Notes: generated from the letters alone by a model not told the origin. 64,000 bases of DNA from Nannocystis bainbridge (GCF_028368995.1 NZ_JAQNDL010000001.1:1056001-1120000), one strand, 5' to 3'. Shown: positions 1 through 64,000, counted from the stretch's first letter. Translations and numbers: made by a program.

Positions 1-59
1 GACGGAGCTCCCGGGTATACTCCGCGCGCCATGTCCCCTGTCCACCCGGAGGCCGCGCC

Positions 60-1799
<1,740 letters not shown>

Positions 1800-1802
1800 G
1801 CC

Positions 1803-3500
1803 TCACAGCGGCGGGCAGATCGCCGCGATGTCGAGGTCGCCCGGCGCGAGTCCGCCGTGGGCCCCGGGGCACACCAGCTCGCCGCCCGACTTGTAGCATT
1901 TGCTCAGCGGGTCGCTGAAGCCCGGCGGCGGGGTGGTCACGCCCGGCATGCCGCAGTCGGGGTCCGGCAGGCGCTCCTCGGTCTCCGGCGGCTGCTCGAG
2001 CGGCCAGCGGCCCAGGTAGCCGAAGCGAATGTACGTCCCGAGGGTCGCGGCCGCGTACGCGTACGTGTCGTTGTTGCGGAACGCGAAGTTGTTGTGCCAG
2101 CAATCGTCGCCGCGGTCGTTCTCGTAGCCGGCGAGGTGCTTGATCTTCTTCAGCCCGTAGCCCTTGTCGGTCACCAGCTTGCCGGCGCACAGCGCCCCGT
2201 GGCCGTGGGTGTGGGTGTCCATGATCGGCGACAGCCGCGGCGTGTTGTCCCGCCACGGCACGAACATGTGGTGCATCGATTCGTGGAGCACCAGCCGCGG
2301 CACGTCGAACGACTGGCTCGGCGTCGAATAGGCCTTGGCGCACAGCTTCATGTTGCTCTTGACCGCGTGGTGTCCGCCCGGCCGCGAGGTGTTGCAGATG
2401 TCGCCGGGGCCGTCGGGCGTGCACTCGATGTCGAGCGTCAGGCCGCCGACCTCGTGGTCGTGGAAGGTCCGCCACAGCCGCGCGTAGGCGACCCGGATGG
2501 CGTCCAGCCGGTAATCGGCGTAGGGCCCGAAGTAGAACTGCAGCGCGGTGTTGGGGCCGACGTCTTCGCTCTCGTAGCTCATCAGCCGCTCGCCGGTCTC
2601 CGTGCCGCCCTCGGCCGCCCACAGGAACGCGCGCTCCTCCGGCGGGCTGGCGGCGACGAAGTCGAGCATCTGGCGCAGGCGGAACAGATCATGGGTGGCG
2701 CGCAGCCACGCGGCCCGGGTCTTGGCGCACTCGTCGAGGGTGCAGCCCGAGAGCGGGGGGAAGCTGACCGCCACCGGCGGCACCTCCGAGGCCAGCTCGT
2801 AGGCCAGCGCGTCGCAGTCGGCCTCGCGCGCCTGCGGCACCGTGTCGTCGATCGCCAGGGTCGCCACCGGGCCCGCGGCCTCGTCGCGGCGGTCGAACGC
2901 CGACACCATCGTCAAGGCCGCGCCGCCGAGGCCGCCCGGCGTCGGCGCGCGGGCGTAGGTCTTGAGCACGACCACCTGGTCCAAAGGCAAGGTCGGCGGC
3001 AGCACCAGCTCGGGCCCGCCGCCCGTCCCGGCCGCGTGGGTCAGGTGCACGGTCACGGCCCCGAGGTCGAGCGCGACCTCGTCGACGTCGTCGGCGCTGC
3101 GGTGGACCTGGTGACCGCGCACCGGCACGCGCACGTTGAGCAGCCGGCCCGCCGCGGCGGTGTCGAAGCGCAGGCCGGGGCGACCGCCGCGGGCGCGGAT
3201 GTCCGCCAGCAGCTCCGGCAGCCCGGCCGGCACCGGCAGCTCGGTCGACTCGCCCGGTTCGAGCTCGCGCTCGGTCGCGCCGACGTGCGACGGCTCGGCG
3301 CAGGCCAGGTCGCCGACCAGGTACGGGGCCTCGATCGCCGGCGTCGACGGCTCCGCCCCGGTCTCGCCGCCGCCGTGGCCGTCGCCGCCGTGCACGTCGA
3401 CCCCGGAGCAGGCCAGCGCGAGGCCCAACGGCGCGAGCGAGCCGACCCTCCACCAAGCGATCACGCCTCCGCGCATTGCTGTCGCACTCATGACAATCAC
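1803..3500 (-). CDS. Secreted or lipoprotein Zn metallopeptidase, M35 (aspzincin)-like
   Basis: Lipobox-like LALAC; HESMH (HEXXH) followed by VTDKGYG and NNDTY, resembling the M35 GTxDxxYG and NxDxY motifs. Start uncertain. Confidence 0.7.
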   Translation of the reverse strand: MIVMSATAMRGGVIAWWRVGSLAPLGLALACSGVDVHGGDGHGGGETGAEPSTPAIEAPYLVGDLACAEPSHVGATERELEPGESTELPVPAGLPELLADIRARGGRPGLRFDTAAAGRLLNVRVPVRGHQVHRSADDVDEVALDLGAVTVHLTHAAGTGGGPELVLPPTLPLDQVVVLKTYARAPTPGGLGGAALTMVSAFDRRDEAAGPVATLAIDDTVPQAREADCDALAYELASEVPPVAVSFPPLSGCTLDECAKTRAAWLRATHDLFRLRQMLDFVAASPPEERAFLWAAEGGTETGERLMSYESEDVGPNTALQFYFGPYADYRLDAIRVAYARLWRTFHDHEVGGLTLDIECTPDGPGDICNTSRPGGHHAVKSNMKLCAKAYSTPSQSFDVPRLVLHESMHHMFVPWRDNTPRLSPIMDTHTHGHGALCAGKLVTDKGYGLKKIKHLAGYENDRGDDCWHNNFAFRNNDTYAYAAATLGTYIRFGYLGRWPLEQPPETEERLPDPDCGMPGVTTPPPGFSDPLSKCYKSGGELVCPGAHGGLAPGDLDIAAICPPL

Positions 3501-4243
3501 TCCCGGTTGGCGAACACGGCCGCGTCGCCGCGGCGATGGACCGCCGGCGGGTGCAGCAACGAATCGACGAATGGCGGCCGGCTAAGCGAGGCTACGAATC
3601 GTGGTGTGATGAATCGGCCGCGTCAGAGCGGCGCGGGCATTCACGAATGAACGCCGCGAAGACGCAGGTCGGACCGCGCATCGGCCCGGCGATGCGCCGA
3701 TCCGACGGGGAGCGGCGTATGCAGTCGCCGCGTTCGTGGGAGTCCGTTCATGGGGCCTGCTCGCGCTCCTGGTCCTCCGCGCCCTCCGACGCGGCCTCCG
3801 AACAGCGTGGCCGCGTCCGGTCGCCCGATTCACCGCCGGGTGGGGCGGATCACGCGCCGGAGCGGGGACGCTTGCTCGCTTGCCCGCATCGCCGCGCCGG
3901 TCCGCGGCGACTCGTGCGAGGGCGACGAATCACCGCGGCCGATCGGCGATCGCCGGCCGCGCACCGCGACCGTGATCCAGCGCAGAGCCGCGGAGCCGCG
4001 AGCGCCTCGCCAGCCCGCCGCCGGCCCGCGCCCGGAGCGGCGGACGCCCCGCAGGCCCTCGCGCTCACGCGCGCACCGGACCGCGCGTTTCAGCCGACGC
4101 AACCGGCCCGCGACTGCGACGATGCAAACACCATTTCGGTGGCCATGCCGGCGGCGCCGCCGACGACACTGGCACATGTTCCAATTGCACGAGGGCCGGT
4201 CGACTCGTCGCTCGAGTCGCCGGCCCTCGCCACGCGCGCCGCG

Positions 4244-4657
4244 CTAGGCGGTCTTGCGTGCGGCCATGTAGGCCTCGGTCAGCGCCGGGTCGGCCGCGAT
4301 CTCGAACATCATGGCTTCGAGCTTGGCGCGGTCGAGGCCGTGCTTGGCGAGCGCGTCGTCGGCGTGCTCGGGGTCGGCCGCGATCTCCTTGGCGACCGCG
4401 GCGGCGATCTGGACCTTCTCCGAGCCCGGGTCCGGCTTGACCGGCTGCTCGGGCTTGGGCGCCGGCTCGGCGTCCTTGATCTCGGGCTTCGGCTGCTCGG
4501 TCTTGGTCACCGTGGTCGTCTTGGTCTCGACCTTGGTCGTCTTGGTGACCTCGGTCTTCTTGGTGTCGCCGCCGCAAGCGGGCAGCGCGAGGGCGAGGGC
4601 GCACAGGGTCGCCGCGAGGCGGCCGGCGCGATGAAGCGAATGGCTGGAGTGATGCAT
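4244..4657 (-). CDS. Hypothetical lipoprotein
   Basis: ATG preceded by GAGGAG; signal ending LALPAC; Thr/Lys-rich linker; typical codon usage. Confidence 0.8.
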   Translation of the reverse strand: MHHSSHSLHRAGRLAATLCALALALPACGGDTKKTEVTKTTKVETKTTTVTKTEQPKPEIKDAEPAPKPEQPVKPDPGSEKVQIAAAVAKEIAADPEHADDALAKHGLDRAKLEAMMFEIAADPALTEAYMAARKTA

Positions 4658-4674
4658 GGCGATGGCTCCTCTCT

Positions 4675-5658
4675 TCACTGCGGCGGGGCGGTCTTGTCCT
4701 GCTTCGCGGCCTTGGCCTCGAGCTTGGCGTCGGTCTTGGCGTCGCGCTTGTCCTGGCGCTGCTCCGCCTTCTCCTCGCGCTGCTCGAGCCGGCTCTCCTT
4801 GGCGTCGAGCTTGGCGTCCTGCTTCTCGAGCTTGGTCGCGGCCTTGTCGAGCTTCGTCTCGGCCTTGTCGAGCTTGGCCCCCATCTGCTCGAGCCGCTTC
4901 TTCTCCGCCTCGAGCCCGGCCTTCTCGTCGCCGGACGCGGTCGCCAGCTTGGCCTCGACCTCGCGCAGCCGCAGCTCGACCTGGCCGCTCTTCTCGGTGA
5001 TCGCCTCGGTCGAAGTCGCCAGCTTCTCCTGGCGCTTGTCGTGGCGCTCCTTGGCGACCAGGACCTTCTTCTGGCCCTTGGCCACCAGCTCCAGCCGCTT
5101 CTCGAGCAGCTTGGTGCGCCGCTCGCCGTACTGCAGGGCCAGCGCGTCGAGCTTGACCTTGAGCTTGTCGGCCTCCTCGGCCGTCAGCTCCTTGGCGTCC
5201 TCCTTGCGGTCCTTGAGCTTGGCGGCCAGCTTGGGCCCGCGCAGCCCGCCGGCCACCTGGACGCGCACCCACTTGCCGAAGCCCGCGTGGGCCTTGCCGC
5301 GCTTGGCGGTCGCGTCGGCCTCCTCGGCGACCAGGTCGGTGGCCTCGCCGGCGCCGAGCCCGACCTCCTGCGTCACGACCAGCGCCTCCCGCAGGTCGGC
5401 CTCCGGCACCCCGGCCGCGCGCGCGTCGGCGGCGGCGAGCGGCAGGTCGATGACGGCGAGGATGTCGTCGCTGAGCGCCTCCTGGTCGGAGACCTTGATG
5501 TTGGCCGAGGCGCCCGCCTTGGCCGGGGCCGGGGCCGCGGTCGTGGCAGTGACGGGCGGCGGACTCGGGGGCAAGTCGGCGCGTCCTGCCGCCGGCAGCA
5601 GCAGCGCCAGCGCGAAGGCGCCGGCGGAGACAACTCCTGTGTGCTTGTGCATGGTCAT
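4675..5658 (-). CDS. Secreted protein with long Lys/Glu-rich coiled-coil C-terminus
   Basis: MTMHKHT start with signal peptide (AFALALLLPAAGRA); repeated KLDKAETKLDKA-type heptads. Confidence 0.8.
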   Translation of the reverse strand: MTMHKHTGVVSAGAFALALLLPAAGRADLPPSPPPVTATTAAPAPAKAGASANIKVSDQEALSDDILAVIDLPLAAADARAAGVPEADLREALVVTQEVGLGAGEATDLVAEEADATAKRGKAHAGFGKWVRVQVAGGLRGPKLAAKLKDRKEDAKELTAEEADKLKVKLDALALQYGERRTKLLEKRLELVAKGQKKVLVAKERHDKRQEKLATSTEAITEKSGQVELRLREVEAKLATASGDEKAGLEAEKKRLEQMGAKLDKAETKLDKAATKLEKQDAKLDAKESRLEQREEKAEQRQDKRDAKTDAKLEAKAAKQDKTAPPQ

Positions 5659-5856
5659 CGAAACTCCGGCGCCGAGGATAGACGACTTCGCGCGGCCGCG
5701 AATAGTCCCACCAGGTGCGGCCGCGACACGACGCCTGCGGGCCGCAGGCCCCGGACGCGAACTCGCAGGACCGCGCGGGTTGTGACGGTCGTCAATCACC
5801 GAGCAGCGAGCTCGACCGTGGCCCCGGCGCGGCCGGCGGTCGGCGTCGCTGGCACC

Positions 5857-5954
5857 TGTCCGCGAGGACATTCCCGATCGAACATTTTTCTTCGGACATG
5901 CCCGGATAGACATGCCCGAAGGGACATGCCCGAAGGGACATTCACGATCGGTCA
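5857..5954. repeat. Array of about 7 head-to-tail 14-bp TGYC-N6-GACA-like units
   Basis: Units start at 5857, 5871, 5885, 5899, 5913, 5927 and 5941; two identical TGCCCGAAGGGACA copies. Confidence 0.9.
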
Positions 5955-6494
5955 GCGCGGGCGGAACGCGTCGGGCTCGTCCTGCACGCGGCCCTCGAGC
6001 CAGCCAGCGCGCGCGTCGGGGAACGCGTCGGCGTACGGCACGTACGGCTTGAGGTCGAGCACCGGGGTGCCGTCGAGGATGTCGAGCCCGAGCACGTGGA
6101 CCACGCCGGCCTCGATCGCGGTGATCCGCAGGCACGACAGCCCGATCGGGCTCGGCCGGTGCGGCGCGCGGGTCGAGAACAGCCCGACCGATCGCCCCGG
6201 GTCGCGCGGCGACCTGACCTTCAGGCCATATCCCTGGTTGAGGTGGAACACGAACAGGCACCAGATCCGCTCGAACTCGGCCAGGTCCTGCAGGCCGGCC
6301 GCGAACTCGGGCAGCACCTCGATGCGGCCGGGCAGCGCCCGATCTTCCTTGACCTGGGTGGTGATCGTCGGCTGGCGCGGGGTCCCGAACCGCTCGGTGT
6401 ACGGCGAGCGCACCACGCCGATCGGGGCGAACGAGAAGCTCGGGCGCTCATCGCGGCCGGTGGTGTGGTCCTGCTCGGGGATGCTGCGGCGCAC
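5952..6494 (-). CDS. tsaA: tRNA m6t6A37 methyltransferase TrmO/TsaA
   Basis: PIGVVRSPY..RFGTPRQP, GLFSTRAPHRPSPIGLS and DILDGTPVLDLKPY family motifs. Confidence 0.92.
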   Translation of the reverse strand: MRRSIPEQDHTTGRDERPSFSFAPIGVVRSPYTERFGTPRQPTITTQVKEDRALPGRIEVLPEFAAGLQDLAEFERIWCLFVFHLNQGYGLKVRSPRDPGRSVGLFSTRAPHRPSPIGLSCLRITAIEAGVVHVLGLDILDGTPVLDLKPYVPYADAFPDARAGWLEGRVQDEPDAFRPR

Positions 6495-6600
6495 GCGGCG
6501 ATCCTAGCCCAGATCGCCGGTTTCGCGCCCGCGCGTGCGCAGGAGCACGTAGGCGCGCCCTGGCGGGCCCGGCCGCGCTTGGGCTAAGAGCCTGCTCCTC

Positions 6601-7956
6601 GTGGGCGAGGTCCTCGCAGAGTTGAGGCGGCTCGCCGTCCTCGCCGTGCCGCTGGCGCTGACCCAGCTCGGCAACATGATGCTCGGCATCGTCGACATGC
6701 TGATGCTCGGGCGCGTCGGTCGCGAGGCCCTCGACGCCGCGGCGCTCGGCAACCTGTGGGGCTACGCGGTCCTGACGATCGGCATGGGCATGGTGCTCGG
6801 CTGCGACCCGTTCATCGCCCAGGCCCACGGCGCCGGCGACGGCCGCACCCTCGGCCTCACGCTGCAGCGCGGCGTGGTCCTGGCGGTGATCGCGAGCGTG
6901 CCGGTGATGCTGCTGTGGCTGCTCGCCGGCCCCGGCCTGCAGCTGCTCGGCCAGGCCCCGCACCTCGCGGTCCAGGCCCACGAGTACCTGCTCGCGCAGC
7001 TGCCCGGCGCGCCGGCGGTGCTGCTGTACGTGGCCATGCGCTCGTACTTGCAGGGCCGCGGGATCACCGGCCCGGCGCTGGTCGTCATGCTGGCGGCCAA
7101 CATCGTCAACGTCGGCCTCAACTACTGGCTCATCTTCGGCGGCCTCGGCGTGCCCGCGCTCGGGGCCGTCGGCGCCGGCATCGCCACCGGCGTGGTGCGC
7201 GTGCTCATGGCCGCGGCGCTCGCCTGGTTGATCGTGCGCCGCGGCATGCACCACGGCGCGTGGGTGCCGTGGTCGCGGGCCGCGCTCGACCGCACCGCCC
7301 TCCTTGCGATCGCCGGCGTCGGCGTCGGCATCGGCCTCCAGCTCGGGCTCGAGATCTGGGCCTTCCAGGCGGCGATGCTGTTCGCCGGCTGGCTGGGCGA
7401 CGCCCCGCTCGCGGCCTACACGATCGTCCTCAACCTCGCCTCCGTCAGCTTCATGATCCCGGTCGGGATCGCCATGGCGGCAGTGACCCGCGTCGGCAAC
7501 CTGCTCGGCTCGGACCGCCTCCGCGAGGCCGAGCGCGCGGCGTGGGTCGCCCTGGGTCTCGGGGCGGCTGTCATGTGCGCCTCGGCGGTGCTGATGTACG
7601 GCCTGCGCAGCGAGCTGCCGGCGCTGTTCAAGGCCGACGCCGAGGTCTATGCGCTGGCGGCGGCCAGCCTGCCGATCGCCGCCGCGTTCCAGCTGTTCGA
7701 CGGCGTCCAGGTGGTCGGCTTCGGGGTCCTGCGCGCCATGGGCCGCACGCGTTACGCCGCGGTCATCAACTTCTTCGGCTACTACGCGGTCGCCCTGCCG
7801 CTCGCGTGGTGGCTGGCGTTCGAGCGCGGCCACGGCATCGCCGGGCTGTGGTGGGGCCTCACCGTCGGCCTTGCGCTGGTGGCGGTCGCGCTGCTCGCGT
7901 GGATCGCCGCCCGCGGCCCGGCCACGGCCCGGAAGATCGCGCTCGAACAGCGTTAG
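6601..7956 (+). CDS. MATE family efflux transporter
   Basis: About 12 hydrophobic segments; LAVPLALTQLGNMMLGIVD, QAHGAG and QLFDGVQVVGFGVLRAMG (NorM-like). Confidence 0.93.
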   Translation: MGEVLAELRRLAVLAVPLALTQLGNMMLGIVDMLMLGRVGREALDAAALGNLWGYAVLTIGMGMVLGCDPFIAQAHGAGDGRTLGLTLQRGVVLAVIASVPVMLLWLLAGPGLQLLGQAPHLAVQAHEYLLAQLPGAPAVLLYVAMRSYLQGRGITGPALVVMLAANIVNVGLNYWLIFGGLGVPALGAVGAGIATGVVRVLMAAALAWLIVRRGMHHGAWVPWSRAALDRTALLAIAGVGVGIGLQLGLEIWAFQAAMLFAGWLGDAPLAAYTIVLNLASVSFMIPVGIAMAAVTRVGNLLGSDRLREAERAAWVALGLGAAVMCASAVLMYGLRSELPALFKADAEVYALAAASLPIAAAFQLFDGVQVVGFGVLRAMGRTRYAAVINFFGYYAVALPLAWWLAFERGHGIAGLWWGLTVGLALVAVALLAWIAARGPATARKIALEQR

Positions 7957-8026
7957 TGCCGCCGCGTCACGTCGTGGTGAGCGCCGGCGGTCGCGCGAGC
8001 GGCGGGCATTGAGTATCGTGCCGGCC

Positions 8027-9577
8027 ATGAAAACGGACACGGACGTGATCGTCGTCGGCGCCGGCCACAACGGGTTGGTCGCGGCGCTGTTGCTCGCCAG
8101 GCGCGGCCTGCGAGTGCGGGTGCTCGAGGAGAAGGACGTCGTCGGCGGCGCCGTCCGCACCGAGAAGCCGTTCGCGCGCGCTCCCGACCTTGCGATCTCG
8201 ACCGGCGCCTACCTGCTCGGACTGATGCAGCCGGAGCTGCTGAAGATCACCGGCGTCGACCTGCCGCTGCGGCGCCGCGACCCGCACTACTTCCTGCCGA
8301 CCACCGACGGCCGCTACCTGCTGCTCGGCTCCGACGCCGCCGAGACCCGGCGCCAGTACGCCGCCTTCTCCTCCGAGGCCGACTGGCACGCCGACCAGGC
8401 GATGCAGGCCGAGCTGGCCCAGCTGCGCGAGGACCTGGCGCCGTCGTGGTTTCACGAGCCGCTGTCGCTCGAGGACACCGCCGAGCGCTACGTCCGCAGC
8501 TCGATGCGCCAGGTGTTCGTCGACCTGTGCCGCAAGCCGGTCGGCGACTACATCGATCGCTTCCCGTTCAAGAGCGACCTGATCCGGGCGATGTACGCCT
8601 CGACCGACGGCTTCACCGGCGTCTACGGCACCTGGGACACGCCGGGCACCGGCATGAACTTCCTCGTCCACAACATGTGCCGCCTGCCCGGCGCGGCCGG
8701 CACGTGGATGCTGGTCGAGGGCGGCATGGGCACCGTGTCGCAGAAGTTCGCCGCCGCCGCGCGGGCCGCCGGCGCCGTCATCGACACGAACAACGGCGTC
8801 CAGCAGATCCTGGTCGAAAACGGCGCCGCCGTCGGCGTGCTCACCCACAAGGGCGAGGAGCTGCGCGCGCGCGTGGTGCTCGTCGGCGCCGACCCGTTCC
8901 GCATGCGCGACATGGCCGGCCGCGACAACTTCCCCGCCGACTACAACACCCGCCTCGACTCGATGCGCCGCGACGGCACCTCGCTCAAGGTCAACCTCGC
9001 GCTCAAGGGCCTGCCGCAGTTCACCTGCCTGCCGGTCGACCGCGGCCAGTACGGCCCGACGATCCACCTGCTGCCCGACGAGGAGGTGGTGATCCGCAGC
9101 TTCGGCGAGGCGTTCCGCGCGGTCCAGGCCGGCAAGCTGCCCGACTTCCCGGTCATCGACTGGTACATCCACACCACCGTCGACCCGACCATGCGCGACC
9201 AACACGGCCACCACAACTCGGCCCTGTTCGTGTCATGGGTCCCCTACGAGCTCGCCGGCACCACCTGGGAGCAAGAGGAGAGCCGCTACGTCAAGCACCT
9301 GCTGTCGATCTGCGACCGCTTCGCCCCCGGCACCAGCGACCTGGTGGTCGACACGTTCGTGCTCCCTCCGCCGAAGATCGAGCAACACTTCGGCATCACC
9401 CGCGGCCACATCCTCCACGTCGACAACACCTACGGCTTCGACCAGCGCGTGCCCTACCGCCAGCCGATCGCCGGCCTCTACGCCGCCTCCGCCGGCACCC
9501 ACCCCGGCGGCGGCGTGATCGGCTGCGGCGGCCACAACGCCGCGATGGCCGCGCTCAAGGACCTCGGCCTGAACTGA
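8027..9577 (+). CDS. FAD-dependent oxidoreductase, phytoene desaturase superfamily
   Basis: VIVVGAGHNGLVAA dinucleotide-binding motif, GGMG, and C-terminal THPGGGVIG..GHNAA. Confidence 0.9.
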   Translation: MKTDTDVIVVGAGHNGLVAALLLARRGLRVRVLEEKDVVGGAVRTEKPFARAPDLAISTGAYLLGLMQPELLKITGVDLPLRRRDPHYFLPTTDGRYLLLGSDAAETRRQYAAFSSEADWHADQAMQAELAQLREDLAPSWFHEPLSLEDTAERYVRSSMRQVFVDLCRKPVGDYIDRFPFKSDLIRAMYASTDGFTGVYGTWDTPGTGMNFLVHNMCRLPGAAGTWMLVEGGMGTVSQKFAAAARAAGAVIDTNNGVQQILVENGAAVGVLTHKGEELRARVVLVGADPFRMRDMAGRDNFPADYNTRLDSMRRDGTSLKVNLALKGLPQFTCLPVDRGQYGPTIHLLPDEEVVIRSFGEAFRAVQAGKLPDFPVIDWYIHTTVDPTMRDQHGHHNSALFVSWVPYELAGTTWEQEESRYVKHLLSICDRFAPGTSDLVVDTFVLPPPKIEQHFGITRGHILHVDNTYGFDQRVPYRQPIAGLYAASAGTHPGGGVIGCGGHNAAMAALKDLGLN

Positions 9578-9639
9578 AGGACATGCCCTCCGGGGCATGT
9601 GCTGAAGAGCATGTCGGAAGGGGCATGTTTTCAAAAACA
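9570..9639. repeat. 14-bp unit array (about 5 units) between convergent genes
   Basis: CATG junctions at 9582, 9596, 9610, 9624 and 9638, each 14 bp apart. Confidence 0.88.
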
Positions 9640-9707
9640 TGCCCCTTCTTACGTCGCACCGCCGGCCTCCCCGGACCTCCCGGGAATGGCGATCCGGGCC
9701 GGCAGCG

Positions 9708-10265
9708 TCACCCGGGCCACACGCACATGCGCGGCCCGGTCTCCGTGAACGCCCAAAGATTGGTGCACGCGGACGCGAACGGCTCCGGACACTCGACGCA
9801 GCGCATCGCGGCGTCAGGGCAATCGGCGTCGACGTCACAGAGGACCAGACAGACCCCCGGGACCTCCGCGTCCAACGGGCAGATCGACTGCATCTGCAGC
9901 GGCGACGGCGGGCAGCGGACAAAGCCAGGCCCGAACTCGTCGCAGGACGGCCCGCATACCGAGCCCTCCGGCGCCTTCACGCACAGCTTGCACTCGTCGC
10001 CCTGCGGGCACGGCCCATGCTGGCCGAGCCCGTCGCCCAGGTCGACCGCCGGCTCCGGGTCCGGCTCGGGCGCCGTCGTCGGCTCGGGCGCCGTCGTCCC
10101 CTCCGACGTCGTCGTCGGCTCCATCGAAGCAGTCGTCCCCGTCGAAGCAGTCGTCCCCTGGCCTGTCGCTATCGACGACCCCTGATCGCCGCTGTCCGTC
10201 CCACCGCCCTTTTCGGGCCCACAGCCCACGATCCACACCAGCGCCAGCATCCGGCTCGCTCGCAT
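9708..10265 (-). CDS. Cys-rich hypothetical lipoprotein
   Basis: MRASRMLALVWIVGC signal, Thr/Glu/Pro linker, C-terminal domain with many Cys; GAGGAG before the ATG. Confidence 0.8.
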   Translation of the reverse strand: MRASRMLALVWIVGCGPEKGGGTDSGDQGSSIATGQGTTASTGTTASMEPTTTSEGTTAPEPTTAPEPDPEPAVDLGDGLGQHGPCPQGDECKLCVKAPEGSVCGPSCDEFGPGFVRCPPSPLQMQSICPLDAEVPGVCLVLCDVDADCPDAAMRCVECPEPFASACTNLWAFTETGPRMCVWPG

Positions 10266-10408
10266 CTCCTCATGATGGCCGCCCCCGGAGCGACCTGTCA
10301 ATCTTCGCCGCCGCACGCCTGTGGCCAAGGCGACCGCTCCCAGGTCCGCGCCGACGCCTCGCTCGCGCCGAAGCCGTCCGCGAGACCCGAGAGCGCCGCG
10401 GATACAGA

Positions 10409-10463
10409 TGTCCTGAGAGCCATGCACTTTAGAACATGTTCTTCACGACATGTTCGAAGAGCA
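10409..10463. repeat. 14-bp unit array (3-4 units) in a divergent intergenic region
   Basis: tgtcctgagagcca|tgcactttagaaca|tgttcttcacgaca|tgttcgaagagca. Confidence 0.8.
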
Positions 10464-10600
10464 CAGCCCCACGCGTCAGCAGCCTCAGCCCGGCGACCAC
10501 GGTGCCCGGCGCGAGCGACCGCAGGACCCTGAGCCTGAACGGCGCCACGCAGCGCGCCAGCGCAGACAGCCCGCGATGCTTGCGGCAAGCTCGCGCCGCC

Positions 10601-10939
10601 ATGAACGCATCCGCTCCGCGTACCAAAGACCTGAGGAACCTCTTCATCATGGGCACCGCGGCCATTCCGGTGGGCCACGAGATCGAGTGCGTGACCTACA
10701 CGAAGACGAGCAAGGTGCTGCTCATGACCCACACGGCGAAGTACCAGCTGCTGACCGACCTGGTGACCGGCGTGGTGTACATGCCGTGGGTCAACGAAGG
10801 CGATACGCCGCCCTGGGAAGAGGACGACGTGGAGGTGGAGAGCCGAGTGCGCGGACGGGTTGTGCAATGCCTGGTCCAGACCATGACCCACGCCGACGGC
10901 ACCGCGGGCACCAGGCTGCTCGTGGAAGTGAGCCGGTGA
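10601..10939 (+). CDS. Hypothetical protein
   Basis: Protein-like composition and GC3-rich codons from ATG 10601; no motif recognised. Confidence 0.65.
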   Translation: MNASAPRTKDLRNLFIMGTAAIPVGHEIECVTYTKTSKVLLMTHTAKYQLLTDLVTGVVYMPWVNEGDTPPWEEDDVEVESRVRGRVVQCLVQTMTHADGTAGTRLLVEVSR

Positions 10940-11248
10940 CCCTGGGCCCCGTTCGCCTCACGTAGGCGCCGTGAACGCGACGAACCTCTGCTCAAAGCAG
11001 ACGCTCACCGAAATTCATCGATCCCACGGTTGGCTCGAATGCTGGCGATCGCGTCGTCGAGAGTGATCGCCGCCGACTTCCTGCTCCCGCCTCTTCAAAG
11101 AAGAGACGCACCCGCGGCGCGCTGAATTCCCGCGTTCGAACCGTCCGCGTTTGCCCAGCGCGCAGGGCCCGCGCGCTCCGATTCCGCGCCAGGCGCGCGG
11201 CGCATTTTTTCGTGACACACTCGGGCTCCCGGCTCGCACTCACCCGAC

Positions 11249-11887
11249 ATGCCCAGCTCCCGGCCCGCTCCGTCCGTCGAGGCGCTGCTCGCGTTGATGC
11301 AGCGCGGCGACCTGCGCGCGCTCGACCACCTCGCGCGGGCTTACGGCGAGCGGCTGCTCGCGGTCGCGCGGCGGCGCTGCGACCTGCGCGAGGACGCCGA
11401 GGACGCCGTGCAGCAGGCCCTGCTCGCGGCCGGCGCGGCGATGACCGGCTACCGCGGCGAGGGCTCTCCGCTGGCGTGGCTCTCGACCCTCGTCGCCCGC
11501 ACCTGCTGGCGGATGAACCGCAAGGCCGCGGCGACCGCCGACCTCGACGACGTCCCCTGCACCTGCGACGACCCGGCCGAGGTCGCCGAGCGGCGCGAGC
11601 TCGGCGCCAGCCTCGGCGACGCGCTCATGACCCTGTCGCGCACCGATCGCCTGGCCTTCTTGCTCGCCGCCGAGGGCGTCAGCAGCGTCGAGATCGCCGA
11701 GCGCTTCTCGCTCACACACGACGCCGTGCGCAGCCGGCTCAAGCGCGCCCGCAAGGTCCTGCGCGCCGCCCTCGAAAATCGTGACACACCGCCGGCCCGC
11801 GGCCGCACTGCATCGACGAGCCCCACGAAAGGACCGCTCTTCGATGACGACCTCGCCCAATTCCTCGCCCCATCACCGCAGCGATGA
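11249..11887 (+). CDS. ECF (sigma-70 group 4) sigma factor
   Basis: Region 2 DAEDAVQQA..WLSTLVAR; region 4 EIAERFSLTHDAVRSRLKRAR; CTC in the linker. Confidence 0.9.
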   Translation: MPSSRPAPSVEALLALMQRGDLRALDHLARAYGERLLAVARRRCDLREDAEDAVQQALLAAGAAMTGYRGEGSPLAWLSTLVARTCWRMNRKAAATADLDDVPCTCDDPAEVAERRELGASLGDALMTLSRTDRLAFLLAAEGVSSVEIAERFSLTHDAVRSRLKRARKVLRAALENRDTPPARGRTASTSPTKGPLFDDDLAQFLAPSPQR

Positions 11888-12173
11888 CGCCTCGTTCGCC
11901 GCCGACGTCGCGGCCTCGCCCTACGTCCTCGTCAAGTTCGCCGGCGCCTGGTGCCCGCCCTGCCGCGCGCTCCAGCCGACCCTCGACGCGATCGCCCGCG
12001 ACCGCAGCGACCTCGCGGTGTTCGACGTCGACGTCGACGCCAGCCACGCCCTCGCCGAGCGGTTCGGCGTGCGCAGCATCCCGACCCTGGTCGCCTTCCG
12101 CGACGGCCAGCCGATCGGCCAGCTCGTCGGCAACCAGCCGCGCGCCCGCATCGAGGCGCTGCTGCGCGGCTGA
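11844..12173 (+). CDS. Thioredoxin
   Basis: WCPPC active site, FGVRSIPTL; AAAGGA before the ATG; overlaps the end of the sigma ORF. Confidence 0.92.
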   Translation: MTTSPNSSPHHRSDDASFAADVAASPYVLVKFAGAWCPPCRALQPTLDAIARDRSDLAVFDVDVDASHALAERFGVRSIPTLVAFRDGQPIGQLVGNQPRARIEALLRG

Positions 12174-12200
12174 TCACCGGCTCCACGCGGCCGGCCCGCG

Positions 12201-12454
12201 CATGTCTCTCGGGGCATGTTCTCGGGGGCATGGCACGACAGGCATGTCTCCGAGTACATGTTATCGCGAGGCATGCTCCCGCGGCATGATCTCGGGGGCA
12301 TGTCCCGACAGGCATGTCTCCGAGGACATGTTCTCGCGAGGCATGCTCCCGGGCATGCTCTCGGGGGCATGTCCCGACAGGCATGTCTCCGAGGGCATGT
12401 TCTCGCGGAGCATGATCTCGGGGGCCTGCCCTGGGCAGGATGTCCCCGCGGACC
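12201..12454. repeat. Longest 14-bp unit array (about 18 units) with a ~70-bp higher-order duplication
   Basis: 16 CATG junctions from 12201 to 12411, mostly 14 bp apart (range 12-15); 12241-12310 is nearly identical to 12311-12379. Confidence 0.93.
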
Positions 12455-12487
12455 TCTCGAGCAGCCTGCGCGCGCCTGCGCGGCGGC

Positions 12488-13615
12488 CTACCCGAGCTCG
12501 GCCAGGCCGCCGGTCAGGCCCAGCGCCTTGAACAGCTCGGCCAGCTTCTTGGCGGGGATCCGCTTGCTCGCCGCGGCCTCGACGCGCGGCATGGCGAACG
12601 CGAACGCGTCGAGGTCGGCGAAGCCGCGCTCCGCGTCGAACGAGTCGCTCTCGTGCTCGTAGCCGAGCACGCGGCCGGTGGTGGTGTCGAGCAGGTGCAT
12701 GTTGCCGGAGCCGTCGGCGGACAGGCCGACGTAGCGCTCGTCGGCCGCGCCCGCCAGCCCCTGCTTCACGCAGTCGAAGCCGTACGTGCCCGACACGTCG
12801 AAGCGCTGCCCGAGCCACGGGAACCGGCCGCTGCGGACCAGCGCGTCGAAGGCCCGGGCGGCCGCGCGATGCCCCTCCGGCAGGCGGTCGATCCACTGCG
12901 CCAGCGGACGGGAGTCGGCGGCCAGCTCGGTGACGCGACGGCCGTTCGGGAAGAACGCCGCCAGGTCGCGCTCGAACTCGCCGCGCGCCACGTAGCCCGG
13001 CAGGCTCGCTGGCGTCGCCTCCTGGCCCCACGCCTTGATCGGCTTCGGTTGCACGATCTCCTGCCCGTCGCGGTCGAAGAACGCGGTGCTCTTGCGCTTG
13101 CCGTCGACGAACTCGGACACCCCGCGGTGCGGATGCGGCTTCGGCAGCTTGACGTCGTGTGCGCCGATCACCGTGTCACCGAAGCGGAGGATCTCGCCCT
13201 CGGTGATCTTCAGCCAGTCGAAGCGGCCGTGCAGCCGACCGCCGCGCCACGACGCGACCAGGGCGACCGCGCCGAACGGATAGCCGTGAAAGGTCGCGCG
13301 GACGATCGCGCCGTCCTCGTACACCGCCTCGATGCGGGTGGTCAGCGACGGGCCGATCGGGAGCCCGTACTGCTGCTGCAGCGCGATCGCGGCCCGCCGC
13401 GGCTCCTCGCCGTAGTTGAACTCGGGGTGGTTGGTGACCCACTCGACCGCGCCGTGGAGCTTGCCGGCGCGCAGGTTGGCGTCGAGCAGCGGCTGGCCGT
13501 CGCGATACCAGCGGCGGACCACGGTCTCGCTGTCCTCGCGCCACTGCGCGGACTCGGGATCGTAGGTGGCGGAGGCCGGGACGTGCTCGGGACGGGGCGG
13601 GCTGGCGGCGGTCAT
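12488..13615 (-). CDS. Hypothetical protein with MORN/YwqK-like N-terminus and possible SMI1/KNR4-like C-terminus
   Basis: WYRDGQ..GKLHG and GRLHG repeats; ADGSGNMHLLD..GRVLGYEHE..FADLDAF resembles the SUKH core. Confidence 0.6.
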   Translation of the reverse strand: MTAASPPRPEHVPASATYDPESAQWREDSETVVRRWYRDGQPLLDANLRAGKLHGAVEWVTNHPEFNYGEEPRRAAIALQQQYGLPIGPSLTTRIEAVYEDGAIVRATFHGYPFGAVALVASWRGGRLHGRFDWLKITEGEILRFGDTVIGAHDVKLPKPHPHRGVSEFVDGKRKSTAFFDRDGQEIVQPKPIKAWGQEATPASLPGYVARGEFERDLAAFFPNGRRVTELAADSRPLAQWIDRLPEGHRAAARAFDALVRSGRFPWLGQRFDVSGTYGFDCVKQGLAGAADERYVGLSADGSGNMHLLDTTTGRVLGYEHESDSFDAERGFADLDAFAFAMPRVEAAASKRIPAKKLAELFKALGLTGGLAELG

Positions 13616-13719
13616 CGGCGCGACTTGGTACCACAATTCGCGGGCCGGACGCGCGCGCGCTCGCGCCCGCCATCGCCGGCCTGTCGCCCCGTGGAACCCC
13701 TGAACACATCGCGCGAAAA

Positions 13720-13863
13720 TGTCTCTTAAGACATGTCCAATGGGCCATGTCATCGCGCGTCAGGGCGGCGACGTCGGCGCGCACGGACGAACATGTCCCC
13801 GGGGACATATTTTAAACAGCATGTCCGCGAGAACATGCCCGATCGCGCATGTCCGGGCGGACA
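13720..13863. repeat. Two sub-arrays of the 14-bp unit (13720-13747 and 13794-13863)
   Basis: Includes TGTCTCTTAAGACA, the perfect palindrome TGTCCCCGGGGACA, and TGTCCGGGCGGACA. Confidence 0.9.
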
Positions 13864-13870
13864 CCCGCGC

Positions 13871-14356
13871 TCACGCCCGCCGCGCGGCCGGCTTCTTCGC
13901 GCTCTTCTTCTTCTTGTGCGAGCACGGCCCGCCGCGCTTCTCCAGCCGCGCCAGCTCCCCCGCCAGGGTGCGCTCGGCCAGCACCGCCAGGCTCGCCTGC
14001 TCGAGCTCGTGCGACAGCTCGCTGAACATCAGCTCCATGTTGGCCGTGACGACGCAGCGGCGCGGGATGTCGGAGCGGCCGGCGAACAGGCCGCGCTCGC
14101 CGAGCACCGCCAGATAGACCTCGCGCAGCGTGATCGCCCCGGCCGGCCGGGCCAGGCGCGAGCCGCCCTTGACCCCCATCGTCGTGACGATCAGGCCCGC
14201 CGCCGCCAGCGTCGCCAGCAGCTTGCGGATCAGCGACGGGTTGGTCGCCAGCCCCTCGGCCAGCGCCGAGGACGAGAGCAAGCCCGCGTCCTCGCGCTCG
14301 GCGAGCGCCAGCATGAGCATCAGCTGCAGCGCCGAGGCGAACCGAACGTCCACCAT
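13871..14356 (-). CDS. Rrf2 family transcriptional regulator
   Basis: RFASALQLM, SSALAEGLATNPSLIRKLL and GVKGGSRLARPAGAITLREVY. Confidence 0.92.
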   Translation of the reverse strand: MVDVRFASALQLMLMLALAEREDAGLLSSSALAEGLATNPSLIRKLLATLAAAGLIVTTMGVKGGSRLARPAGAITLREVYLAVLGERGLFAGRSDIPRRCVVTANMELMFSELSHELEQASLAVLAERTLAGELARLEKRGGPCSHKKKKSAKKPAARRA

Positions 14357-14380
14357 GCGCGAGGTGTAGCACGCGGGCCC

Positions 14381-15436
14381 TCAGCCCGGTAGCCGCGGAT
14401 AGTCGGTGAGGCCGGCCGCGCCCGGCGAGTAGAAAGTGGCCCGCTGGGGCTCGTTGAGCGCCGCACGCGCGGCGAAGCGGGCCGGCAGATCGGGGTTGGC
14501 GATGAACAGCCGCCCGAACACCGCGCCGTCGATCTGCCGCTCCGCCACCAGCACCTCGGCCTCGCCCTGCGAGAGATCGCCGGCGCCCAGCAGCGTGCCG
14601 CGGTAGTGCGGGCGCAGCTGGGCGAACGACAGCCCCGGGCCGCTGCCGCGCTCGCGGTCGTCGGCGGTCGTGCGCGTCACGTGCACGTACGCCAGCTCGC
14701 GCCGCGAGAGCGCCTGCAAGATCGCCGGGAATTCGGCCTGCCCGGCCGGATCGGGCTTGCCGTCGACCATCGCGCTCGGCGACAGCTTGAGCCCGAGCCG
14801 CCCCGCGCCCACGACCGCCTGCAGGCGATCGAGCAGCTCGTTCAGCAGCCGCAGCCTGCCCGTCAGCGAGCCGCCGTAGGCGTCGGTGCGGGCGTTGGTG
14901 GCCGCCCTCAAGAAGCGATCGAACAAATTGCCGCTGCTCGCGTGCATCTCGATCATGTCGAAGCCGAGGTCGTGCACGACCCGCGCGGCCCGCTCGAAGC
15001 CCGCGACCGCGCCGGCGATGTCGTCATCCGAGAGCATCGCCGGCCGGACTTCGTCGGTGACCGCCCACCACGGCGGCGCTCCCGGCCGCTCGGCGCGCGC
15101 GAGCCCGACGTCGAACAACTGCGCGGCGATCCGGCCGCCGGCCGCGTGCACCTGCCGGACCACGCGGCCCCACCCCGCCTGCTGCTCGGGCGTGTAGATC
15201 GCCGCCAGGTCGGGGAAGCCGGCCCCGAACGGCCGCACCGCCAGCGCCTCGCTGATGATGAGCCCGGCCCCGGCCCGCTGCGCGTAGTACTCGGCCATCA
15301 GCTCGGTCGGCGCCAGCCCGACGTCGGAGCGCAGCCGGGTCATCGGCGCCATGATCACCCGGTTCGGCAGCTCGAGCGCGCCGAGCCGCAGCCGTTCCAA
15401 CAGGAGAGAACCAGTTTGTCCAGCCATCTGTGACAT
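14381..15436 (-). CDS. Alkene reductase (old yellow enzyme family)
   Basis: NRVIMAPMTR, YYAQRAGAG, GFDMIEMH, RTDAYGGS and FGRLFIANPDLP. Confidence 0.92.
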   Translation of the reverse strand: MSQMAGQTGSLLLERLRLGALELPNRVIMAPMTRLRSDVGLAPTELMAEYYAQRAGAGLIISEALAVRPFGAGFPDLAAIYTPEQQAGWGRVVRQVHAAGGRIAAQLFDVGLARAERPGAPPWWAVTDEVRPAMLSDDDIAGAVAGFERAARVVHDLGFDMIEMHASSGNLFDRFLRAATNARTDAYGGSLTGRLRLLNELLDRLQAVVGAGRLGLKLSPSAMVDGKPDPAGQAEFPAILQALSRRELAYVHVTRTTADDRERGSGPGLSFAQLRPHYRGTLLGAGDLSQGEAEVLVAERQIDGAVFGRLFIANPDLPARFAARAALNEPQRATFYSPGAAGLTDYPRLPG

Positions 15437-15456
15437 TGACTAGCTCACTTCATTTT

Positions 15457-15553
15457 TAACTGCAAGCATGACAAGAACACATCGGGCCGCGCGCGCCCGC
15501 TCGCTTGATTTTCGTGGCGCCGCCCGGAAATAGTTCTATAAGAGATACAGTTA
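15457..15553. promoter_or_regulatory. AT-rich divergent promoter region with two inverted related sites, possible Rrf2 operators
   Basis: TAACTG-N11-AGAAC at 15457-15478 (+) and TAACTG-N10-AGAAC at 15553-15533 (-). Confidence 0.4.
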
Positions 15554-15588
15554 CCCGCCCGCCCTCGCGGGCGACCTCAGGAGCAGGC

Positions 15589-16317
15589 ATGGACATCGGC
15601 ATCATCGGTTCAGGACACATCGGCGGCAGCCTCACCCGGCGGCTCACCGCGCTCGGGCACCAGGTCCGCGTCGCCAACTCGCGCGGCCCCGCCAGCCTCG
15701 CCGCGCTCGCGGCCGAGACCGGCGCGACCGCGGCCACCGTCGAGGAGGCCGCCCGCGCGCGCGACCTCGTCGTCGTCACCATCCCGCAAAAGGCGATCCC
15801 GAGGCTGCCGCGCGACCTGTTCGCCGCGACACCCGCCGGCGCCGTCATCGTCGACACCGGCAACTACTACCCCGAGCTGCGCGACGGCCCGATCGCCGAG
15901 CTCGAGGCCGGCCTGAACGACAGCGAGTGGGTCGCGCGTCAGCTCGGTCGCCCGGTGATCAAGGCCTTCAACAACGTCGTGGCCCGCACCCTGTTCCGCG
16001 GCGGCCTGCCGGCGGGCGCGCCCGGGCGGATCGCCCTGTCGGCCGCCGGCGACGACGAGCAGGCCAAGCGGCGGGTCCTGCAGCTGATCGACGAGCTCGG
16101 CTTCGACGGCGTCGACGGCGGCACCCTGGCCGACTCGTGGCGGCAGCAGGTCGGCAGCCCGGCCTACTGCAAGGACCTCGAGGCCGGCGCGCTGCGGGCC
16201 GCGCTCGCGGCCGCCGAGCGCGACAAGGTCGCCGACTACCGCCGCGAGGGCGAGGCCTTCGTGATCAAGCTGATCGCCGAGAGCGGCGGCAACCTCGACG
16301 CTCTGGCCGCGCCGTAG
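15589..16317 (+). CDS. NADPH-dependent F420-reductase-like oxidoreductase
   Basis: IGIIGSGHIG, ANSRGP, VDTGNYYP, IKAFNN and DSWRQQ; AGGAG before the ATG. Confidence 0.9.
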   Translation: MDIGIIGSGHIGGSLTRRLTALGHQVRVANSRGPASLAALAAETGATAATVEEAARARDLVVVTIPQKAIPRLPRDLFAATPAGAVIVDTGNYYPELRDGPIAELEAGLNDSEWVARQLGRPVIKAFNNVVARTLFRGGLPAGAPGRIALSAAGDDEQAKRRVLQLIDELGFDGVDGGTLADSWRQQVGSPAYCKDLEAGALRAALAAAERDKVADYRREGEAFVIKLIAESGGNLDALAAP

Positions 16318-16318
16318 A

Positions 16319-17062
16319 TCACAGCCGCGACGAGGTCAGCTGGCGCTCGATCTCGTCGCCGGTCTTGGCGCCGGCGGGGAACACCCGCGACACCAGATAG
16401 ACGATGTCCTGCACGACCCGCCAGGTCGCCTCCTCGACCCGCGTGGTCGTCTCGAGCAGCGTCACCGGCTCGGCGGTGCGCGACGGCATCAGCCGCAAGG
16501 TGATGCCGTCGGGCGCCGCGTCGGCGCGCAGCAGCGGGAACGCGGCCGTGCTCCACACGTACGACTCGAGGCCGCGGGCCAGGCCGGAGCGGCCGGTGCT
16601 ATCGTCGCGCCAGAACACCGTCGCGCCCTTCGGACCGGCGAGCAACACCCCGCGGACGTCGAACGGCAGGGCCTCGCGGTGGCGCAGGTCGGCGGCCTGG
16701 GCCGGGACCTGCAGCGGGCCGGGGTCGACGGTGATGACGCGCAGGTCGTCGAGGTGCAGCTCGGTCAGCGGCGCCGGGCTCAGCGAGCAGCGGAGGTTGA
16801 TGTCCTCGGCCAGCAAGAACACGTCGCCGTCCTCGATGCGGTAGTTGGTGACCTTGCAGCCGCGCAGCTCGAGCCCGGTGGTCGAGTTCTGGTCGACCAT
16901 GTAAAAATTGTCGCCGCGCCGCACGATCTTGCAGTGCTTGCGCGAGACGGCCCCGCTGCGGATCGGGAGGTCGTTGTCGCGGGTGCGGCCGATCGAGAAC
17001 TCGTCGGTGCCGACGCCGATCCGCCGTCCGGCGCACGTCAGCACGAGCGGGATATTCGCCAT
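16319..17062 (-). CDS. FHA domain protein
   Basis: IGR...VSRKH...DQNSTTG FHA signature at the N-terminus. Confidence 0.85.
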   Translation of the reverse strand: MANIPLVLTCAGRRIGVGTDEFSIGRTRDNDLPIRSGAVSRKHCKIVRRGDNFYMVDQNSTTGLELRGCKVTNYRIEDGDVFLLAEDINLRCSLSPAPLTELHLDDLRVITVDPGPLQVPAQAADLRHREALPFDVRGVLLAGPKGATVFWRDDSTGRSGLARGLESYVWSTAAFPLLRADAAPDGITLRLMPSRTAEPVTLLETTTRVEEATWRVVQDIVYLVSRVFPAGAKTGDEIERQLTSSRL

Positions 17063-17380
17063 TGCCCGGGATGCTAAGCCAACCCGGGCCCTCGCGGGGC
17101 GCGCGGCGCTCGTGAACTAGCGCGTGGTCCCGCCCGGATCATGCGCGGCCACGAGCCATGAGTCCGCATCCTCGGGCGTGCGGCGGAGCGCGCAGTCACG
17201 CGCTGTCAAATTCGCCTCGTGGAAGTCAAAGGCCCGCTCGCGACCGGCGCCAACTGCACAGTTATTCAGCCCGCGCGAGCCCGTAGGCGGGCTCCTAGGC
17301 CCCTGAATTCCCCGAATTGTTGCCCCCGCGGCGCCCGATCTGATAGCGCCGCCCAGGTGCCCAGCAGCAAGAACCGCCGG

Positions 17381-18895
17381 ATGGCCACGGGCCGGCGCAA
17401 GACCACTCGCCGGACCGAGGGTCTGCGCGCGTGGCTCGGCCTGCAGACCTCCAGCCGGCCGGCGACGCGGATGACCCGCAACCGCCGGATGACCGAGGAG
17501 CAGCGGCAAAAGGCCGCGCGGGCCTACGTCGACCCGGTCGAGCGGAAGACCCGCAACCGGACCGTCGCGCTGCTGATGCTGCTGGCGGTGGTCAACCTCT
17601 ACGTGTTCGTGTGGCGTGAAGGCACCAGCGTGCTCGAGCTCGGGGCCCCGCGGGCCGCCGCGATCGTCGAGCACGACGACCGCGGCCACGGCCCGCTCGG
17701 CGCCTTCGCCGAGCCGCCCGAGACCGCCTGCGGCAGCGACCCGGTGCGCATCTTCGAGGGCCTGCACGACCAGATCCACCAGGCCACCACGCTCGACAAG
17801 GGCCGGACCCTGCGCCTCGCGCTGCTCGAGCTCGGCGTCGCCGCGGCCGAGATCGACGCGCTCGAGGCGGCCCTACGCCCCACCATCGACCTCGGCCTGG
17901 TCGCCGGGACAGGTGCCCCGCTGCGCTTCGCCACCGACCGCCACGGCGCGATCCTCGCGGTGGAGATCGAGCAAGCCGAGGGCCGCCTGCTGCAGGCCTG
18001 TCGCGCCGGCGGCCAGAGCGGCATCACGGTCCGGGCGATCCAGCACCCGCCCGTCAGCGACGTGGTCGCGGTCCACCTCGAGCTCGGGGCCGACGCCGAT
18101 CTGCGCGCCGCCGTGGTCGGGGCCGGCGAGCGGCCGGAGCTCGCCGACCGGATCGCCGCGGCGCTGGCGTTCGAGGTCGACCTGGTCGCCGACGCCCGCC
18201 CGCGCGACCGCATCGACCTCGTCATCGAGCGCCGCTTCCTCGGCAAGCAGTTCCACCGCTACGGCAGCCTGCTGGCGGTGCGCTTCCGCGGCGAGGCCGG
18301 CCGCTTCCTCTCGTTCCGCTTCCAGACCGGCGGCGGTCAGGCGGCCTACTTCGACGCCGAGGGCAAGCCGGTGCGCCGCACCCTGCTGCGCTCGCCGCTG
18401 GCCTTCCACGCGCTGCACTCCGGCGCGCGGGCGATGATGCCGCCGTCCGTCGAGGTCGTGGCCGGCCGCGCCGGCGCGCTCTACCGCCGCCCCGAGGGCG
18501 CGCCCGTGGTCGCGCTCGGCGACGGCGTGGTCCGCTCGCTCGGCGAGCAAGGCGACGCCGGCCTGGTGCTCGAGCTCGCCTACGAGGACGGCACCGTGGC
18601 CCGCTACGCCCACCTCTCGCGCACGCTCGGCGATCTGCGCCCGGGCCAGCCGGTCCGCCAGGCCCAGCTCGTCGGCCTCGCCGGCCACTCCGGCAAGACC
18701 GCGACCGACCGCGTCCGCCTCGAGCTGTGGCGCGAGGACAACGGCGAGGCCAGCGTGCTCGACCCGCTGCTGCTGGCCGCCGGCGGCGACCGCCGCCCCG
18801 CCGTGGTCGGCGCCCCGCTCAAGGGCACCTCGCTCGAGCGCTTCAAGCTCGAGATCGCCCCGTGGCAGAAGGCCCTGCGCGAGACGGCGAACTGA
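17381..18895 (+). CDS. Membrane-anchored M23/LytM-fold protein, probably catalytically inactive
   Basis: N-terminal TM helix; YFDAEGKPVRRTLLRSPL, YAHLS and VGLAGHSG context, but no HxxxD or HxH Zn motifs. Start uncertain. Confidence 0.8.
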   Translation: MATGRRKTTRRTEGLRAWLGLQTSSRPATRMTRNRRMTEEQRQKAARAYVDPVERKTRNRTVALLMLLAVVNLYVFVWREGTSVLELGAPRAAAIVEHDDRGHGPLGAFAEPPETACGSDPVRIFEGLHDQIHQATTLDKGRTLRLALLELGVAAAEIDALEAALRPTIDLGLVAGTGAPLRFATDRHGAILAVEIEQAEGRLLQACRAGGQSGITVRAIQHPPVSDVVAVHLELGADADLRAAVVGAGERPELADRIAAALAFEVDLVADARPRDRIDLVIERRFLGKQFHRYGSLLAVRFRGEAGRFLSFRFQTGGGQAAYFDAEGKPVRRTLLRSPLAFHALHSGARAMMPPSVEVVAGRAGALYRRPEGAPVVALGDGVVRSLGEQGDAGLVLELAYEDGTVARYAHLSRTLGDLRPGQPVRQAQLVGLAGHSGKTATDRVRLELWREDNGEASVLDPLLLAAGGDRRPAVVGAPLKGTSLERFKLEIAPWQKALRETAN

Positions 18896-18899
18896 AGCA

Positions 18900-18982
18900 T
18901 GGCCGCGAGGACATGCCCCGAAGGGCATGTCCCCGAGCCCATGGCCCGAAGGACATGTCCACACGGACATGTCCTCTCGTCA
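18900..18982. repeat. 14-bp unit array (6 units) filling the whole convergent gap
   Basis: CATG at 18898, 18912, 18926, 18940, 18954 and 18968. Confidence 0.92.
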
Positions 18983-19708
18983 CATCATCGCCACGTCGAG
19001 CAGCAGGCCCTTGAGCGCCGCGTACTCGCCCATCATCGACAGGTCGTGCTCGGTCAGGTTGAACACGCCGACCGGCGCGCCGTCGCGGTCGAGGATGATG
19101 ACATCGCGATAGACCACCTCCCACTGGGTCCACGCGTCGACCTCGGCCACGTCTTGCAGCAGCGGGATCTTCCGTCCCCCGGCCATTTGCGGGATCGCCG
19201 ACTCGTAGCCGATCCCGTTCACTCCCAGCAGCGCGATCCCCAGGGCCGGGAACTCGCCGTCGAGCTCGATCTGCAGGTCATTCAGGTAGCCGAACTGGCT
19301 ACGGCAATAGCCTCAAGTCGCGTGCGCGAAGTACCAGCCGGACACCTGGCCCGCGTAGTCGCTGCGGGCCCGCGTCTGCTCGTAGGTCGCCGACTCGGGG
19401 TTCACGTCGACCAGCGCCCAGTTCGGCGCCAGCTCGCCGGGCTCGCCGGTGGTGTCGGTGTCGGTGTCGCCGGTCGAGGTCGTCGGCTCGCCGGTCGTCG
19501 GCTCGTCGCCGGTGCTGGTCGTCGGGACAGGTCCCGAAGTACCTGGCCCCGAGGTCATGGTGGAGCCGCCCGTGGTCGGCCCGGTCTCGGTCTCGGCGCC
19601 GGTGCTGGTCGGCCCGCCGGTGCTCCCGGTGGCCGTCGTGTCCGAGCCGCCGTCGGGGCAGCCGGCGAGCGCCAGCGCGCACACGTAGAAAGATCGTCGT
19701 GGGTTCAC
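18980..19708 (-). CDS. Thioredoxin-fold (redoxin/AhpC-TSA-like) lipoprotein with in-frame UGA, predicted selenoprotein (UxxC)
   Basis: ORFs 19313-19708 and 18980-19222 are in the same frame; read-through gives WYFAHAT-U-GYC-RSQF; hairpin 10 nt after the UGA; LALAGC lipobox. Confidence 0.85.
19286..19302 (-). promoter_or_regulatory. Candidate bacterial SECIS hairpin
   Basis: mRNA reads UGA-GGCUAUUGCC-GUAGCC-AGUUC-GGCUAC: 6-bp stem with G in the apical loop. Confidence 0.7.
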
Positions 19709-19730
19709 CCCACCAGGCTACCACCGTTCC

Positions 19731-20507
19731 TCAGGCGCGCGGCTCGGTCTTCCCGTGCTGGCGCAGCGGCTCGCCCGCCATCACCCGCTCGTACGCGGGC
19801 ACCCAGTCGGGCCACTCGGTCCCGGCCAGCCGGTCCATGAAGGTCGAGCCGAACCCGAAGTGCCCCGTGAAGCGCGCGTGGTGCAGCGCGTGGAACGTGT
19901 ACGGGTGCGCCAGCCACACCGCAGGGCTGCGCGTCAGCGCCGGCGGCCCGAGCTCGACGTTGGCGTGGCCGATGACGTTGCCGAACACGTTGTAGAACAG
20001 GTACACGAGGTAGCCGATCAGGCTGACCGGTGCGACATGTCCCAAGAGCCATGGAACGCCGACGTAGCCGAGCGCCCACCCCAGCGCCTCGACCGTCGAC
20101 ACCGACTGGGCGCTCCACGGGCTCGTCACCCGCGACAGATGGTGGTGCCGGTGAAACCGCATCATCGCCCGGGTGTGCAGCAGCCGGTGCAAGCCGTAGA
20201 AGTAGACGTCGAATACGACGCTGCACAAAAAGAAGCTGGCGACCGCCCAGCCGATCGTGTCGGGCCCCCAGACGATCCACCGCCCCTGCAGCGCCAGCGC
20301 CAGCGCCAGCGGGATCAACAAGCAGAAGCGGATGTTGGCCCGGATCTCCCGCTCGACCTGGCCGTCCGGCACGGGGTCGCCCTGGATCCGCTTGCTGCTC
20401 GGCGCCCGCTCGGCCGCGCGACCGAGCGCCACCGTCACCAGCGTGACGGCGGCGTGGGCGAACACCAACACCACGAACCAGTCGAGGAAGGTCCCGAGGT
20501 CGAACAC
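19731..20507 (-). CDS. Sterol desaturase / fatty acid hydroxylase family protein
   Basis: His boxes HRLLH, HRHHH and HALHH; GHFGFGSTFMDRLAGT; several TM segments. GTG start inferred. Confidence 0.88.
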   Translation of the reverse strand: MFDLGTFLDWFVVLVFAHAAVTLVTVALGRAAERAPSSKRIQGDPVPDGQVEREIRANIRFCLLIPLALALALQGRWIVWGPDTIGWAVASFFLCSVVFDVYFYGLHRLLHTRAMMRFHRHHHLSRVTSPWSAQSVSTVEALGWALGYVGVPWLLGHVAPVSLIGYLVYLFYNVFGNVIGHANVELGPPALTRSPAVWLAHPYTFHALHHARFTGHFGFGSTFMDRLAGTEWPDWVPAYERVMAGEPLRQHGKTEPRA

Positions 20508-20615
20508 CCGCGCATTGTGACACCTCCGGCCGCCCCGCGCCGCGCGAGCCGCGTGACCTGACCTGCGCGCGGACCTGCGCGGCGGCGGCCGGCCTGGGGC
20601 CATCGCCCGCGAATG

Positions 20616-21239
20616 TCAGTATCCGTCGGGGATCTTGCCGTTCAAGAAATGGATCGTGTTCGGCTCGCGCCGCCGCGACCACAGCGCCTCGACCGGAGTG
20701 TCGGCTGTCCCTCGGGACAGGCCCTCCTGCGTCGACCAGCCCGGCACCTCGCCGGCGCGCAGGCTGTGCAGCCCGCTCTGCCACACGCCGATGATGTACG
20801 TGTGCCCGGCCGCGCGCCCGCCGAAGAAATCGGTGAAGCGGCGCGCGAACTCCTGCCCGCGCGCCGCCCCGAACGCCTCGCAGGTGCGAAACCACCACAG
20901 GTGATCGGGCACCATGCGCTCGCGGATCGCCGCGAGCTTGACGTGCAGCGGGTGCGTCGGCAGCAGCGCGTCGGCGGTCAACCCCTTGCGATCGACGAAC
21001 AGCTCGCCCCAGTGGCCGTGCCCCCAGTACTGGATCTCGGCGATCTCGCGCCCGGGGTGGGTCGTGGCCAACCACTCGAGCCCGTCCTCCCAGCAGGTCA
21101 CCCCGTGCGCCGCGTCGAACCGCGACAGCCCGCGGTACAGGTGCGCGCCGGCCCCCCACGCGTGCGACAGGCCCGGCCGCAGGCGCTTGCCGGTGCAGGT
21201 GCGGTCGAACAGCATCAGGCGCAGCGGAGCGGAGCGCAT
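20616..21239 (-). CDS. Hypothetical protein with GHG...RTC (DUF4347 / clan CD-like) motif pair
   Basis: EIQYWGHG and WWFRTC, each following a hydrophobic strand. Confidence 0.65.
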   Translation of the reverse strand: MRSAPLRLMLFDRTCTGKRLRPGLSHAWGAGAHLYRGLSRFDAAHGVTCWEDGLEWLATTHPGREIAEIQYWGHGHWGELFVDRKGLTADALLPTHPLHVKLAAIRERMVPDHLWWFRTCEAFGAARGQEFARRFTDFFGGRAAGHTYIIGVWQSGLHSLRAGEVPGWSTQEGLSRGTADTPVEALWSRRREPNTIHFLNGKIPDGY

Positions 21240-21255
21240 CGCCGCCAGTGTAGCC

Positions 21256-22110
21256 TCAACGCGCGCCGAACCGACCGACGAGGCTCAGGCTGCCCAGACC
21301 CGGCTGCAGCGACAGGCCCCCGCGCAGCCGGCGACCGAGGCGGACATCGCGGCCGCCGAGCACCAGCAGCGGCACACCCGCGGCCACGCCGATGGCCGCC
21401 AGCACCGCGCCCGCGATCAGCATGCGGTCGCCCTCGACGTCGAGCGCGCGCAGCGGCGCGAGGTCGACCGGCAACCCGGCCGCCAACACCGGCGCGATCG
21501 CCTCGTCGAAGCGCCGCTTGGAGCTCGCCCCGCCGAGCGCGAGCCCGCCGCCCAGCGCCGCCACGACCATCATCGCCCCGCCCGCGACGAGCTCACGCCG
21601 ACCGCGGCGGATCTGGCGGTCGCCCGCGCGGCGATCGGCGCGAGCGCGCCGGATCTCCGCCCGCCGCTGCGTCACCGACCGCTGCAGCGACGCCGACTCG
21701 GCGTGGACCCGCGCGACGTCGGCCGCGGCGATCCGCGGCACCGGCGACGCGTCGGCCAGGGCGACGGCCTCGCGGGCGTGGAAGGCCGCGCGATCGAGGC
21801 TGGCGGTCGAGGTCTGTACTTTGAGCCATGTCCTGGCGGCCATGAGATGAATCCACGGATCTTGCGTGTCCCAGGCCTGGCCGCTGAGCCAGCGGGCGCA
21901 GTGCTCGACGCCCTGGATGGCCTCGAGCTCGCCGATCCTGGCGATCAGCGCGTCGCGCTCGCCGGCCGCCACCGCGACCGGATCGATCGGCTCCGCCCGG
22001 GCGACAGCAGGTCGCCGCGGCTGCTTCGGGGCGGCCGCGGCGGGCAGCGGCACCAGGCACGACGCGGCGCACACGAGCGCGATCACGGAGCGACGAGACG
22101 CGACGAACAT
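21256..22110 (-). CDS. Secreted or membrane hypothetical protein with two C-terminal Gly-rich hydrophobic helices
   Basis: Signal peptide, helical middle, ELVAGG.. and LIAGAV.. helices, ends SLSLVGRFGAR. Confidence 0.7.
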   Translation of the reverse strand: MFVASRRSVIALVCAASCLVPLPAAAAPKQPRRPAVARAEPIDPVAVAAGERDALIARIGELEAIQGVEHCARWLSGQAWDTQDPWIHLMAARTWLKVQTSTASLDRAAFHAREAVALADASPVPRIAAADVARVHAESASLQRSVTQRRAEIRRARADRRAGDRQIRRGRRELVAGGAMMVVAALGGGLALGGASSKRRFDEAIAPVLAAGLPVDLAPLRALDVEGDRMLIAGAVLAAIGVAAGVPLLVLGGRDVRLGRRLRGGLSLQPGLGSLSLVGRFGAR

Positions 22111-22284
22111 GCGATCCTCCGGGCCAGGGGCCATCGATCAGGATGACCCGCCGCGTCGCGCCGACAACCGGCCGCGCATCCCCCTGTGCCAGCCCCCACG
22201 GGCCGAAATCGCCACGGCCCGCCGACGCACGATCGCGGTGGACAGCGAGCCGGACTCACCGCCATCCTGCGATCATCGCCACGC

Positions 22285-24861
22285 ATGCCGCAGCGCCGCG
22301 CCCTCCGTCCCTCGCCGCTCCCGCTCCTCGCGCTCGCCTGCGCCGTCGCCTGCGGCGATGAACCGGCCGACGACGCCGGCGCCACCGACAGCGACACCGA
22401 TACGACCACCGCCGCCAGCGCGACCTCGGAGGCCGCGCCGACCACCAGCGGGACCACCGCCTGGGAGGAGGAGACCGAAAGCGAGCCCGAACAGCCGGTC
22501 ACCGTCGAGTGGTCCGAGCTCGAGCTGCGCCTGATCCGCGGCGGCGACGTCCTGCTGCGCTTCCCGGCCGACGGCTTCCAGCTCGGCGTGGTCGCGGCCC
22601 TCGACGACGACTCGTCGTACGACCCGGTGTTCCTGGCGCCCGACGCCTGGCGCACCGTCACCGCCGCCGAGGAGCTCGCCAGCGACGCCGCGGTCGACGT
22701 GCGCCTGTCCTTCGGGACAGATCTGCACGCGCGCCTGACCGTCACCGAGGCCGCCCCCGGGCGGTTCGCCGCCAGCCTGATCCCCGAGCCCGGCGGACCG
22801 GCCCTCGCGTACATGCGCCTGCGCCCCGTCGTCGACCCGGGCGAGGGCTTTTATGGCCTCGGCGAGTACTTCGACGCCGCCGAGCACCGCGGGCGCGTGC
22901 GGGCGATGCAGCTCGAGTACGACCCCCAGATCGAGAGCCAGTACAACGAGGCCCACGTGCCGGTCCCGTTCGTCACCGGCACGCGCGGCTGGGGCATGTT
23001 CGTCGCCGACCCGCACGCCGCGGTGTTCGACGTCGCCGCCGCCGCCGCCGACCGCGTCGAGGCGACCTTCGGCACCGGCCCCGACACCGCCGCCGGCCTG
23101 GTCTTTCACCTCTACGCCGCCGACCACCCGCTCGACGTCACGCGCCACTACTACGCCACCACCGGCGCGCCGAAGCTGCCGGCCCCGTGGGCGCTGGGCC
23201 CGTGGATCTGGCGCGACGAGAACGACGACCAGGCCCAGGTCGAGGAAGACATCGCCACCATCCGCGAGCTCGACCTGGCGACCTCGGCGATCTGGATCGA
23301 TCGCCCCTACCAGAGCGCCGTCGGGGTGTTCGACTGGCACGCGACCCAGTTCCCCGCCCCGCAGGCGATGATCGGCAAGATCCACGACCTCGGCCTGCGG
23401 CTCGCGCTGTGGCACGTGCCCTACGTCGACGACGTCCCGGCCGCCGCCGCCATGCGCGACGAGGCCGAGGCCAATGATTTCTTCCCGCCCGAGGTCGGCC
23501 TCATCACCTCCGATTGGGGTGAGCCGCTCGATCTCACCAATCCCGACGCGTTCGAATGGTGGCAGGACCACATCCGCGAATACACCGACCACGGGATCGA
23601 CGGCTTCAAGCTCGACTACGCCGAGGACATCACGGTCGGCCTCGGCGGCGCGCGCACGGTCTGGCAATTCGCCGACGGCAGCAGCGAGCGGACCATGCAC
23701 AAGCTCTACCAGCTGCTCTACCACCGCGCCTACGCCGAGCTGCTGCCCGAGGCCGGCGGCTTCCTGCTGTGCCGCGCCGGCACCTACGGCGATCAGCAGA
23801 ACGTCAGCGTGATCTGGCCCGGCGACCTCGACGCCAACATGGCCGCGCACCGCGAGCAGGTCGACGACGACGGCGACACGTACGTGGCGGTCGGCGGCTT
23901 GCCAGCGGCCCTCACCGCCTCGCTCAGCCTCGGCCCCAGCGGCTTCCCCTTCTTCGCCTCCGACACCGGCGGCTATCGCCACGCGCCGCCCGATCGCGAG
24001 ACCTTCGTCCGCTGGTTCCAGTACACCGCGCTCACCCCGGTCATGCAGGTCGGCACCGGCTCGTCCGACGTGCCGTGGGAGTTCACCCCGGCCAACGGCC
24101 TCGACGACGAGAGCCTGGCCTGGTACCGCCAATACGCGCGGCTGCACCTGCGCCTGTTCCCGTACGTGTGGACGCACGCGCAGGCGCTGGCCACCGGCGG
24201 CCGCCCGCTCCAGCGCCCGCTCGGCCTCGCCTTCCCCGAGCTCGGCGTCCACCCGTCCGACGCCTATCTGCTCGGCAACAACCTGCTCGTCGCGCCCGTC
24301 GTCGCTCGCGGCGCCACCTCGCGCAAGCTGTCCCTGCCGCCCGGTGCCTGGCTCGACTGGTGGACCGGCGAGGTCCTGCAGGGCGACCAGGAGGTCACCG
24401 TCGCCGCCCCGCTGGCCACCCTGCCGCTGTTCCTGCGGGTCGGCGGGATCGTGCCGATGCTGCGCCCGACCATCGACACGCTCGCGGAGGCCACCGCGGC
24501 CGACGTCGACTCGTTCGTCGGCGACCCCGGGATCCTCCACGCCCGCATCGCCCCCGGCCCGCTCGGCAGCCGCTTCGACCTGTACGATGGGACAGCTCTG
24601 CACCAGCGCCTCGGCAAGGCCGCGCTGCACCTCGAGGTCAGCCCCGGCGCGGTGTTCACCAGCGGCTTCGACCTCGAGATCCACGCGCTCCCGCCGATCG
24701 CCGCCGTCACCGTCGACGACGCCCCGCTGAGCCAACACCCCGACGCCCCTGCGCTCGACGCCGCCCCCGACGGCTGGTTCCACGGCAGCGACCTCGGCGG
24801 CACCCTGCGCCTCAAGCTCGGCCCCGGCGCGCACACCGTGGTGGCCACGCTCGCCGAGTAG
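22285..24861 (+). CDS. Glycoside hydrolase family 31 lipoprotein
   Basis: FYGLGE, WIDRPY, GIDGFKLD (nucleophile), WPGD, SDTGG and YLLGNNLLVAPV; lipobox AVAC. Confidence 0.92.
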   Translation: MPQRRALRPSPLPLLALACAVACGDEPADDAGATDSDTDTTTAASATSEAAPTTSGTTAWEEETESEPEQPVTVEWSELELRLIRGGDVLLRFPADGFQLGVVAALDDDSSYDPVFLAPDAWRTVTAAEELASDAAVDVRLSFGTDLHARLTVTEAAPGRFAASLIPEPGGPALAYMRLRPVVDPGEGFYGLGEYFDAAEHRGRVRAMQLEYDPQIESQYNEAHVPVPFVTGTRGWGMFVADPHAAVFDVAAAAADRVEATFGTGPDTAAGLVFHLYAADHPLDVTRHYYATTGAPKLPAPWALGPWIWRDENDDQAQVEEDIATIRELDLATSAIWIDRPYQSAVGVFDWHATQFPAPQAMIGKIHDLGLRLALWHVPYVDDVPAAAAMRDEAEANDFFPPEVGLITSDWGEPLDLTNPDAFEWWQDHIREYTDHGIDGFKLDYAEDITVGLGGARTVWQFADGSSERTMHKLYQLLYHRAYAELLPEAGGFLLCRAGTYGDQQNVSVIWPGDLDANMAAHREQVDDDGDTYVAVGGLPAALTASLSLGPSGFPFFASDTGGYRHAPPDRETFVRWFQYTALTPVMQVGTGSSDVPWEFTPANGLDDESLAWYRQYARLHLRLFPYVWTHAQALATGGRPLQRPLGLAFPELGVHPSDAYLLGNNLLVAPVVARGATSRKLSLPPGAWLDWWTGEVLQGDQEVTVAAPLATLPLFLRVGGIVPMLRPTIDTLAEATAADVDSFVGDPGILHARIAPGPLGSRFDLYDGTALHQRLGKAALHLEVSPGAVFTSGFDLEIHALPPIAAVTVDDAPLSQHPDAPALDAAPDGWFHGSDLGGTLRLKLGPGAHTVVATLAE

Positions 24862-25178
24862 ATCGCGGCGCGACCCGGCGGGCCATACGCGCCCAGCGAG
24901 CGCGACCGTCGAGCCCCGGGGCCGGCCCGGGTCCCGCAGATCTGCCACCGCCCCTGTCGAGCCCGCTGGTCCACGCGCGAACCACCAACCGCGCTGCCGG
25001 CCTCGACCGCGAGCACGGCCCGCCGACTCGCCCTGTGGCTCGCCCCTTGCGAGCGCTCACCCGCGCCAGCTCGCGCGCCGGGCCGTTCCGCGGCCGTCTC
25101 CCTCCCCTCGTCGCGGTCCCGGCCGGGCCGGTGGAGCAATTCGCGTTCGCACCTCCGCGCGCGAACGTTCGGCAGGGC

Positions 25179-25220
25179 TGTCACGAAGACCATGTCTGAT
25201 AGGACACGTCCATCGCGACA
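25179..25220. repeat. 14-bp unit array (3 units)
   Basis: tgtcacgaagacca|tgtctgataggaca|cgtccatcgcgaca. Confidence 0.8.
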
Positions 25221-25596
25221 GTGACGCCGCCCCACCCGGCGCTCCGTACGCGGATCCTTCAGCCCTCCCATGCCTCCAGAACCGGCCCCACGGCGGGGTC
25301 GCGCGCCGCCACGCCGAAACGCCGCCAGGGCCCCGATCTGCCGCCAGGTGCCCCCGGATGAGCTTCGGGTTTTGCGCAGCCCATCAAGAATCCATCATGG
25401 CCGGGTTTTTCGCCTCTTTGCCGCCTGCAGCCGCGTTCGCGCCCTATCCAGCCCCGCGTGCCGGCGATCACCGGCACAGACGGACGCGTCGCCCCGCAGA
25501 ACGCTGGAGGTCTCGCTCCCTGACGATCGGAAACCGGAGCGCCGACAGTGGCGCGCTCCAGTTGCACCCCCCCGGGACCAGGTCCATTACCGGGTC

Positions 25597-26328
25597 GTGC
25601 TACCGATCCTTCACATCCATGCAGGTGACTGCGCCGCCGGGTTCGCTCGCGAGATCGACCTCGAAGGCGAAGTGCTCGGTTGGCGCGACAGCGCCGCGGT
25701 CGGACCGGTCTCGCGCGAGCGCGGCCGGCACGTGTTCCTCCGCATGGCGTTCTGGCAGACGGACCTCGCGGAGATCCAGCGGGCCGAGGAGCTGCCGTCC
25801 GATTGCGAGCGTGTGTTGTGGTTCGGTCCCGACCCGTGGGAGCAGCTCCAGCTCGTCGAGCTGCTGGCGTACATGTCCGATGGGCCATGTTCGATCGTGC
25901 CGCTGAGCCGGGCGGTGACCGAGCTGACCCCGAGCGAGCTGCAGGCCGCCTTCGTCGCTCGCCGCAACGCCGAGTCGCTGCGGTTCTTCGCCGCCGCCTT
26001 GTGGTTCGATTTCTGCGACAACGACCCGGCCGGCATCGCCCTGCGCCTGCGTCGGGCCGCCAACGACCAGCGCCTGCCGCACCTCGGCGCCGCCATCCGC
26101 CGCGTCCTGCAGGATCGCAACGAGCAGAGGACCGAGCGCGAGATCGAGGATCTGGTGCGCGCCGGCGTCTACGAGCTGCCGGCCCTGCTCGAGGCCCTGC
26201 GCGAGCGCGAGCTCCCGGCCCACGGCGCGTGGTACGGCGACGTCGTGGTCGGCCGCCTGCGCGACGCCTGCATGCGCACGCAAGCGGCCAACGACCTCGC
26301 GCTCAGCGTAGCGTCATTCCTGCCGTGA
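25597..26328 (+). CDS. DUF1835-like hypothetical protein
   Basis: LHIHAGDCAAG, WRDSAAVGPV, VLWFGPDPWEQLQL and WYGD pattern; GTG 25597 preferred over the track start at 25270. Confidence 0.65.
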   Translation: MLPILHIHAGDCAAGFAREIDLEGEVLGWRDSAAVGPVSRERGRHVFLRMAFWQTDLAEIQRAEELPSDCERVLWFGPDPWEQLQLVELLAYMSDGPCSIVPLSRAVTELTPSELQAAFVARRNAESLRFFAAALWFDFCDNDPAGIALRLRRAANDQRLPHLGAAIRRVLQDRNEQRTEREIEDLVRAGVYELPALLEALRERELPAHGAWYGDVVVGRLRDACMRTQAANDLALSVASFLP

Positions 26329-28018
26329 ACACGAGCCCGCTGTCCTCGGCGTACATCTCGTAGCCCGAGGGACCGAACACCTGGTACATGCCGAAGAGCG
26401 CCTTGAGCTCTTCCTGTTGCCCCGCCATGCCGAGCAGCGGCTCGAGCTGCGCCATCATGCGGGCCAAGTCGTAGGCGAACAGCGCCATCGGCGGATCCTT
26501 GACCTCCGGCGCCGCCAGCAGCTTGCTGACCGTGGCCTCCGAGCCCGGCCCGACCGCCAGCACGAAGCCGGTCCCGGCCTTGGCCCCGTAGGCGATGCCG
26601 TTGACGAACGGGATCGTGTTATCGGGCAGCGTCTTGACCGCGCCGTCGTCGCTGAACTCGTAGGCCGCGATCATCGGCAGCTCCGGGCGCACCGCCTCGT
26701 AGATCGCCCGCGGGTCGCTCGCCGCCAGCACCGCGTGAGCCGTGATCGACGACGGCAGGAAGCCCGACATCTTGATGTCGGTCAGCACCAGGCTGCCGCC
26801 GCGCAGCCCCGGCACCCACTTCGGGATCGACGACGTGTCCTGCCCGATCTTGGCCGCCATCTGGTTGAGCTCCGCCAGCTCCGGGCACTGATACGGCGCC
26901 TTCGTCACCTCGGCGCCCTTGCGCAGCGTCATCTCGATCGTCTTGCCGACGTCGATGCCGCCGCCCATGGCGAACATCGCCTCGCCGCGGACCTCCTTCG
27001 ACAGCCCCGGCACCGACGCGCGCAGCGCCTTGATCTCCTGCGCCAGGTCGGAGCGCAGCTCGACCGCGAACTTGGCCGTGAAGCCGCTCGCGTCCATCGC
27101 CTCGGTGCCGAACACCAGCATCGGCGCGACCCCGGCGAGCCCGCGGACCTCGTCCTTGCACACCTGGGTCAGCTGCGGCCACTTCTCGACCAGCTTCGGC
27201 GACAGGGCCGCCAGGATCTCTTTGTTGAGCGGGTCGCCCTCGCCGAGGAACCCCTCGACGATCACCCGCGCGTCGATGTAGCCGGCGTTGTGCTTGCCGA
27301 GCTGGTACGTCGTCAGCAGGTCGCGCAGCTTGGGCGAGTCGGCCAGCGACCGCTCCGGCGCCGTCTTGCCGAACAGCAGCTCGAACACCCGGTCGGCCAT
27401 CGCCGCCGGCGCGACGCCCATCACCAGCTCGCCGCTGACGATCGCCGCCGCGATCTTGAACTCGCCGGCGGTGCCGCACCAGTAGTCGGCGTCGCCGAGC
27501 TTGCACACCGGGATCGTCACGTTGCCGGCGGTCTGGACCCGACCCAGCAGGTCGCGGAATGCCTGCGGGTCCTTCAGCGACACGCGCATCGCCGGCAGCA
27601 CGCCGATGCCGTACAGCGCCGCCTTGCCGTCGACGTCGATGCCGGTGCGATCGATGCCGCCTTCCTTCACCACCGCGCGGAACTCGGCGAAGATCGCCTT
27701 GGCCAGCGGGGCCCACTCGTCGTCCGTCGGCATCTGCTCGATCATCGGCCCGACGCGCTCCATGAGCGGGCTGACGCTCGCGTAGACCTTCTCGATCATC
27801 TGCCGCGCCGAGCCGCCGAAGCTGATGAACGCGTACGGCGTGTCGGCCGGGATCTTGCGCAGCAGCTCCTGCACGCCGGCATCTGCCAGTGCCTGCGCGG
27901 CCGCCTGCTCGTTCGACTTGCTGCAGCCGGCCACGCCCGTGACCGCCAGCACCGTCGCCAACGCCGCCGCACGCCCGCACCCGAGAGGCCAACGCATCCA
28001 CTGCTTCGCTCGCATCAT
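26303..28018 (-). CDS. Hypothetical lipoprotein
   Basis: VAGC lipobox; KIPADTPYAF N-terminal motif; strong codon bias. Confidence 0.8.
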   Translation of the reverse strand: MMRAKQWMRWPLGCGRAAALATVLAVTGVAGCSKSNEQAAAQALADAGVQELLRKIPADTPYAFISFGGSARQMIEKVYASVSPLMERVGPMIEQMPTDDEWAPLAKAIFAEFRAVVKEGGIDRTGIDVDGKAALYGIGVLPAMRVSLKDPQAFRDLLGRVQTAGNVTIPVCKLGDADYWCGTAGEFKIAAAIVSGELVMGVAPAAMADRVFELLFGKTAPERSLADSPKLRDLLTTYQLGKHNAGYIDARVIVEGFLGEGDPLNKEILAALSPKLVEKWPQLTQVCKDEVRGLAGVAPMLVFGTEAMDASGFTAKFAVELRSDLAQEIKALRASVPGLSKEVRGEAMFAMGGGIDVGKTIEMTLRKGAEVTKAPYQCPELAELNQMAAKIGQDTSSIPKWVPGLRGGSLVLTDIKMSGFLPSSITAHAVLAASDPRAIYEAVRPELPMIAAYEFSDDGAVKTLPDNTIPFVNGIAYGAKAGTGFVLAVGPGSEATVSKLLAAPEVKDPPMALFAYDLARMMAQLEPLLGMAGQQEELKALFGMYQVFGPSGYEMYAEDSGLVFTAGMTLR

Positions 28019-28218
28019 CGAGCGGTCCTATCACCCTTCGCACGGGCCGGCAAGCGCGCCCCCGCGCCAGCGGGCCCTCGCACCGGCGCCGCGCCGCGTT
28101 TGGCTGCAGGTGCGGCGCGTGATCGTGCGAGCGTCGCCCTCGTGCCATTCGCCGGCGCGATCGCGAGGCGGGCCCGCCTCACGACAATGGCCGCGCGGCC
28201 GTCCTCGCCCGCGCGGCC

Positions 28219-31200
28219 TCACGCGACGTGCAGCCCGAGGCCGCGGCGGACCTCGAAGTACTCCTCGCTGACGCTGTAGACCACCAGCTCGCGCAGCGCC
28301 TCCTTGGGCGCCAGCAGCGAGCCGAACACCCGCTGCTCCTGCCCGATCGCGTGGGCCGCGGTGGCGAGGTCGTTGCAGAACACGAACCCCGCGCGGTAGC
28401 TCGCCAGCTCGGCCGCCCGGGCCCAGCGCTTGACGTCGACCTCGCCGCCCTTGACCAGCCGCTGCAGCGCCGCCGTCAACCGCTCGATCGCCGCCGCCGG
28501 CAGGTGCTTCGTCACCTCGCGCGCCAGCGCCTGCGCCCCGCCGGACAGCTCCGGCGCCCCGACCTTGCACACGTGCATGCTCGCCATCAGCACGTCCTTG
28601 AGGTTCTCGGGCGAGCGGTCGATGATCATGAACGCGTAGTGCGGCGGGTACAGGTCGAGCGCGTGGCGGCCGAGCATGAACGCCAGGTTGTTCTCCGACT
28701 TCTCGGCCAGCGCCCCGGCCAGGGCGATGATCGTCGGCCGCACGCTGCCGCCGCGCTCGACGTTCAGCACCGCCGCGTCGCCGGGCTCGTCTGGCCGAAA
28801 GTACAGGTCGGGCTGCGGCAGGCCGTAGACCGAAGTCACGTAGACGAAGCTCTTGCTGACCAGCGAGCCGTCGTCTTCGGGGTCGACGCGGTCGGACGGG
28901 CGCAGCGGGTACGGCAGCATCTTCGGCCGCCAGCCGGCCAGCACCGGCGCCAGCAGCCCGAGCACCGCGCCGACCCCGGCGTCCTCGTCGGCGTGGAACA
29001 CACAGCGACGCAGCAGCTCCTCGCCGAGCCGCTGCTTGATCCGGCGGAACTCCGGCTGCGGGTAGCGGTGGTAGAGCGTCGTCTCCTGCGCGGTCGCCTG
29101 CTTGAGGAACACCAGCGTGCGGGCGACGCAGAACGCCTTGTCGAGCTCGCGGCGGGCCACGTAGATGTCGAACAGCCGGTGATAGCTGACGTAGCGGTGC
29201 GGCTCCAGGCGCAGCAGCGTGAAGTGGGCGCGGATCAGCGGCTCGCCGAACTCGCGCGCGTTGTTGTTGCGGACCAGCGCCTCGTACAGCTCGACCAGGA
29301 TCTGCCAGCGGTCGACGTTGCCCGGGTCGAGCGCCGCCGCGACCTCGAACGCCTTGGCCGCGGCCCGGAAGTCGCCCAGGCGGGTGCGGTAGATCTCGGC
29401 CAGGTTGGTCCACAGCATCGTCCGCAGCGGCGTCTCGCCGTCGGGCGGCAGGCGGTTGATCATCTTGCGGTAGGCGCGATCGAGGCCCTTCCACTCCTTG
29501 CGCTGCGTCAGCAGCTTGTCGATCGCCTGGAACGCCTTGAGCTGGCCCGGATCGTCGTCGAGCACGCGGTCCAGCCGCGCCAGCGCGGCGTCGACCTGGG
29601 CCAGGTTGTCGCGCAGCAGCACCGCCGCCGTGTAGTGGAAGCGGGCCCGGCGGGCCGCGTCGGGCTCGACCTCGACGATCCGGTCGAGCACGCCGACGGC
29701 CTCCTGCCACATCTTGCGCTCGGTGAACGTGTCGAGCAGGAGGTGCAGCACCACCAGGTCGCGCGGCCGCAGCTCGAGCGCGCGCTGGAACGCGATCACG
29801 GCCTTCTGCGGGTCGCGCAGGCGGCCATTGAACAGCTTGCCGCTGGCGACGAACAGCTCGAACTTGACGCCGTCGTCGCCCGCGCTGTTGATCATCGCCC
29901 GGCGGGTGTTGAGCGCGCCCTGCCAGTCCTCCGCGGCCAGCTGGTGCTCGAGCGTCGCCTCGAGCGCCTGCCAGTTGTTGGCGTCGAGCTCGAGCGCCTT
30001 GCGCAGGTAACCCGGCGCCTTTTGCGTCTGACCGCGCCGCTTGCACACCTCGGCCAGGCGCACGTGGATCGCCGCCGACACCTTGTCGGTCTTCTCCTTG
30101 GCGGGCGCCGCCAGCAATTGATCGTAGTAGCCGAACGCCGCCTCCCACTCGCCTGCCTCGAAGGTCAGGTCGGCGCGGCCGAGCATCGCCGTCCAGTTGC
30201 CGGGCTCGAGGTCGAGCGCCTTCTTGAACAGCTTGAGCGCCCGGGTCGAGCGGCCGAGCAGGCGCTCGACCCGGGCCGCGCGCAGGCACAGCTCGACGTG
30301 GGCCTTGACGCTGATCGGCGCGCCCGGGGCCTTGCGCACCAGCATCTCGTAGATCGGCGCGGCGCCGACGTAGTTGCCGGCCTCGTAGTAGATCTTCGAA
30401 AGCACGGTGCCGACGCGCACGTTCTCGGGGTCGAGCTCGATCACGCGGGCGAAGATCTCGGTCGCCTTGGCGACGTCGCCGAGCTGGCGATAATGGAGGA
30501 ACGCGGCCTCGATGCCGAACTCGACCCGCTCGTAGTAGCTGGTCGCGTGGGTCAGCAGCGCCTCGCACACCGCCGCCAGCTCGCGCCAGTCCTTGCGACC
30601 GCGGTACATGTCGGCCAGCAGCGTCAGCGCCGGCACGTGCCCGGGCGTGTGCTCGAGCGCCCCGCGCAGGTACAGCTCGGCCCGCTCCGAGGCCACCAGC
30701 TTCTCGTGCAGCAGCTTGCCGACGTGCGTCAGTTCTTCGGTGCGCAGGCCCGGGTCGGCGCACAGCGACAGGAAGTGGTCGAGCGTCTGCACCGCCGCGT
30801 CCCACTGCTGCCCGCGCTCGTACAGCCGCGCCAGCGCCAGCACGGCGTCCTGCGACGTCGGGTCGAGCTGGATCATCGCCCGATAGGCCGCGATCGCCCC
30901 CGGGATTTCGCCGAGCGACTTGTCGAGCACGTAGCCCATCGCCCCGTACAGCCCGGTCTTCAGCGCGCGGTCGCCAGTCCGCTCCGCGTGCTCGCGGTAC
31001 GCCTGGACCAGCTCCTGCCACTGCTCGGCCGCGAGGTGCTGGGCCGCCAGGTTGTAATACGCGTAGTCGAGGCCCTGCGCGATCCACTGCTGCCAGGCCT
31101 GGCCCTCCTTGCCGCCCGCGCCGCCCGCCAATTGCGTCAGCGCCTTCTGCATCTTGTGCAGGATGTCGATCTGCGCCCGCGGCTCCGCCGTCTGCCCGAG

Positions 31201-32175
31201 CGCCGTCTGCAGCGCCTCGAGCGAATAGAACATCGCGCTGTCGGTGGTCGGCTGCTGCTTGCCGCGCGCCGCCGCCTTGGCCCTGGCGTCGCCCTCGCGC
31301 GCCCCGTCCTCGTCGATCTGCTGCAGCGCGGCCACCAGCGCGCCCATGTCCTGGAACCGGTCCTCGCGGCGCTTCGACATCGCCTTCAGCACCAGCGACT
31401 CCACCAGCGGCGGGATCTCGGCCTCGGGCGCCACGCTGCCGAGCGCCGCCGCGGCCGCGAACTTGTGCTGCATCGTCACCTGCGTCGGCCGGCCGAAGAA
31501 CGGCACGCGCCCGCTCAGCAGCGTGTACATCAACACCCCGAGCGAATAGATGTCGCTGCGCTGGTCGACCGCCTCGCCGAGCGCCTGCTCCGGCGCGATG
31601 AAGTGGACCGCGTCGCCGAGCACCACCGTGCCCGCCTCGCGGTCCTGCGTCACCGCCTCGACCGCGACCATCCCGAAGTCGGCCACCTTGACGTGGTCGT
31701 CCTCGCCGACGATCACGTTGCCGGGCTTGATCGCGCGGTGGATCACCCCGGCCGCGTGCGCCGCCTGCAGGCCCTCCGCGATCTGCAGCGCGATCGCCCG
31801 CACGCGCGGCCACGGCTGCCGCCCGCTGCGGCGCAGCAGCAGCCCGAGGTCCTCGCCCGCGAACGCCTCGGTCACCACGTAGACGTCGCCCTCGGGGGCG
31901 ATGTCGGCGTCGAGCACCTCGAGCACGTTGACGTGCAGCACCGCCGCCGCGTCCCGCGCCTCGTGCAGCAGCCGCTCGGCCTGCGCGCGGTCCTGCGAGA
32001 ACTCCTGGCGCACGATCTTGATCCACACCGGCGTCGGCGGATCGATGAACTCGGCCAGGAACGTGTCGGCCACGTCGCCGCGCGCGAGGTGCTGGAGGAT
32101 CTTGAACTCGTCGGCGAAGACGTTCCCGATCCTCGCCTTGGGGCTGCGGTCGACGACAGGCTGCTCTTCGCTCAT
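28219..32175 (-). CDS. Ser/Thr pseudokinase fused to a long TPR array
   Basis: Kinase fold with HRAIKPGN, DFG, APE and SDIYSLG; about 900 aa of TPR-like repeats (ALELDANN, ALDLEPGN) and a C-terminal domain. Confidence 0.88.
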   Translation of the reverse strand: MSEEQPVVDRSPKARIGNVFADEFKILQHLARGDVADTFLAEFIDPPTPVWIKIVRQEFSQDRAQAERLLHEARDAAAVLHVNVLEVLDADIAPEGDVYVVTEAFAGEDLGLLLRRSGRQPWPRVRAIALQIAEGLQAAHAAGVIHRAIKPGNVIVGEDDHVKVADFGMVAVEAVTQDREAGTVVLGDAVHFIAPEQALGEAVDQRSDIYSLGVLMYTLLSGRVPFFGRPTQVTMQHKFAAAAALGSVAPEAEIPPLVESLVLKAMSKRREDRFQDMGALVAALQQIDEDGAREGDARAKAAARGKQQPTTDSAMFYSLEALQTALGQTAEPRAQIDILHKMQKALTQLAGGAGGKEGQAWQQWIAQGLDYAYYNLAAQHLAAEQWQELVQAYREHAERTGDRALKTGLYGAMGYVLDKSLGEIPGAIAAYRAMIQLDPTSQDAVLALARLYERGQQWDAAVQTLDHFLSLCADPGLRTEELTHVGKLLHEKLVASERAELYLRGALEHTPGHVPALTLLADMYRGRKDWRELAAVCEALLTHATSYYERVEFGIEAAFLHYRQLGDVAKATEIFARVIELDPENVRVGTVLSKIYYEAGNYVGAAPIYEMLVRKAPGAPISVKAHVELCLRAARVERLLGRSTRALKLFKKALDLEPGNWTAMLGRADLTFEAGEWEAAFGYYDQLLAAPAKEKTDKVSAAIHVRLAEVCKRRGQTQKAPGYLRKALELDANNWQALEATLEHQLAAEDWQGALNTRRAMINSAGDDGVKFELFVASGKLFNGRLRDPQKAVIAFQRALELRPRDLVVLHLLLDTFTERKMWQEAVGVLDRIVEVEPDAARRARFHYTAAVLLRDNLAQVDAALARLDRVLDDDPGQLKAFQAIDKLLTQRKEWKGLDRAYRKMINRLPPDGETPLRTMLWTNLAEIYRTRLGDFRAAAKAFEVAAALDPGNVDRWQILVELYEALVRNNNAREFGEPLIRAHFTLLRLEPHRYVSYHRLFDIYVARRELDKAFCVARTLVFLKQATAQETTLYHRYPQPEFRRIKQRLGEELLRRCVFHADEDAGVGAVLGLLAPVLAGWRPKMLPYPLRPSDRVDPEDDGSLVSKSFVYVTSVYGLPQPDLYFRPDEPGDAAVLNVERGGSVRPTIIALAGALAEKSENNLAFMLGRHALDLYPPHYAFMIIDRSPENLKDVLMASMHVCKVGAPELSGGAQALAREVTKHLPAAAIERLTAALQRLVKGGEVDVKRWARAAELASYRAGFVFCNDLATAAHAIGQEQRVFGSLLAPKEALRELVVYSVSEEYFEVRRGLGLHVA

Positions 32176-32359
32176 GGCGGGCTACCGGGGCCCACTCTAC
32201 TCGAATTCCTGGACCGCCCCACAGCCGTGACGAGCCCCCTTTTCGCCCCAATTCGCCTGCAGGCCGCCGCTGCAGCGCGAGTTCGAGCCCGCGGCTTGTA
32301 CATGCAGCCCCGGGCCGCGGCGCGATCGCGGGGCCGGCGGCAGCGTCGCGGCGCGAGAC

Positions 32360-32429
32360 CCTCGCCCGCGACCCGCCGCGGGCATCACGAACGCAGGTCC
32401 TCGCCCGCGACCCGCCGCGGCTGTCACGA
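32360..32429. repeat. Two-copy direct repeat, 39-bp spacing
   Basis: cctcgcccgcgacccgccgcgg at 32360 and 32399, each followed by ...tcacga. Confidence 0.7.
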
Positions 32430-32642
32430 GGGCAGCTCCTCGCCGCGCGCCGTCACTCGCGGGGCCCGCTCGTCGGCCTCGATCTTCTGCAGCGCCGCTG
32501 CCATCGCGTCGCGCAGCCCGGCCGCCGCGGCCGGACGCATGCGCACCGTGACCGACCCGACGCTCACGTGCAGCATCCCGCACGTGCACTGCTGCACGGT
32601 GCATTGTTCGTTTTGCGCGACTGTTCGGGTGCGGTGCTCCAT
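32424..32642 (-). CDS. Small Cys/His-containing hypothetical protein
   Basis: MEHRTRTVAQNEQCTVQQCTCGMLHVSVG, 72 aa; GGA-containing upstream sequence. Confidence 0.65.
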   Translation of the reverse strand: MEHRTRTVAQNEQCTVQQCTCGMLHVSVGSVTVRMRPAAAAGLRDAMAAALQKIEADERAPRVTARGEELPS

Positions 32643-33051
32643 AGCTACGTATCCTGCCACAGGCGGCCGCTCCCTGCACGCGCTTCCAGTTCGCTGCACC
32701 GCGAAAACTCCGGCTCGGGCGGCCCGGTCTCACTGGACGTCGATATGCACAAGTCCTTTGGGACCTGTCCTCCGGGCCAGCCTCTGACGCCACCGACCGC
32801 CGCGCCACGATGATGACCGGCGCGCCACCGAGCCGCGCGCGCCCACGTGCGCCGCGGCTCGTCCCCTAACCTATTTCGTCCCGCTGACCGAGTACGCGCC
32901 CAGGGCGTGCCTCGCCGCGACGGCCGCGCCCGTCTGCGAGCGCGGCCCTCGTCCGTCCCCATCGCCGGGCCGCTCGTGCGGTCCGCCCCTCTACCCAGCT
33001 CGATCGCGCCGCGCGAGCCGCTGCTCGCGCGACGTCACGGAGACCCGCGTC

Positions 33052-33324
33052 ATGTCCAAGATCTTCTCAGCCCTGCTCATCGCCCTCTCCCTCACCGCCA
33101 CCGTCGCCTGCGACGACCCCGACAGCGACAAGAAGGTCGACGACACCGGCGACGACTCGACCGGCGGCGAGGACGACAGCACCACCAGCGGCGGCACCGC
33201 GGAGGTCGAGACCACCGCCCCCGCCACCACCGAGGAGGAGGAGAAGCCCGGCTGTTTCAACGGCAACCTCCTCCAGCTCCCGCCGACCGGCGGCCCCAAC
33301 GGCACGCTCGGCGACAACTGCTGA
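33052..33324 (+). CDS. Small acidic lipoprotein
   Basis: MSKIFSALLIALSLTATVAC signal and lipobox; GGAG upstream. Confidence 0.8.
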   Translation: MSKIFSALLIALSLTATVACDDPDSDKKVDDTGDDSTGGEDDSTTSGGTAEVETTAPATTEEEEKPGCFNGNLLQLPPTGGPNGTLGDNC

Positions 33325-33327
33325 ACA

Positions 33328-33490
33328 TGACCCTCTAGACATGGCTAAACGGCCATGTCTCTTCAGACATTCAAAGCGCGAAAGACATCTCGTTCCACTC
33401 GGCACCGAGGCACTCTGCCTCGGAATGGCCGGGAAACGCTCGCTCGCGGTCCGCCAAAAACATGTCTCTTCAGACATGTACCTCGAGCCA
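33328..33490. repeat. Two 14-bp sub-arrays flanking a hairpin, between convergent genes
   Basis: Identical TGTCTCTTCAGACA at 33356 and 33463; CCGAGGCA-CTC-TGCCTCGG hairpin at 33405-33423. Confidence 0.85.
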
Positions 33491-33525
33491 TATCATCGAC
33501 GCCGAGTGTGTCGGCGACGCCGTGG

Positions 33526-34773
33526 TCAGCGCGAGCCGTCCCCCGAGAGCCCGGCGTCCACCGCCGCGAGCGCGGGGTGTTCCCGGAGCTGGCGCCTCGT
33601 CGCCCGCGACCGCTCGCAGAGCAGCTCCGCCAGCCCCTCGCGGAGCCGCACCGCGTGGCCGTGCTCAGGGATGGTGAGGTCGTGCGGATCGATCCTCGCG
33701 AGCAAGCGGCGCAGCCGGTCCGGCGCCAGCGGCAGGAGGCGGCCCAGGTCGATCCGCTCGCCGAGCACATCCTCGACGTAGGGGCGCTGGCACAGCCAGA
33801 TCGGCAGGAGCTCGTCGTCGGTCAGCGGCGGCATCGGCACGACCCGCCAGCGCGCGAGGTCCGGCGCCACCTCGCGCAGCCGTGCCCACGCTGCCCCGGT
33901 CGTGACGAGGATCAGCTGGAACGCGGCGTCCGGATCGAGGGCCATCTCCGCGGCGTAGCGCAGCAGCTGCGGGTCGTCCGGCACACGGGTCCACGCGCAC
34001 ACGAGGCCCGGCGCGATCGAGGCGGGCACGGCGTCGGGTCGGGCGCGGTACCGCAGATCGGGCAAGCCCCCGCCGTGCCAGTTGTCGACGTTCACCCCGC
34101 GCGTCTGCGGCGCGAGGCGGCGAAGCTGCCGGATCAGCGCGCGTCGCCCCGAACACGCCTCGCCGATGATGGCGAACCCCGGCCCGTCGACGAGGCGCTC
34201 GCGCCAGACGGCGTCCGGCTCCCGCTCGAGCCAGGCCGGCTCCACGGCGACCCCGACGTGCCCCCGCGCGCCGAGTTGGTCGAACAGCGCGCAGTACGTC
34301 TCACGGGCCGTCATCAATCCCTCGGCGCACCGCGGGTCGAGGGCCGACAGCGTCCATAGCGTGCGGTCCGGCAGGCTGCGCAGCAGCACCCCGGCATCCA
34401 CAGACGCGCCGGCCGCCTCGTGGGCCGCCCAGCGACGCCCCCAGCTGTAAGTCAGCGGCAGGTCGCTCGCCCCGGCGATCCTCTGGCGCCAGATCGCGTG
34501 AGCGCGGTCCAGGGGCGCACCCGAGACGGTCGGACCGAGCAGCTCGGGGTGCAACGCGACGATCGCACGCGCAAGGTCACCGGGCTCGATGGCTCCCGCC
34601 TCGGGGTGCGGCCCGCCGTACGGCGCAGCGGCGAGCGCCTCCTCCTGCGCCACCCGCCAGCCCGCGAGCGACCCCGCAGCGTCCCACAGCCGGCGCGCGT
34701 CCAGGTCACAGCGCGCCCGAATCTCCGAGACGGTGGGGGACGCGACGCCGAATGCGGGGTGGCGGACATGCAT
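33526..34773 (-). CDS. Hypothetical protein with a degenerate Clp-type AAA+ segment
   Basis: IIGEACSGRR (Walker A-like, no Lys) and LILVTT..W.RL...PDLARWRVVPMPPL. Confidence 0.55.
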   Translation of the reverse strand: MHVRHPAFGVASPTVSEIRARCDLDARRLWDAAGSLAGWRVAQEEALAAAPYGGPHPEAGAIEPGDLARAIVALHPELLGPTVSGAPLDRAHAIWRQRIAGASDLPLTYSWGRRWAAHEAAGASVDAGVLLRSLPDRTLWTLSALDPRCAEGLMTARETYCALFDQLGARGHVGVAVEPAWLEREPDAVWRERLVDGPGFAIIGEACSGRRALIRQLRRLAPQTRGVNVDNWHGGGLPDLRYRARPDAVPASIAPGLVCAWTRVPDDPQLLRYAAEMALDPDAAFQLILVTTGAAWARLREVAPDLARWRVVPMPPLTDDELLPIWLCQRPYVEDVLGERIDLGRLLPLAPDRLRRLLARIDPHDLTIPEHGHAVRLREGLAELLCERSRATRRQLREHPALAAVDAGLSGDGSR

Positions 34774-34871
34774 CGCCGGTCTCTATACCCGGCTCACAGC
34801 AAAGACGGGGGCGGATCCTTCGCCTCGCTCCGCCCGACGTGCTCGACAGCGCCCGTCGAGTCGTCGACACA

Positions 34872-34913
34872 TGGCGATTTGAACATGACCCTTCGGACAT
34901 GCCCTTCGAGGCA
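34872..34913. repeat. 14-bp unit array (3 units) right after the MFP stop codon
   Basis: tggcgatttgaaca|tgacccttcggaca|tgcccttcgaggca. Confidence 0.82.
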
Positions 34914-34915
34914 TC

Positions 34916-36055
34916 TCACCCGACCGTCGGCACGACCTCGACGGCTTGCCCGCTCTCGAGCGTATCGGGCGGCTGCAGCACCACCTCGTCGCCCGCGGCC
35001 ACGCCTTCGAGCACCTCGATCTCCTTGCCGAAATCGCGGCCCAGCTTCACTGGCACCAGCGTCACTGCGCCTTCGGCCACCTTCGCCACCAGCGTCCCCT
35101 CCTTGCGGACCACCAGCGCGCTCGCCGGGATCGTCGGCACCGGTCGCGCGCGCGGCACCTGCAGGCGCGCGTACACGAACGAGCCTGGCAGCACCGCCTC
35201 GTCGCCGGGCACCTCGATCTCCACGCGCAGCGTCCGCGTCCGCGTCTCGAGCACCCCGCTCGTGCGCGTCACCACCCCTTTCACCGTGCGGGCCGGGTCG
35301 CGCGGCGAGAACAGCTCCGCCGGGTTCCCGATCCTCACATCGGCCGCGTGGCTGTCGGGCACATCGACCAGCACCCGCAGCTTCGAAACATCGGCCAGCT
35401 CGTACAGCGGCGCCCCGCCGGCCGCTGCCGGTCCTACCAGCGCCCCCGAGTCGACCAGGCGTCGCGTCACCACCCCGTCGAACGGCGCCACGATCTGCTG
35501 GTACCCGCGCAGCGCCTGCAACCGCTTCAGGTCCGCCTTGCGCGTCGCCACCAGCGCGTCCGCCGAGTTCGCCAGCGCCAGCGCGTCGTCCGCTTCTTGC
35601 CGCGACACCGCCCCGCTGCCTGCCAGCGTGCGCGTGCGGTCCGACGTCGTCTGGTGGATCCCCACGTTCGCGCGCGCCTCCGTCAGCCGCGCGCGGGCCA
35701 GCCGGATCTCCTCGTCCGTCTCCGGCGCCTCGATCTCCGCCAGCACCTGCCCGGCCTTCACCGAGTCCCCGAGCTCCACCAGGTAGCGGCGCACGAACCC
35801 CGTCGACTTGCTGTAGAGCGTCGACTGCCGGATCGGCGTCGAGCTCGCCGGCAGCGTCAGCTCGTGCGCCTCGTCGCCGGCGCGGACCGACGCCACGCGG
35901 ACTCGCTTCGGCCCGGTCGCCTGGGCCAGCGTCTGCGCTCGCGCGTCGCGCTGCTCGAGCCGCGGCCCGACGCCGACCACCACCGCGCCGGCCAGCACCG
36001 CCGCGATCATCGCCATTACCGGCCACCCTGGCCTGCCAGACTGCAACGTCGTCAT
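34916..36055 (-). CDS. RND efflux periplasmic adaptor (MFP)
   Basis: GDSVKAGQVLAEI, IVAPFDGVVTRR and LPGSFV; ATGA overlap with the upstream permease. Confidence 0.93.
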   Translation of the reverse strand: MTTLQSGRPGWPVMAMIAAVLAGAVVVGVGPRLEQRDARAQTLAQATGPKRVRVASVRAGDEAHELTLPASSTPIRQSTLYSKSTGFVRRYLVELGDSVKAGQVLAEIEAPETDEEIRLARARLTEARANVGIHQTTSDRTRTLAGSGAVSRQEADDALALANSADALVATRKADLKRLQALRGYQQIVAPFDGVVTRRLVDSGALVGPAAAGGAPLYELADVSKLRVLVDVPDSHAADVRIGNPAELFSPRDPARTVKGVVTRTSGVLETRTRTLRVEIEVPGDEAVLPGSFVYARLQVPRARPVPTIPASALVVRKEGTLVAKVAEGAVTLVPVKLGRDFGKEIEVLEGVAAGDEVVLQPPDTLESGQAVEVVPTVG

Positions 36056-39000
36056 GCGTTCTCCTCCGCCTGCAAATCACCCGGCTCGACCAGGTCGGGG
36101 TCGAGCGCCGGCGCGCGCCAGCGCTTCGCCAGCACGCTGTAGACCACCGGCACGAAGCCCAGCGTCGCCAGCGTCGCCCCGGCCAGCCCGCCCATCACTG
36201 CGCGGCCGAGCGCCGCGTTTTGTTCGCCGCCTTCGCCGAGCCCGAGCGACATCGGCAGCATGCCGATGAACATCGCCGCCGCCGTCATCAGCACCGGGCG
36301 CAGGCGCACGCTGCCGGCCGTCAGCGCCGCCTCGGCCGCCGACATGCCTTGCGGCCGCAGCTCGTTGGCGAACGACACCACCAGGATCGAGTTGGCCGTG
36401 GCCACGCCGATGCTCATCACCGCGCCCATCAGCGACGGGATGCTGAAGGTCGTCCCGGTCGCGAACAGCGTGAACACGATCCCGACCGCCGCCCCCGGCA
36501 GCGCCATCAGGATGATGAACGGCAGCTTCCACGACTGGAAGTTGATCACCATCAGCGCGTAGACCAGCAGCGCCGCGAACCCGAGCCCGACCCCGAGGCG
36601 GGCGAACCCGACCTGCATGCTCTCGGCCTGGCCGCGCACCGTGATCGTCGCCCCCGGCGGCAGCGCCTCGCGGTGGCGCTGCACGATCGCCTCGAGCTGC
36701 GCCACCGCCGACCCGAGGTCCGAGTCCTGCACGTCCGCGCGCACGTTGTAGGTCGGCTGCACGTTCATGTGGCTGACGAACACCGGCGTGGTCGCGCGGC
36801 GGAACTCGGCCACGTCGACCAGCAGCTTCTGCTCGCCCGCCGCCGTCGGCAGCGACAGCCCCTGCAGCGCCGCCAGCGAGTCGACCCGGTGCTCCGGCAC
36901 CTGGATCGCCACCGGATAGGCGAAGTTCGACTTTGGGTCGGTCCAGAACGTCGGGCTCACCTGCGTCGACGACGACACCATCAGCAGCAAGTTGGCGGCC
37001 ACGTCGCGCTCGCTGAGCCCGGCCTCGTGCGCTCGCTGGCGGTCGACCTCCACGTGCAGCCGCGGCGCCGCCACGATCTGGTGCAGGTGCACGTCGACCA
37101 CCCCCGGCACCGCGCGCAGCTCCGCCTCGAGCGAGCGCGCGGCCGCCAGCGTCGCGTCGCGCTGGGCCCCCGAGATCTGGACGTCGATCGGCGACGGCAG
37201 GCCGAAGTTCAGGATCTGCGTGACTATGTCGGCCGGCTGGAAATAGAACGACAGCTCGGGGAATTCGCGCGGCAGCTGCTCGCGCAGCGCGCGGACGATG
37301 TCGGCGGTCTTCAGCGTGCGGTCGTGGGCCAGCGTCACCAGGATCTCGCCGTCGGACGAGCCGACGTTGCTGCTGTCGGTGATCGCCAGCGTGTAGCCGC
37401 TCGGCATGCCGATGAAGTCGAGGATGCTCTCGCGCTGGTCGGCCGGCACCAGCTCGCGGATGCGGTCCTCGACCCGCGAGAACCACCGCTCGGTCTCCTC
37501 GATGCGCGTCCCCGGCGGGGCCGTCACGTGCAGGCGCACCTGGCCCGCGTCGACCTGCGGGAAGAAATCGCGGCCGACGAACGGCGCCAGCGCCACCGTC
37601 GCCGCCACCACCAGCGCGAACAGCCCCGCGATCGTGCGCGGGCGGCCGAGCGCCCACGCCAGCAGCCCGACGTAGCGGGCCCGCAGCGCCTCGAAGCCGG
37701 CCTCGAAGCCGTGGTGGACGCGCGCGAACAGCCCGCGCCCGGGCGCGTGGTCGTCGTGCTCGGCCAGCAGGTGCTGCGCCAGCGTCGGCACCAGCGTGCG
37801 CGACAGCAGGTACGACGCCATCACCGCGAACGCCACCGCCATGCCCATCGGCAGGAAGATGAAGCGGGCCGGGCCCTCGAGGAACACCACCGACACGAAC
37901 ACGATGCTGATGCACAGCGACGCCACGAACGCCGGCACCGCGATCTGCTGCGCCCCGTCGAGGATCGCCCGCGTCAGCCGCTTGCCCATCGCCAGGTTGC
38001 GGTGGATGTTCTCGATCTCGACCGTCGCGTCGTCGACCAGGATCCCGACCGCCAGCGCCAGCCCGCCGAGCGTCATCACGTTGATCGTCATGCCCAGCGC
38101 CCGCAGGCACAGCAGCGAGATGATCACCGCCAGCGGGATGTTGATCGCCACCAGGATCGTCGCGCGCACGCTGCCGAGGAACAGCAGGATCATCGCCGCC
38201 GTCAGCACCATGGCGATCACGCCCTCGACCAGCAGCCCGTCGATCGCCCGCGTCACGAACGTCGACTGGTCGGACAGCAGCTCGACCTCGAGGCCCTCCG
38301 GCGCGGCCGCGCGGATCGTCGGCACCAGCGCCTTGACGCGCTCGGCCACCTCCGTGGTCGACGCGTCGCCCGTCTTCATCACGCTGAGGACCACCGAGCG
38401 GCGGCCGTCGCGGCGGGCGATGTTGGTCTGGACCGCGTAGCCGTCGTGCACGTGGGCGACGTCGCGGACGAACAGCTGCCGGCCGGCCGCGCCGGTCAGC
38501 GGGATCTCGTTGAGCGCCGCGATCGCCTCGGGGCTGCTGTTGAGGCTGATGCGGTACTCGCGTTCGGCGATCTTGGCCGCACCTGTCGGAAGGGTCAGGT
38601 TCTGCGCCGCGATCGTCTGGCTGACCTCCGCCGGCGACACGCCGTGGGCGCGCAGGGCCGCGGGGTCGAGGTCGACCGTGATCTGGCGCAGCTTGCCGCC
38701 CGCGGGCAGCGGGAAGCGAGTGCCGCGGACCACGCTGAGCATCGTCCGCACCCGCTGGTTGACGTGATCGAAGATCTCGGCCTCCGACAGCGTGTCGCTC
38801 GAGAACGCCAGCTGCAGGATCGGCACGCTCGAGGCCGTGTAGCGGAGGATGATCGGCGGCACGATGCCGGGCGGCATGCGGCGCACGATCGTCTGCGACG
38901 CCGCGGTCGCCTGCGCCATCGCCGACGCCACGTCGGCGCCCGGCTGCAGGAACAGCCGGATCACCGACACCCCGTCGAAGCTGTCGCTCTGGATGCTCTG

Positions 39001-39234
39001 GATGTCGGCGACGTTGCCCGCCAGCGACTGCTCGCTGAACAGCGTGACCTGCTGCTCGATCTGCTGCGCCGGCAGGCCGGTGTACGTCCACACCACGCTG
39101 ATCACCGGGATGTCGACATCGGGCAGCACGTCGGTGGGCGTCTGCCGGACCACCCAGATGCCCGACAGCAGCAGCAGCAGGGCCATCACCACGAACGTGT
39201 ACGGGCGGCGCAGCGCGAGACGGACGATCCACAT
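36052..39234 (-). CDS. RND efflux permease (AcrB/CusA superfamily)
   Basis: 1060 aa; INVMTLGGLALAVGILVDDATVEIENI and RLRPVLMT. Confidence 0.96.
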   Translation of the reverse strand: MWIVRLALRRPYTFVVMALLLLLSGIWVVRQTPTDVLPDVDIPVISVVWTYTGLPAQQIEQQVTLFSEQSLAGNVADIQSIQSDSFDGVSVIRLFLQPGADVASAMAQATAASQTIVRRMPPGIVPPIILRYTASSVPILQLAFSSDTLSEAEIFDHVNQRVRTMLSVVRGTRFPLPAGGKLRQITVDLDPAALRAHGVSPAEVSQTIAAQNLTLPTGAAKIAEREYRISLNSSPEAIAALNEIPLTGAAGRQLFVRDVAHVHDGYAVQTNIARRDGRRSVVLSVMKTGDASTTEVAERVKALVPTIRAAAPEGLEVELLSDQSTFVTRAIDGLLVEGVIAMVLTAAMILLFLGSVRATILVAINIPLAVIISLLCLRALGMTINVMTLGGLALAVGILVDDATVEIENIHRNLAMGKRLTRAILDGAQQIAVPAFVASLCISIVFVSVVFLEGPARFIFLPMGMAVAFAVMASYLLSRTLVPTLAQHLLAEHDDHAPGRGLFARVHHGFEAGFEALRARYVGLLAWALGRPRTIAGLFALVVAATVALAPFVGRDFFPQVDAGQVRLHVTAPPGTRIEETERWFSRVEDRIRELVPADQRESILDFIGMPSGYTLAITDSSNVGSSDGEILVTLAHDRTLKTADIVRALREQLPREFPELSFYFQPADIVTQILNFGLPSPIDVQISGAQRDATLAAARSLEAELRAVPGVVDVHLHQIVAAPRLHVEVDRQRAHEAGLSERDVAANLLLMVSSSTQVSPTFWTDPKSNFAYPVAIQVPEHRVDSLAALQGLSLPTAAGEQKLLVDVAEFRRATTPVFVSHMNVQPTYNVRADVQDSDLGSAVAQLEAIVQRHREALPPGATITVRGQAESMQVGFARLGVGLGFAALLVYALMVINFQSWKLPFIILMALPGAAVGIVFTLFATGTTFSIPSLMGAVMSIGVATANSILVVSFANELRPQGMSAAEAALTAGSVRLRPVLMTAAAMFIGMLPMSLGLGEGGEQNAALGRAVMGGLAGATLATLGFVPVVYSVLAKRWRAPALDPDLVEPGDLQAEENA

Positions 39235-39279
39235 GAGCGATTACCGGGCTGAGCAGGGGTGGGAGGGAGTCGGAGGAGA

Positions 39280-39293
39280 TGACTGTTTAGTCA
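39280..39293. promoter_or_regulatory. Candidate TetR operator overlapping a TTGACT -35-like box
   Basis: TGACT-GTTT-AGTCA palindrome about 45 bp upstream of the RND start. Confidence 0.45.
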
Positions 39294-39339
39294 AGTTCGA
39301 GAGCGCAAAAACGCGCGTCGGATCGCGCCCGACACGAGC

Positions 39340-39951
39340 TCAGGCCGCTGACTCGGGCGGGCCCGCCATGCCGAGCGCCAGCCAGCCGGTGCGGGGCACC
39401 TGGCGCAGCAGCTCGAGGTCGTCGTGGACGCGGGCCTGGGTCAGCGCCCCGGTCACGAACGCGAACAGGCTCTTGGCCGACGCCACCGGGTCGCTCGCGG
39501 GCAGCGAGCCCTCGGCCTGGGCGTCGCGCAGCGCCGTCTCGAGGTAGCGCCGCAGCGCCAGGCTCAGCTCCTGCGCCTTGGCGGCCACGGCCGTCGGCTT
39601 CTGCAGGCACTCGCTGCCGATCGCGTGGTGGAAGCAGCCCAGGACCCGCCCGTACCGCTCGCGGACCTCGCCCTGGCGCTCGCCGAGGTGGGCGAAGTAC
39701 CGCTGCAGCCGCTGCAGCGGCGGGCGCGAGGCCGAGAAGATCTCGTCGAGCACGGGCCGGCGGGTGCTCCAGTGGGTGTCCAGGGCCGTCACCACCAGGT
39801 CGTCCTTGCTGGCGAAGAAGTGGTAGAAGCTGCCCTTGCGCACCTGCGCGCGCTCGCAGATGGCGTCGACGCTGACGGCCCCGTAGCTGGAGGTCCAGAT
39901 CAGGTCGATGGCCGCCTGGATCAGACGGTCGCGCGCGTCGCCTCGGCTCAC
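39340..39951 (-). CDS. TetR family regulator (NemR-like)
   Basis: YGAVSVDAICERAQVRKGSFYHFFASKDDL HTH; GC motif in the C-domain. GTG start inferred. Confidence 0.92.
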   Translation of the reverse strand: MSRGDARDRLIQAAIDLIWTSSYGAVSVDAICERAQVRKGSFYHFFASKDDLVVTALDTHWSTRRPVLDEIFSASRPPLQRLQRYFAHLGERQGEVRERYGRVLGCFHHAIGSECLQKPTAVAAKAQELSLALRRYLETALRDAQAEGSLPASDPVASAKSLFAFVTGALTQARVHDDLELLRQVPRTGWLALGMAGPPESAA

Positions 39952-40304
39952 GGGCTCGGTTCTACTTGACCGATCGTCTCGGCGCAACAGCGCGCTTTAC
40001 GCAGGACGATACGCTTCGCTGCTTCGCGGAGACGTCTGCGCTGGCGAACTCGAGCCCGCCCGCTCGAAGCCGATGCGTCGCGCTCGTTGTCAGTCGTCCA
40101 CGCTCACGAACTCGCAAGCACGCATCGACGATGCCCGCTCGCAGCGAGCCCGACCGACGGCCGCTCGTTGCCGCGAACGCTCGCGTCCGCGTGCGCCGTC
40201 GAGCCCCGTTCGCTGCATCTGCCCGCGCGAACTCTCGTATGCGATCCTTCGACATGTCCTCGAGGACAGCCTGAGCGCTCGCGCCCTCGGCTACCCTGGC
40301 AGCC

Positions 40305-41346
40305 ATGCAACTTCGCTTTCGTTTAGTCGCCGCTCCGCTCGCGCTGCTCGCCGCTTGCACCGAGGATCCCGGCACCACGACCGCCCTCACGCCCCCCTTC
40401 ATGTCCGCGCCCGGCGACCCGACCGGCGACCCGACCGGCAGCGAGACCGACGGTCCGACCACCGCCGGGCCCGGCGGCGATCCGACCACCGATGGCACGA
40501 CCACCGCCGGCACGACCACCGAGAGCACGACCACCGAAACGACCACCACCACCGGCCCCGATCCCGGCCCGCTGGTCGAGCCGGGCGACCCCGGCCGCGG
40601 CGACGTCACGTTCACGATCCGCGCCGACACCGATCGTCACCCGATCTCGCCGTGGATCTACGGCACCAATCAATACGACGACCTCGCCACCACCAACCGC
40701 GGCCTCGGCCTGGTGCGCCAGGGCGGCAATCGTATGACCGCGTACAACTGGGAGAACAACGCCAGCAACGCCGGCGCCGATTACGAGCACCAGAACGACG
40801 ACTACCTCGCCTCGCAGCTCGGCGTCGACGGCGACATCCCCGGCGAGGTCGTGCGGGCCGCCACCGCCGCGGCCCTCGACGCCGGCGCCGACATGCTCGT
40901 CACCGTCCCGATCTGCGGCCACGTCGCCGCCGACAAGGACGGCGGCGGCGACGTCAATCAATCCCCCAACTACCTCGAGACGCGGTTCCACCCGACCATC
41001 GCCCGCAAGGACGGCGCCTTCGACAACGAGCCCGACGCCAGCGACCACGCCGTCTATCAGGACGAGTTCGTCGCCTGGCTGCAGGCCAAATTCCCCGACG
41101 CCTTTTACCCCGAGCGCGCCCGCGTGCTGTTCTCGCTCGACAACGAGCCCGACCTCTGGTCGCACACCCACGAGCGCATCCACCCCGACCCGGTCGGCTA
41201 CGCCGAGCTCGTCGCCAAGAACACCGAGTTCGCGGCCGCGATCAAGGACGTCGCCGCCAACGCGATCGTCGCCGGCTTCGTCTCCTACGGCTTCGGCGGC
41301 TTCACCAGCCTGCAGGACGCCCCCGACGCCCAGGGGGAGTTCCTCT
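40305..41346 (+). pseudogene. Glycoside hydrolase family 44 lipoprotein, 5' part, interrupted by an integrated element
   Basis: PISPWIYGTN, RQGGNRMTAYNWENNASNAG and LDNEPDLW; codon bias collapses after QGEFL and the ORF runs antisense into the integrase. Confidence 0.85.
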
Positions 41347-41382
41347 CCAACTCACGCATGGCCAGCAAACCTGGCCTACGCG

Positions 41383-42786
41383 CTATTTCTTGCGAGGTTT
41401 TGCCAATTTTGCCACCGCGTTGCCAACCACCTGGTTCGCCGCGGTGTCGAGGAGCGCCGCCCCCTTCCGGGACAGCTCCGACTGCTGGGTGTGCAGGTAC
41501 GCCTGCGTGGTCGTGATCCGCGCGTGGCGGGCGACGGCCTGCACGACGTAGACGCTCGCGCCCAGGTTCGCCAGGCGCGTGAGCCCCGTATGACGGAGCA
41601 GGTGAGGGCCGTTCGTGAGCAGGCCAGCGCTACGCTGCGCCTGCTTGAGCATGTACTCGATCGAGCGCGGGTTGTGCGGCGCCCACTCACCGCCGGTGTA
41701 CTGGCTGCGGCGGTAGAGGACCAGCGGGCCGATCGGCTCGCGCTTCTTGTGCTCGACCAGCGCGCGCCGCAGCGCCGCCGTCAGCGCGACCGTCCCGATC
41801 GTGCCCTTCGGCGTCTGCTTGTGCCCGCGGTACACGTTGTGCTGCACCTTGATCGTGCCGACGTTGAGGTCGACGTCGGTCCACTCGAGCGCGCAGATCT
41901 CGGACACGCGCAGGCACGTGTCGAGCGCGAGCAGGATCATCAGCTCGGTCTCCGGCCCGAGCGCGCGCGCGGCCGTGAGGAGCCGGTCGAGCTCGTCGTC
42001 CGAGTACACCGTCTTCGTGTCGATCTTGCTCGTCTTGAGCTTCTCGACCTCGGGCACGACCTCGAGCTTGCGGAGCTTCCGCGCGAAACGGAGGATCTTG
42101 CCCAGCTTCGTCAGGAACATGTTCGCGGTCGAACGGGCGACGCGCTTCAGCAGCGCCGCGCGGAGCTGGGACAGGCGGTCCTCGTCGATCTCCGCGAGCG
42201 GGACATCGCCGAGCAAGGGATGAAAATGGCGGCGGTAGATGACGTCGTAGCTGACTTGCGTGCCCAGCTTCTGCAGCTCCACGTACTCGGGTACGAAGCG
42301 CTGCTCGTAGAAGTCCGCGAACGTCAGTGACGAGCGCGGAGGGCTGGTCTCCTTCGGGGTCTGAGCCGCTTCCGGGCCGCCTCCGCTCACGGCCCCGACA
42401 AGCTCTCGAAGGATCGCCGGCACCTGGCGCTCGCCCCAGAGTCGGGCCTGGCTCTCGTCCAGCCCCGGGGGCGCGACCATGCGCCGGCGGATCTCATCGT
42501 TGTCCTTGCAAGGGTTCATGAAACGGATGTCGATCTGGAAACGGGAGGGGTCGCTGTTGTACGGGCGTGTCTTGATCTTCATGGCCGGGCCTGCCGGCCG
42601 GGCGCAATCCCGCACCCAAGAGAGCACGGCCTCGCGCGTCCACGCAAGCGCTTTCCCGCTCTTGAAGGGTTTCGGGACCTGCCCTCGCAGCGCGCGGCTG
42701 CGTACGGCCTTGGGGCTGATGCCCAAGAGCCGCGCGAAGTCCTCGACCCTCAAGATCAGCGGCAGCTCGGGCGCCGCAGTCAGCAC
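41383..42786 (-). CDS. Tyrosine recombinase/integrase with N-terminal excisionase-like HTH
   Basis: LRVSE (R), TPK (K), HLLRH (HxxR), ARH..TTQAY (H, Y); N-terminal LRVEDFARLLGISPKAVRSR..GQVP. Confidence 0.93.
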   Translation of the reverse strand: MLTAAPELPLILRVEDFARLLGISPKAVRSRALRGQVPKPFKSGKALAWTREAVLSWVRDCARPAGPAMKIKTRPYNSDPSRFQIDIRFMNPCKDNDEIRRRMVAPPGLDESQARLWGERQVPAILRELVGAVSGGGPEAAQTPKETSPPRSSLTFADFYEQRFVPEYVELQKLGTQVSYDVIYRRHFHPLLGDVPLAEIDEDRLSQLRAALLKRVARSTANMFLTKLGKILRFARKLRKLEVVPEVEKLKTSKIDTKTVYSDDELDRLLTAARALGPETELMILLALDTCLRVSEICALEWTDVDLNVGTIKVQHNVYRGHKQTPKGTIGTVALTAALRRALVEHKKREPIGPLVLYRRSQYTGGEWAPHNPRSIEYMLKQAQRSAGLLTNGPHLLRHTGLTRLANLGASVYVVQAVARHARITTTQAYLHTQQSELSRKGAALLDTAANQVVGNAVAKLAKPRKK

Positions 42787-42839
42787 GATCTCTTCGCGCT
42801 GAAGACTCCGCCCGACGCTCTTCTCCGGGCCAGATGGCA

Positions 42840-42867
42840 TGTCCTCACGGACATGTCCATCAAGACA
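42840..42867. repeat. Two perfect 14-bp units upstream of the integrase
   Basis: TGTCCTCACGGACA|TGTCCATCAAGACA. Confidence 0.85.
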
Positions 42868-43214
42868 TGCTCTCGTGCGTTCTTCGACCCTTCCCCGCAT
42901 CACCCAACCCACTCCCTCGGCCATGATGCCCTGGCACCGCGGCCATCCTCGGATCTTGTTCGCGCGGCGCGCGTAGGCGCTGGGCTCTTCCGAGCCGCTC
43001 CCTCATTCGCTCGCTGTCATGATTTCTCGGTCGGCCAGCTCGGAATCACTCTGACCAATATTGCTTCCCCGTCACCAGATTCGCACGCCCCCAAAGCGAG
43101 CCGCTCAATCGATGAGAGAAGCTGAAGTTCTGATGCCGTGCAAGGTGCAGCGTCGATTTTGAGGCCAACGCGATGCGGCGGCGCAATATCGCACCGGTCG
43201 AACTCACGACAAAA

Positions 43215-43311
43215 GTCCCGATAGGGTCCCGATCCGGTCCCGATAGGGTCCCGATCCGGTCCCGATAGGGTCCCGATCGGTGCACGATCGGGTCCCGCAA
43301 GGTCACCGATG
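43215..43311. repeat. 11-bp tandem repeat alternating GTCCCGATAGG / GTCCCGATCCG
   Basis: Six units from 43215, then three degenerate ones. Confidence 0.92.
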
Positions 43312-43351
43312 GGCCGCCTGTCCCGGCGGGATGTCGTCGCTGACTCGATCA

Positions 43352-43444
43352 CCAATCCGCGTTGGGTCGAGATTGGCTCGGTGGCGCCACGATCCAATCC
43401 GCGTTGGGTTAGCCCAGGCGAGATTGGCTCGGTGGCGCCACGAT
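43352..43444. repeat. Two-copy 42-bp direct repeat
   Basis: ccaatccgcgttgggt + cgagattggctcggtggcgccacgat; the second copy has a 9-bp insert, tagcccagg. Confidence 0.88.
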
Positions 43445-43671
43445 GGGTGCCGGCCCATCGCACCGGCCTCGGTGAGCGCGTATCCCTCGCGGTCGGTGGC
43501 AGGGTCGCTACTGCTCAACGCTCATCGGGGAGCCGTCGCTATTCGAATGTTTTCTGCTCAAGTGGCCGCACGGTCGCAGAGCTCCGCGCAAGCCGCGAGG
43601 CGACGAGCGATCCACGAACACAGCACCAAAGCCCTCCCCGACGAAGGTCTCGTCAACAGGGAGCAGGATGG

Positions 43672-44175
43672 TCACGTAGTCGGCTCACCCGCCTTCGCCG
43701 CCGAGCGCACCACGTCGGCGACGTAACGCAGCGCGTCCTCGCCCCGGACCTTGTCGTCACAGATCCGCTCAAGCCACTGTTGCCGCAGGGTCCGCAGGAC
43801 AGCCCTCTCCTGCGCGAAATCTTCCTCGTACTCGCGGCGCATCCGTTTCAGCTCCGCGCAGCAATACTCGTGCTGCTGGACGGCCATCTCGGTGAGTTGG
43901 TGGACCCGTCGGAAGGTCTCCTCATGGAGCGAGACAGTCGATTCCAGCCGTGCCGACCCGGTGCTCGGGTCTTCGGGGCCGCGCGCGACGATCTGGTCGT
44001 CGATGGCGGCGACGAAACCGCTCTTGAGATTTGGCTCGATCAGCGTGCGAAGCTGCTCGATCTGCTCGCCCGTGATACCGGAAATCTCGAACGCGGTTGC
44101 TCCGGCGCCCTGGCCGCTCGCCCGGAATACTCGATACGTAGATCTTTGCCCCATCTCAACCTCGGTCCGCATCAT
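43672..44175 (-). CDS. Hypothetical protein with coiled-coil C-terminus
   Basis: Protein-like ORF divergent from the XRE gene; no motif recognised. Confidence 0.6.
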   Translation of the reverse strand: MMRTEVEMGQRSTYRVFRASGQGAGATAFEISGITGEQIEQLRTLIEPNLKSGFVAAIDDQIVARGPEDPSTGSARLESTVSLHEETFRRVHQLTEMAVQQHEYCCAELKRMRREYEEDFAQERAVLRTLRQQWLERICDDKVRGEDALRYVADVVRSAAKAGEPTT

Positions 44176-44380
44176 TGTAGCGCTTCATGATGCTCAAGGG
44201 TGCATCCTCGAATCATGGCGCGCATGCGAGCATGAAGCGCTTCACGTTGGTGTGTGCTCTCGAATCAGCGCCGCGCTCATGCTCATGCTCAGTGCATCAC
44301 GGCCGTGAGCGGGAGCAGATAGAGGGCCGACGCTCTCGAGCATCACGAAGGCGTGCCTCGTCGCCCCCTCGTGCCGTACT

Positions 44381-46447
44381 ATGGATCGCATGACCGTGGG
44401 TATGTGGGTCAGCGAAATCCGCGCCCGGGCCGAGGCACGAGGCCTGTCTCTGGCCGATCTGGCTCGTGCGGCCGAGATGCGGCCGAGCAACCTCCGCCGC
44501 CTGCTCACGAGCTCATCGTCCAGCCCGCGGCTCGGGACCATGATGCGCCTCATGGAGCCGCTCGACTCATGGGTCGCGCCGGCGGCAGCACGGACCGCCG
44601 CCGAACTGGTCGCCTTCCTCGACAGCGAGCGAGAGCGAGGCGGCCTGGGCTGGGACGAACTGGTCGCGGGGAGTGACACGACAGCGTCTACATTCGCCAG
44701 GCAGCGAAGCGAAGCGCCCGAACAGCTCCCGCTTGACGTGGTGCTCGATCTCGCGGGCCGCCTCGGGATCGAGCTGTTCCTGGTCGACGCCCGCGATGCG
44801 CGAGCCACGGAGAGCCGTGAGCAGGAATCCAGGGGCAAGCAGCGAACACGGACCTCCGGCGCATCACGCACCCGTCACGCGGGTGTCCGACCCGCGCGAG
44901 AGTCCGAACCTGCGTCGATCGATCGTGAGCCGGCGACCACGCCGCCGCTCGTCGCCACCGTGACGACGCCGTCGAAGAGCGAGCCGGCGCCCGCGCGTTC
45001 GCGCTGGAGTCTGTCCCCACCCAAGCTCGGCCGTTACCGCGACGCGCCACCGGAGTCGGCCGCCCTCCCCCGGGGCCCAGCCGCGACCTATACCCCGCGA
45101 GAGCCGTCCTACGCGCTGGAGCGCACCCTGCTCCTCAACCTGGCCGACACGACGGGCGCCACGTGGCGGACCCTGTACCAGGGCCTCTTTCGATTCGTCA
45201 CCGGCGCGCGGGACGTACCCGCCGACATCATCGACCGCCTGGCGAACGGGACCGAGCGATTGTTCCAGCGCCTGCGTCGAACCCCGCCATCCCACTCCGA
45301 GCAGGAAGCGCAGGCCGCGGTCTCCTTCGAGGATGCCGATCCGTCCCCCTTGATCGAGTTTTGGATGGCCTCGAAGACAGCTCCACATGCTCGCGGGACG
45401 TCGACGGTCCACGATCCCGCAGGCCGCGCGCACGTCATCCACGCAGCGCTATCCCGCACCTACAACGTCATTATCCGCCTCAGCCAGGGCGGGCGCCCGC
45501 ATCGACTTGCGCGGATCGTCGAGGTCGTGGACGGCGAGGCGACAGTCATCGCGGATCCCGACGTTCGGCTCGATCTCGCAGTGGGTGACGAGCTCCGCGC
45601 CTTCGAGCACATCCACGCCGGCCCGGTGTTCGGCGAGCTGCGATTGGGCGACCGCATCTACCTGCTCGGCGCCCTCTCCTGGGCCATCGCGCTGCTCGAG
45701 GTGGATTCGACTGGCGCGCGGGTGGTGTGGGCCGGCCCCGCCGAGAAATTCGGGGAGGTCACGGTCGAGCCTGCGTCCCCTCCGACCGTCGAGGCGGAGA
45801 GCGTCGAACCCGACCGCGAGGCCAGGGCGAAAGCAAACCAGCTCGAAGCGGAGCTCGCCGCCGCGAGACTCGCGCTCACGGACGAACGCGCGCAACGAGC
45901 TGATGCCCAGCGGAGGGCCGACGACGCCGCGGAGCAAGCGGCTCAGGATGCTACGGCTCAGCACCAGGCGCTCAGCCTCGAGAATGCCGAGCTCCGTCGT
46001 GAATTCGCCGCCGCGGTGGAGCGACTCGATGCCCAGCTCGCCGAGATTAGGGCTGATGCCGGCGCCCACGGCAAGGATCGGCAAATCCTCATGGCCACAT
46101 TCGCCGAGATTCGCCAGAGGGCCGAGGCAATTGCCGACCAGCACAAGACCGAGCTCGCCGAACTACACGGCCGGCTCGCCGAGCTGACCGTGCGCGAGGC
46201 TGCGTTGCTCGACACCCAGAAGGGGCTCGAGATCGAGAACGCGGCACTACGGCAGCAGTGCGTCGACCGGCACTCGGGAAGAGCGAGCCGGCTGCCTGAG
46301 GAGGACGGGCTCCCGACTGACGACAGCAAAGCTTCGATGGATTTCGCGCCAATCGATGGACCACTATCAAACCTCGAGGCGGAGCGCGCAGCTCCTCCCA
46401 CGAAACCGCGCTCCGCGAAGAGCCTCTCCAGGAGGTGGCATCGGTAG
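44381..46447 (+). CDS. XRE-type HTH protein with an unknown central domain and C-terminal coiled coil
   Basis: RGLSLADLARAAEMRPSNLRRLL..SPRLGTM; a second HTH-like segment; heptad-rich C-terminus. Confidence 0.75.
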   Translation: MDRMTVGMWVSEIRARAEARGLSLADLARAAEMRPSNLRRLLTSSSSSPRLGTMMRLMEPLDSWVAPAAARTAAELVAFLDSERERGGLGWDELVAGSDTTASTFARQRSEAPEQLPLDVVLDLAGRLGIELFLVDARDARATESREQESRGKQRTRTSGASRTRHAGVRPARESEPASIDREPATTPPLVATVTTPSKSEPAPARSRWSLSPPKLGRYRDAPPESAALPRGPAATYTPREPSYALERTLLLNLADTTGATWRTLYQGLFRFVTGARDVPADIIDRLANGTERLFQRLRRTPPSHSEQEAQAAVSFEDADPSPLIEFWMASKTAPHARGTSTVHDPAGRAHVIHAALSRTYNVIIRLSQGGRPHRLARIVEVVDGEATVIADPDVRLDLAVGDELRAFEHIHAGPVFGELRLGDRIYLLGALSWAIALLEVDSTGARVVWAGPAEKFGEVTVEPASPPTVEAESVEPDREARAKANQLEAELAAARLALTDERAQRADAQRRADDAAEQAAQDATAQHQALSLENAELRREFAAAVERLDAQLAEIRADAGAHGKDRQILMATFAEIRQRAEAIADQHKTELAELHGRLAELTVREAALLDTQKGLEIENAALRQQCVDRHSGRASRLPEEDGLPTDDSKASMDFAPIDGPLSNLEAERAAPPTKPRSAKSLSRRWHR

Positions 46448-46766
46448 GAGCTCGATTCGCCTCGTGCTCCCGGACCGTCTTCTCGCCCATCCGCCGTCTT
46501 CACTCGAGCTCCTCCGACACCCGCGCGGAGCAACGGCCCGCGCAACAGCCCGCGCACGACAGCCAACACCTCCGCCCTGCCGACGCTCAGCGTCGGCAAC
46601 AGCCCGTGTGCTGGCCAACACCACCGCCTCGCCCGCGCACCAGCCAAAACCGGCCGAGCCGCGCGGCCGGCGTTCGTGTTGCACAAGCGCGGCCCGGCGC
46701 GCGATTGCCCTCGAGTGACGGACGTGGGATGCTCACTCCCTTCTCTCGTCGACAAGGCAGGTCCAC

Positions 46767-49700
46767 ATGGCAGCGCTGGAGGAGCAGGTTCGTCAGTGTC
46801 AGGCCGCCATCTCAGCGCAGGAATCGCTGCGCTCGACTCTCGGCGACGCGGTCGTCGACATCACAGTGGCCGCGCTGCGCAGCCAAATCGAGGCGCTCCA
46901 GAGCCAGTTGCAGGGGTCCGCGCAGGCGAGCCGCAGCGACGGGATGCTTGAGCTGCTCCAAGGTTACCTGCCGCGCGAGCTGGCCGACAAGATGCGCGCG
47001 TTTGGCCGGATCGACGGCGAGCGCAAGCAGGTGACGGTGCTGTTCGCGGACCTGTCCGGGTTCACCGACCTCAGCGAGCGCCTCGACGCCGAGGAGGTCG
47101 CTGAGATCACCCACGCGGTGCTCAAGGAGCTCGCCAGCGCGGTCTACGAGTTCGAGGGATACATCGACAAGTTCATCGGCGACGCGGTCATGGCCGTGTT
47201 CGGCGCGCCGATCGCCCACGAGAACGACCCCGACCGCGCACTGCGGGTCGCGCTGTCGATGCGCGAGCGCCTCGAGGCTTTCAATCGCCGCTGGCGCGAT
47301 CGGGTCGGCCAGCCGTTGAACCTACACATCGGCATCAACACCGGAATGGTCATCGCCGGCAACATCGGCTCCGACATGCGCCTCTCGTACACAGTCATGG
47401 GCGATACTGTCAACACTGCGTCGCGGCTCGAGAGCGCCGCCCGGCCCGGACAGATTCTGGTCAGCCACAACACCTATCGACTGACTCAGGACTCGTTCGC
47501 GTTCGTGGCCCTGGATCCGCTGCAGGTCAAGGGCAAGCGCGAGCCTCTGGTCGTCTACGAGCTCGACCACGCCCGGCTGACACCGAGCAAGTCGCGCGGC
47601 CTGACGGGCTTTCGCGCTGTCTTCGTCGAGCGCGAGCGCGAGCTGGCGCTCCTCGGCGCCCTCGCCGAGCGCCTCCAAAGCGGGAGCGGCCACGTCCTGG
47701 TCGTCACCGGCGAGGCCGGCATCGGCAAGTCGCGGCTGATGGCCCGCTGGCGCGCCGCCTTGCCGCCGGCGGTGCGCTGGCTGGAGGGCCGCTCGTTCCC
47801 CCACACCGGCTCGTTGCCCTACGGGCCGTTCCTCGACCTGTTTCTCCGCTACGCCGGCATCGGCGACGACGACCGCGAGGAGCTGGCCCGCCAGCGCCTG
47901 CGCGTCATCGTCGAGCGCTTCTTCCCGGCGAACCTCGAGGCCCAGGCGTTGTTCGCGTCGATGCTGGCGCTGCATCCGACCGCCGAGGAGGAGGCCCTGC
48001 TCGCCGCCCTGCCCGCCGAGGGCCGCCGCCGCCGCCTGTTCGCGCTGGTCCGCCAGTGGCTGGTCGACCTGGCGGTCGAGCGGCCAGTCGTCCTGGTTTT
48101 CGAGGACATGCACTGGATCGACACAACCAGCGTCGAGCTGATCCAGTCGCTCCTGCCGCTGGTAGAGACTCACCCGGTGATCGTGACCGGCGTGTTTCGT
48201 GGCGCGCACGACGGGGTCATGCGCAGCTTCCAGGAAGTCGGCGGGGCCCGCTACGCCGAGCGCTCCACGCTCCTCCCGCTCGCGGCGCTCAGCGAGCAGG
48301 GAAGCGCCGCGATGGTCCGGGAGCTGCTGCAAGTGACGACGCTGCCCGAGCCGGTCCGGCTGGCGGTCCTGCTCAAGGCCGAGGGCAATCCGTTCTTCAT
48401 CGAGGAGGTCCTGCGCATGTTGGTCGAGCGCGGGGCGCTGGTGCGCGCGCCGGACGGCGACGCCTGGGTCCCCTCCGATCTCCTCGAACAGGTCTCGATC
48501 CCGGACACGCTCCACGGGGTCCTGATGGCCCGCATCGATCGCCTCTACCCGGAGACCCGCTGGATCGTCCAGCAGGCCTCCGTCATCGGCCGCGTCTTCC
48601 TCTACCGGGTGCTGTCGAGAGTGGCGTCAACCGACCACCTCGAGGCCGACATCGACCTGCTCGAGCGCGAGGGACTGATCCGCGAGCGCTCGGGCCAGCC
48701 CGAGGTCGAGTACATGTTCAAGCACGCGCTGACGCAGGAGGTGGCGTATCAGAGCTTGCTCGGCCCGCGGCGCAAGGAGCTTCACCGCAAGGTCGGGGAC
48801 GTCATGGAAGCCGTGTTCGCCGACCGGCTGGCGGAGTTCTATCCGATCGTGGGCCGGCACTTCCTGCTCGGCGAGCATTGGGCCAAAGCCGCGGACTACC
48901 TCGCCCGCTCCGGCGCCGCCGCCGCTCGCCATTACGCCTATGTGGAGGCCCGCACCCACTACAAAGAGGCCCTGAAGGCGCTGGAGCACCTGCCTCCGGA
49001 CGATACGATCGAGCGGACCGCCATCGATCTGACGATCGGCCTCGCCCGGGTGTCCTATGTCGCCGACGATCCCGGCATCAACCTGGCGCGCCTCAAGCGG
49101 GCTGAAGAGCGCGTCGGCCACCTGTTCGCGCGCAGCGGGCTCGCGGAGGACCGCCTGCGCCTCGCCCGGATCCTGCTGTTCCAGGCGCTCTCGTACATGA
49201 TGCGCGGGAACGCAGTCGCGGCGGCGATCGACTGCTTTCAGCGGGTGCTCCCGGTCGCGCAGGAGTTTCAAGATGAGGAACTATTGGTCGCGCCGTCGAC
49301 GAATATCGGCAAGATCCTGGTGGTCAATGGCCAGTTCCGGGACGCGATCCCGCTGTTTCGTCGGGTCATCGAGCCGCTGTCGCGTTGGGATGACCTCACC
49401 GAGTGGATCCTGACCGTGGTGTTCCTCGGGTTGGCCGAGGCCGCGCTGGGTCGTCCGCAGGAGGGCGAGCGGCTGGCCCAGGAAGCGCTCGCGCGGGCCG
49501 TCGAGACTCACAACAACACCGGCCAGATCTACGGCCACATGTTCCTCGCAGTGATCGCGGTGCACACGGGCGACATGCAGCGCCTTTTGCTCGAGAGCCA
49601 GCGGACCTGGCAACTCGCGGACGCCTCGGGCGACCGGATGTATTGTTATTTCAGCCACGGGTACCAGGCGCTGGCCCACAGCCGACTCGGCGACCATGCC

Positions 49701-50069
49701 GCGGCGGCCGAGAGCCTGAGCCGGCAGCGTGAGACGGCCGCCAGCCTCGGCCCCAACCTAGCGACCGCCGATTGGTTCGCCGCGATGGAGGCCGAGGTGG
49801 CGCTCAACGCCGGGCGGTCCGACGCAGCACTCGCCCTGGCGCGCGCTGCGATCGACGAAGCGGTCGCCGTGGACGGCATCTACGGCGAGGGGTTCGCCCG
49901 GCGCGTCTGCGGTCAGGCGCTCGCCGCCACGGGGGCTCCGCGCAGCGCCATCGACGAGCAGTTCGCGGCCAGCGTCGAATGCTTCGACCGCGGCGGCGCG
50001 GCCCTCGAGTCGGCGCGCACGCATGCGCGATGGCGCGAGGTCCACGGTAACGGAGCGAGCGAGCCATAG
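46767..50069 (+). CDS. Class III adenylate/guanylate cyclase - STAND/AAA ATPase - TPR protein
   Basis: VLFADLSGFT, DKFIGDAVMAVFG and GDTVNTASRLE; Walker A GEAGIGKS; Walker B LVFEDMHW; GNPFF; FKHAL. Confidence 0.93.
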   Translation: MAALEEQVRQCQAAISAQESLRSTLGDAVVDITVAALRSQIEALQSQLQGSAQASRSDGMLELLQGYLPRELADKMRAFGRIDGERKQVTVLFADLSGFTDLSERLDAEEVAEITHAVLKELASAVYEFEGYIDKFIGDAVMAVFGAPIAHENDPDRALRVALSMRERLEAFNRRWRDRVGQPLNLHIGINTGMVIAGNIGSDMRLSYTVMGDTVNTASRLESAARPGQILVSHNTYRLTQDSFAFVALDPLQVKGKREPLVVYELDHARLTPSKSRGLTGFRAVFVERERELALLGALAERLQSGSGHVLVVTGEAGIGKSRLMARWRAALPPAVRWLEGRSFPHTGSLPYGPFLDLFLRYAGIGDDDREELARQRLRVIVERFFPANLEAQALFASMLALHPTAEEEALLAALPAEGRRRRLFALVRQWLVDLAVERPVVLVFEDMHWIDTTSVELIQSLLPLVETHPVIVTGVFRGAHDGVMRSFQEVGGARYAERSTLLPLAALSEQGSAAMVRELLQVTTLPEPVRLAVLLKAEGNPFFIEEVLRMLVERGALVRAPDGDAWVPSDLLEQVSIPDTLHGVLMARIDRLYPETRWIVQQASVIGRVFLYRVLSRVASTDHLEADIDLLEREGLIRERSGQPEVEYMFKHALTQEVAYQSLLGPRRKELHRKVGDVMEAVFADRLAEFYPIVGRHFLLGEHWAKAADYLARSGAAAARHYAYVEARTHYKEALKALEHLPPDDTIERTAIDLTIGLARVSYVADDPGINLARLKRAEERVGHLFARSGLAEDRLRLARILLFQALSYMMRGNAVAAAIDCFQRVLPVAQEFQDEELLVAPSTNIGKILVVNGQFRDAIPLFRRVIEPLSRWDDLTEWILTVVFLGLAEAALGRPQEGERLAQEALARAVETHNNTGQIYGHMFLAVIAVHTGDMQRLLLESQRTWQLADASGDRMYCYFSHGYQALAHSRLGDHAAAAESLSRQRETAASLGPNLATADWFAAMEAEVALNAGRSDAALALARAAIDEAVAVDGIYGEGFARRVCGQALAATGAPRSAIDEQFAASVECFDRGGAALESARTHARWREVHGNGASEP

Positions 50070-50832
50070 AAACCCTCCGCGCGGCGATGCCACCCGTCGC
50101 GTCGGGAGCTCGGCCGCGACCGACGCGACGCAGGTCGGCGCCCGATCGCCGACCCGTCGAGGACCTGCGCGCCACCTGGGGCCTGCACATCCCCTTCTGC
50201 CTGACCAACCCGAAGATCTACGCTGAGGCCGACCGACGCAGGATCGCCGCCGCGGGCCGGCTTTGTCCTCACGCCGATGAGCTCGGCCCCGCTGCTGGCC
50301 TCGGCGCTGTGTTGGCGCTACTCGAACGTTACGCCGAGGACCGCGACCTCGGGCCATCCGTGTCCACGCGCGAGGCCGTGATCGCTGTGATCACGACCCG
50401 CCACCCCGGTCGTCCGGGCCTCGACGCCTGCAGCCGCGGCCATCGCCTTGCGCGCCGTACTGCAAGAGGCCGCGCGCGTGACGGCGGGACAGCGAGGTGA
50501 CCCCTTCCGTGAGTGAGTCGACACATGCGTGAGTGGCGAGCGGGTCTATCCGTTTGCTCGAACGACCCCGCACAGGAAGCCTACACCCTTGCGCAGTTGG
50601 AGGGCCGAGCTACCTGCTTGGTGCGGTGGATCGGGACTCAATCTACTCCGTTGCGTCGTCGGAAGATGAAGCTATTTGCTCGGCAATCCCCTCGGACAGC
50701 ATCTGCGCGCAGTTTGTGCTGGACGACGAGACGTTTTAGTAACCGGCTTCACATGAGCGGCAGAATGATGCTTCGCGGCAGAACAGGAGGAATTTAATTC
50801 CTCCTGCGGAATCGATGTGTTAGGGCTAAAGC

Positions 50833-51348
50833 ATGGTGCCGATGCAAACCCTGCAACTCGCTCGCAAGGCGAACGCGACCCCCAAGAGCCCGATTGGTCT
50901 CCTCAAGGTGGTTTTCATTCTGGGCTACGGGACCCCTGGCTCGGTGGTTATCGCTCGCCTCGATGTTATGGGGGCCGCCGAGCGGACGCTGCTCCTGGGA
51001 TTCTTGATGTTCTATCCGCTCGTCATTCTGTCGGTCCTCTATTTGCTGGTGTCTAGGCATTATTCGAAGCTGTACACCCCCTATGATTTTCGAAAAGAGG
51101 CCCACTTCCTCGCATTGGCCCGGCTGCTGATCTCGAAGCCCATGAAAATTCACGCCAAGAGGAATTCCGCGGTGGAAGAGCTGCCGGGAGAGGCTGGGCT
51201 GGGCCCGCTCACCCTGGAGCCGGCGCCTCGTATTGCGGCGGATGAGGCGTCCGTGAAGAATGAGCTAGACCTTCCCGCCCCCTCGCGGAGGGGGCCAACA
51301 GAGGGCACAGGACGATCGCATCGATCCCGAACTCCGGCGGGTGGGTAA
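50833..51348 (+). CDS. Small two-TM membrane protein, lower GC
   Basis: Two hydrophobic segments followed by HYSKLYTPYDFRKEAHF. Confidence 0.6.
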   Translation: MVPMQTLQLARKANATPKSPIGLLKVVFILGYGTPGSVVIARLDVMGAAERTLLLGFLMFYPLVILSVLYLLVSRHYSKLYTPYDFRKEAHFLALARLLISKPMKIHAKRNSAVEELPGEAGLGPLTLEPAPRIAADEASVKNELDLPAPSRRGPTEGTGRSHRSRTPAGG

Positions 51349-51521
51349 ATTGGGCCGGGGACTTGGCCTGCCAGCTCCATCCGCGGAACCGGTCCTCGAC
51401 GCAGCGTCCGAGCTCAGCATGAGCAGACCCGCTGTTGATGGCTCGCTCGCCACCTCCAGGGCGTGCCCGGCACACGATGGCACGCGGCGAGGTCGTGTTG
51501 CAGCGCCGACGCGGCTCGAGA

Positions 51522-51953
51522 TCAGGCGTCGCTCAGCCGGCTTTTCCTCGCCTCGTTGCGGGACTGGCGAGGCTCTGCCAGCAGCTCGACGACCTTCTTG
51601 CCGAACTTGACGATGAGCTGGGGCCGCAGCTCGGCGAGGCTGAAGCCCATCTCGCGCTGCCCTTTGACGAAGTGCGCGCAGGTGACGGCATAGAGGGGGT
51701 ACCTCGACCTGTTGCCGCGCCCGCCTGTGCCCTCGGGCTTCGGCAGGAGGCCAGCACGAACCCAGTCGGTGAGAGAAAGCTTTTCGATGCCGCCTGCACC
51801 GGCCACTTGCTCGGCGAGCACATAGACGTTGGGGAGCGACTTGAACACCTCGACGGCTCCCTGGGTCATCGCCGCCTCGACCTCTTCGGAAGTGGCGAAG
51901 CGCGGAAGGGTCTTGAGCTCCTGAGGCATGGCCGCTGGGGATGTTGCCATCAT
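51522..51953 (-). CDS. MerR-like HTH DNA-binding protein
   Basis: LTDWVRAGLLPKP..GGRGNRSRYP....GFSLAEL pattern. Confidence 0.75.
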   Translation of the reverse strand: MMATSPAAMPQELKTLPRFATSEEVEAAMTQGAVEVFKSLPNVYVLAEQVAGAGGIEKLSLTDWVRAGLLPKPEGTGGRGNRSRYPLYAVTCAHFVKGQREMGFSLAELRPQLIVKFGKKVVELLAEPRQSRNEARKSRLSDA

Positions 51954-52172
51954 CTCGCAAGTTTTTCTCGAATTTCCCCGGCGATCTCCCGGCAGGGGCG
52001 CCCCACCGGTCGTAGAAGACCTCGCGGCCTGTGCGCCGCGCGTCGTGCGGCTGGGGAGAGTGGACCGAGGTGGAGGTCGACCGGTGATCCTTGCGCGCTC
52101 CGAAGAGCATGGTTCTCCATGTCGGCACGCAGGTCTTTTTCGACGCTTTCTGTCCAAAGAGCCAGGTAGCGA

Positions 52173-52187
52173 TGTATGCCGCATACA
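52173..52187. promoter_or_regulatory. Palindromic operator TGTATGC-C-GCATACA
   Basis: Perfect 7-1-7 palindrome; recurs at 58040 and, with one mismatch, at 58201. Confidence 0.75.
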
Positions 52188-52227
52188 AGATTTCCGCGGC
52201 TGAACGGGCTCTGTGAGCTGGTTGACC

Positions 52228-53979
52228 ATGACAATCTGCTCGTGCATCGTCGCGGACGTGTTGGGGGATCACGAAGTGCCTGCTCTGCAGGCGAGCCCTC
52301 CTTGCGGGCAAGGGTGCGAAGAAGAACCCGACGAGGAAGAGGTCGACGATCTCCTCGACGAGGACTCGCAGGCGCCGGGGCTGGTGGCCGAGGCGGGCGC
52401 CGCGCTCGTGGTCGGTGATCGCATCGAGCTCTACGAGCCGATCGGGGACGGAGCGACCGGGCAGGTCTTTCGCGGCTACCACCGCAAGCTCCGGCTTCCT
52501 GTCGCCGTGAAGGCGCTCTACGACGACCTGCAGCTCCGCGACGATAGCCGCGAGCGCTTCCGACGCGAGGCTCAAGCGCTCGGGCATCTTCAGCATCCCG
52601 GCATCGTCCGGATCTACGACCTCGTCGAGCTCGAGGACGGGCGAATGTTTCTGTGCATGGAGCTGCTCCGCGGGCAGACCTTGAACGCGCTGCGGAAGGC
52701 CGGCCATCGGTTCCGACCGGAGCAGGCCGTCGACATCGGACTCCACCTCTGCGACGCGCTCCAATGCGCCCACAGCGAGGGCATCCTCCACCGCGATCTC
52801 TCCGCGTCGAACGTCATGCTCCTGCCGGAGTCGTTCGACGAGGCCGACCTCCGGAACGCCCCCCGCGGCGGGCGGATCAAGGTCTTCGACTGGGGGCTCT
52901 GCAAGTACCTCGACCGGTTCTGGTCGAGAGGCGAGCACCGCCACGACGCGCCGCCGGGCTCGCGGATGGCGACCCCGATGGGGGCGCGGTTCGGCACGCC
53001 CGAGTACATGGCGCCGGAGCTGCTCGCCAAGGATGGCCCCCACACGCCCACGCCCTCGACCGACGTATATGCCGCGGGCGTCGTCTTGTTCGGGCTGCTC
53101 ACGGCGGGCATGCCGTTTCGCCCGGGGAACCGCAGGCGTCCGCGCGCCATCGCGGAGTTCGTACCGGGCTTCGCGTGCCCCGAGCTCGAGGCGGTGATCC
53201 AGCGAGCGATCGACCACAACCCGGTCACGCGCACCCAGACGATGAGGGCCCTCCGCGACGGCCTCGAGCTCGCTCGAGCGGCGCTGGCCAGCGCATCGAG
53301 TTCGATGAACGCGCCGCCCATGGTGCCCTTCCGGGTGTCGCTCGAGCAGGCGCGTATCGATGCCTCGACCGCGAGCGTTGGGTCTGAGCTCGCGCTTTCG
53401 AAAGGGCCGGCGCTGCCCGCCGATCCTGCGTCCTCGGCCCCGCTCGTCGAAGTGCGGACGGGCGTGATCCATCGTGCGATACGTCGGCGTCTGCTCGACG
53501 CAATCGGCGGCGCCATGCTCGGGGTCGTGGGGACGCTCGCTGCGCTTCGAGGGGCCCCTCCGAGCGCGGCTCTGGCCCCGGCCGCAGCTCCCGGTGTTGC
53601 TGACGAACCCGTCGTCCTCGCCGGGCGCCTCGAGCGTCCGCTTGCCCAGCCGCGCGAGGAGGTCGAGGCGCCAGTGAGCACGCCCGCTGCTGTACACGCG
53701 CCACCGCCTCCAGAGGAGGCGAGACCGACAGCAGAGCGGTCCTTGCCGACCATGCGCGAGGCGCTGGATCGGGCTGCCGAGCCCCTGCGTCGCTGCGCCA
53801 AGATCGCGGGCTGCCCGCTGTTCGTCGAATTCACGGCGGCGGCGCAGCTCGATCACTTCGCCTCGGTGTCGGCGGACGTCGACGCATCCGACGTCCTTGG
53901 TTGCGTAGACGACTCGACCCGCGAGATCCGGTTCCAACCGACCGCGCCGGTCTTCTTTACGGAGGTCTACAGCCCATGA
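52228..53979 (+). CDS. Ser/Thr protein kinase with a TM helix and two-Cys C-terminal domain
   Basis: IGDGATGQV, VAVK, HRDLSASN, DWG and GTPEYMAPE; C-terminal LRRC...GCV..EIRF resembles AgmX/TonB-C-like domains. Confidence 0.9.
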   Translation: MTICSCIVADVLGDHEVPALQASPPCGQGCEEEPDEEEVDDLLDEDSQAPGLVAEAGAALVVGDRIELYEPIGDGATGQVFRGYHRKLRLPVAVKALYDDLQLRDDSRERFRREAQALGHLQHPGIVRIYDLVELEDGRMFLCMELLRGQTLNALRKAGHRFRPEQAVDIGLHLCDALQCAHSEGILHRDLSASNVMLLPESFDEADLRNAPRGGRIKVFDWGLCKYLDRFWSRGEHRHDAPPGSRMATPMGARFGTPEYMAPELLAKDGPHTPTPSTDVYAAGVVLFGLLTAGMPFRPGNRRRPRAIAEFVPGFACPELEAVIQRAIDHNPVTRTQTMRALRDGLELARAALASASSSMNAPPMVPFRVSLEQARIDASTASVGSELALSKGPALPADPASSAPLVEVRTGVIHRAIRRRLLDAIGGAMLGVVGTLAALRGAPPSAALAPAAAPGVADEPVVLAGRLERPLAQPREEVEAPVSTPAAVHAPPPPEEARPTAERSLPTMREALDRAAEPLRRCAKIAGCPLFVEFTAAAQLDHFASVSADVDASDVLGCVDDSTREIRFQPTAPVFFTEVYSP

Positions 53980-55043
53980 TGTTCACCGCGTGGATCCTGT
54001 CCACGGTCCTGTTGGCGTCGCTGACCTCGGAGGCGAAGTGCGAGCCCACGGACCTCGCGTGCAAGGCCGCGGACTTCGTCCGACAAGCGAAGGACGCCAA
54101 GACTCCCGAGCTCCGCGCGCAGTACCTGCACGCCGCCCACCGCTCCTACCTCGCGCTGTTCGATCAGACCGGCGACGTGAAGCACCTGTGCGCCGCCCGG
54201 AGGATGTTCGATCGTAGCGTGGCGACCGCGGGCAAGTCCGCGGGCTCCAAGGCGCGGCGCGAGGAGCTCGAGGCGCGTGAGCGACGTGCCAACGTCGAGT
54301 GCCGCGACAAGCCGGCGCGCACGCCCAAGCCCAAGTCGCCACTGGTAGCGCGCGTCCAGGACTCTCCCCGCTCCGGGGATCGTACAGAGCTCCCATCGGC
54401 GACCGGCTCGGCCGCCTCGACGACTGATTCGGCAAACTCGGCGACCGACCCGACCGCTGCGGCGACCGCCCCGGCTGCTCCGCCTCTGACGCCGGCGAAG
54501 GAAGTCATCGCGGACCTCGCCGAAGTCTCTCGCTCGCCGGTTCACGCCGCACCGCCGGCCGACCTCGCTCCCGTCCGCGGAGCGGGCGCGCTCCCGTCGA
54601 CCTCGGCTGCGAGGCCACCGACCGTCGCGCCAACCGTCGACGGGCCCGCACGTGCGCCGTCACCGGCACCCGCGAGCACGTCAGCGCCGCGGCCCGGTAG
54701 CGACCTCCTGATCGCCGGCGGCGTGACGCTCGGAGCCGGGCTCGCGCTCACCGCGGCCGCGAGCTACTTCGGTCACGGCCTCGTCGAGGTCAAGCGCGAC
54801 GCGGTGGCCCTGCACGCCGAGGCCATGGGCGCTCCGACCGATGCACAACGCGAAGAAGAGCAAGCGCTGGGTCGAGAGTATCGCCGCAACGGCCCCCCGG
54901 CGCTGGCGCTCGCGCTCACCGGCGGCGCCTCCCTCGTCACCGCGGCGATCCTGCTCGGCATTGGCGGCAAGCGGGCTCGCGCCGCCTCGAACACCGCCCT
55001 CGTGCCCCATCCCGGCGGCATCGCCGTGCGCATGAACTTCTAG
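53976..55043 (+). CDS. Secreted or membrane hypothetical protein (helical N-domain, Pro/Ala linker, two Gly-rich helices)
   Basis: ATGA overlap with the kinase stop; signal peptide; ends GGIAVRMNF. Confidence 0.8.
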   Translation: MMFTAWILSTVLLASLTSEAKCEPTDLACKAADFVRQAKDAKTPELRAQYLHAAHRSYLALFDQTGDVKHLCAARRMFDRSVATAGKSAGSKARREELEARERRANVECRDKPARTPKPKSPLVARVQDSPRSGDRTELPSATGSAASTTDSANSATDPTAAATAPAAPPLTPAKEVIADLAEVSRSPVHAAPPADLAPVRGAGALPSTSAARPPTVAPTVDGPARAPSPAPASTSAPRPGSDLLIAGGVTLGAGLALTAAASYFGHGLVEVKRDAVALHAEAMGAPTDAQREEEQALGREYRRNGPPALALALTGGASLVTAAILLGIGGKRARAASNTALVPHPGGIAVRMNF

Positions 55044-55052
55044 GAGGTCCCC

Positions 55053-56735
55053 ATGTCCCCCCGCTACGAATTCTTGCTCGTGGTCGTCACGCTGGCCGCC
55101 TGCCCTCCGCCCTGGGAGTTCTTCCCCGCGTGCGACGACGGGACGGGCTGCGCGTCGACCTCCACCAGCTCGACGTCCGGCTACGCCACCACCACCGGCG
55201 GCTTGCCGACCGGCGAGATCCAGACGGCGGCGAGCGGCAGCTCCGAGCCGGGGTCGTCGACGGGGATCGACACGCCCTCGCTCGACCTCCCGCCGGAGGG
55301 CCCGACCCTGGAGGCCGAGCCGGACGCGCTCGAAAAAGCCGGCACGACGGACCTCAAGCTCCACAAGATCCCGCCGGACATCGAGTCGGTCGAGCTCAAG
55401 CTCAACGGCAAGCTCCTCGCCGAGCTGACGCCGGACGACTTCCCATACACGTGGGAGGCCTTCTCGGAGAAGGACAACGGGGAGCACACCTTCGAGGCGC
55501 GCCTCAAGAACAAGAAGGGTCAGAGTCAGACGATCGAGGCGAAGGTCTTGGTCAAGCTCCCGCCGCCGGGGAGCGTGCGGTGCTCGTTCCCCGTCGACCT
55601 GGCGAGCGAGCCGCCGGGGACCTTCTCCGCCATCCTGTACACCGAGGACGCTATCGTCGTCGGCGGCTGGCGCGACATCGGCAGCGGCGCGCGCATGGTC
55701 GTGCACAAGCTCGACCCGGACTTCTGCACGCCACAGCCGGGTTGGCCGCGGATGATCGGGGACTGGACCGAGTACCCAGCCCTCGCCTCTAAATTCTCGG
55801 TCGTGGCGGCCCTGGCCCTCGACGAGCACGGCAACATCGTGGTCGGCGGCAACCTGCTCGAGGGCTCGCTGCCGCAACGCTACACGGTGATGCTGACGCC
55901 GGAGGGCGACGCCATCGCCGACACCGAGGTCGTCGGGCTGGTCGGCGAGGCCGTCTCGGGCGTGGCGATCACGCCCCAGCCCGCCCCGATCGTCGTCGCG
56001 GTGGGGTGGTGGACCGTGAGCGAGAACCCGGTGTCGACCGACTGGCGGTGGTGGCGCATCCACTCGGCCGAGGACGTGAACACAATGGGCGCCCCGGCCC
56101 CCTGGACCGAGGACGAGCAGCCGGATTTCTTCAACACATTTAGCGAGCGGGCGCGCGCGGCCGCCCTTCATCCAGACACGGGCATCCTCTATATCGTCGG
56201 CGATCGGGACTACAAGGACGACTTCAACAATGTCTGGATTCGGAGCTGGACCGCTCGCGTCGATCCATTGACAGGGGCGATGCTGAGTTCACCATGGACC
56301 TCGGCTGGCGATGGACTCTACCTGCAAGACGCGACGACGTCGCTCGCCTTCTGCGGCGAGCGACTGATCGGGTCTGGGTGGACGCAACGCACCCCAATCA
56401 ACACGAGCAAGCGGCAGCAGTCGACCCGCTGGATCGAGGTCGACGGGACCTCAACCCACTGGATCGCCGAGTCTACGCCGAGCGAAGGCTTCGGCGCCGC
56501 GTGTGACCGCGAAGGGAAAGCGGTTGTGGCGGGGAAGCGCCCGTCGATCGACCTTGACGCACAGGTCTTTGCGTTCATGGATGCGGAAGGCCCTCGCATC
56601 CCCTACACGTTCCACGTTGAGGGTGATGACGCCGCCCTTGGAATGGCCTGCGACGTGCGAGGATTCTGCGCATGGCCAGGCTACCGCACAATCGACGGGC
56701 ATTCGGTGGCCGTAGTGCAGGTGCACCACCCGTGA
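55053..56735 (+). CDS. Lipoprotein with an Ig-like domain and beta-propeller-like repeats
   Basis: AGGAGG RBS; LAAC lipobox; Ser/Thr linker; VELKLNG..YTW..NGEHTFEA; ALALDEHGNIVVGG-type blades. Confidence 0.8.
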   Translation: MSPRYEFLLVVVTLAACPPPWEFFPACDDGTGCASTSTSSTSGYATTTGGLPTGEIQTAASGSSEPGSSTGIDTPSLDLPPEGPTLEAEPDALEKAGTTDLKLHKIPPDIESVELKLNGKLLAELTPDDFPYTWEAFSEKDNGEHTFEARLKNKKGQSQTIEAKVLVKLPPPGSVRCSFPVDLASEPPGTFSAILYTEDAIVVGGWRDIGSGARMVVHKLDPDFCTPQPGWPRMIGDWTEYPALASKFSVVAALALDEHGNIVVGGNLLEGSLPQRYTVMLTPEGDAIADTEVVGLVGEAVSGVAITPQPAPIVVAVGWWTVSENPVSTDWRWWRIHSAEDVNTMGAPAPWTEDEQPDFFNTFSERARAAALHPDTGILYIVGDRDYKDDFNNVWIRSWTARVDPLTGAMLSSPWTSAGDGLYLQDATTSLAFCGERLIGSGWTQRTPINTSKRQQSTRWIEVDGTSTHWIAESTPSEGFGAACDREGKAVVAGKRPSIDLDAQVFAFMDAEGPRIPYTFHVEGDDAALGMACDVRGFCAWPGYRTIDGHSVAVVQVHHP

Positions 56736-56746
56736 CCGACGCCTTC

Positions 56747-57853
56747 TTACTGAGGGATATGGAGATTCTCGCAGAGCATCACGATCTCGTCGACGAAGCT
56801 CTCGAACGGCTCCGCGTAGCTCGGCTCGCAGATCGAGACGAAATGTCCGTGAGCGACGTTGTCCGCGAGTTCCCGAAGAGGATTCACGTCTTCAACAGGA
56901 TTGAAGGGGTTGCATAGATTGCCAAAGCCCGCGTCGATGTCCGTGGAGAATGCGAGCACAGCAAACGCGTCCTCATTATCGTGCTTGGCGTCTCGAAGAG
57001 ACTGGGCCCAGCTCTCCACCGTGCCCGGAGAGAAGGCGTCATAGCCATCATCGAACAGGGTCACGACGAGTAGTGCATCCTCGCGGAGAAATCCCGCGTT
57101 ACAACCTTCCGGCGCGTTGAGCTCGAAGCTGATAGCGTGGACCATTCCTGCGGCAGTCTCAGGGACCGCTCCATTAATGCCAACCTGAGTCAGGCAGGCG
57201 AACGACTGCTCGAACATAGGATCCTCACCCAAAATATATCGATGCCCTCCGTAGAAGTCGCATCGCCGGTTTGCCGAACCTGCACCGGCGGGAAAGGTTA
57301 CACCCGCACCGAGCGTCGTATCACAAGCATCGAGCTCTGCCTTGCACAACGGGGGCTTTGCATTGTACGTACAGTCCTCCGCGTCCGCGCAGTTACTGCA
57401 GGAGTCCATATTGAAAGCTCCGGTAGGGCTCGCCGACAACACCCGAACATCGAACTCGCCTAGTTGATCCTGGATCTTCTTCATGAAGATGGGGAAGGCG
57501 TCGGAGAGCTGCTTCTGAACCTCCTCCATTCCGCCCCACGCGCTAATTACGAAAAGAAAGTCGATCTTGCCCTTGCACCCGATCGGAGGCATGGGGGGAG
57601 CGTCGGGCACGGCCATGTCGAGTTTGGGCCCGTCCTGCCCGGTGCTTGTCGAGCCCGACCAGCCGGACGAGCTGGTTGACGACGTCGAGCTCGAGTCCGA
57701 CTCCGCCATAGCGTCCGTCGAGCTGCTCGAGCCGACCGGGACCGTCGTCACTCCGGGATGGCTCGGGCCCGAAAACCCGGTCGCGGCATCCCCGCCGTTG
57801 CAGGCGACGGTCAGACCGAGGAGGACGGCGAAGCTGAAGAACCCGGGCCGCAC
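56747..57853 (-). CDS. Cys-rich lipoprotein with a vWA-like core
   Basis: TVAC lipobox; Ser linker; CKGKIDFLFVIS and CNAGFLREDALLVV; lower GC. GTG start inferred. Confidence 0.75.
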   Translation of the reverse strand: MRPGFFSFAVLLGLTVACNGGDAATGFSGPSHPGVTTVPVGSSSSTDAMAESDSSSTSSTSSSGWSGSTSTGQDGPKLDMAVPDAPPMPPIGCKGKIDFLFVISAWGGMEEVQKQLSDAFPIFMKKIQDQLGEFDVRVLSASPTGAFNMDSCSNCADAEDCTYNAKPPLCKAELDACDTTLGAGVTFPAGAGSANRRCDFYGGHRYILGEDPMFEQSFACLTQVGINGAVPETAAGMVHAISFELNAPEGCNAGFLREDALLVVTLFDDGYDAFSPGTVESWAQSLRDAKHDNEDAFAVLAFSTDIDAGFGNLCNPFNPVEDVNPLRELADNVAHGHFVSICEPSYAEPFESFVDEIVMLCENLHIPQ

Positions 57854-58039
57854 ACGCTGACTGTAGCGGAAGTGCGCCTCCCTGTCACGCGTCGGCCGGC
57901 GCCTGGCGACAAGTCTTCGACCGAGACGCCCCGCCTTCACGGTGTTCCTGGACCCCTACATACCGGACCCTGAGCAACAGGCGGGGGCTCGCAGTTGAAC
58001 GTAACGCGCGATCCCGGCTGGCGGACGAACGACAGCACG

Positions 58040-58215
58040 TGTATGCCGCATACACGGTGGGCTGTCTTTCTGGACAGGATGGGCTTGGAGAGCATCAGGC
58101 CGAGATGTCGCGCAACAGATTTTAACGATACCAACGGCCCGGTATCCTCGAATTGCCCTTCGGTCCGTCGAGCGAGATTCCTCGCTCGAGAACTATCGAA
58201 TGTACGCCGCATACA
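58040..58215. promoter_or_regulatory. Divergent promoter region with two TGTAYGCCGCATACA operators and one TGTC-N6-GACA unit
   Basis: 58040-58054 exact; 58201-58215 one mismatch; TGTCTTTCTGGACA at 58063-58076. Confidence 0.7.
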
Positions 58216-58296
58216 ACGATTTTGAGCCGTCAACCAGTTGAGGTTTTCGTCATCTCACATGTTCCTGAGCCGAGCACCATGCACGATACTCGCGGC

Positions 58297-59046
58297 ATGG
58301 CGAAAAACGAGAATAGAACCCCGCGCGAGCAGGCCAGCATTCTTTATACGCATGCACCCAGAACAGACGGGTTCCGAGCGCCCGAGTATGGCGACGCAGA
58401 GCGGATTCAGGCCATCGAGACGCACGTGGCGCAGCGGGTCGCCCCCGCCGTGACCGTGTTCCACGAGATCATCTCGGCCACCATCCACCTCGACGTGCAC
58501 GCGGTTCCACCGGGGACGGGTCACCCCTACTGGTTCCTCTTCACCACCGGTATGAGCGCCCTGCCGATGCACATGCCCGAGGGCGTCGAGGCGTGCCCGT
58601 TCGCGGAAGTGTCCGTGCTGTTGCCACCGACGTGGAAGGTGGACCAGGAGTTCTGGAGCGACGAGCGTTGGTACTGGCCTACACGCTGCATCAAGACCCT
58701 CGCTCGCCTGCCGCACGACTACAACACGTGGTTGGGGTGGGGCCACACCGTGCCCAACGGCCAACCCCCGCAGCCTTTCGACCCCAGCACGCGGCTCGCG
58801 GCCATGCTGCTGCTCCCGTCGCTTACCCTTGGCGTGGACGCGCTGAAGGTCCGCGCGAAGGGGGTCGTCGTCGCGGAGTTGTGGACGCTCTACCCGCTCC
58901 ACGCGGACGAGCTGGAGTTCAAATTGCAGCACGGCACCGATGCGCTCGTGGATCTCTTCGAGGCCCGCAACGTCGGCGACGTCATCGACCCCGAGCGGCC
59001 CAGTGTCATCCCGGTACACCGGCGTAAGCTGTTAGGGCTCTTCTGA
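58297..59046 (+). CDS. Suppressor-of-fused (SUFU) domain protein, immunity-type
   Basis: VFHEIIS..IHLDVH, LFTTGMSALPM, LARLPH..TWLGWGHTVPNG and YPLHADELEFKLQHG. Confidence 0.9.
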   Translation: MAKNENRTPREQASILYTHAPRTDGFRAPEYGDAERIQAIETHVAQRVAPAVTVFHEIISATIHLDVHAVPPGTGHPYWFLFTTGMSALPMHMPEGVEACPFAEVSVLLPPTWKVDQEFWSDERWYWPTRCIKTLARLPHDYNTWLGWGHTVPNGQPPQPFDPSTRLAAMLLLPSLTLGVDALKVRAKGVVVAELWTLYPLHADELEFKLQHGTDALVDLFEARNVGDVIDPERPSVIPVHRRKLLGLF

Positions 59047-59066
59047 CGCGCCGACCAATGCTCGCC

Positions 59067-59717
59067 CTATTCTGGTTCGTCTCGAAAGACGAAACGGATC
59101 GGGGTACCGTCTGGCAGGGCTTGAATTTGGCGCGCGAGTTCTCCCCGAAAGCGCATGCCCTCCACGGCGTCGCACGCGTAGAGATTTTCCAGCTCGAATC
59201 TCCCTCCCGTCACGAACGGCAGTTTCGGAAGCAGCCGTTGCGTGAGCTCGATGGGCCCGAAGCTCGTCCGCCATTCGTGCGCGAGCCGCTGTCCAGTCAG
59301 GTAGCTCGTGTCCTCGAGGACGCGCTCGGCCCAGCCGTCGAGGCTCTCTGCCATCAGCTCGAGCACGGCCGTCTCGGGGTCGAGCAGGAAGATCCTGTCC
59401 TCGCGGATGCAGAACTGGCCGCCGAAGATGTCGTCCGCGAAGAAGACTAGGTCGTCGACGAGCGGGCCGTACGCGTCGCGCCACAAGGTCGAGCCATTCC
59501 AGCCGGTCAGGCTCAGCGGGTGTACCTGTGCGACGGCCGAGAACACCCGAAGCGCTCGGTCGAAGGCCAGGAAGCCGTTGCGCATGCGGAGCAAGCGATC
59601 CAACTCGAGAAGTCTCGCGCCAGCGTGTTCCCGAACCCAAGGGTCGAACGCGACTGGTATTTCGGCCAACGGGGGACCGGCGAGAGATACGAGCTGCGTG
59701 AGCCGATCGAGCGTCAT
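59067..59717 (-). CDS. SMI1/KNR4 (SUKH) immunity protein with DUF1851-like C-terminus
   Basis: RNGFLAF, WN..LWR..Y, FFADDIFGGQF, LDPET, SLDGWA and KLPFVTGG; starts 5 bp after the RHS stop. Confidence 0.85.
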   Translation of the reverse strand: MTLDRLTQLVSLAGPPLAEIPVAFDPWVREHAGARLLELDRLLRMRNGFLAFDRALRVFSAVAQVHPLSLTGWNGSTLWRDAYGPLVDDLVFFADDIFGGQFCIREDRIFLLDPETAVLELMAESLDGWAERVLEDTSYLTGQRLAHEWRTSFGPIELTQRLLPKLPFVTGGRFELENLYACDAVEGMRFRGELARQIQALPDGTPIRFVFRDEPE

Positions 59718-59722
59718 CAGTC

Positions 59723-62700
59723 TTACTCCGTGACCTTGATTTTGATCTTGGTCCCGTTCGGCAGGCCACGGCAAGCCGCGCCGATGCAAGCTCCCGCACC
59801 TCGGTTGTCGCCGGGAGCGACTGGGCGAACACTTGCGCCAGTGCCGCCCTCACGAGTGAAAGCCGGGGGGTACTCGTCCCGATCCATCCCCTTCACAGGG
59901 GCGTGCCCGCGGAGAGCCTCAGAGCGATTGGGGCGGGCCCCGGAACGATCGATCGTCAACTCCATGGGGTGACCTGCCCGTTGCGCGTCACTTGTATGTG
60001 CAGCCGAGCCCGGGAAGCGCGACCTGCTGAGAGGGATCTCGACCGGCTTGGTGTACTTCTCGATGGCCTTCGCGGCCTCGCCGTAGTCACGGCGTTCGAC
60101 GCGCTTGACGGCGTCGGCCACGTTGTCGGCGCCGCGGACGTAGCGGTACGCGTCCTTCGCGTCGCCGGCGCTGACGGGCAGCGCTTCGGAGGCGAGCGAC
60201 ACCAGGGCGACCCCGCGATCGACCCAGGAGGACGCCGGGTTCACGACGGTCCACGCGTCGTCGACGATGCCCATGAAGGCGTCGAGGCCGTTGCCCCCCT
60301 TGGCGATCGAGCGGCCGGCCTTGGCGAGCTTCGACCAGAAGCTGTGGCCGTCCGGGTCGACGTTGGCGACCGGGTTGTTCGCCGCGTAGCGGTAGAGGTT
60401 GCGCTCGCCGGCGTTGTCGAGGTCGGCGCCGGGCTCGTACAGGAACCGCGGGTCCGGCGTGGCCCAGCGACCGAGCGCCGGGAGGTAGTGCCGCGCGCCG
60501 ATCGTGACCGCGCCGGCGAGCGCGAGGTCTTCCTTGTCGGTGAAGCGGTAGATCGGGCCGGCGGCCTGCCCCTCGCGCCACGCGGTGTGCGGCGCGCCGT
60601 AGGCGGTGTTCGCGTCGCGGGCGACGACCTCGCCGCGGTGGTCCAGGATCAGCGCAGCGCTCCCGAGGCGGTCGGCCACGTGCCACCGCGTCTGCGTGTC
60701 CGGAAGGAGCGACGCGGCGCCGGGCTCGTGCCGGCAGCTCTGCGCGCCGAGGACGAGCGCGAGCACGGCGGCGAGACGCCCGAGCTGGGGCCGCGACCGG
60801 GCGAGGCCGACGACGAACAGAACGAGCGCGACGAGCAGCGCCGCGGCCGCGGGCCGGTATCCGCCGCGGGGGAGCTTCGCCGGGGCCTCGGCGATGCGCT
60901 CGCCGCCCCAGGTGATCCATCGGACGAGGCGGCCATCGCGGACCTCGATCGCGGGGGTCAAGTAGAGGGTCTCGTGGGCCAGCGCGCCGGCGGCGGTGTA
61001 CTCGCGTCGGATCGCCTCTCGACCCGCGTGGTCGTAGACGTGCTCGGTGCGCTGCCCGTCCTCGGCGACGAACGACGCGAGGTGGTCAAGGGGGTCCCAG
61101 CGCCAGGTGCCGGGAGGAAGCGGGCCGTCCCCCGCGACTCGCGTCAGTCGCCCGGCGTCGTCGTACGCGAGGTGCTGTCCGTGCGCGTCGGCGACGGCAT
61201 GCGGATGCGAGCGGTCGTAGGTGAACGCCGCACCGGCGAAGCTCGAGAGGTTGCCGTCGTCGGTGTATGCGAACGCCTGGACCTTGCCGGCCTCCTCGGC
61301 GCGCACCAGGCGGTGCTGGTCGTCGTACTGGTATCGCGCGTCGAGCGAGGGGCTGTGCGGTGTCGGGCCGACGAGGTCACGCGTCTCGCCGAGGAGGCCC
61401 GCGGCGTCGTACGCGTGGGTGAGCGCGCGCAGCGTGGCGACGTCGGTGATGACGCGCTCGCCGAGCTGGCGACCGGCGTGGTCGAGCTCGCGGGTGCGGG
61501 TCACGCCGTTGGCCAGGTCAATCCGGGTCCACCGCCCCGCGGCGTCGAGCACGGCGCCATCGATCCACCCGGCGAGCGGCGCCTCGAGGCCGCGCGCCGT
61601 GTACTGCCGCTCGAAGCCGCTGCCGTCCGGGTACTCCTCGCGCAGCGGTCGGTTCTGGGCGTCGTGGTCGGTGCGCACGGTCAGCGTCACCGGACCCGCA
61701 TGCGCCGCGAAGCGGCGGGTCTGGAGGTTGACGTTGCCGCGGGCGTCATGGCCGATCTCGAGGTGCCCGGCGTCGTCGTCGACGCGGCTCAGATAGCCAC
61801 GCTCCCAGGGACCGGGACCGTCGTAGGTGCGGGTCGACTCGCGCGCCGCCTTGCCCTCGGGGGTGAGCGCGAGCTCGTGTACGAGCCGGCCGGCGCGATC
61901 GTGGGACCATCGCACGCGGGCGCCGGTGGCGGTGACACGTTCGATCAGGCGGCCAGCATCGTCGTAGCGCTGGACGATGTGACCGGCGTCGGGGCTGTCG
62001 ATCGCCGTGAGGCGGCCGGCGCCGTCGTAGGTGTACCGGCTCTCGTGACCGGCGGGATCGGTGTGCGAGACGACGCCCCCTGCGGCGTCGAAGCCATAGC
62101 GGTCGCGGATGATCCGGTCGACCCGATGGGACTCGAGCAGCGTGGTGCGCCCGAGCCCGTCTTGCAGCCTGCGCTCGGGGGTGTCGGCGTACGGCGGTTC
62201 GGGGTGCAGATCTTCGTGCTCTCGAAGCTCGCTCCGCAGCGGGCCGTAGGCGGTGGCCGTGTCACGGCCGTCCGCGTCGCGGGTGTGCGTGACGCGGCCG
62301 AGCGCGTCGTAGGCGTGACGCGCTCGAGGCCAGTCGGTCGCCGGCGTCGGCGGTTGGCCCGGAGTGAGGCTGGAAGCCGGGACCGCGTGCGGCGTGAACT
62401 GCTCGGCGACCTCGCCCTCGGCGGTGTAGACGATCGCCTCCGCGACGATCGCGGCGACCCCAGCGTCGTCCGCTGTCACCCGCGCGAGCGAGCGGCCCAG
62501 GCCGTCGAGGTGCTGAATGCTCGTCTCGATCTCGGGCGCGCCGCGGTGCTTGCGCAGCTCGGTGACGACCGCGGGCGCGCCGGCGTCGCCGGCGAGGAAG
62601 TAGTGATAGCGGCGGGTCGGCAGCTCCGCGGAGTCTCCGTGCTCGACATCCGCGACCAGGCGACCGAGGCGGTCGTACTCGAACGAGCGCGCGGCGCCGT

Positions 62701-64000
62701 TCGGTGCGACGACCTGCGTGGGGTGGCCGATCGCCGGATCCCAGGTGGCGCGCGTCGTGAGGGCCTCTTCGCTCGCTAGGAGGAGACGCTCCTCGAGAGG
62801 GTACAGACCGCTCGTGTCGTAGCGGCGCTCGAGCGTGCCGTCCTCGCCGTCGCGGATCCGGGTGACGTTGCCGTGGGCGTCGACGCGCTGACGCAGGGTC
62901 GGGATCCAGGTGTCGCCCGCGAGCCAGGTCTCCACGCGGCTGACGACGCCCCGCGCGCCGAGCTGGCCGAGCGGCATGCCGCGCTCCTCCGGGCCGTCGT
63001 AGTACGTGCGCGTCGCGCTGACCTGGGTGCCGTCCGCCTCGGCGACCACGATCTCGGCGATGCGGTCGCGCGGCGCGTCGGCTGATTCCGCGGTCGCATA
63101 GGCGTGCGTCGTGATGCGCTCGTCGCCGGGGACATCGACGCCGGTCGTGCGGTCGACGCGGCCGAGCGCGCGCTCCTCGAGCAGGTTGCCCCACGCGTCG
63201 AAGTCCCACTCGGTCCGCGTCCGCGCCGCGGCGGCCTCCGGCCCGGCCTCGACGTGATAGGTGTCCGTGGCGCGCCGGCGCACGGCCCGGACGCCTGGCG
63301 CGGGCGCGTCGATCTCGAGTTCGTGCTCGTCTCGCACGAGCACACCGCGAGGGCTCCGCGTCTCGCTCGTCACGAGTTGGAGCTTGCGCGCCTCGTCGTC
63401 CTGCCCGAGGTCGTAGCGCGCGACCTCGGTGGAGGCCTCGGTGAAGGCGTCGCCGGGGCGCTCGATCCGCAGCTCCGCGAAGCCGCGGAACTCGCCGCGC
63501 GCCGGGTCGTACCAGCCGTCCCGCACGTGGTGCGCCGCCGCCCGCGTCCAGGGCGTGTGCGCGTCGGCCTCGCGCGACTTGGCGAGCACTGGGGTCGCTG
63601 CTGGCGGCGTGAAGGACCACGACGCGCCGGCGTCCGCGTCGGCGAGCGCAAGGGCGGCAGCGGTCGTGTACGTGAACGCGTGCGAGTAGCCGAGCGCCGT
63701 CCGCACGCCCGCGAGCAGACCCGGACGCGCGCCGATGGAACACACGCGCCACGGATCGGAGCCGTCCGTGTCGATCCGGAGCACGTCGATCGTCCCGTTC
63801 GCGTCGACGTCGCTCAGGATGAGGACCTCGTCGGCCTGAACTTCGGGCCAGGTCTTAGTAAGCGCCTGGGCGAAGCTTCCGTCGAGCTGGTTGACATGGA
63901 CCTCGAGCGCGGCGCCTAGGCGGACAAGATCCGCGGCACCGTCGCTGTTCACGTCGGAGAGCTCCCAGCGCTCGTGCTCGATCATCGCCGGCACGCCCGC
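59723..64000 (-). CDS. RHS/YD-repeat toxin (5' end outside the window) with C-terminal NucA/NucB-like DNase
   Basis: FG-GAP-like DVNSDGAAD; EFRGFA; many YD repeats; core GARHY..LGRW..PDP..NLYRYAANNPVANVDPDG; tip DRDEYPPAFTREGG.GASVR....DNRGAG. Confidence 0.95.
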   Translation of the reverse strand, partial: AGVPAMIEHERWELSDVNSDGAADLVRLGAALEVHVNQLDGSFAQALTKTWPEVQADEVLILSDVDANGTIDVLRIDTDGSDPWRVCSIGARPGLLAGVRTALGYSHAFTYTTAAALALADADAGASWSFTPPAATPVLAKSREADAHTPWTRAAAHHVRDGWYDPARGEFRGFAELRIERPGDAFTEASTEVARYDLGQDDEARKLQLVTSETRSPRGVLVRDEHELEIDAPAPGVRAVRRRATDTYHVEAGPEAAAARTRTEWDFDAWGNLLEERALGRVDRTTGVDVPGDERITTHAYATAESADAPRDRIAEIVVAEADGTQVSATRTYYDGPEERGMPLGQLGARGVVSRVETWLAGDTWIPTLRQRVDAHGNVTRIRDGEDGTLERRYDTSGLYPLEERLLLASEEALTTRATWDPAIGHPTQVVAPNGAARSFEYDRLGRLVADVEHGDSAELPTRRYHYFLAGDAGAPAVVTELRKHRGAPEIETSIQHLDGLGRSLARVTADDAGVAAIVAEAIVYTAEGEVAEQFTPHAVPASSLTPGQPPTPATDWPRARHAYDALGRVTHTRDADGRDTATAYGPLRSELREHEDLHPEPPYADTPERRLQDGLGRTTLLESHRVDRIIRDRYGFDAAGGVVSHTDPAGHESRYTYDGAGRLTAIDSPDAGHIVQRYDDAGRLIERVTATGARVRWSHDRAGRLVHELALTPEGKAARESTRTYDGPGPWERGYLSRVDDDAGHLEIGHDARGNVNLQTRRFAAHAGPVTLTVRTDHDAQNRPLREEYPDGSGFERQYTARGLEAPLAGWIDGAVLDAAGRWTRIDLANGVTRTRELDHAGRQLGERVITDVATLRALTHAYDAAGLLGETRDLVGPTPHSPSLDARYQYDDQHRLVRAEEAGKVQAFAYTDDGNLSSFAGAAFTYDRSHPHAVADAHGQHLAYDDAGRLTRVAGDGPLPPGTWRWDPLDHLASFVAEDGQRTEHVYDHAGREAIRREYTAAGALAHETLYLTPAIEVRDGRLVRWITWGGERIAEAPAKLPRGGYRPAAAALLVALVLFVVGLARSRPQLGRLAAVLALVLGAQSCRHEPGAASLLPDTQTRWHVADRLGSAALILDHRGEVVARDANTAYGAPHTAWREGQAAGPIYRFTDKEDLALAGAVTIGARHYLPALGRWATPDPRFLYEPGADLDNAGERNLYRYAANNPVANVDPDGHSFWSKLAKAGRSIAKGGNGLDAFMGIVDDAWTVVNPASSWVDRGVALVSLASEALPVSAGDAKDAYRYVRGADNVADAVKRVERRDYGEAAKAIEKYTKPVEIPLSRSRFPGSAAHTSDAQRAGHPMELTIDRSGARPNRSEALRGHAPVKGMDRDEYPPAFTREGGTGASVRPVAPGDNRGAGACIGAACRGLPNGTKIKIKVTE

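What the first reader, a model, noticed from the sequence alone, without database searches (positions are those of the whole stretch)
5857..42867. Dispersed head-to-tail arrays of a 14-bp palindromic unit (TGTC-N6-GACA) with fixed register
Seen: about a dozen intergenic regions (5857, 9570, 10409, 12203, 13720/13794, 18900, 25179, 32752, 33328/33463, 34872, 40255, 42840) carry 1-18 abutting 14-bp units. The ends (TGYC...GRCA) are conserved and the middles vary freely, so CATG recurs every 14 bp. I counted at least 17 exact TGTC-N6-GACA copies in the window by eye; a naive independent-base estimate at about 70% GC is about 0.5. Arrays occur between convergent, tandem and divergent genes and often abut stop codons. 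Inference: conserved ends with free spacers and kept register suggest polymeric binding sites for a dimeric protein (nucleoid organiser, partition/occlusion-type factor or global regulator) rather than a VNTR, classical REP or terminator. Three units (42 bp) equal four helical turns. I do not recognise this as a described element.
Basis: partly seen in the sequence, partly recalled or inferred. Interest (0 to 1): 0.9.

Follow-up and report, generated by a model that had tools for sequence, protein, structure and literature searches.

The report
Phased 14-bp palindrome boxes, Nannocystis
This myxobacterial genus writes a 14-letter mirrored DNA word thousands of times through its genome, singly inside genes and stacked in exact register just behind genes, and selection keeps the word, so something unknown must read it.

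Summary
TGTC-N6-GACA occurs 17 times in the window against 0.61 expected. Genome-wide it occurs 3663 times at k=6 against 29-175 at every other spacing from 0 to 19. CATG recurs at lag 14 and not at 13 or 15.

The unit is the box TGYCC-N4-GGRCA, and CATG is only the junction of abutting boxes. In the genomes searched it is confined to one genus, most likely Nannocystis.

Arrays sit a median 16 bp behind stop codons, in 37.5% of convergent, 9.2% of tandem and 3.6% of divergent gaps.

Between species the arms are conserved while the 4-nt middles diverge faster than neutral references. Solo boxes are 15-fold enriched inside genes and are kept at synonymous sites. Half-sites alone are not enriched.

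There is no transcription-strand bias, no U-tract and no RAYT gene. Arm covariation is weak but register-specific.

Best reading: a selected two-fold DNA word for an unidentified symmetric binding protein, piling up REP-like at gene ends.

My searches found no publication. This scan noted the element before on three other pieces of this genome, and CATG-centred arrays on other DNA.

The parts
5857..5954 (.). Array of about 7 boxes in register. The last box overlaps the stop codon (TCA on +) of the minus-strand TrmO-like gene 5952-6494.
   Evidence: orthologous arrays in G010, G005 and G007
9582..9641 (.). Array with 5 CATG junctions, starting 5 nt after the stop of the flavoprotein gene 8018-9577. 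The next called gene is convergent.
   Evidence: orthologous units alignable in G010 and G005
10407..10452 (.). Array with 4 junctions, the first degenerate.
12201..12425 (.). Largest array in the window, about 16 units with indels, organised as a 69-bp higher-order repeat x3. It lies between the convergent thioredoxin gene 11844-12173 and gene 12488-13615.
13718..13749 (.). Short array with 3 junctions.
13792..13865 (.). Array with 6 junctions, ending 6 nt from the stop of the minus-strand Rrf2-type regulator gene 13871-14356.
18898..18971 (.). Array with 6 junctions that fills the gap between the convergent M23 peptidase gene 17357-18895 and gene 18980-19222.
25179..25220 (.). One exact box (25193-25206) with degenerate in-phase neighbours.
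33326..33369 (.). Short array starting 2 nt after the stop of gene 33052-33324.
33461..33478 (.). One box with both CATG junctions, near the stop of the minus-strand gene 33526-34653.
34870..34915 (.). Array with 4 junctions, ending 1 nt from the stop of the minus-strand HlyD-type gene 34916-36016.
40255..40268 (.). Solo exact box.
42838..42869 (.). Two abutting exact boxes.
598..611 (.). Solo exact box inside called gene 63-1799. A second one lies at 880-893.
20706..20719 (.). Solo exact box inside called gene 20616-21239.
22706..22719 (.). Solo exact box inside called gene 22285-24861.
58063..58076 (.). The only box in the lower-GC stretch 43001-59700.

Best explanation
The element is a genus-specific genomic word, most likely of Nannocystis. 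It is the 14-bp interrupted palindrome TGYCC-N4-GGRCA, with weaker flanks RCM...KGY. Purifying selection keeps it as a two-fold symmetric DNA sequence.

I think it is most likely the site of an unidentified symmetric DNA-binding protein, a dimer or a filament-former. Each subunit would read one 5-bp half-site, and subunits could pair both across the 4-nt spacer and across the CA|TG junction.

Solo boxes arise by point mutation wherever a protein sequence allows. Arrays grow by replication slippage on the shared 10-bp junction GGRCATGYCC, which gives the exact 14-bp register. They persist only where nothing else is encoded, directly behind stop codons and above all between convergent genes. There the coated, hairpin-capable arrays would act REP-like as gene-end marks or insulators.

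Shown: the word, its excess, its register, its placement, its genus restriction, and its conservation between species. Inferred: the protein, the slippage origin, and any gene-end function.
For: - Excess and register.
- The unit is the box, not CATG. Arrays end with a complete TGnCC-N4-GGRCA and show no CA enrichment before it. Solo boxes carry symmetric flanks.
- Sequence is conserved rather than structure. In 100 gap-free orthologous units (G000 against G010), C, A, T and G of the junction are 98, 91, 92 and 97% identical and the spacer 47-53%. References are 83% for 88 array-free intergenic gaps and 85.5% for third codon positions. Junction against intergenic reference: p=2e-11.
- Inside gene interiors there are 875 strict boxes against 49-72 after synonymous resampling and 18-31 after codon shuffling.
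- Of 26 deep-gene boxes with an ungapped orthologue, 19 are intact in G010. Third-codon positions inside the arms are 97/102 identical against 84.7% in the flanks (p=0.002).
- Half-sites alone are not enriched (0.83x). The box is enriched 15x and the everted junction GGACATGTCC 7x.
- There is no transcription-strand asymmetry. Wobble against mismatch: 285 against 262 gaps, p=0.35. Loop tetramers: 22 tests, none surviving correction.
- Spacer-edge constraints are symmetric.
- The sister genus G011 has 87 exact boxes against 10 control, some in promoter-like AT-rich gaps. That fits an ordinary operator that expanded.
- Recent slippage is visible. 20 of 1670 adjacent pairs are identical against 0.3 expected, and the window holds a 69-bp higher-order repeat.
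- Arrays are stable in place: 31 of 33 alignable orthologous gaps also carry an array in G010.
Against: - No reader protein was identified. No gene family is tied to the arrays: 27 genes are flanked on both sides, with no similarity among them.
- The arms covary weakly but in the correct register. Odds ratios are 1.77, 1.95 and 1.68 on true pairs against 0.68-1.25 off-register. Between species the odds ratio is 1.83, p=0.08. A single dimeric reader does not predict this, and hairpins do.
- Arrays fold very stably: RNA -52.3 kcal/mol, z -6.8; DNA -31.2 kcal/mol, z -6.9.
- The placement just behind stop codons, with the stop often embedded in the box phase, is what a terminator-like element would show.
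- The spacer evolves 3-4 times faster than the references and is AT-enriched. The protein model does not explain this.
- The junction enrichment inside genes may partly come from near-boxes, which I could not separate.
- Gene calls come from my own codon-bias caller. An independent GC-phase test agrees.
Confidence: 0.45

Rival explanations
1. Hairpin-based gene-end element. Arrays, and perhaps solo boxes, act as RNA or single-stranded-DNA hairpins. They would be bidirectional factor-assisted terminators or 3' mRNA stabilisers, like the genus-specific TRIT motif of Mycobacterium or REP hairpins.
For: - 1300 genes have an array within 120 bp of their 3' end and 182 at the 5' side.
- The median distance from array to stop codon is 16 bp. 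Peaks show the stop codon embedded in the box phase.
- 543 of 1449 convergent gaps carry an array.
- Arrays fold strongly.
- Arm covariation is register-specific.
- Fast, AT-enriched spacers would fit exposed loops.
- TRIT is likewise genus-limited, palindromic, sequence-conserved and overlaps stop codons (passages of PMC3152330).
Against: - There is no T-tract: 22 of 428 arrays are T-rich downstream, against 23 on the other side.
- There is no sense-strand preference for G.U over A.C or for UUCG-type loops.
- The bases TG/CA are fixed as sequence and are not replaced by other pairs.
- 875 boxes lie inside genes and are conserved at synonymous sites. A terminator should be selected against there.
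- A solo box gives only a 5-bp stem.
Confidence: 0.25
2. By-product of a molecular drive rather than a cell-level function. The word could be an uptake-signal-type or other self tag that spreads because DNA carrying it is favoured in transformation, repair or recombination.
For: - The word is genus-specific and enriched in genes as well as gaps.
- It is spread over all contigs, with 1 empty bin of 219 bins of 50 kb.
- It is nearly absent from the lower-GC, non-syntenic stretch of the window (1 box against 36). That fits slow accumulation in resident DNA.
Against: - Known uptake sequences are single asymmetric words. Here half-sites alone are not enriched (0.83x) and only paired arrangements are.
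- Exact abutting arrays are not a feature of DUS or USS.
- Competence in this genus was not examined here.
Confidence: 0.12
3. Decaying selfish micro-repeat of REP or MITE type that once spread and now sits in the safest places, without any present function.
For: - It is enriched in convergent gaps and avoids divergent gaps.
- Unit numbers differ between species at most loci.
Against: - The genome has no Y1/RAYT gene, while the control search rang in 6 of 14 reference genomes.
- No flanking gene family exists.
- Arrays keep their place in 31 of 33 orthologous gaps.
- The arms are more conserved than neutral references, also inside genes.
- Copies inside genes cannot be 14-bp insertions.
Confidence: 0.08

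Closest known systems
REP elements and their BIME clusters (enterobacteria, pseudomonads)
   Same: Short palindromic repeats in hundreds to thousands of copies. They cluster in gaps behind genes and between convergent genes and avoid promoters. They can form hairpins, and host proteins are thought to bind them (recalled: gyrase, IHF).
   Different: - The unit is 14 bp with 5-bp arms, not 20-40 bp.
- Units abut head to tail in exact register, rather than alternating in orientation with linkers.
- The genome has no RAYT/Y1 transposase.
- Boxes are strongly enriched and conserved inside genes.
TRIT, the 'Tuberculosis Rho-independent terminator' motif of Mycobacterium (PMC3152330, passages read)
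   Same: It is genus-restricted, palindromic and conserved as sequence. It sits tightly at or over stop codons, is bidirectional, and its authors suspect an extra reading factor.
   Different: TRIT has 147 copies, is a single longer hairpin, and is not reported in arrays or inside genes away from the stop. Here there are thousands of copies, exact tandem stacking, and enrichment inside genes.
HIP1-type highly iterated palindromes of cyanobacteria (recalled, not read here)
   Same: A lineage-specific palindromic word, far over-represented in genes and gaps alike and kept by selection.
   Different: HIP1 is a contiguous 8-bp palindrome, is not stacked in phased arrays at gene ends, and is linked by its students to methyltransferases. 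No such link was tested here.
Tandem operator arrays for small dimeric repressors and partition proteins (MetJ metboxes, omega heptads, ParR iterons; recalled)
   Same: Abutting short sites in fixed register, read by stacked dimers.
   Different: Those are one or a few loci per replicon with near-identical units. Here there are about 1800 loci with free middles, plus solo sites in genes.
CATG-centred palindrome arrays noted earlier by this scan in Solirubrobacterales (e1-5202463 and related; unchecked AI notes)
   Same: Rows of palindromes behind stop codons in a high-GC soil bacterium, with CATG recurring at a fixed period.
   Different: There the units are 24-bp perfect palindromes whose arms always covary, with CATG at the centre. 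Here the arms are fixed as sequence, covariation is weak, and CATG is the junction between units.

Membership tests
REP/BIME (RAYT-associated) | A Y1 (RAYT/IS200-like) transposase gene in the genome | tested here: not met
   PF01797 has 0 matches in the own genome. The same search rang in 6 of 14 control genomes. The genome is 90.5% complete.
REP/BIME (RAYT-associated) | Imperfect palindrome of about 20-40 bp with a conserved 5' tetranucleotide, clustered in alternating orientation | tested here: not met
   The unit is 14 bp with 5-bp arms, and units abut head to tail without linkers.
REP/BIME (RAYT-associated) | Extragenic, at gene 3' ends and between convergent genes | tested here: inconclusive
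   The array placement fits: 543 of 1449 convergent, 408 of 4424 tandem and 53 of 1476 divergent gaps. But 875 strict boxes lie in gene interiors.
Canonical intrinsic terminator | GC-rich hairpin followed by a U-tract | tested here: not met
   The hairpin is present in arrays. No T enrichment follows: T frequency is 0.13-0.20 downstream, and 22 of 428 arrays are T-rich against 23 on the other side.
TRIT-like sequence-conserved terminator motif | Genus-limited palindromic motif positioned at or over stop codons | tested here: met
TRIT-like sequence-conserved terminator motif | Transcripts end at the motif | not testable with these tools
   No RNA run holds this genome.
Uptake signal sequences (DUS/USS) | A single oriented word enriched on its own | tested here: not met
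   Half-sites TGTCC/GGACA are at 0.83x expectation in genes outside boxes. Only paired arrangements are enriched.
HIP-type iterated palindrome | A palindromic word over-represented in genes beyond codon-based expectation and conserved between species | tested here: met
   15x over synonymous resampling. 19 of 26 boxes are kept in G010, and arms at third positions are 97/102 identical against 84.7%. The sample is small.
HIP-type iterated palindrome | A cognate DNA methyltransferase | not tested
   No methylome or methyltransferase search was made.
VNTR / minisatellite | Near-identical tandem units | tested here: not met
   20 of 1670 adjacent pairs are identical. The Hamming distribution is close to that of random pairs.
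Known RNA families (Rfam 15) | A match at gathering score | tested here: not met
   0 matches in the window.

The most novel reading that the evidence does not exclude
The box is the address of a so far unknown filament-forming DNA-binding protein. The protein tags the whole Nannocystis chromosome at single sites, even inside genes. It polymerises in 14-bp steps over gene ends, so that more than a third of convergent gene pairs are separated by a protein-coated, hairpin-prone barrier. That would be a sequence-programmed system for insulating transcription units or handling supercoils, with no described counterpart.
Probability: 0.3. Interest if true: 0.8.

Novelty: new variant of a known kind. 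Interest (0 to 1): 0.65.

Why it matters
Genus-specific genome words that selection maintains in thousands of copies are rare; Chi, uptake sequences, HIP1 and REP are the known cases. Each of those led to a piece of machinery.

Here the word is well defined and its arms are demonstrably constrained, even at synonymous sites. It occupies over a third of convergent gene gaps.

Strains of this genus have been isolated and sequenced.

The unusually fast, AT-enriched spacer between fixed arms is also a natural probe of local mutagenesis at protein-bound or hairpin-forming DNA.

Tried and rejected
- First guess of Sorangium, from genome size and GC. Dropped after the only genome-contig hit was titled Nannocystis pusilla and after the earlier scan notes. 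The Sorangium paper searches were therefore off target and found nothing.
- RNA evidence: no RNA holder is listed for the window.
- Viral contigs: 0 hits for a three-junction pattern.
- My first covariation test on 1670 three-junction runs showed none. The larger set and the odds-ratio matrix showed a weak, register-specific signal, so 'no covariation' was withdrawn.
- The junction polarity (ACATGC against GCATGT) looked like a sense-strand effect (134 against 97 arrays, p=0.018). It vanishes for within-box pairs and switches regionally along contigs. I read it as replication-strand compositional skew, not function.
- Search for a driver gene: the 27 genes flanked by arrays on both sides share no similarity.
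- A recalled resemblance of CATGTCC-N4-GGACATG to the PadR operator ATGT-N8-ACAT could not be backed. The paper search returned 0, and solo boxes have A before TG in only 25-41% of cases.
- Autoregulated-regulator hunt: 101 small genes have a box within 120 bp upstream. They were not scanned against Pfam.
- '42 bp = four turns': array sizes are 2:818, 3:411, 4:245, 5:259, 6:182, 7:73, 8:18, with no multiple-of-three preference.
Full report
**Observation**

100 dinucleotide-preserving shuffles gave a mean of 0.61 and a maximum of 4. Tandem Repeats Finder sees 14-bp periods at 5895, 9592, 12200, 18908 and 42838. It also shows that the 12200-12425 array is a 69-bp higher-order repeat x3.

The window is G000:C1:1056001-1120000 of an 11.05-Mb genome with 71.5% GC. 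Genome-wide, TGTC-Nk-GACA gives 3663 at k=6, 29-175 at all other k from 0 to 19, and 984 at k=20. CATG-to-CATG distances peak at 14 (3736), 28 (2073), 42 (1586), 56 and 70. Lags 13 and 15 are at background (72 and 262). In the window itself the counts are 36 at lag 14, 1 at lag 13 and 3 at lag 15.

**What the unit is**

The logo between junctions is CATG-Y-C-C-nnnn-G-G-R. At the outer ends of 801 strict arrays (1602 ends), the sequence completes TGnCC-N4-GGR-CA, while CA before it is not enriched. The unit is therefore the interrupted palindrome TGYCC-N4-GGRCA, and CATG is only where two units abut.

Solo boxes (706 in gaps, 651 in called genes) carry extra symmetric flanks, R-C-M before and K-G-Y after.

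The spacer is not fully free. Position 1 avoids A (0.06) and position 4 avoids T (0.06). CTTC, CGAA, CTCG and TTCG dominate.

Seeding on CATG pairs gives 2012 arrays with 6950 junctions. Sizes are 2:818, 3:411, 4:245, 5:259, 6:182, 7:73, 8:18, 9:4, 11:1 and 12:1. These merge into 1799 loci. Sizes show no preference for multiples of three.

**Where it sits**

I called genes with my own codon-bias caller: 8059 genes covering 82% of the genome. For the 1179 loci with three or more junctions (two-junction loci were dropped), 552 are between convergent genes, 420 between tandem genes, 53 between divergent genes and 154 inside a called gene.

By gap type, 543 of 1449 convergent, 408 of 4424 tandem and 53 of 1476 divergent gaps carry an array. 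The median distance to the nearest stop codon is 16 bp. The median distance to a start codon is 187 bp.

A caller-independent check agrees. Flanks of arrays with four or more junctions are in the same GC phase 117 times and in a different phase 222 times, which is the chance ratio. Random sites gave 2700 against 245.

Stop codons are often written into the box phase, with distance peaks at 0, 9, 14 and -5. No T-tract follows the arrays.

Flanking genes in the window are unrelated: a flavoprotein, an M23 peptidase, a thioredoxin, TrmO, a HlyD-type protein and an Rrf2 regulator. Boxes occur on all contigs, with only 1 empty bin of 219 bins of 50 kb.

**Taxonomic range**

A four-junction pattern has 869 hits in G000. 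All 10 other genomes of the same genus have hits: 409-527 in the five genomes of 12-13.2 Mb, and 1-13 in the five of 4.5-9.1 Mb. There are 0 hits in 8 other genera of the family and 0 in 12 other families. The reversed control gave 0.

Among 400 further genomes of the phylum, 15 have 1-5 hits. The ones listed are ordinary perfect tandem repeats.

Exact TGTCC-N4-GGACA counts are as follows:
- G000: 1987, against a control of 3.
- The large congeners: 1550-2090.
- The small congeners: 114-959.
- The sister genus G011: 87, against a control of 10.
- Elsewhere: 0-5.

The small congeners have few abutting pairs (3-14), against 114 in G000.

A strict five-junction pattern over 185,579 species' genomes hit one record, titled Nannocystis pusilla. 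This names the genus and agrees with the earlier scan notes.

In G011 some boxes lie in AT-rich, promoter-like gaps before lipoprotein and desaturase genes.

**Evolution**

I fetched 880 kb of G010 syntenic with G000. Of the G000 arrays, 47 had both flanks there. I aligned the 33 whose length differed by at most 100 bp and dropped the other 14. G010 also carries an array in 31 of those 33 gaps, often with a different unit number.

In 100 gap-free units with CATG in G000, identity by position is:
- junction C, A, T, G: 0.98, 0.91, 0.92, 0.97
- left arm Y, C, C: 0.64, 0.70, 0.83
- spacer: 0.50, 0.52, 0.47, 0.53
- right arm G, G, R: 0.75, 0.79, 0.74

The references are third codon positions at 0.855 and 88 array-free gaps at 0.83 of aligned sites. 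The junction is more conserved than these (p=2e-11). The spacer is far less conserved (p=4e-49).

Recent duplication is visible but rare. 20 of 1670 adjacent pairs are identical, against 0.3 expected.

**Inside genes**

In 7169 gene interiors (7.97 Mb, trimmed by 60 nt at each end), the strict box occurs 875 times. Synonymous resampling gives 49-72 and codon shuffling gives 18-31.

Of 784 strict boxes lying deep inside genes, 26 had an ungapped orthologue in the G010 segment, and 19 of those keep the box. Third-codon positions inside the arms are 97/102 identical, against 84.7% in the flanks (p=0.002). Spacer positions are 86/104, against 4707/5178 in the flanks (p=0.009).

Half-sites alone are not enriched (0.83x). 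GGACATGTCC is enriched 7x, although near-boxes may contribute to that figure.

**Structure or sequence?**

Arrays fold strongly by pairing neighbouring junctions: RNA -52.3 kcal/mol, z -6.8; DNA -31.2 kcal/mol, z -6.9.

Arm covariation is weak but register-specific. Odds ratios are 1.77, 1.95 and 1.68 on the true pairs and 0.68-1.25 off-register. Between species the odds ratio is 1.83 (p=0.08), against 0.71 for the off-register control.

There is no transcription-strand signal:
- G.U-type against A.C-type pairs: 285 against 262 gaps, p=0.35.
- Loop tetramers show no bias after correction.
- The junction R/Y polarity switches regionally along contigs and looks like replication skew.

Other negatives: no Y1 transposase, no shared flanking gene family, no Rfam match, and no viral contig with the pattern.

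**Reading**

The fixed bases, the two-fold symmetry, the absence of strand bias, the conservation at synonymous sites and the need for paired half-sites point to a DNA word read by a symmetric protein. The gene-end stacking, the hairpin potential, the weak covariation and the fast, AT-enriched spacer keep a REP/TRIT-like hairpin role alive. The two readings are not exclusive. The exact register needs only slippage on the 10-bp junction. I give the protein-read word 0.45, a hairpin gene-end element 0.25, a drive by-product 0.12 and a decaying selfish repeat 0.08.

**Literature**

Searches for Nannocystis with genome, repeat and intergenic (2 papers), with palindrom (5) and with repetitive (15, of which 10 were listed) showed nothing on this element in the listings. 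A search for myxobacteria with 'repetitive extragenic palindromic' and intergenic returned 0. Passages of the N. exedens genome announcement mention only large unresolved repeats. TRIT was read in passages. The Sorangium searches were off target. HIP1, MetJ and the REP-binding proteins are recalled, not read.

**Earlier scan notes**

Three follow-ups on other pieces of this genome describe the same element with an unknown reader. CATG-centred palindrome arrays were noted in Solirubrobacterales and in a giant virus. I treated these as unchecked leads.

Noticed in passing
window 43001-59700: A lower-GC stretch (0.67 against 0.72) holds 1 relaxed box, against 36 in 1-43000. Synteny with three congeners ends near 41348. 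Its genes include an adenylate cyclase-AAA-TPR protein, a Ser/Thr kinase and a SUFU-like protein. It looks like strain-specific DNA that has not acquired the word.
   Followed up: partly
window 43215-43310: A separate 11/22-bp tandem repeat (GTCCCGATAGG / GTCCCGATCCG, 4-7 copies), unrelated to the box.
   Followed up: no
window 12212-12422: This box array is itself a 69-bp higher-order repeat x3 at 90% identity. That is direct evidence of recent multi-unit duplication.
   Followed up: partly
genome-wide; G000 against G010: The 4-nt spacer diverges 3-4 times faster than array-free gaps or third codon positions, also in solo boxes inside genes. It is about 50% GC in a 71.5% GC genome. The cause is unknown.
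   Followed up: partly
G000 contigs C1-C3: ACATGC against GCATGT junction classes switch regionally along contigs. For example, C1 mostly has ACATGC in excess, while the first 1.5 Mb of C3 has the reverse. This is probably replication-strand skew and might help place ori and ter.
   Followed up: no
G011 (sister genus), loci L068, L072, L074: The sister genus has 87 exact boxes against 10 control. Some lie in AT-rich gaps just upstream of lipoprotein or desaturase genes and have extended CATG flanks. This may be the ancestral operator-like state.
   Followed up: partly
G002, G006, G008, G009 (same genus, 5.3-9.1 Mb): These genomes have many solo boxes (333-959 exact) but only 3-14 strict abutting pairs. 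Stacking into arrays therefore seems to be a habit of the large-genome species, or arrays are lost in these fragmented assemblies.
   Followed up: partly
window 13871-14356 (-): An Rrf2-family regulator gene has a six-junction array 6 nt behind its stop. A 375-aa gene without a Pfam match (12488-13615) is flanked by arrays on both sides.
   Followed up: no
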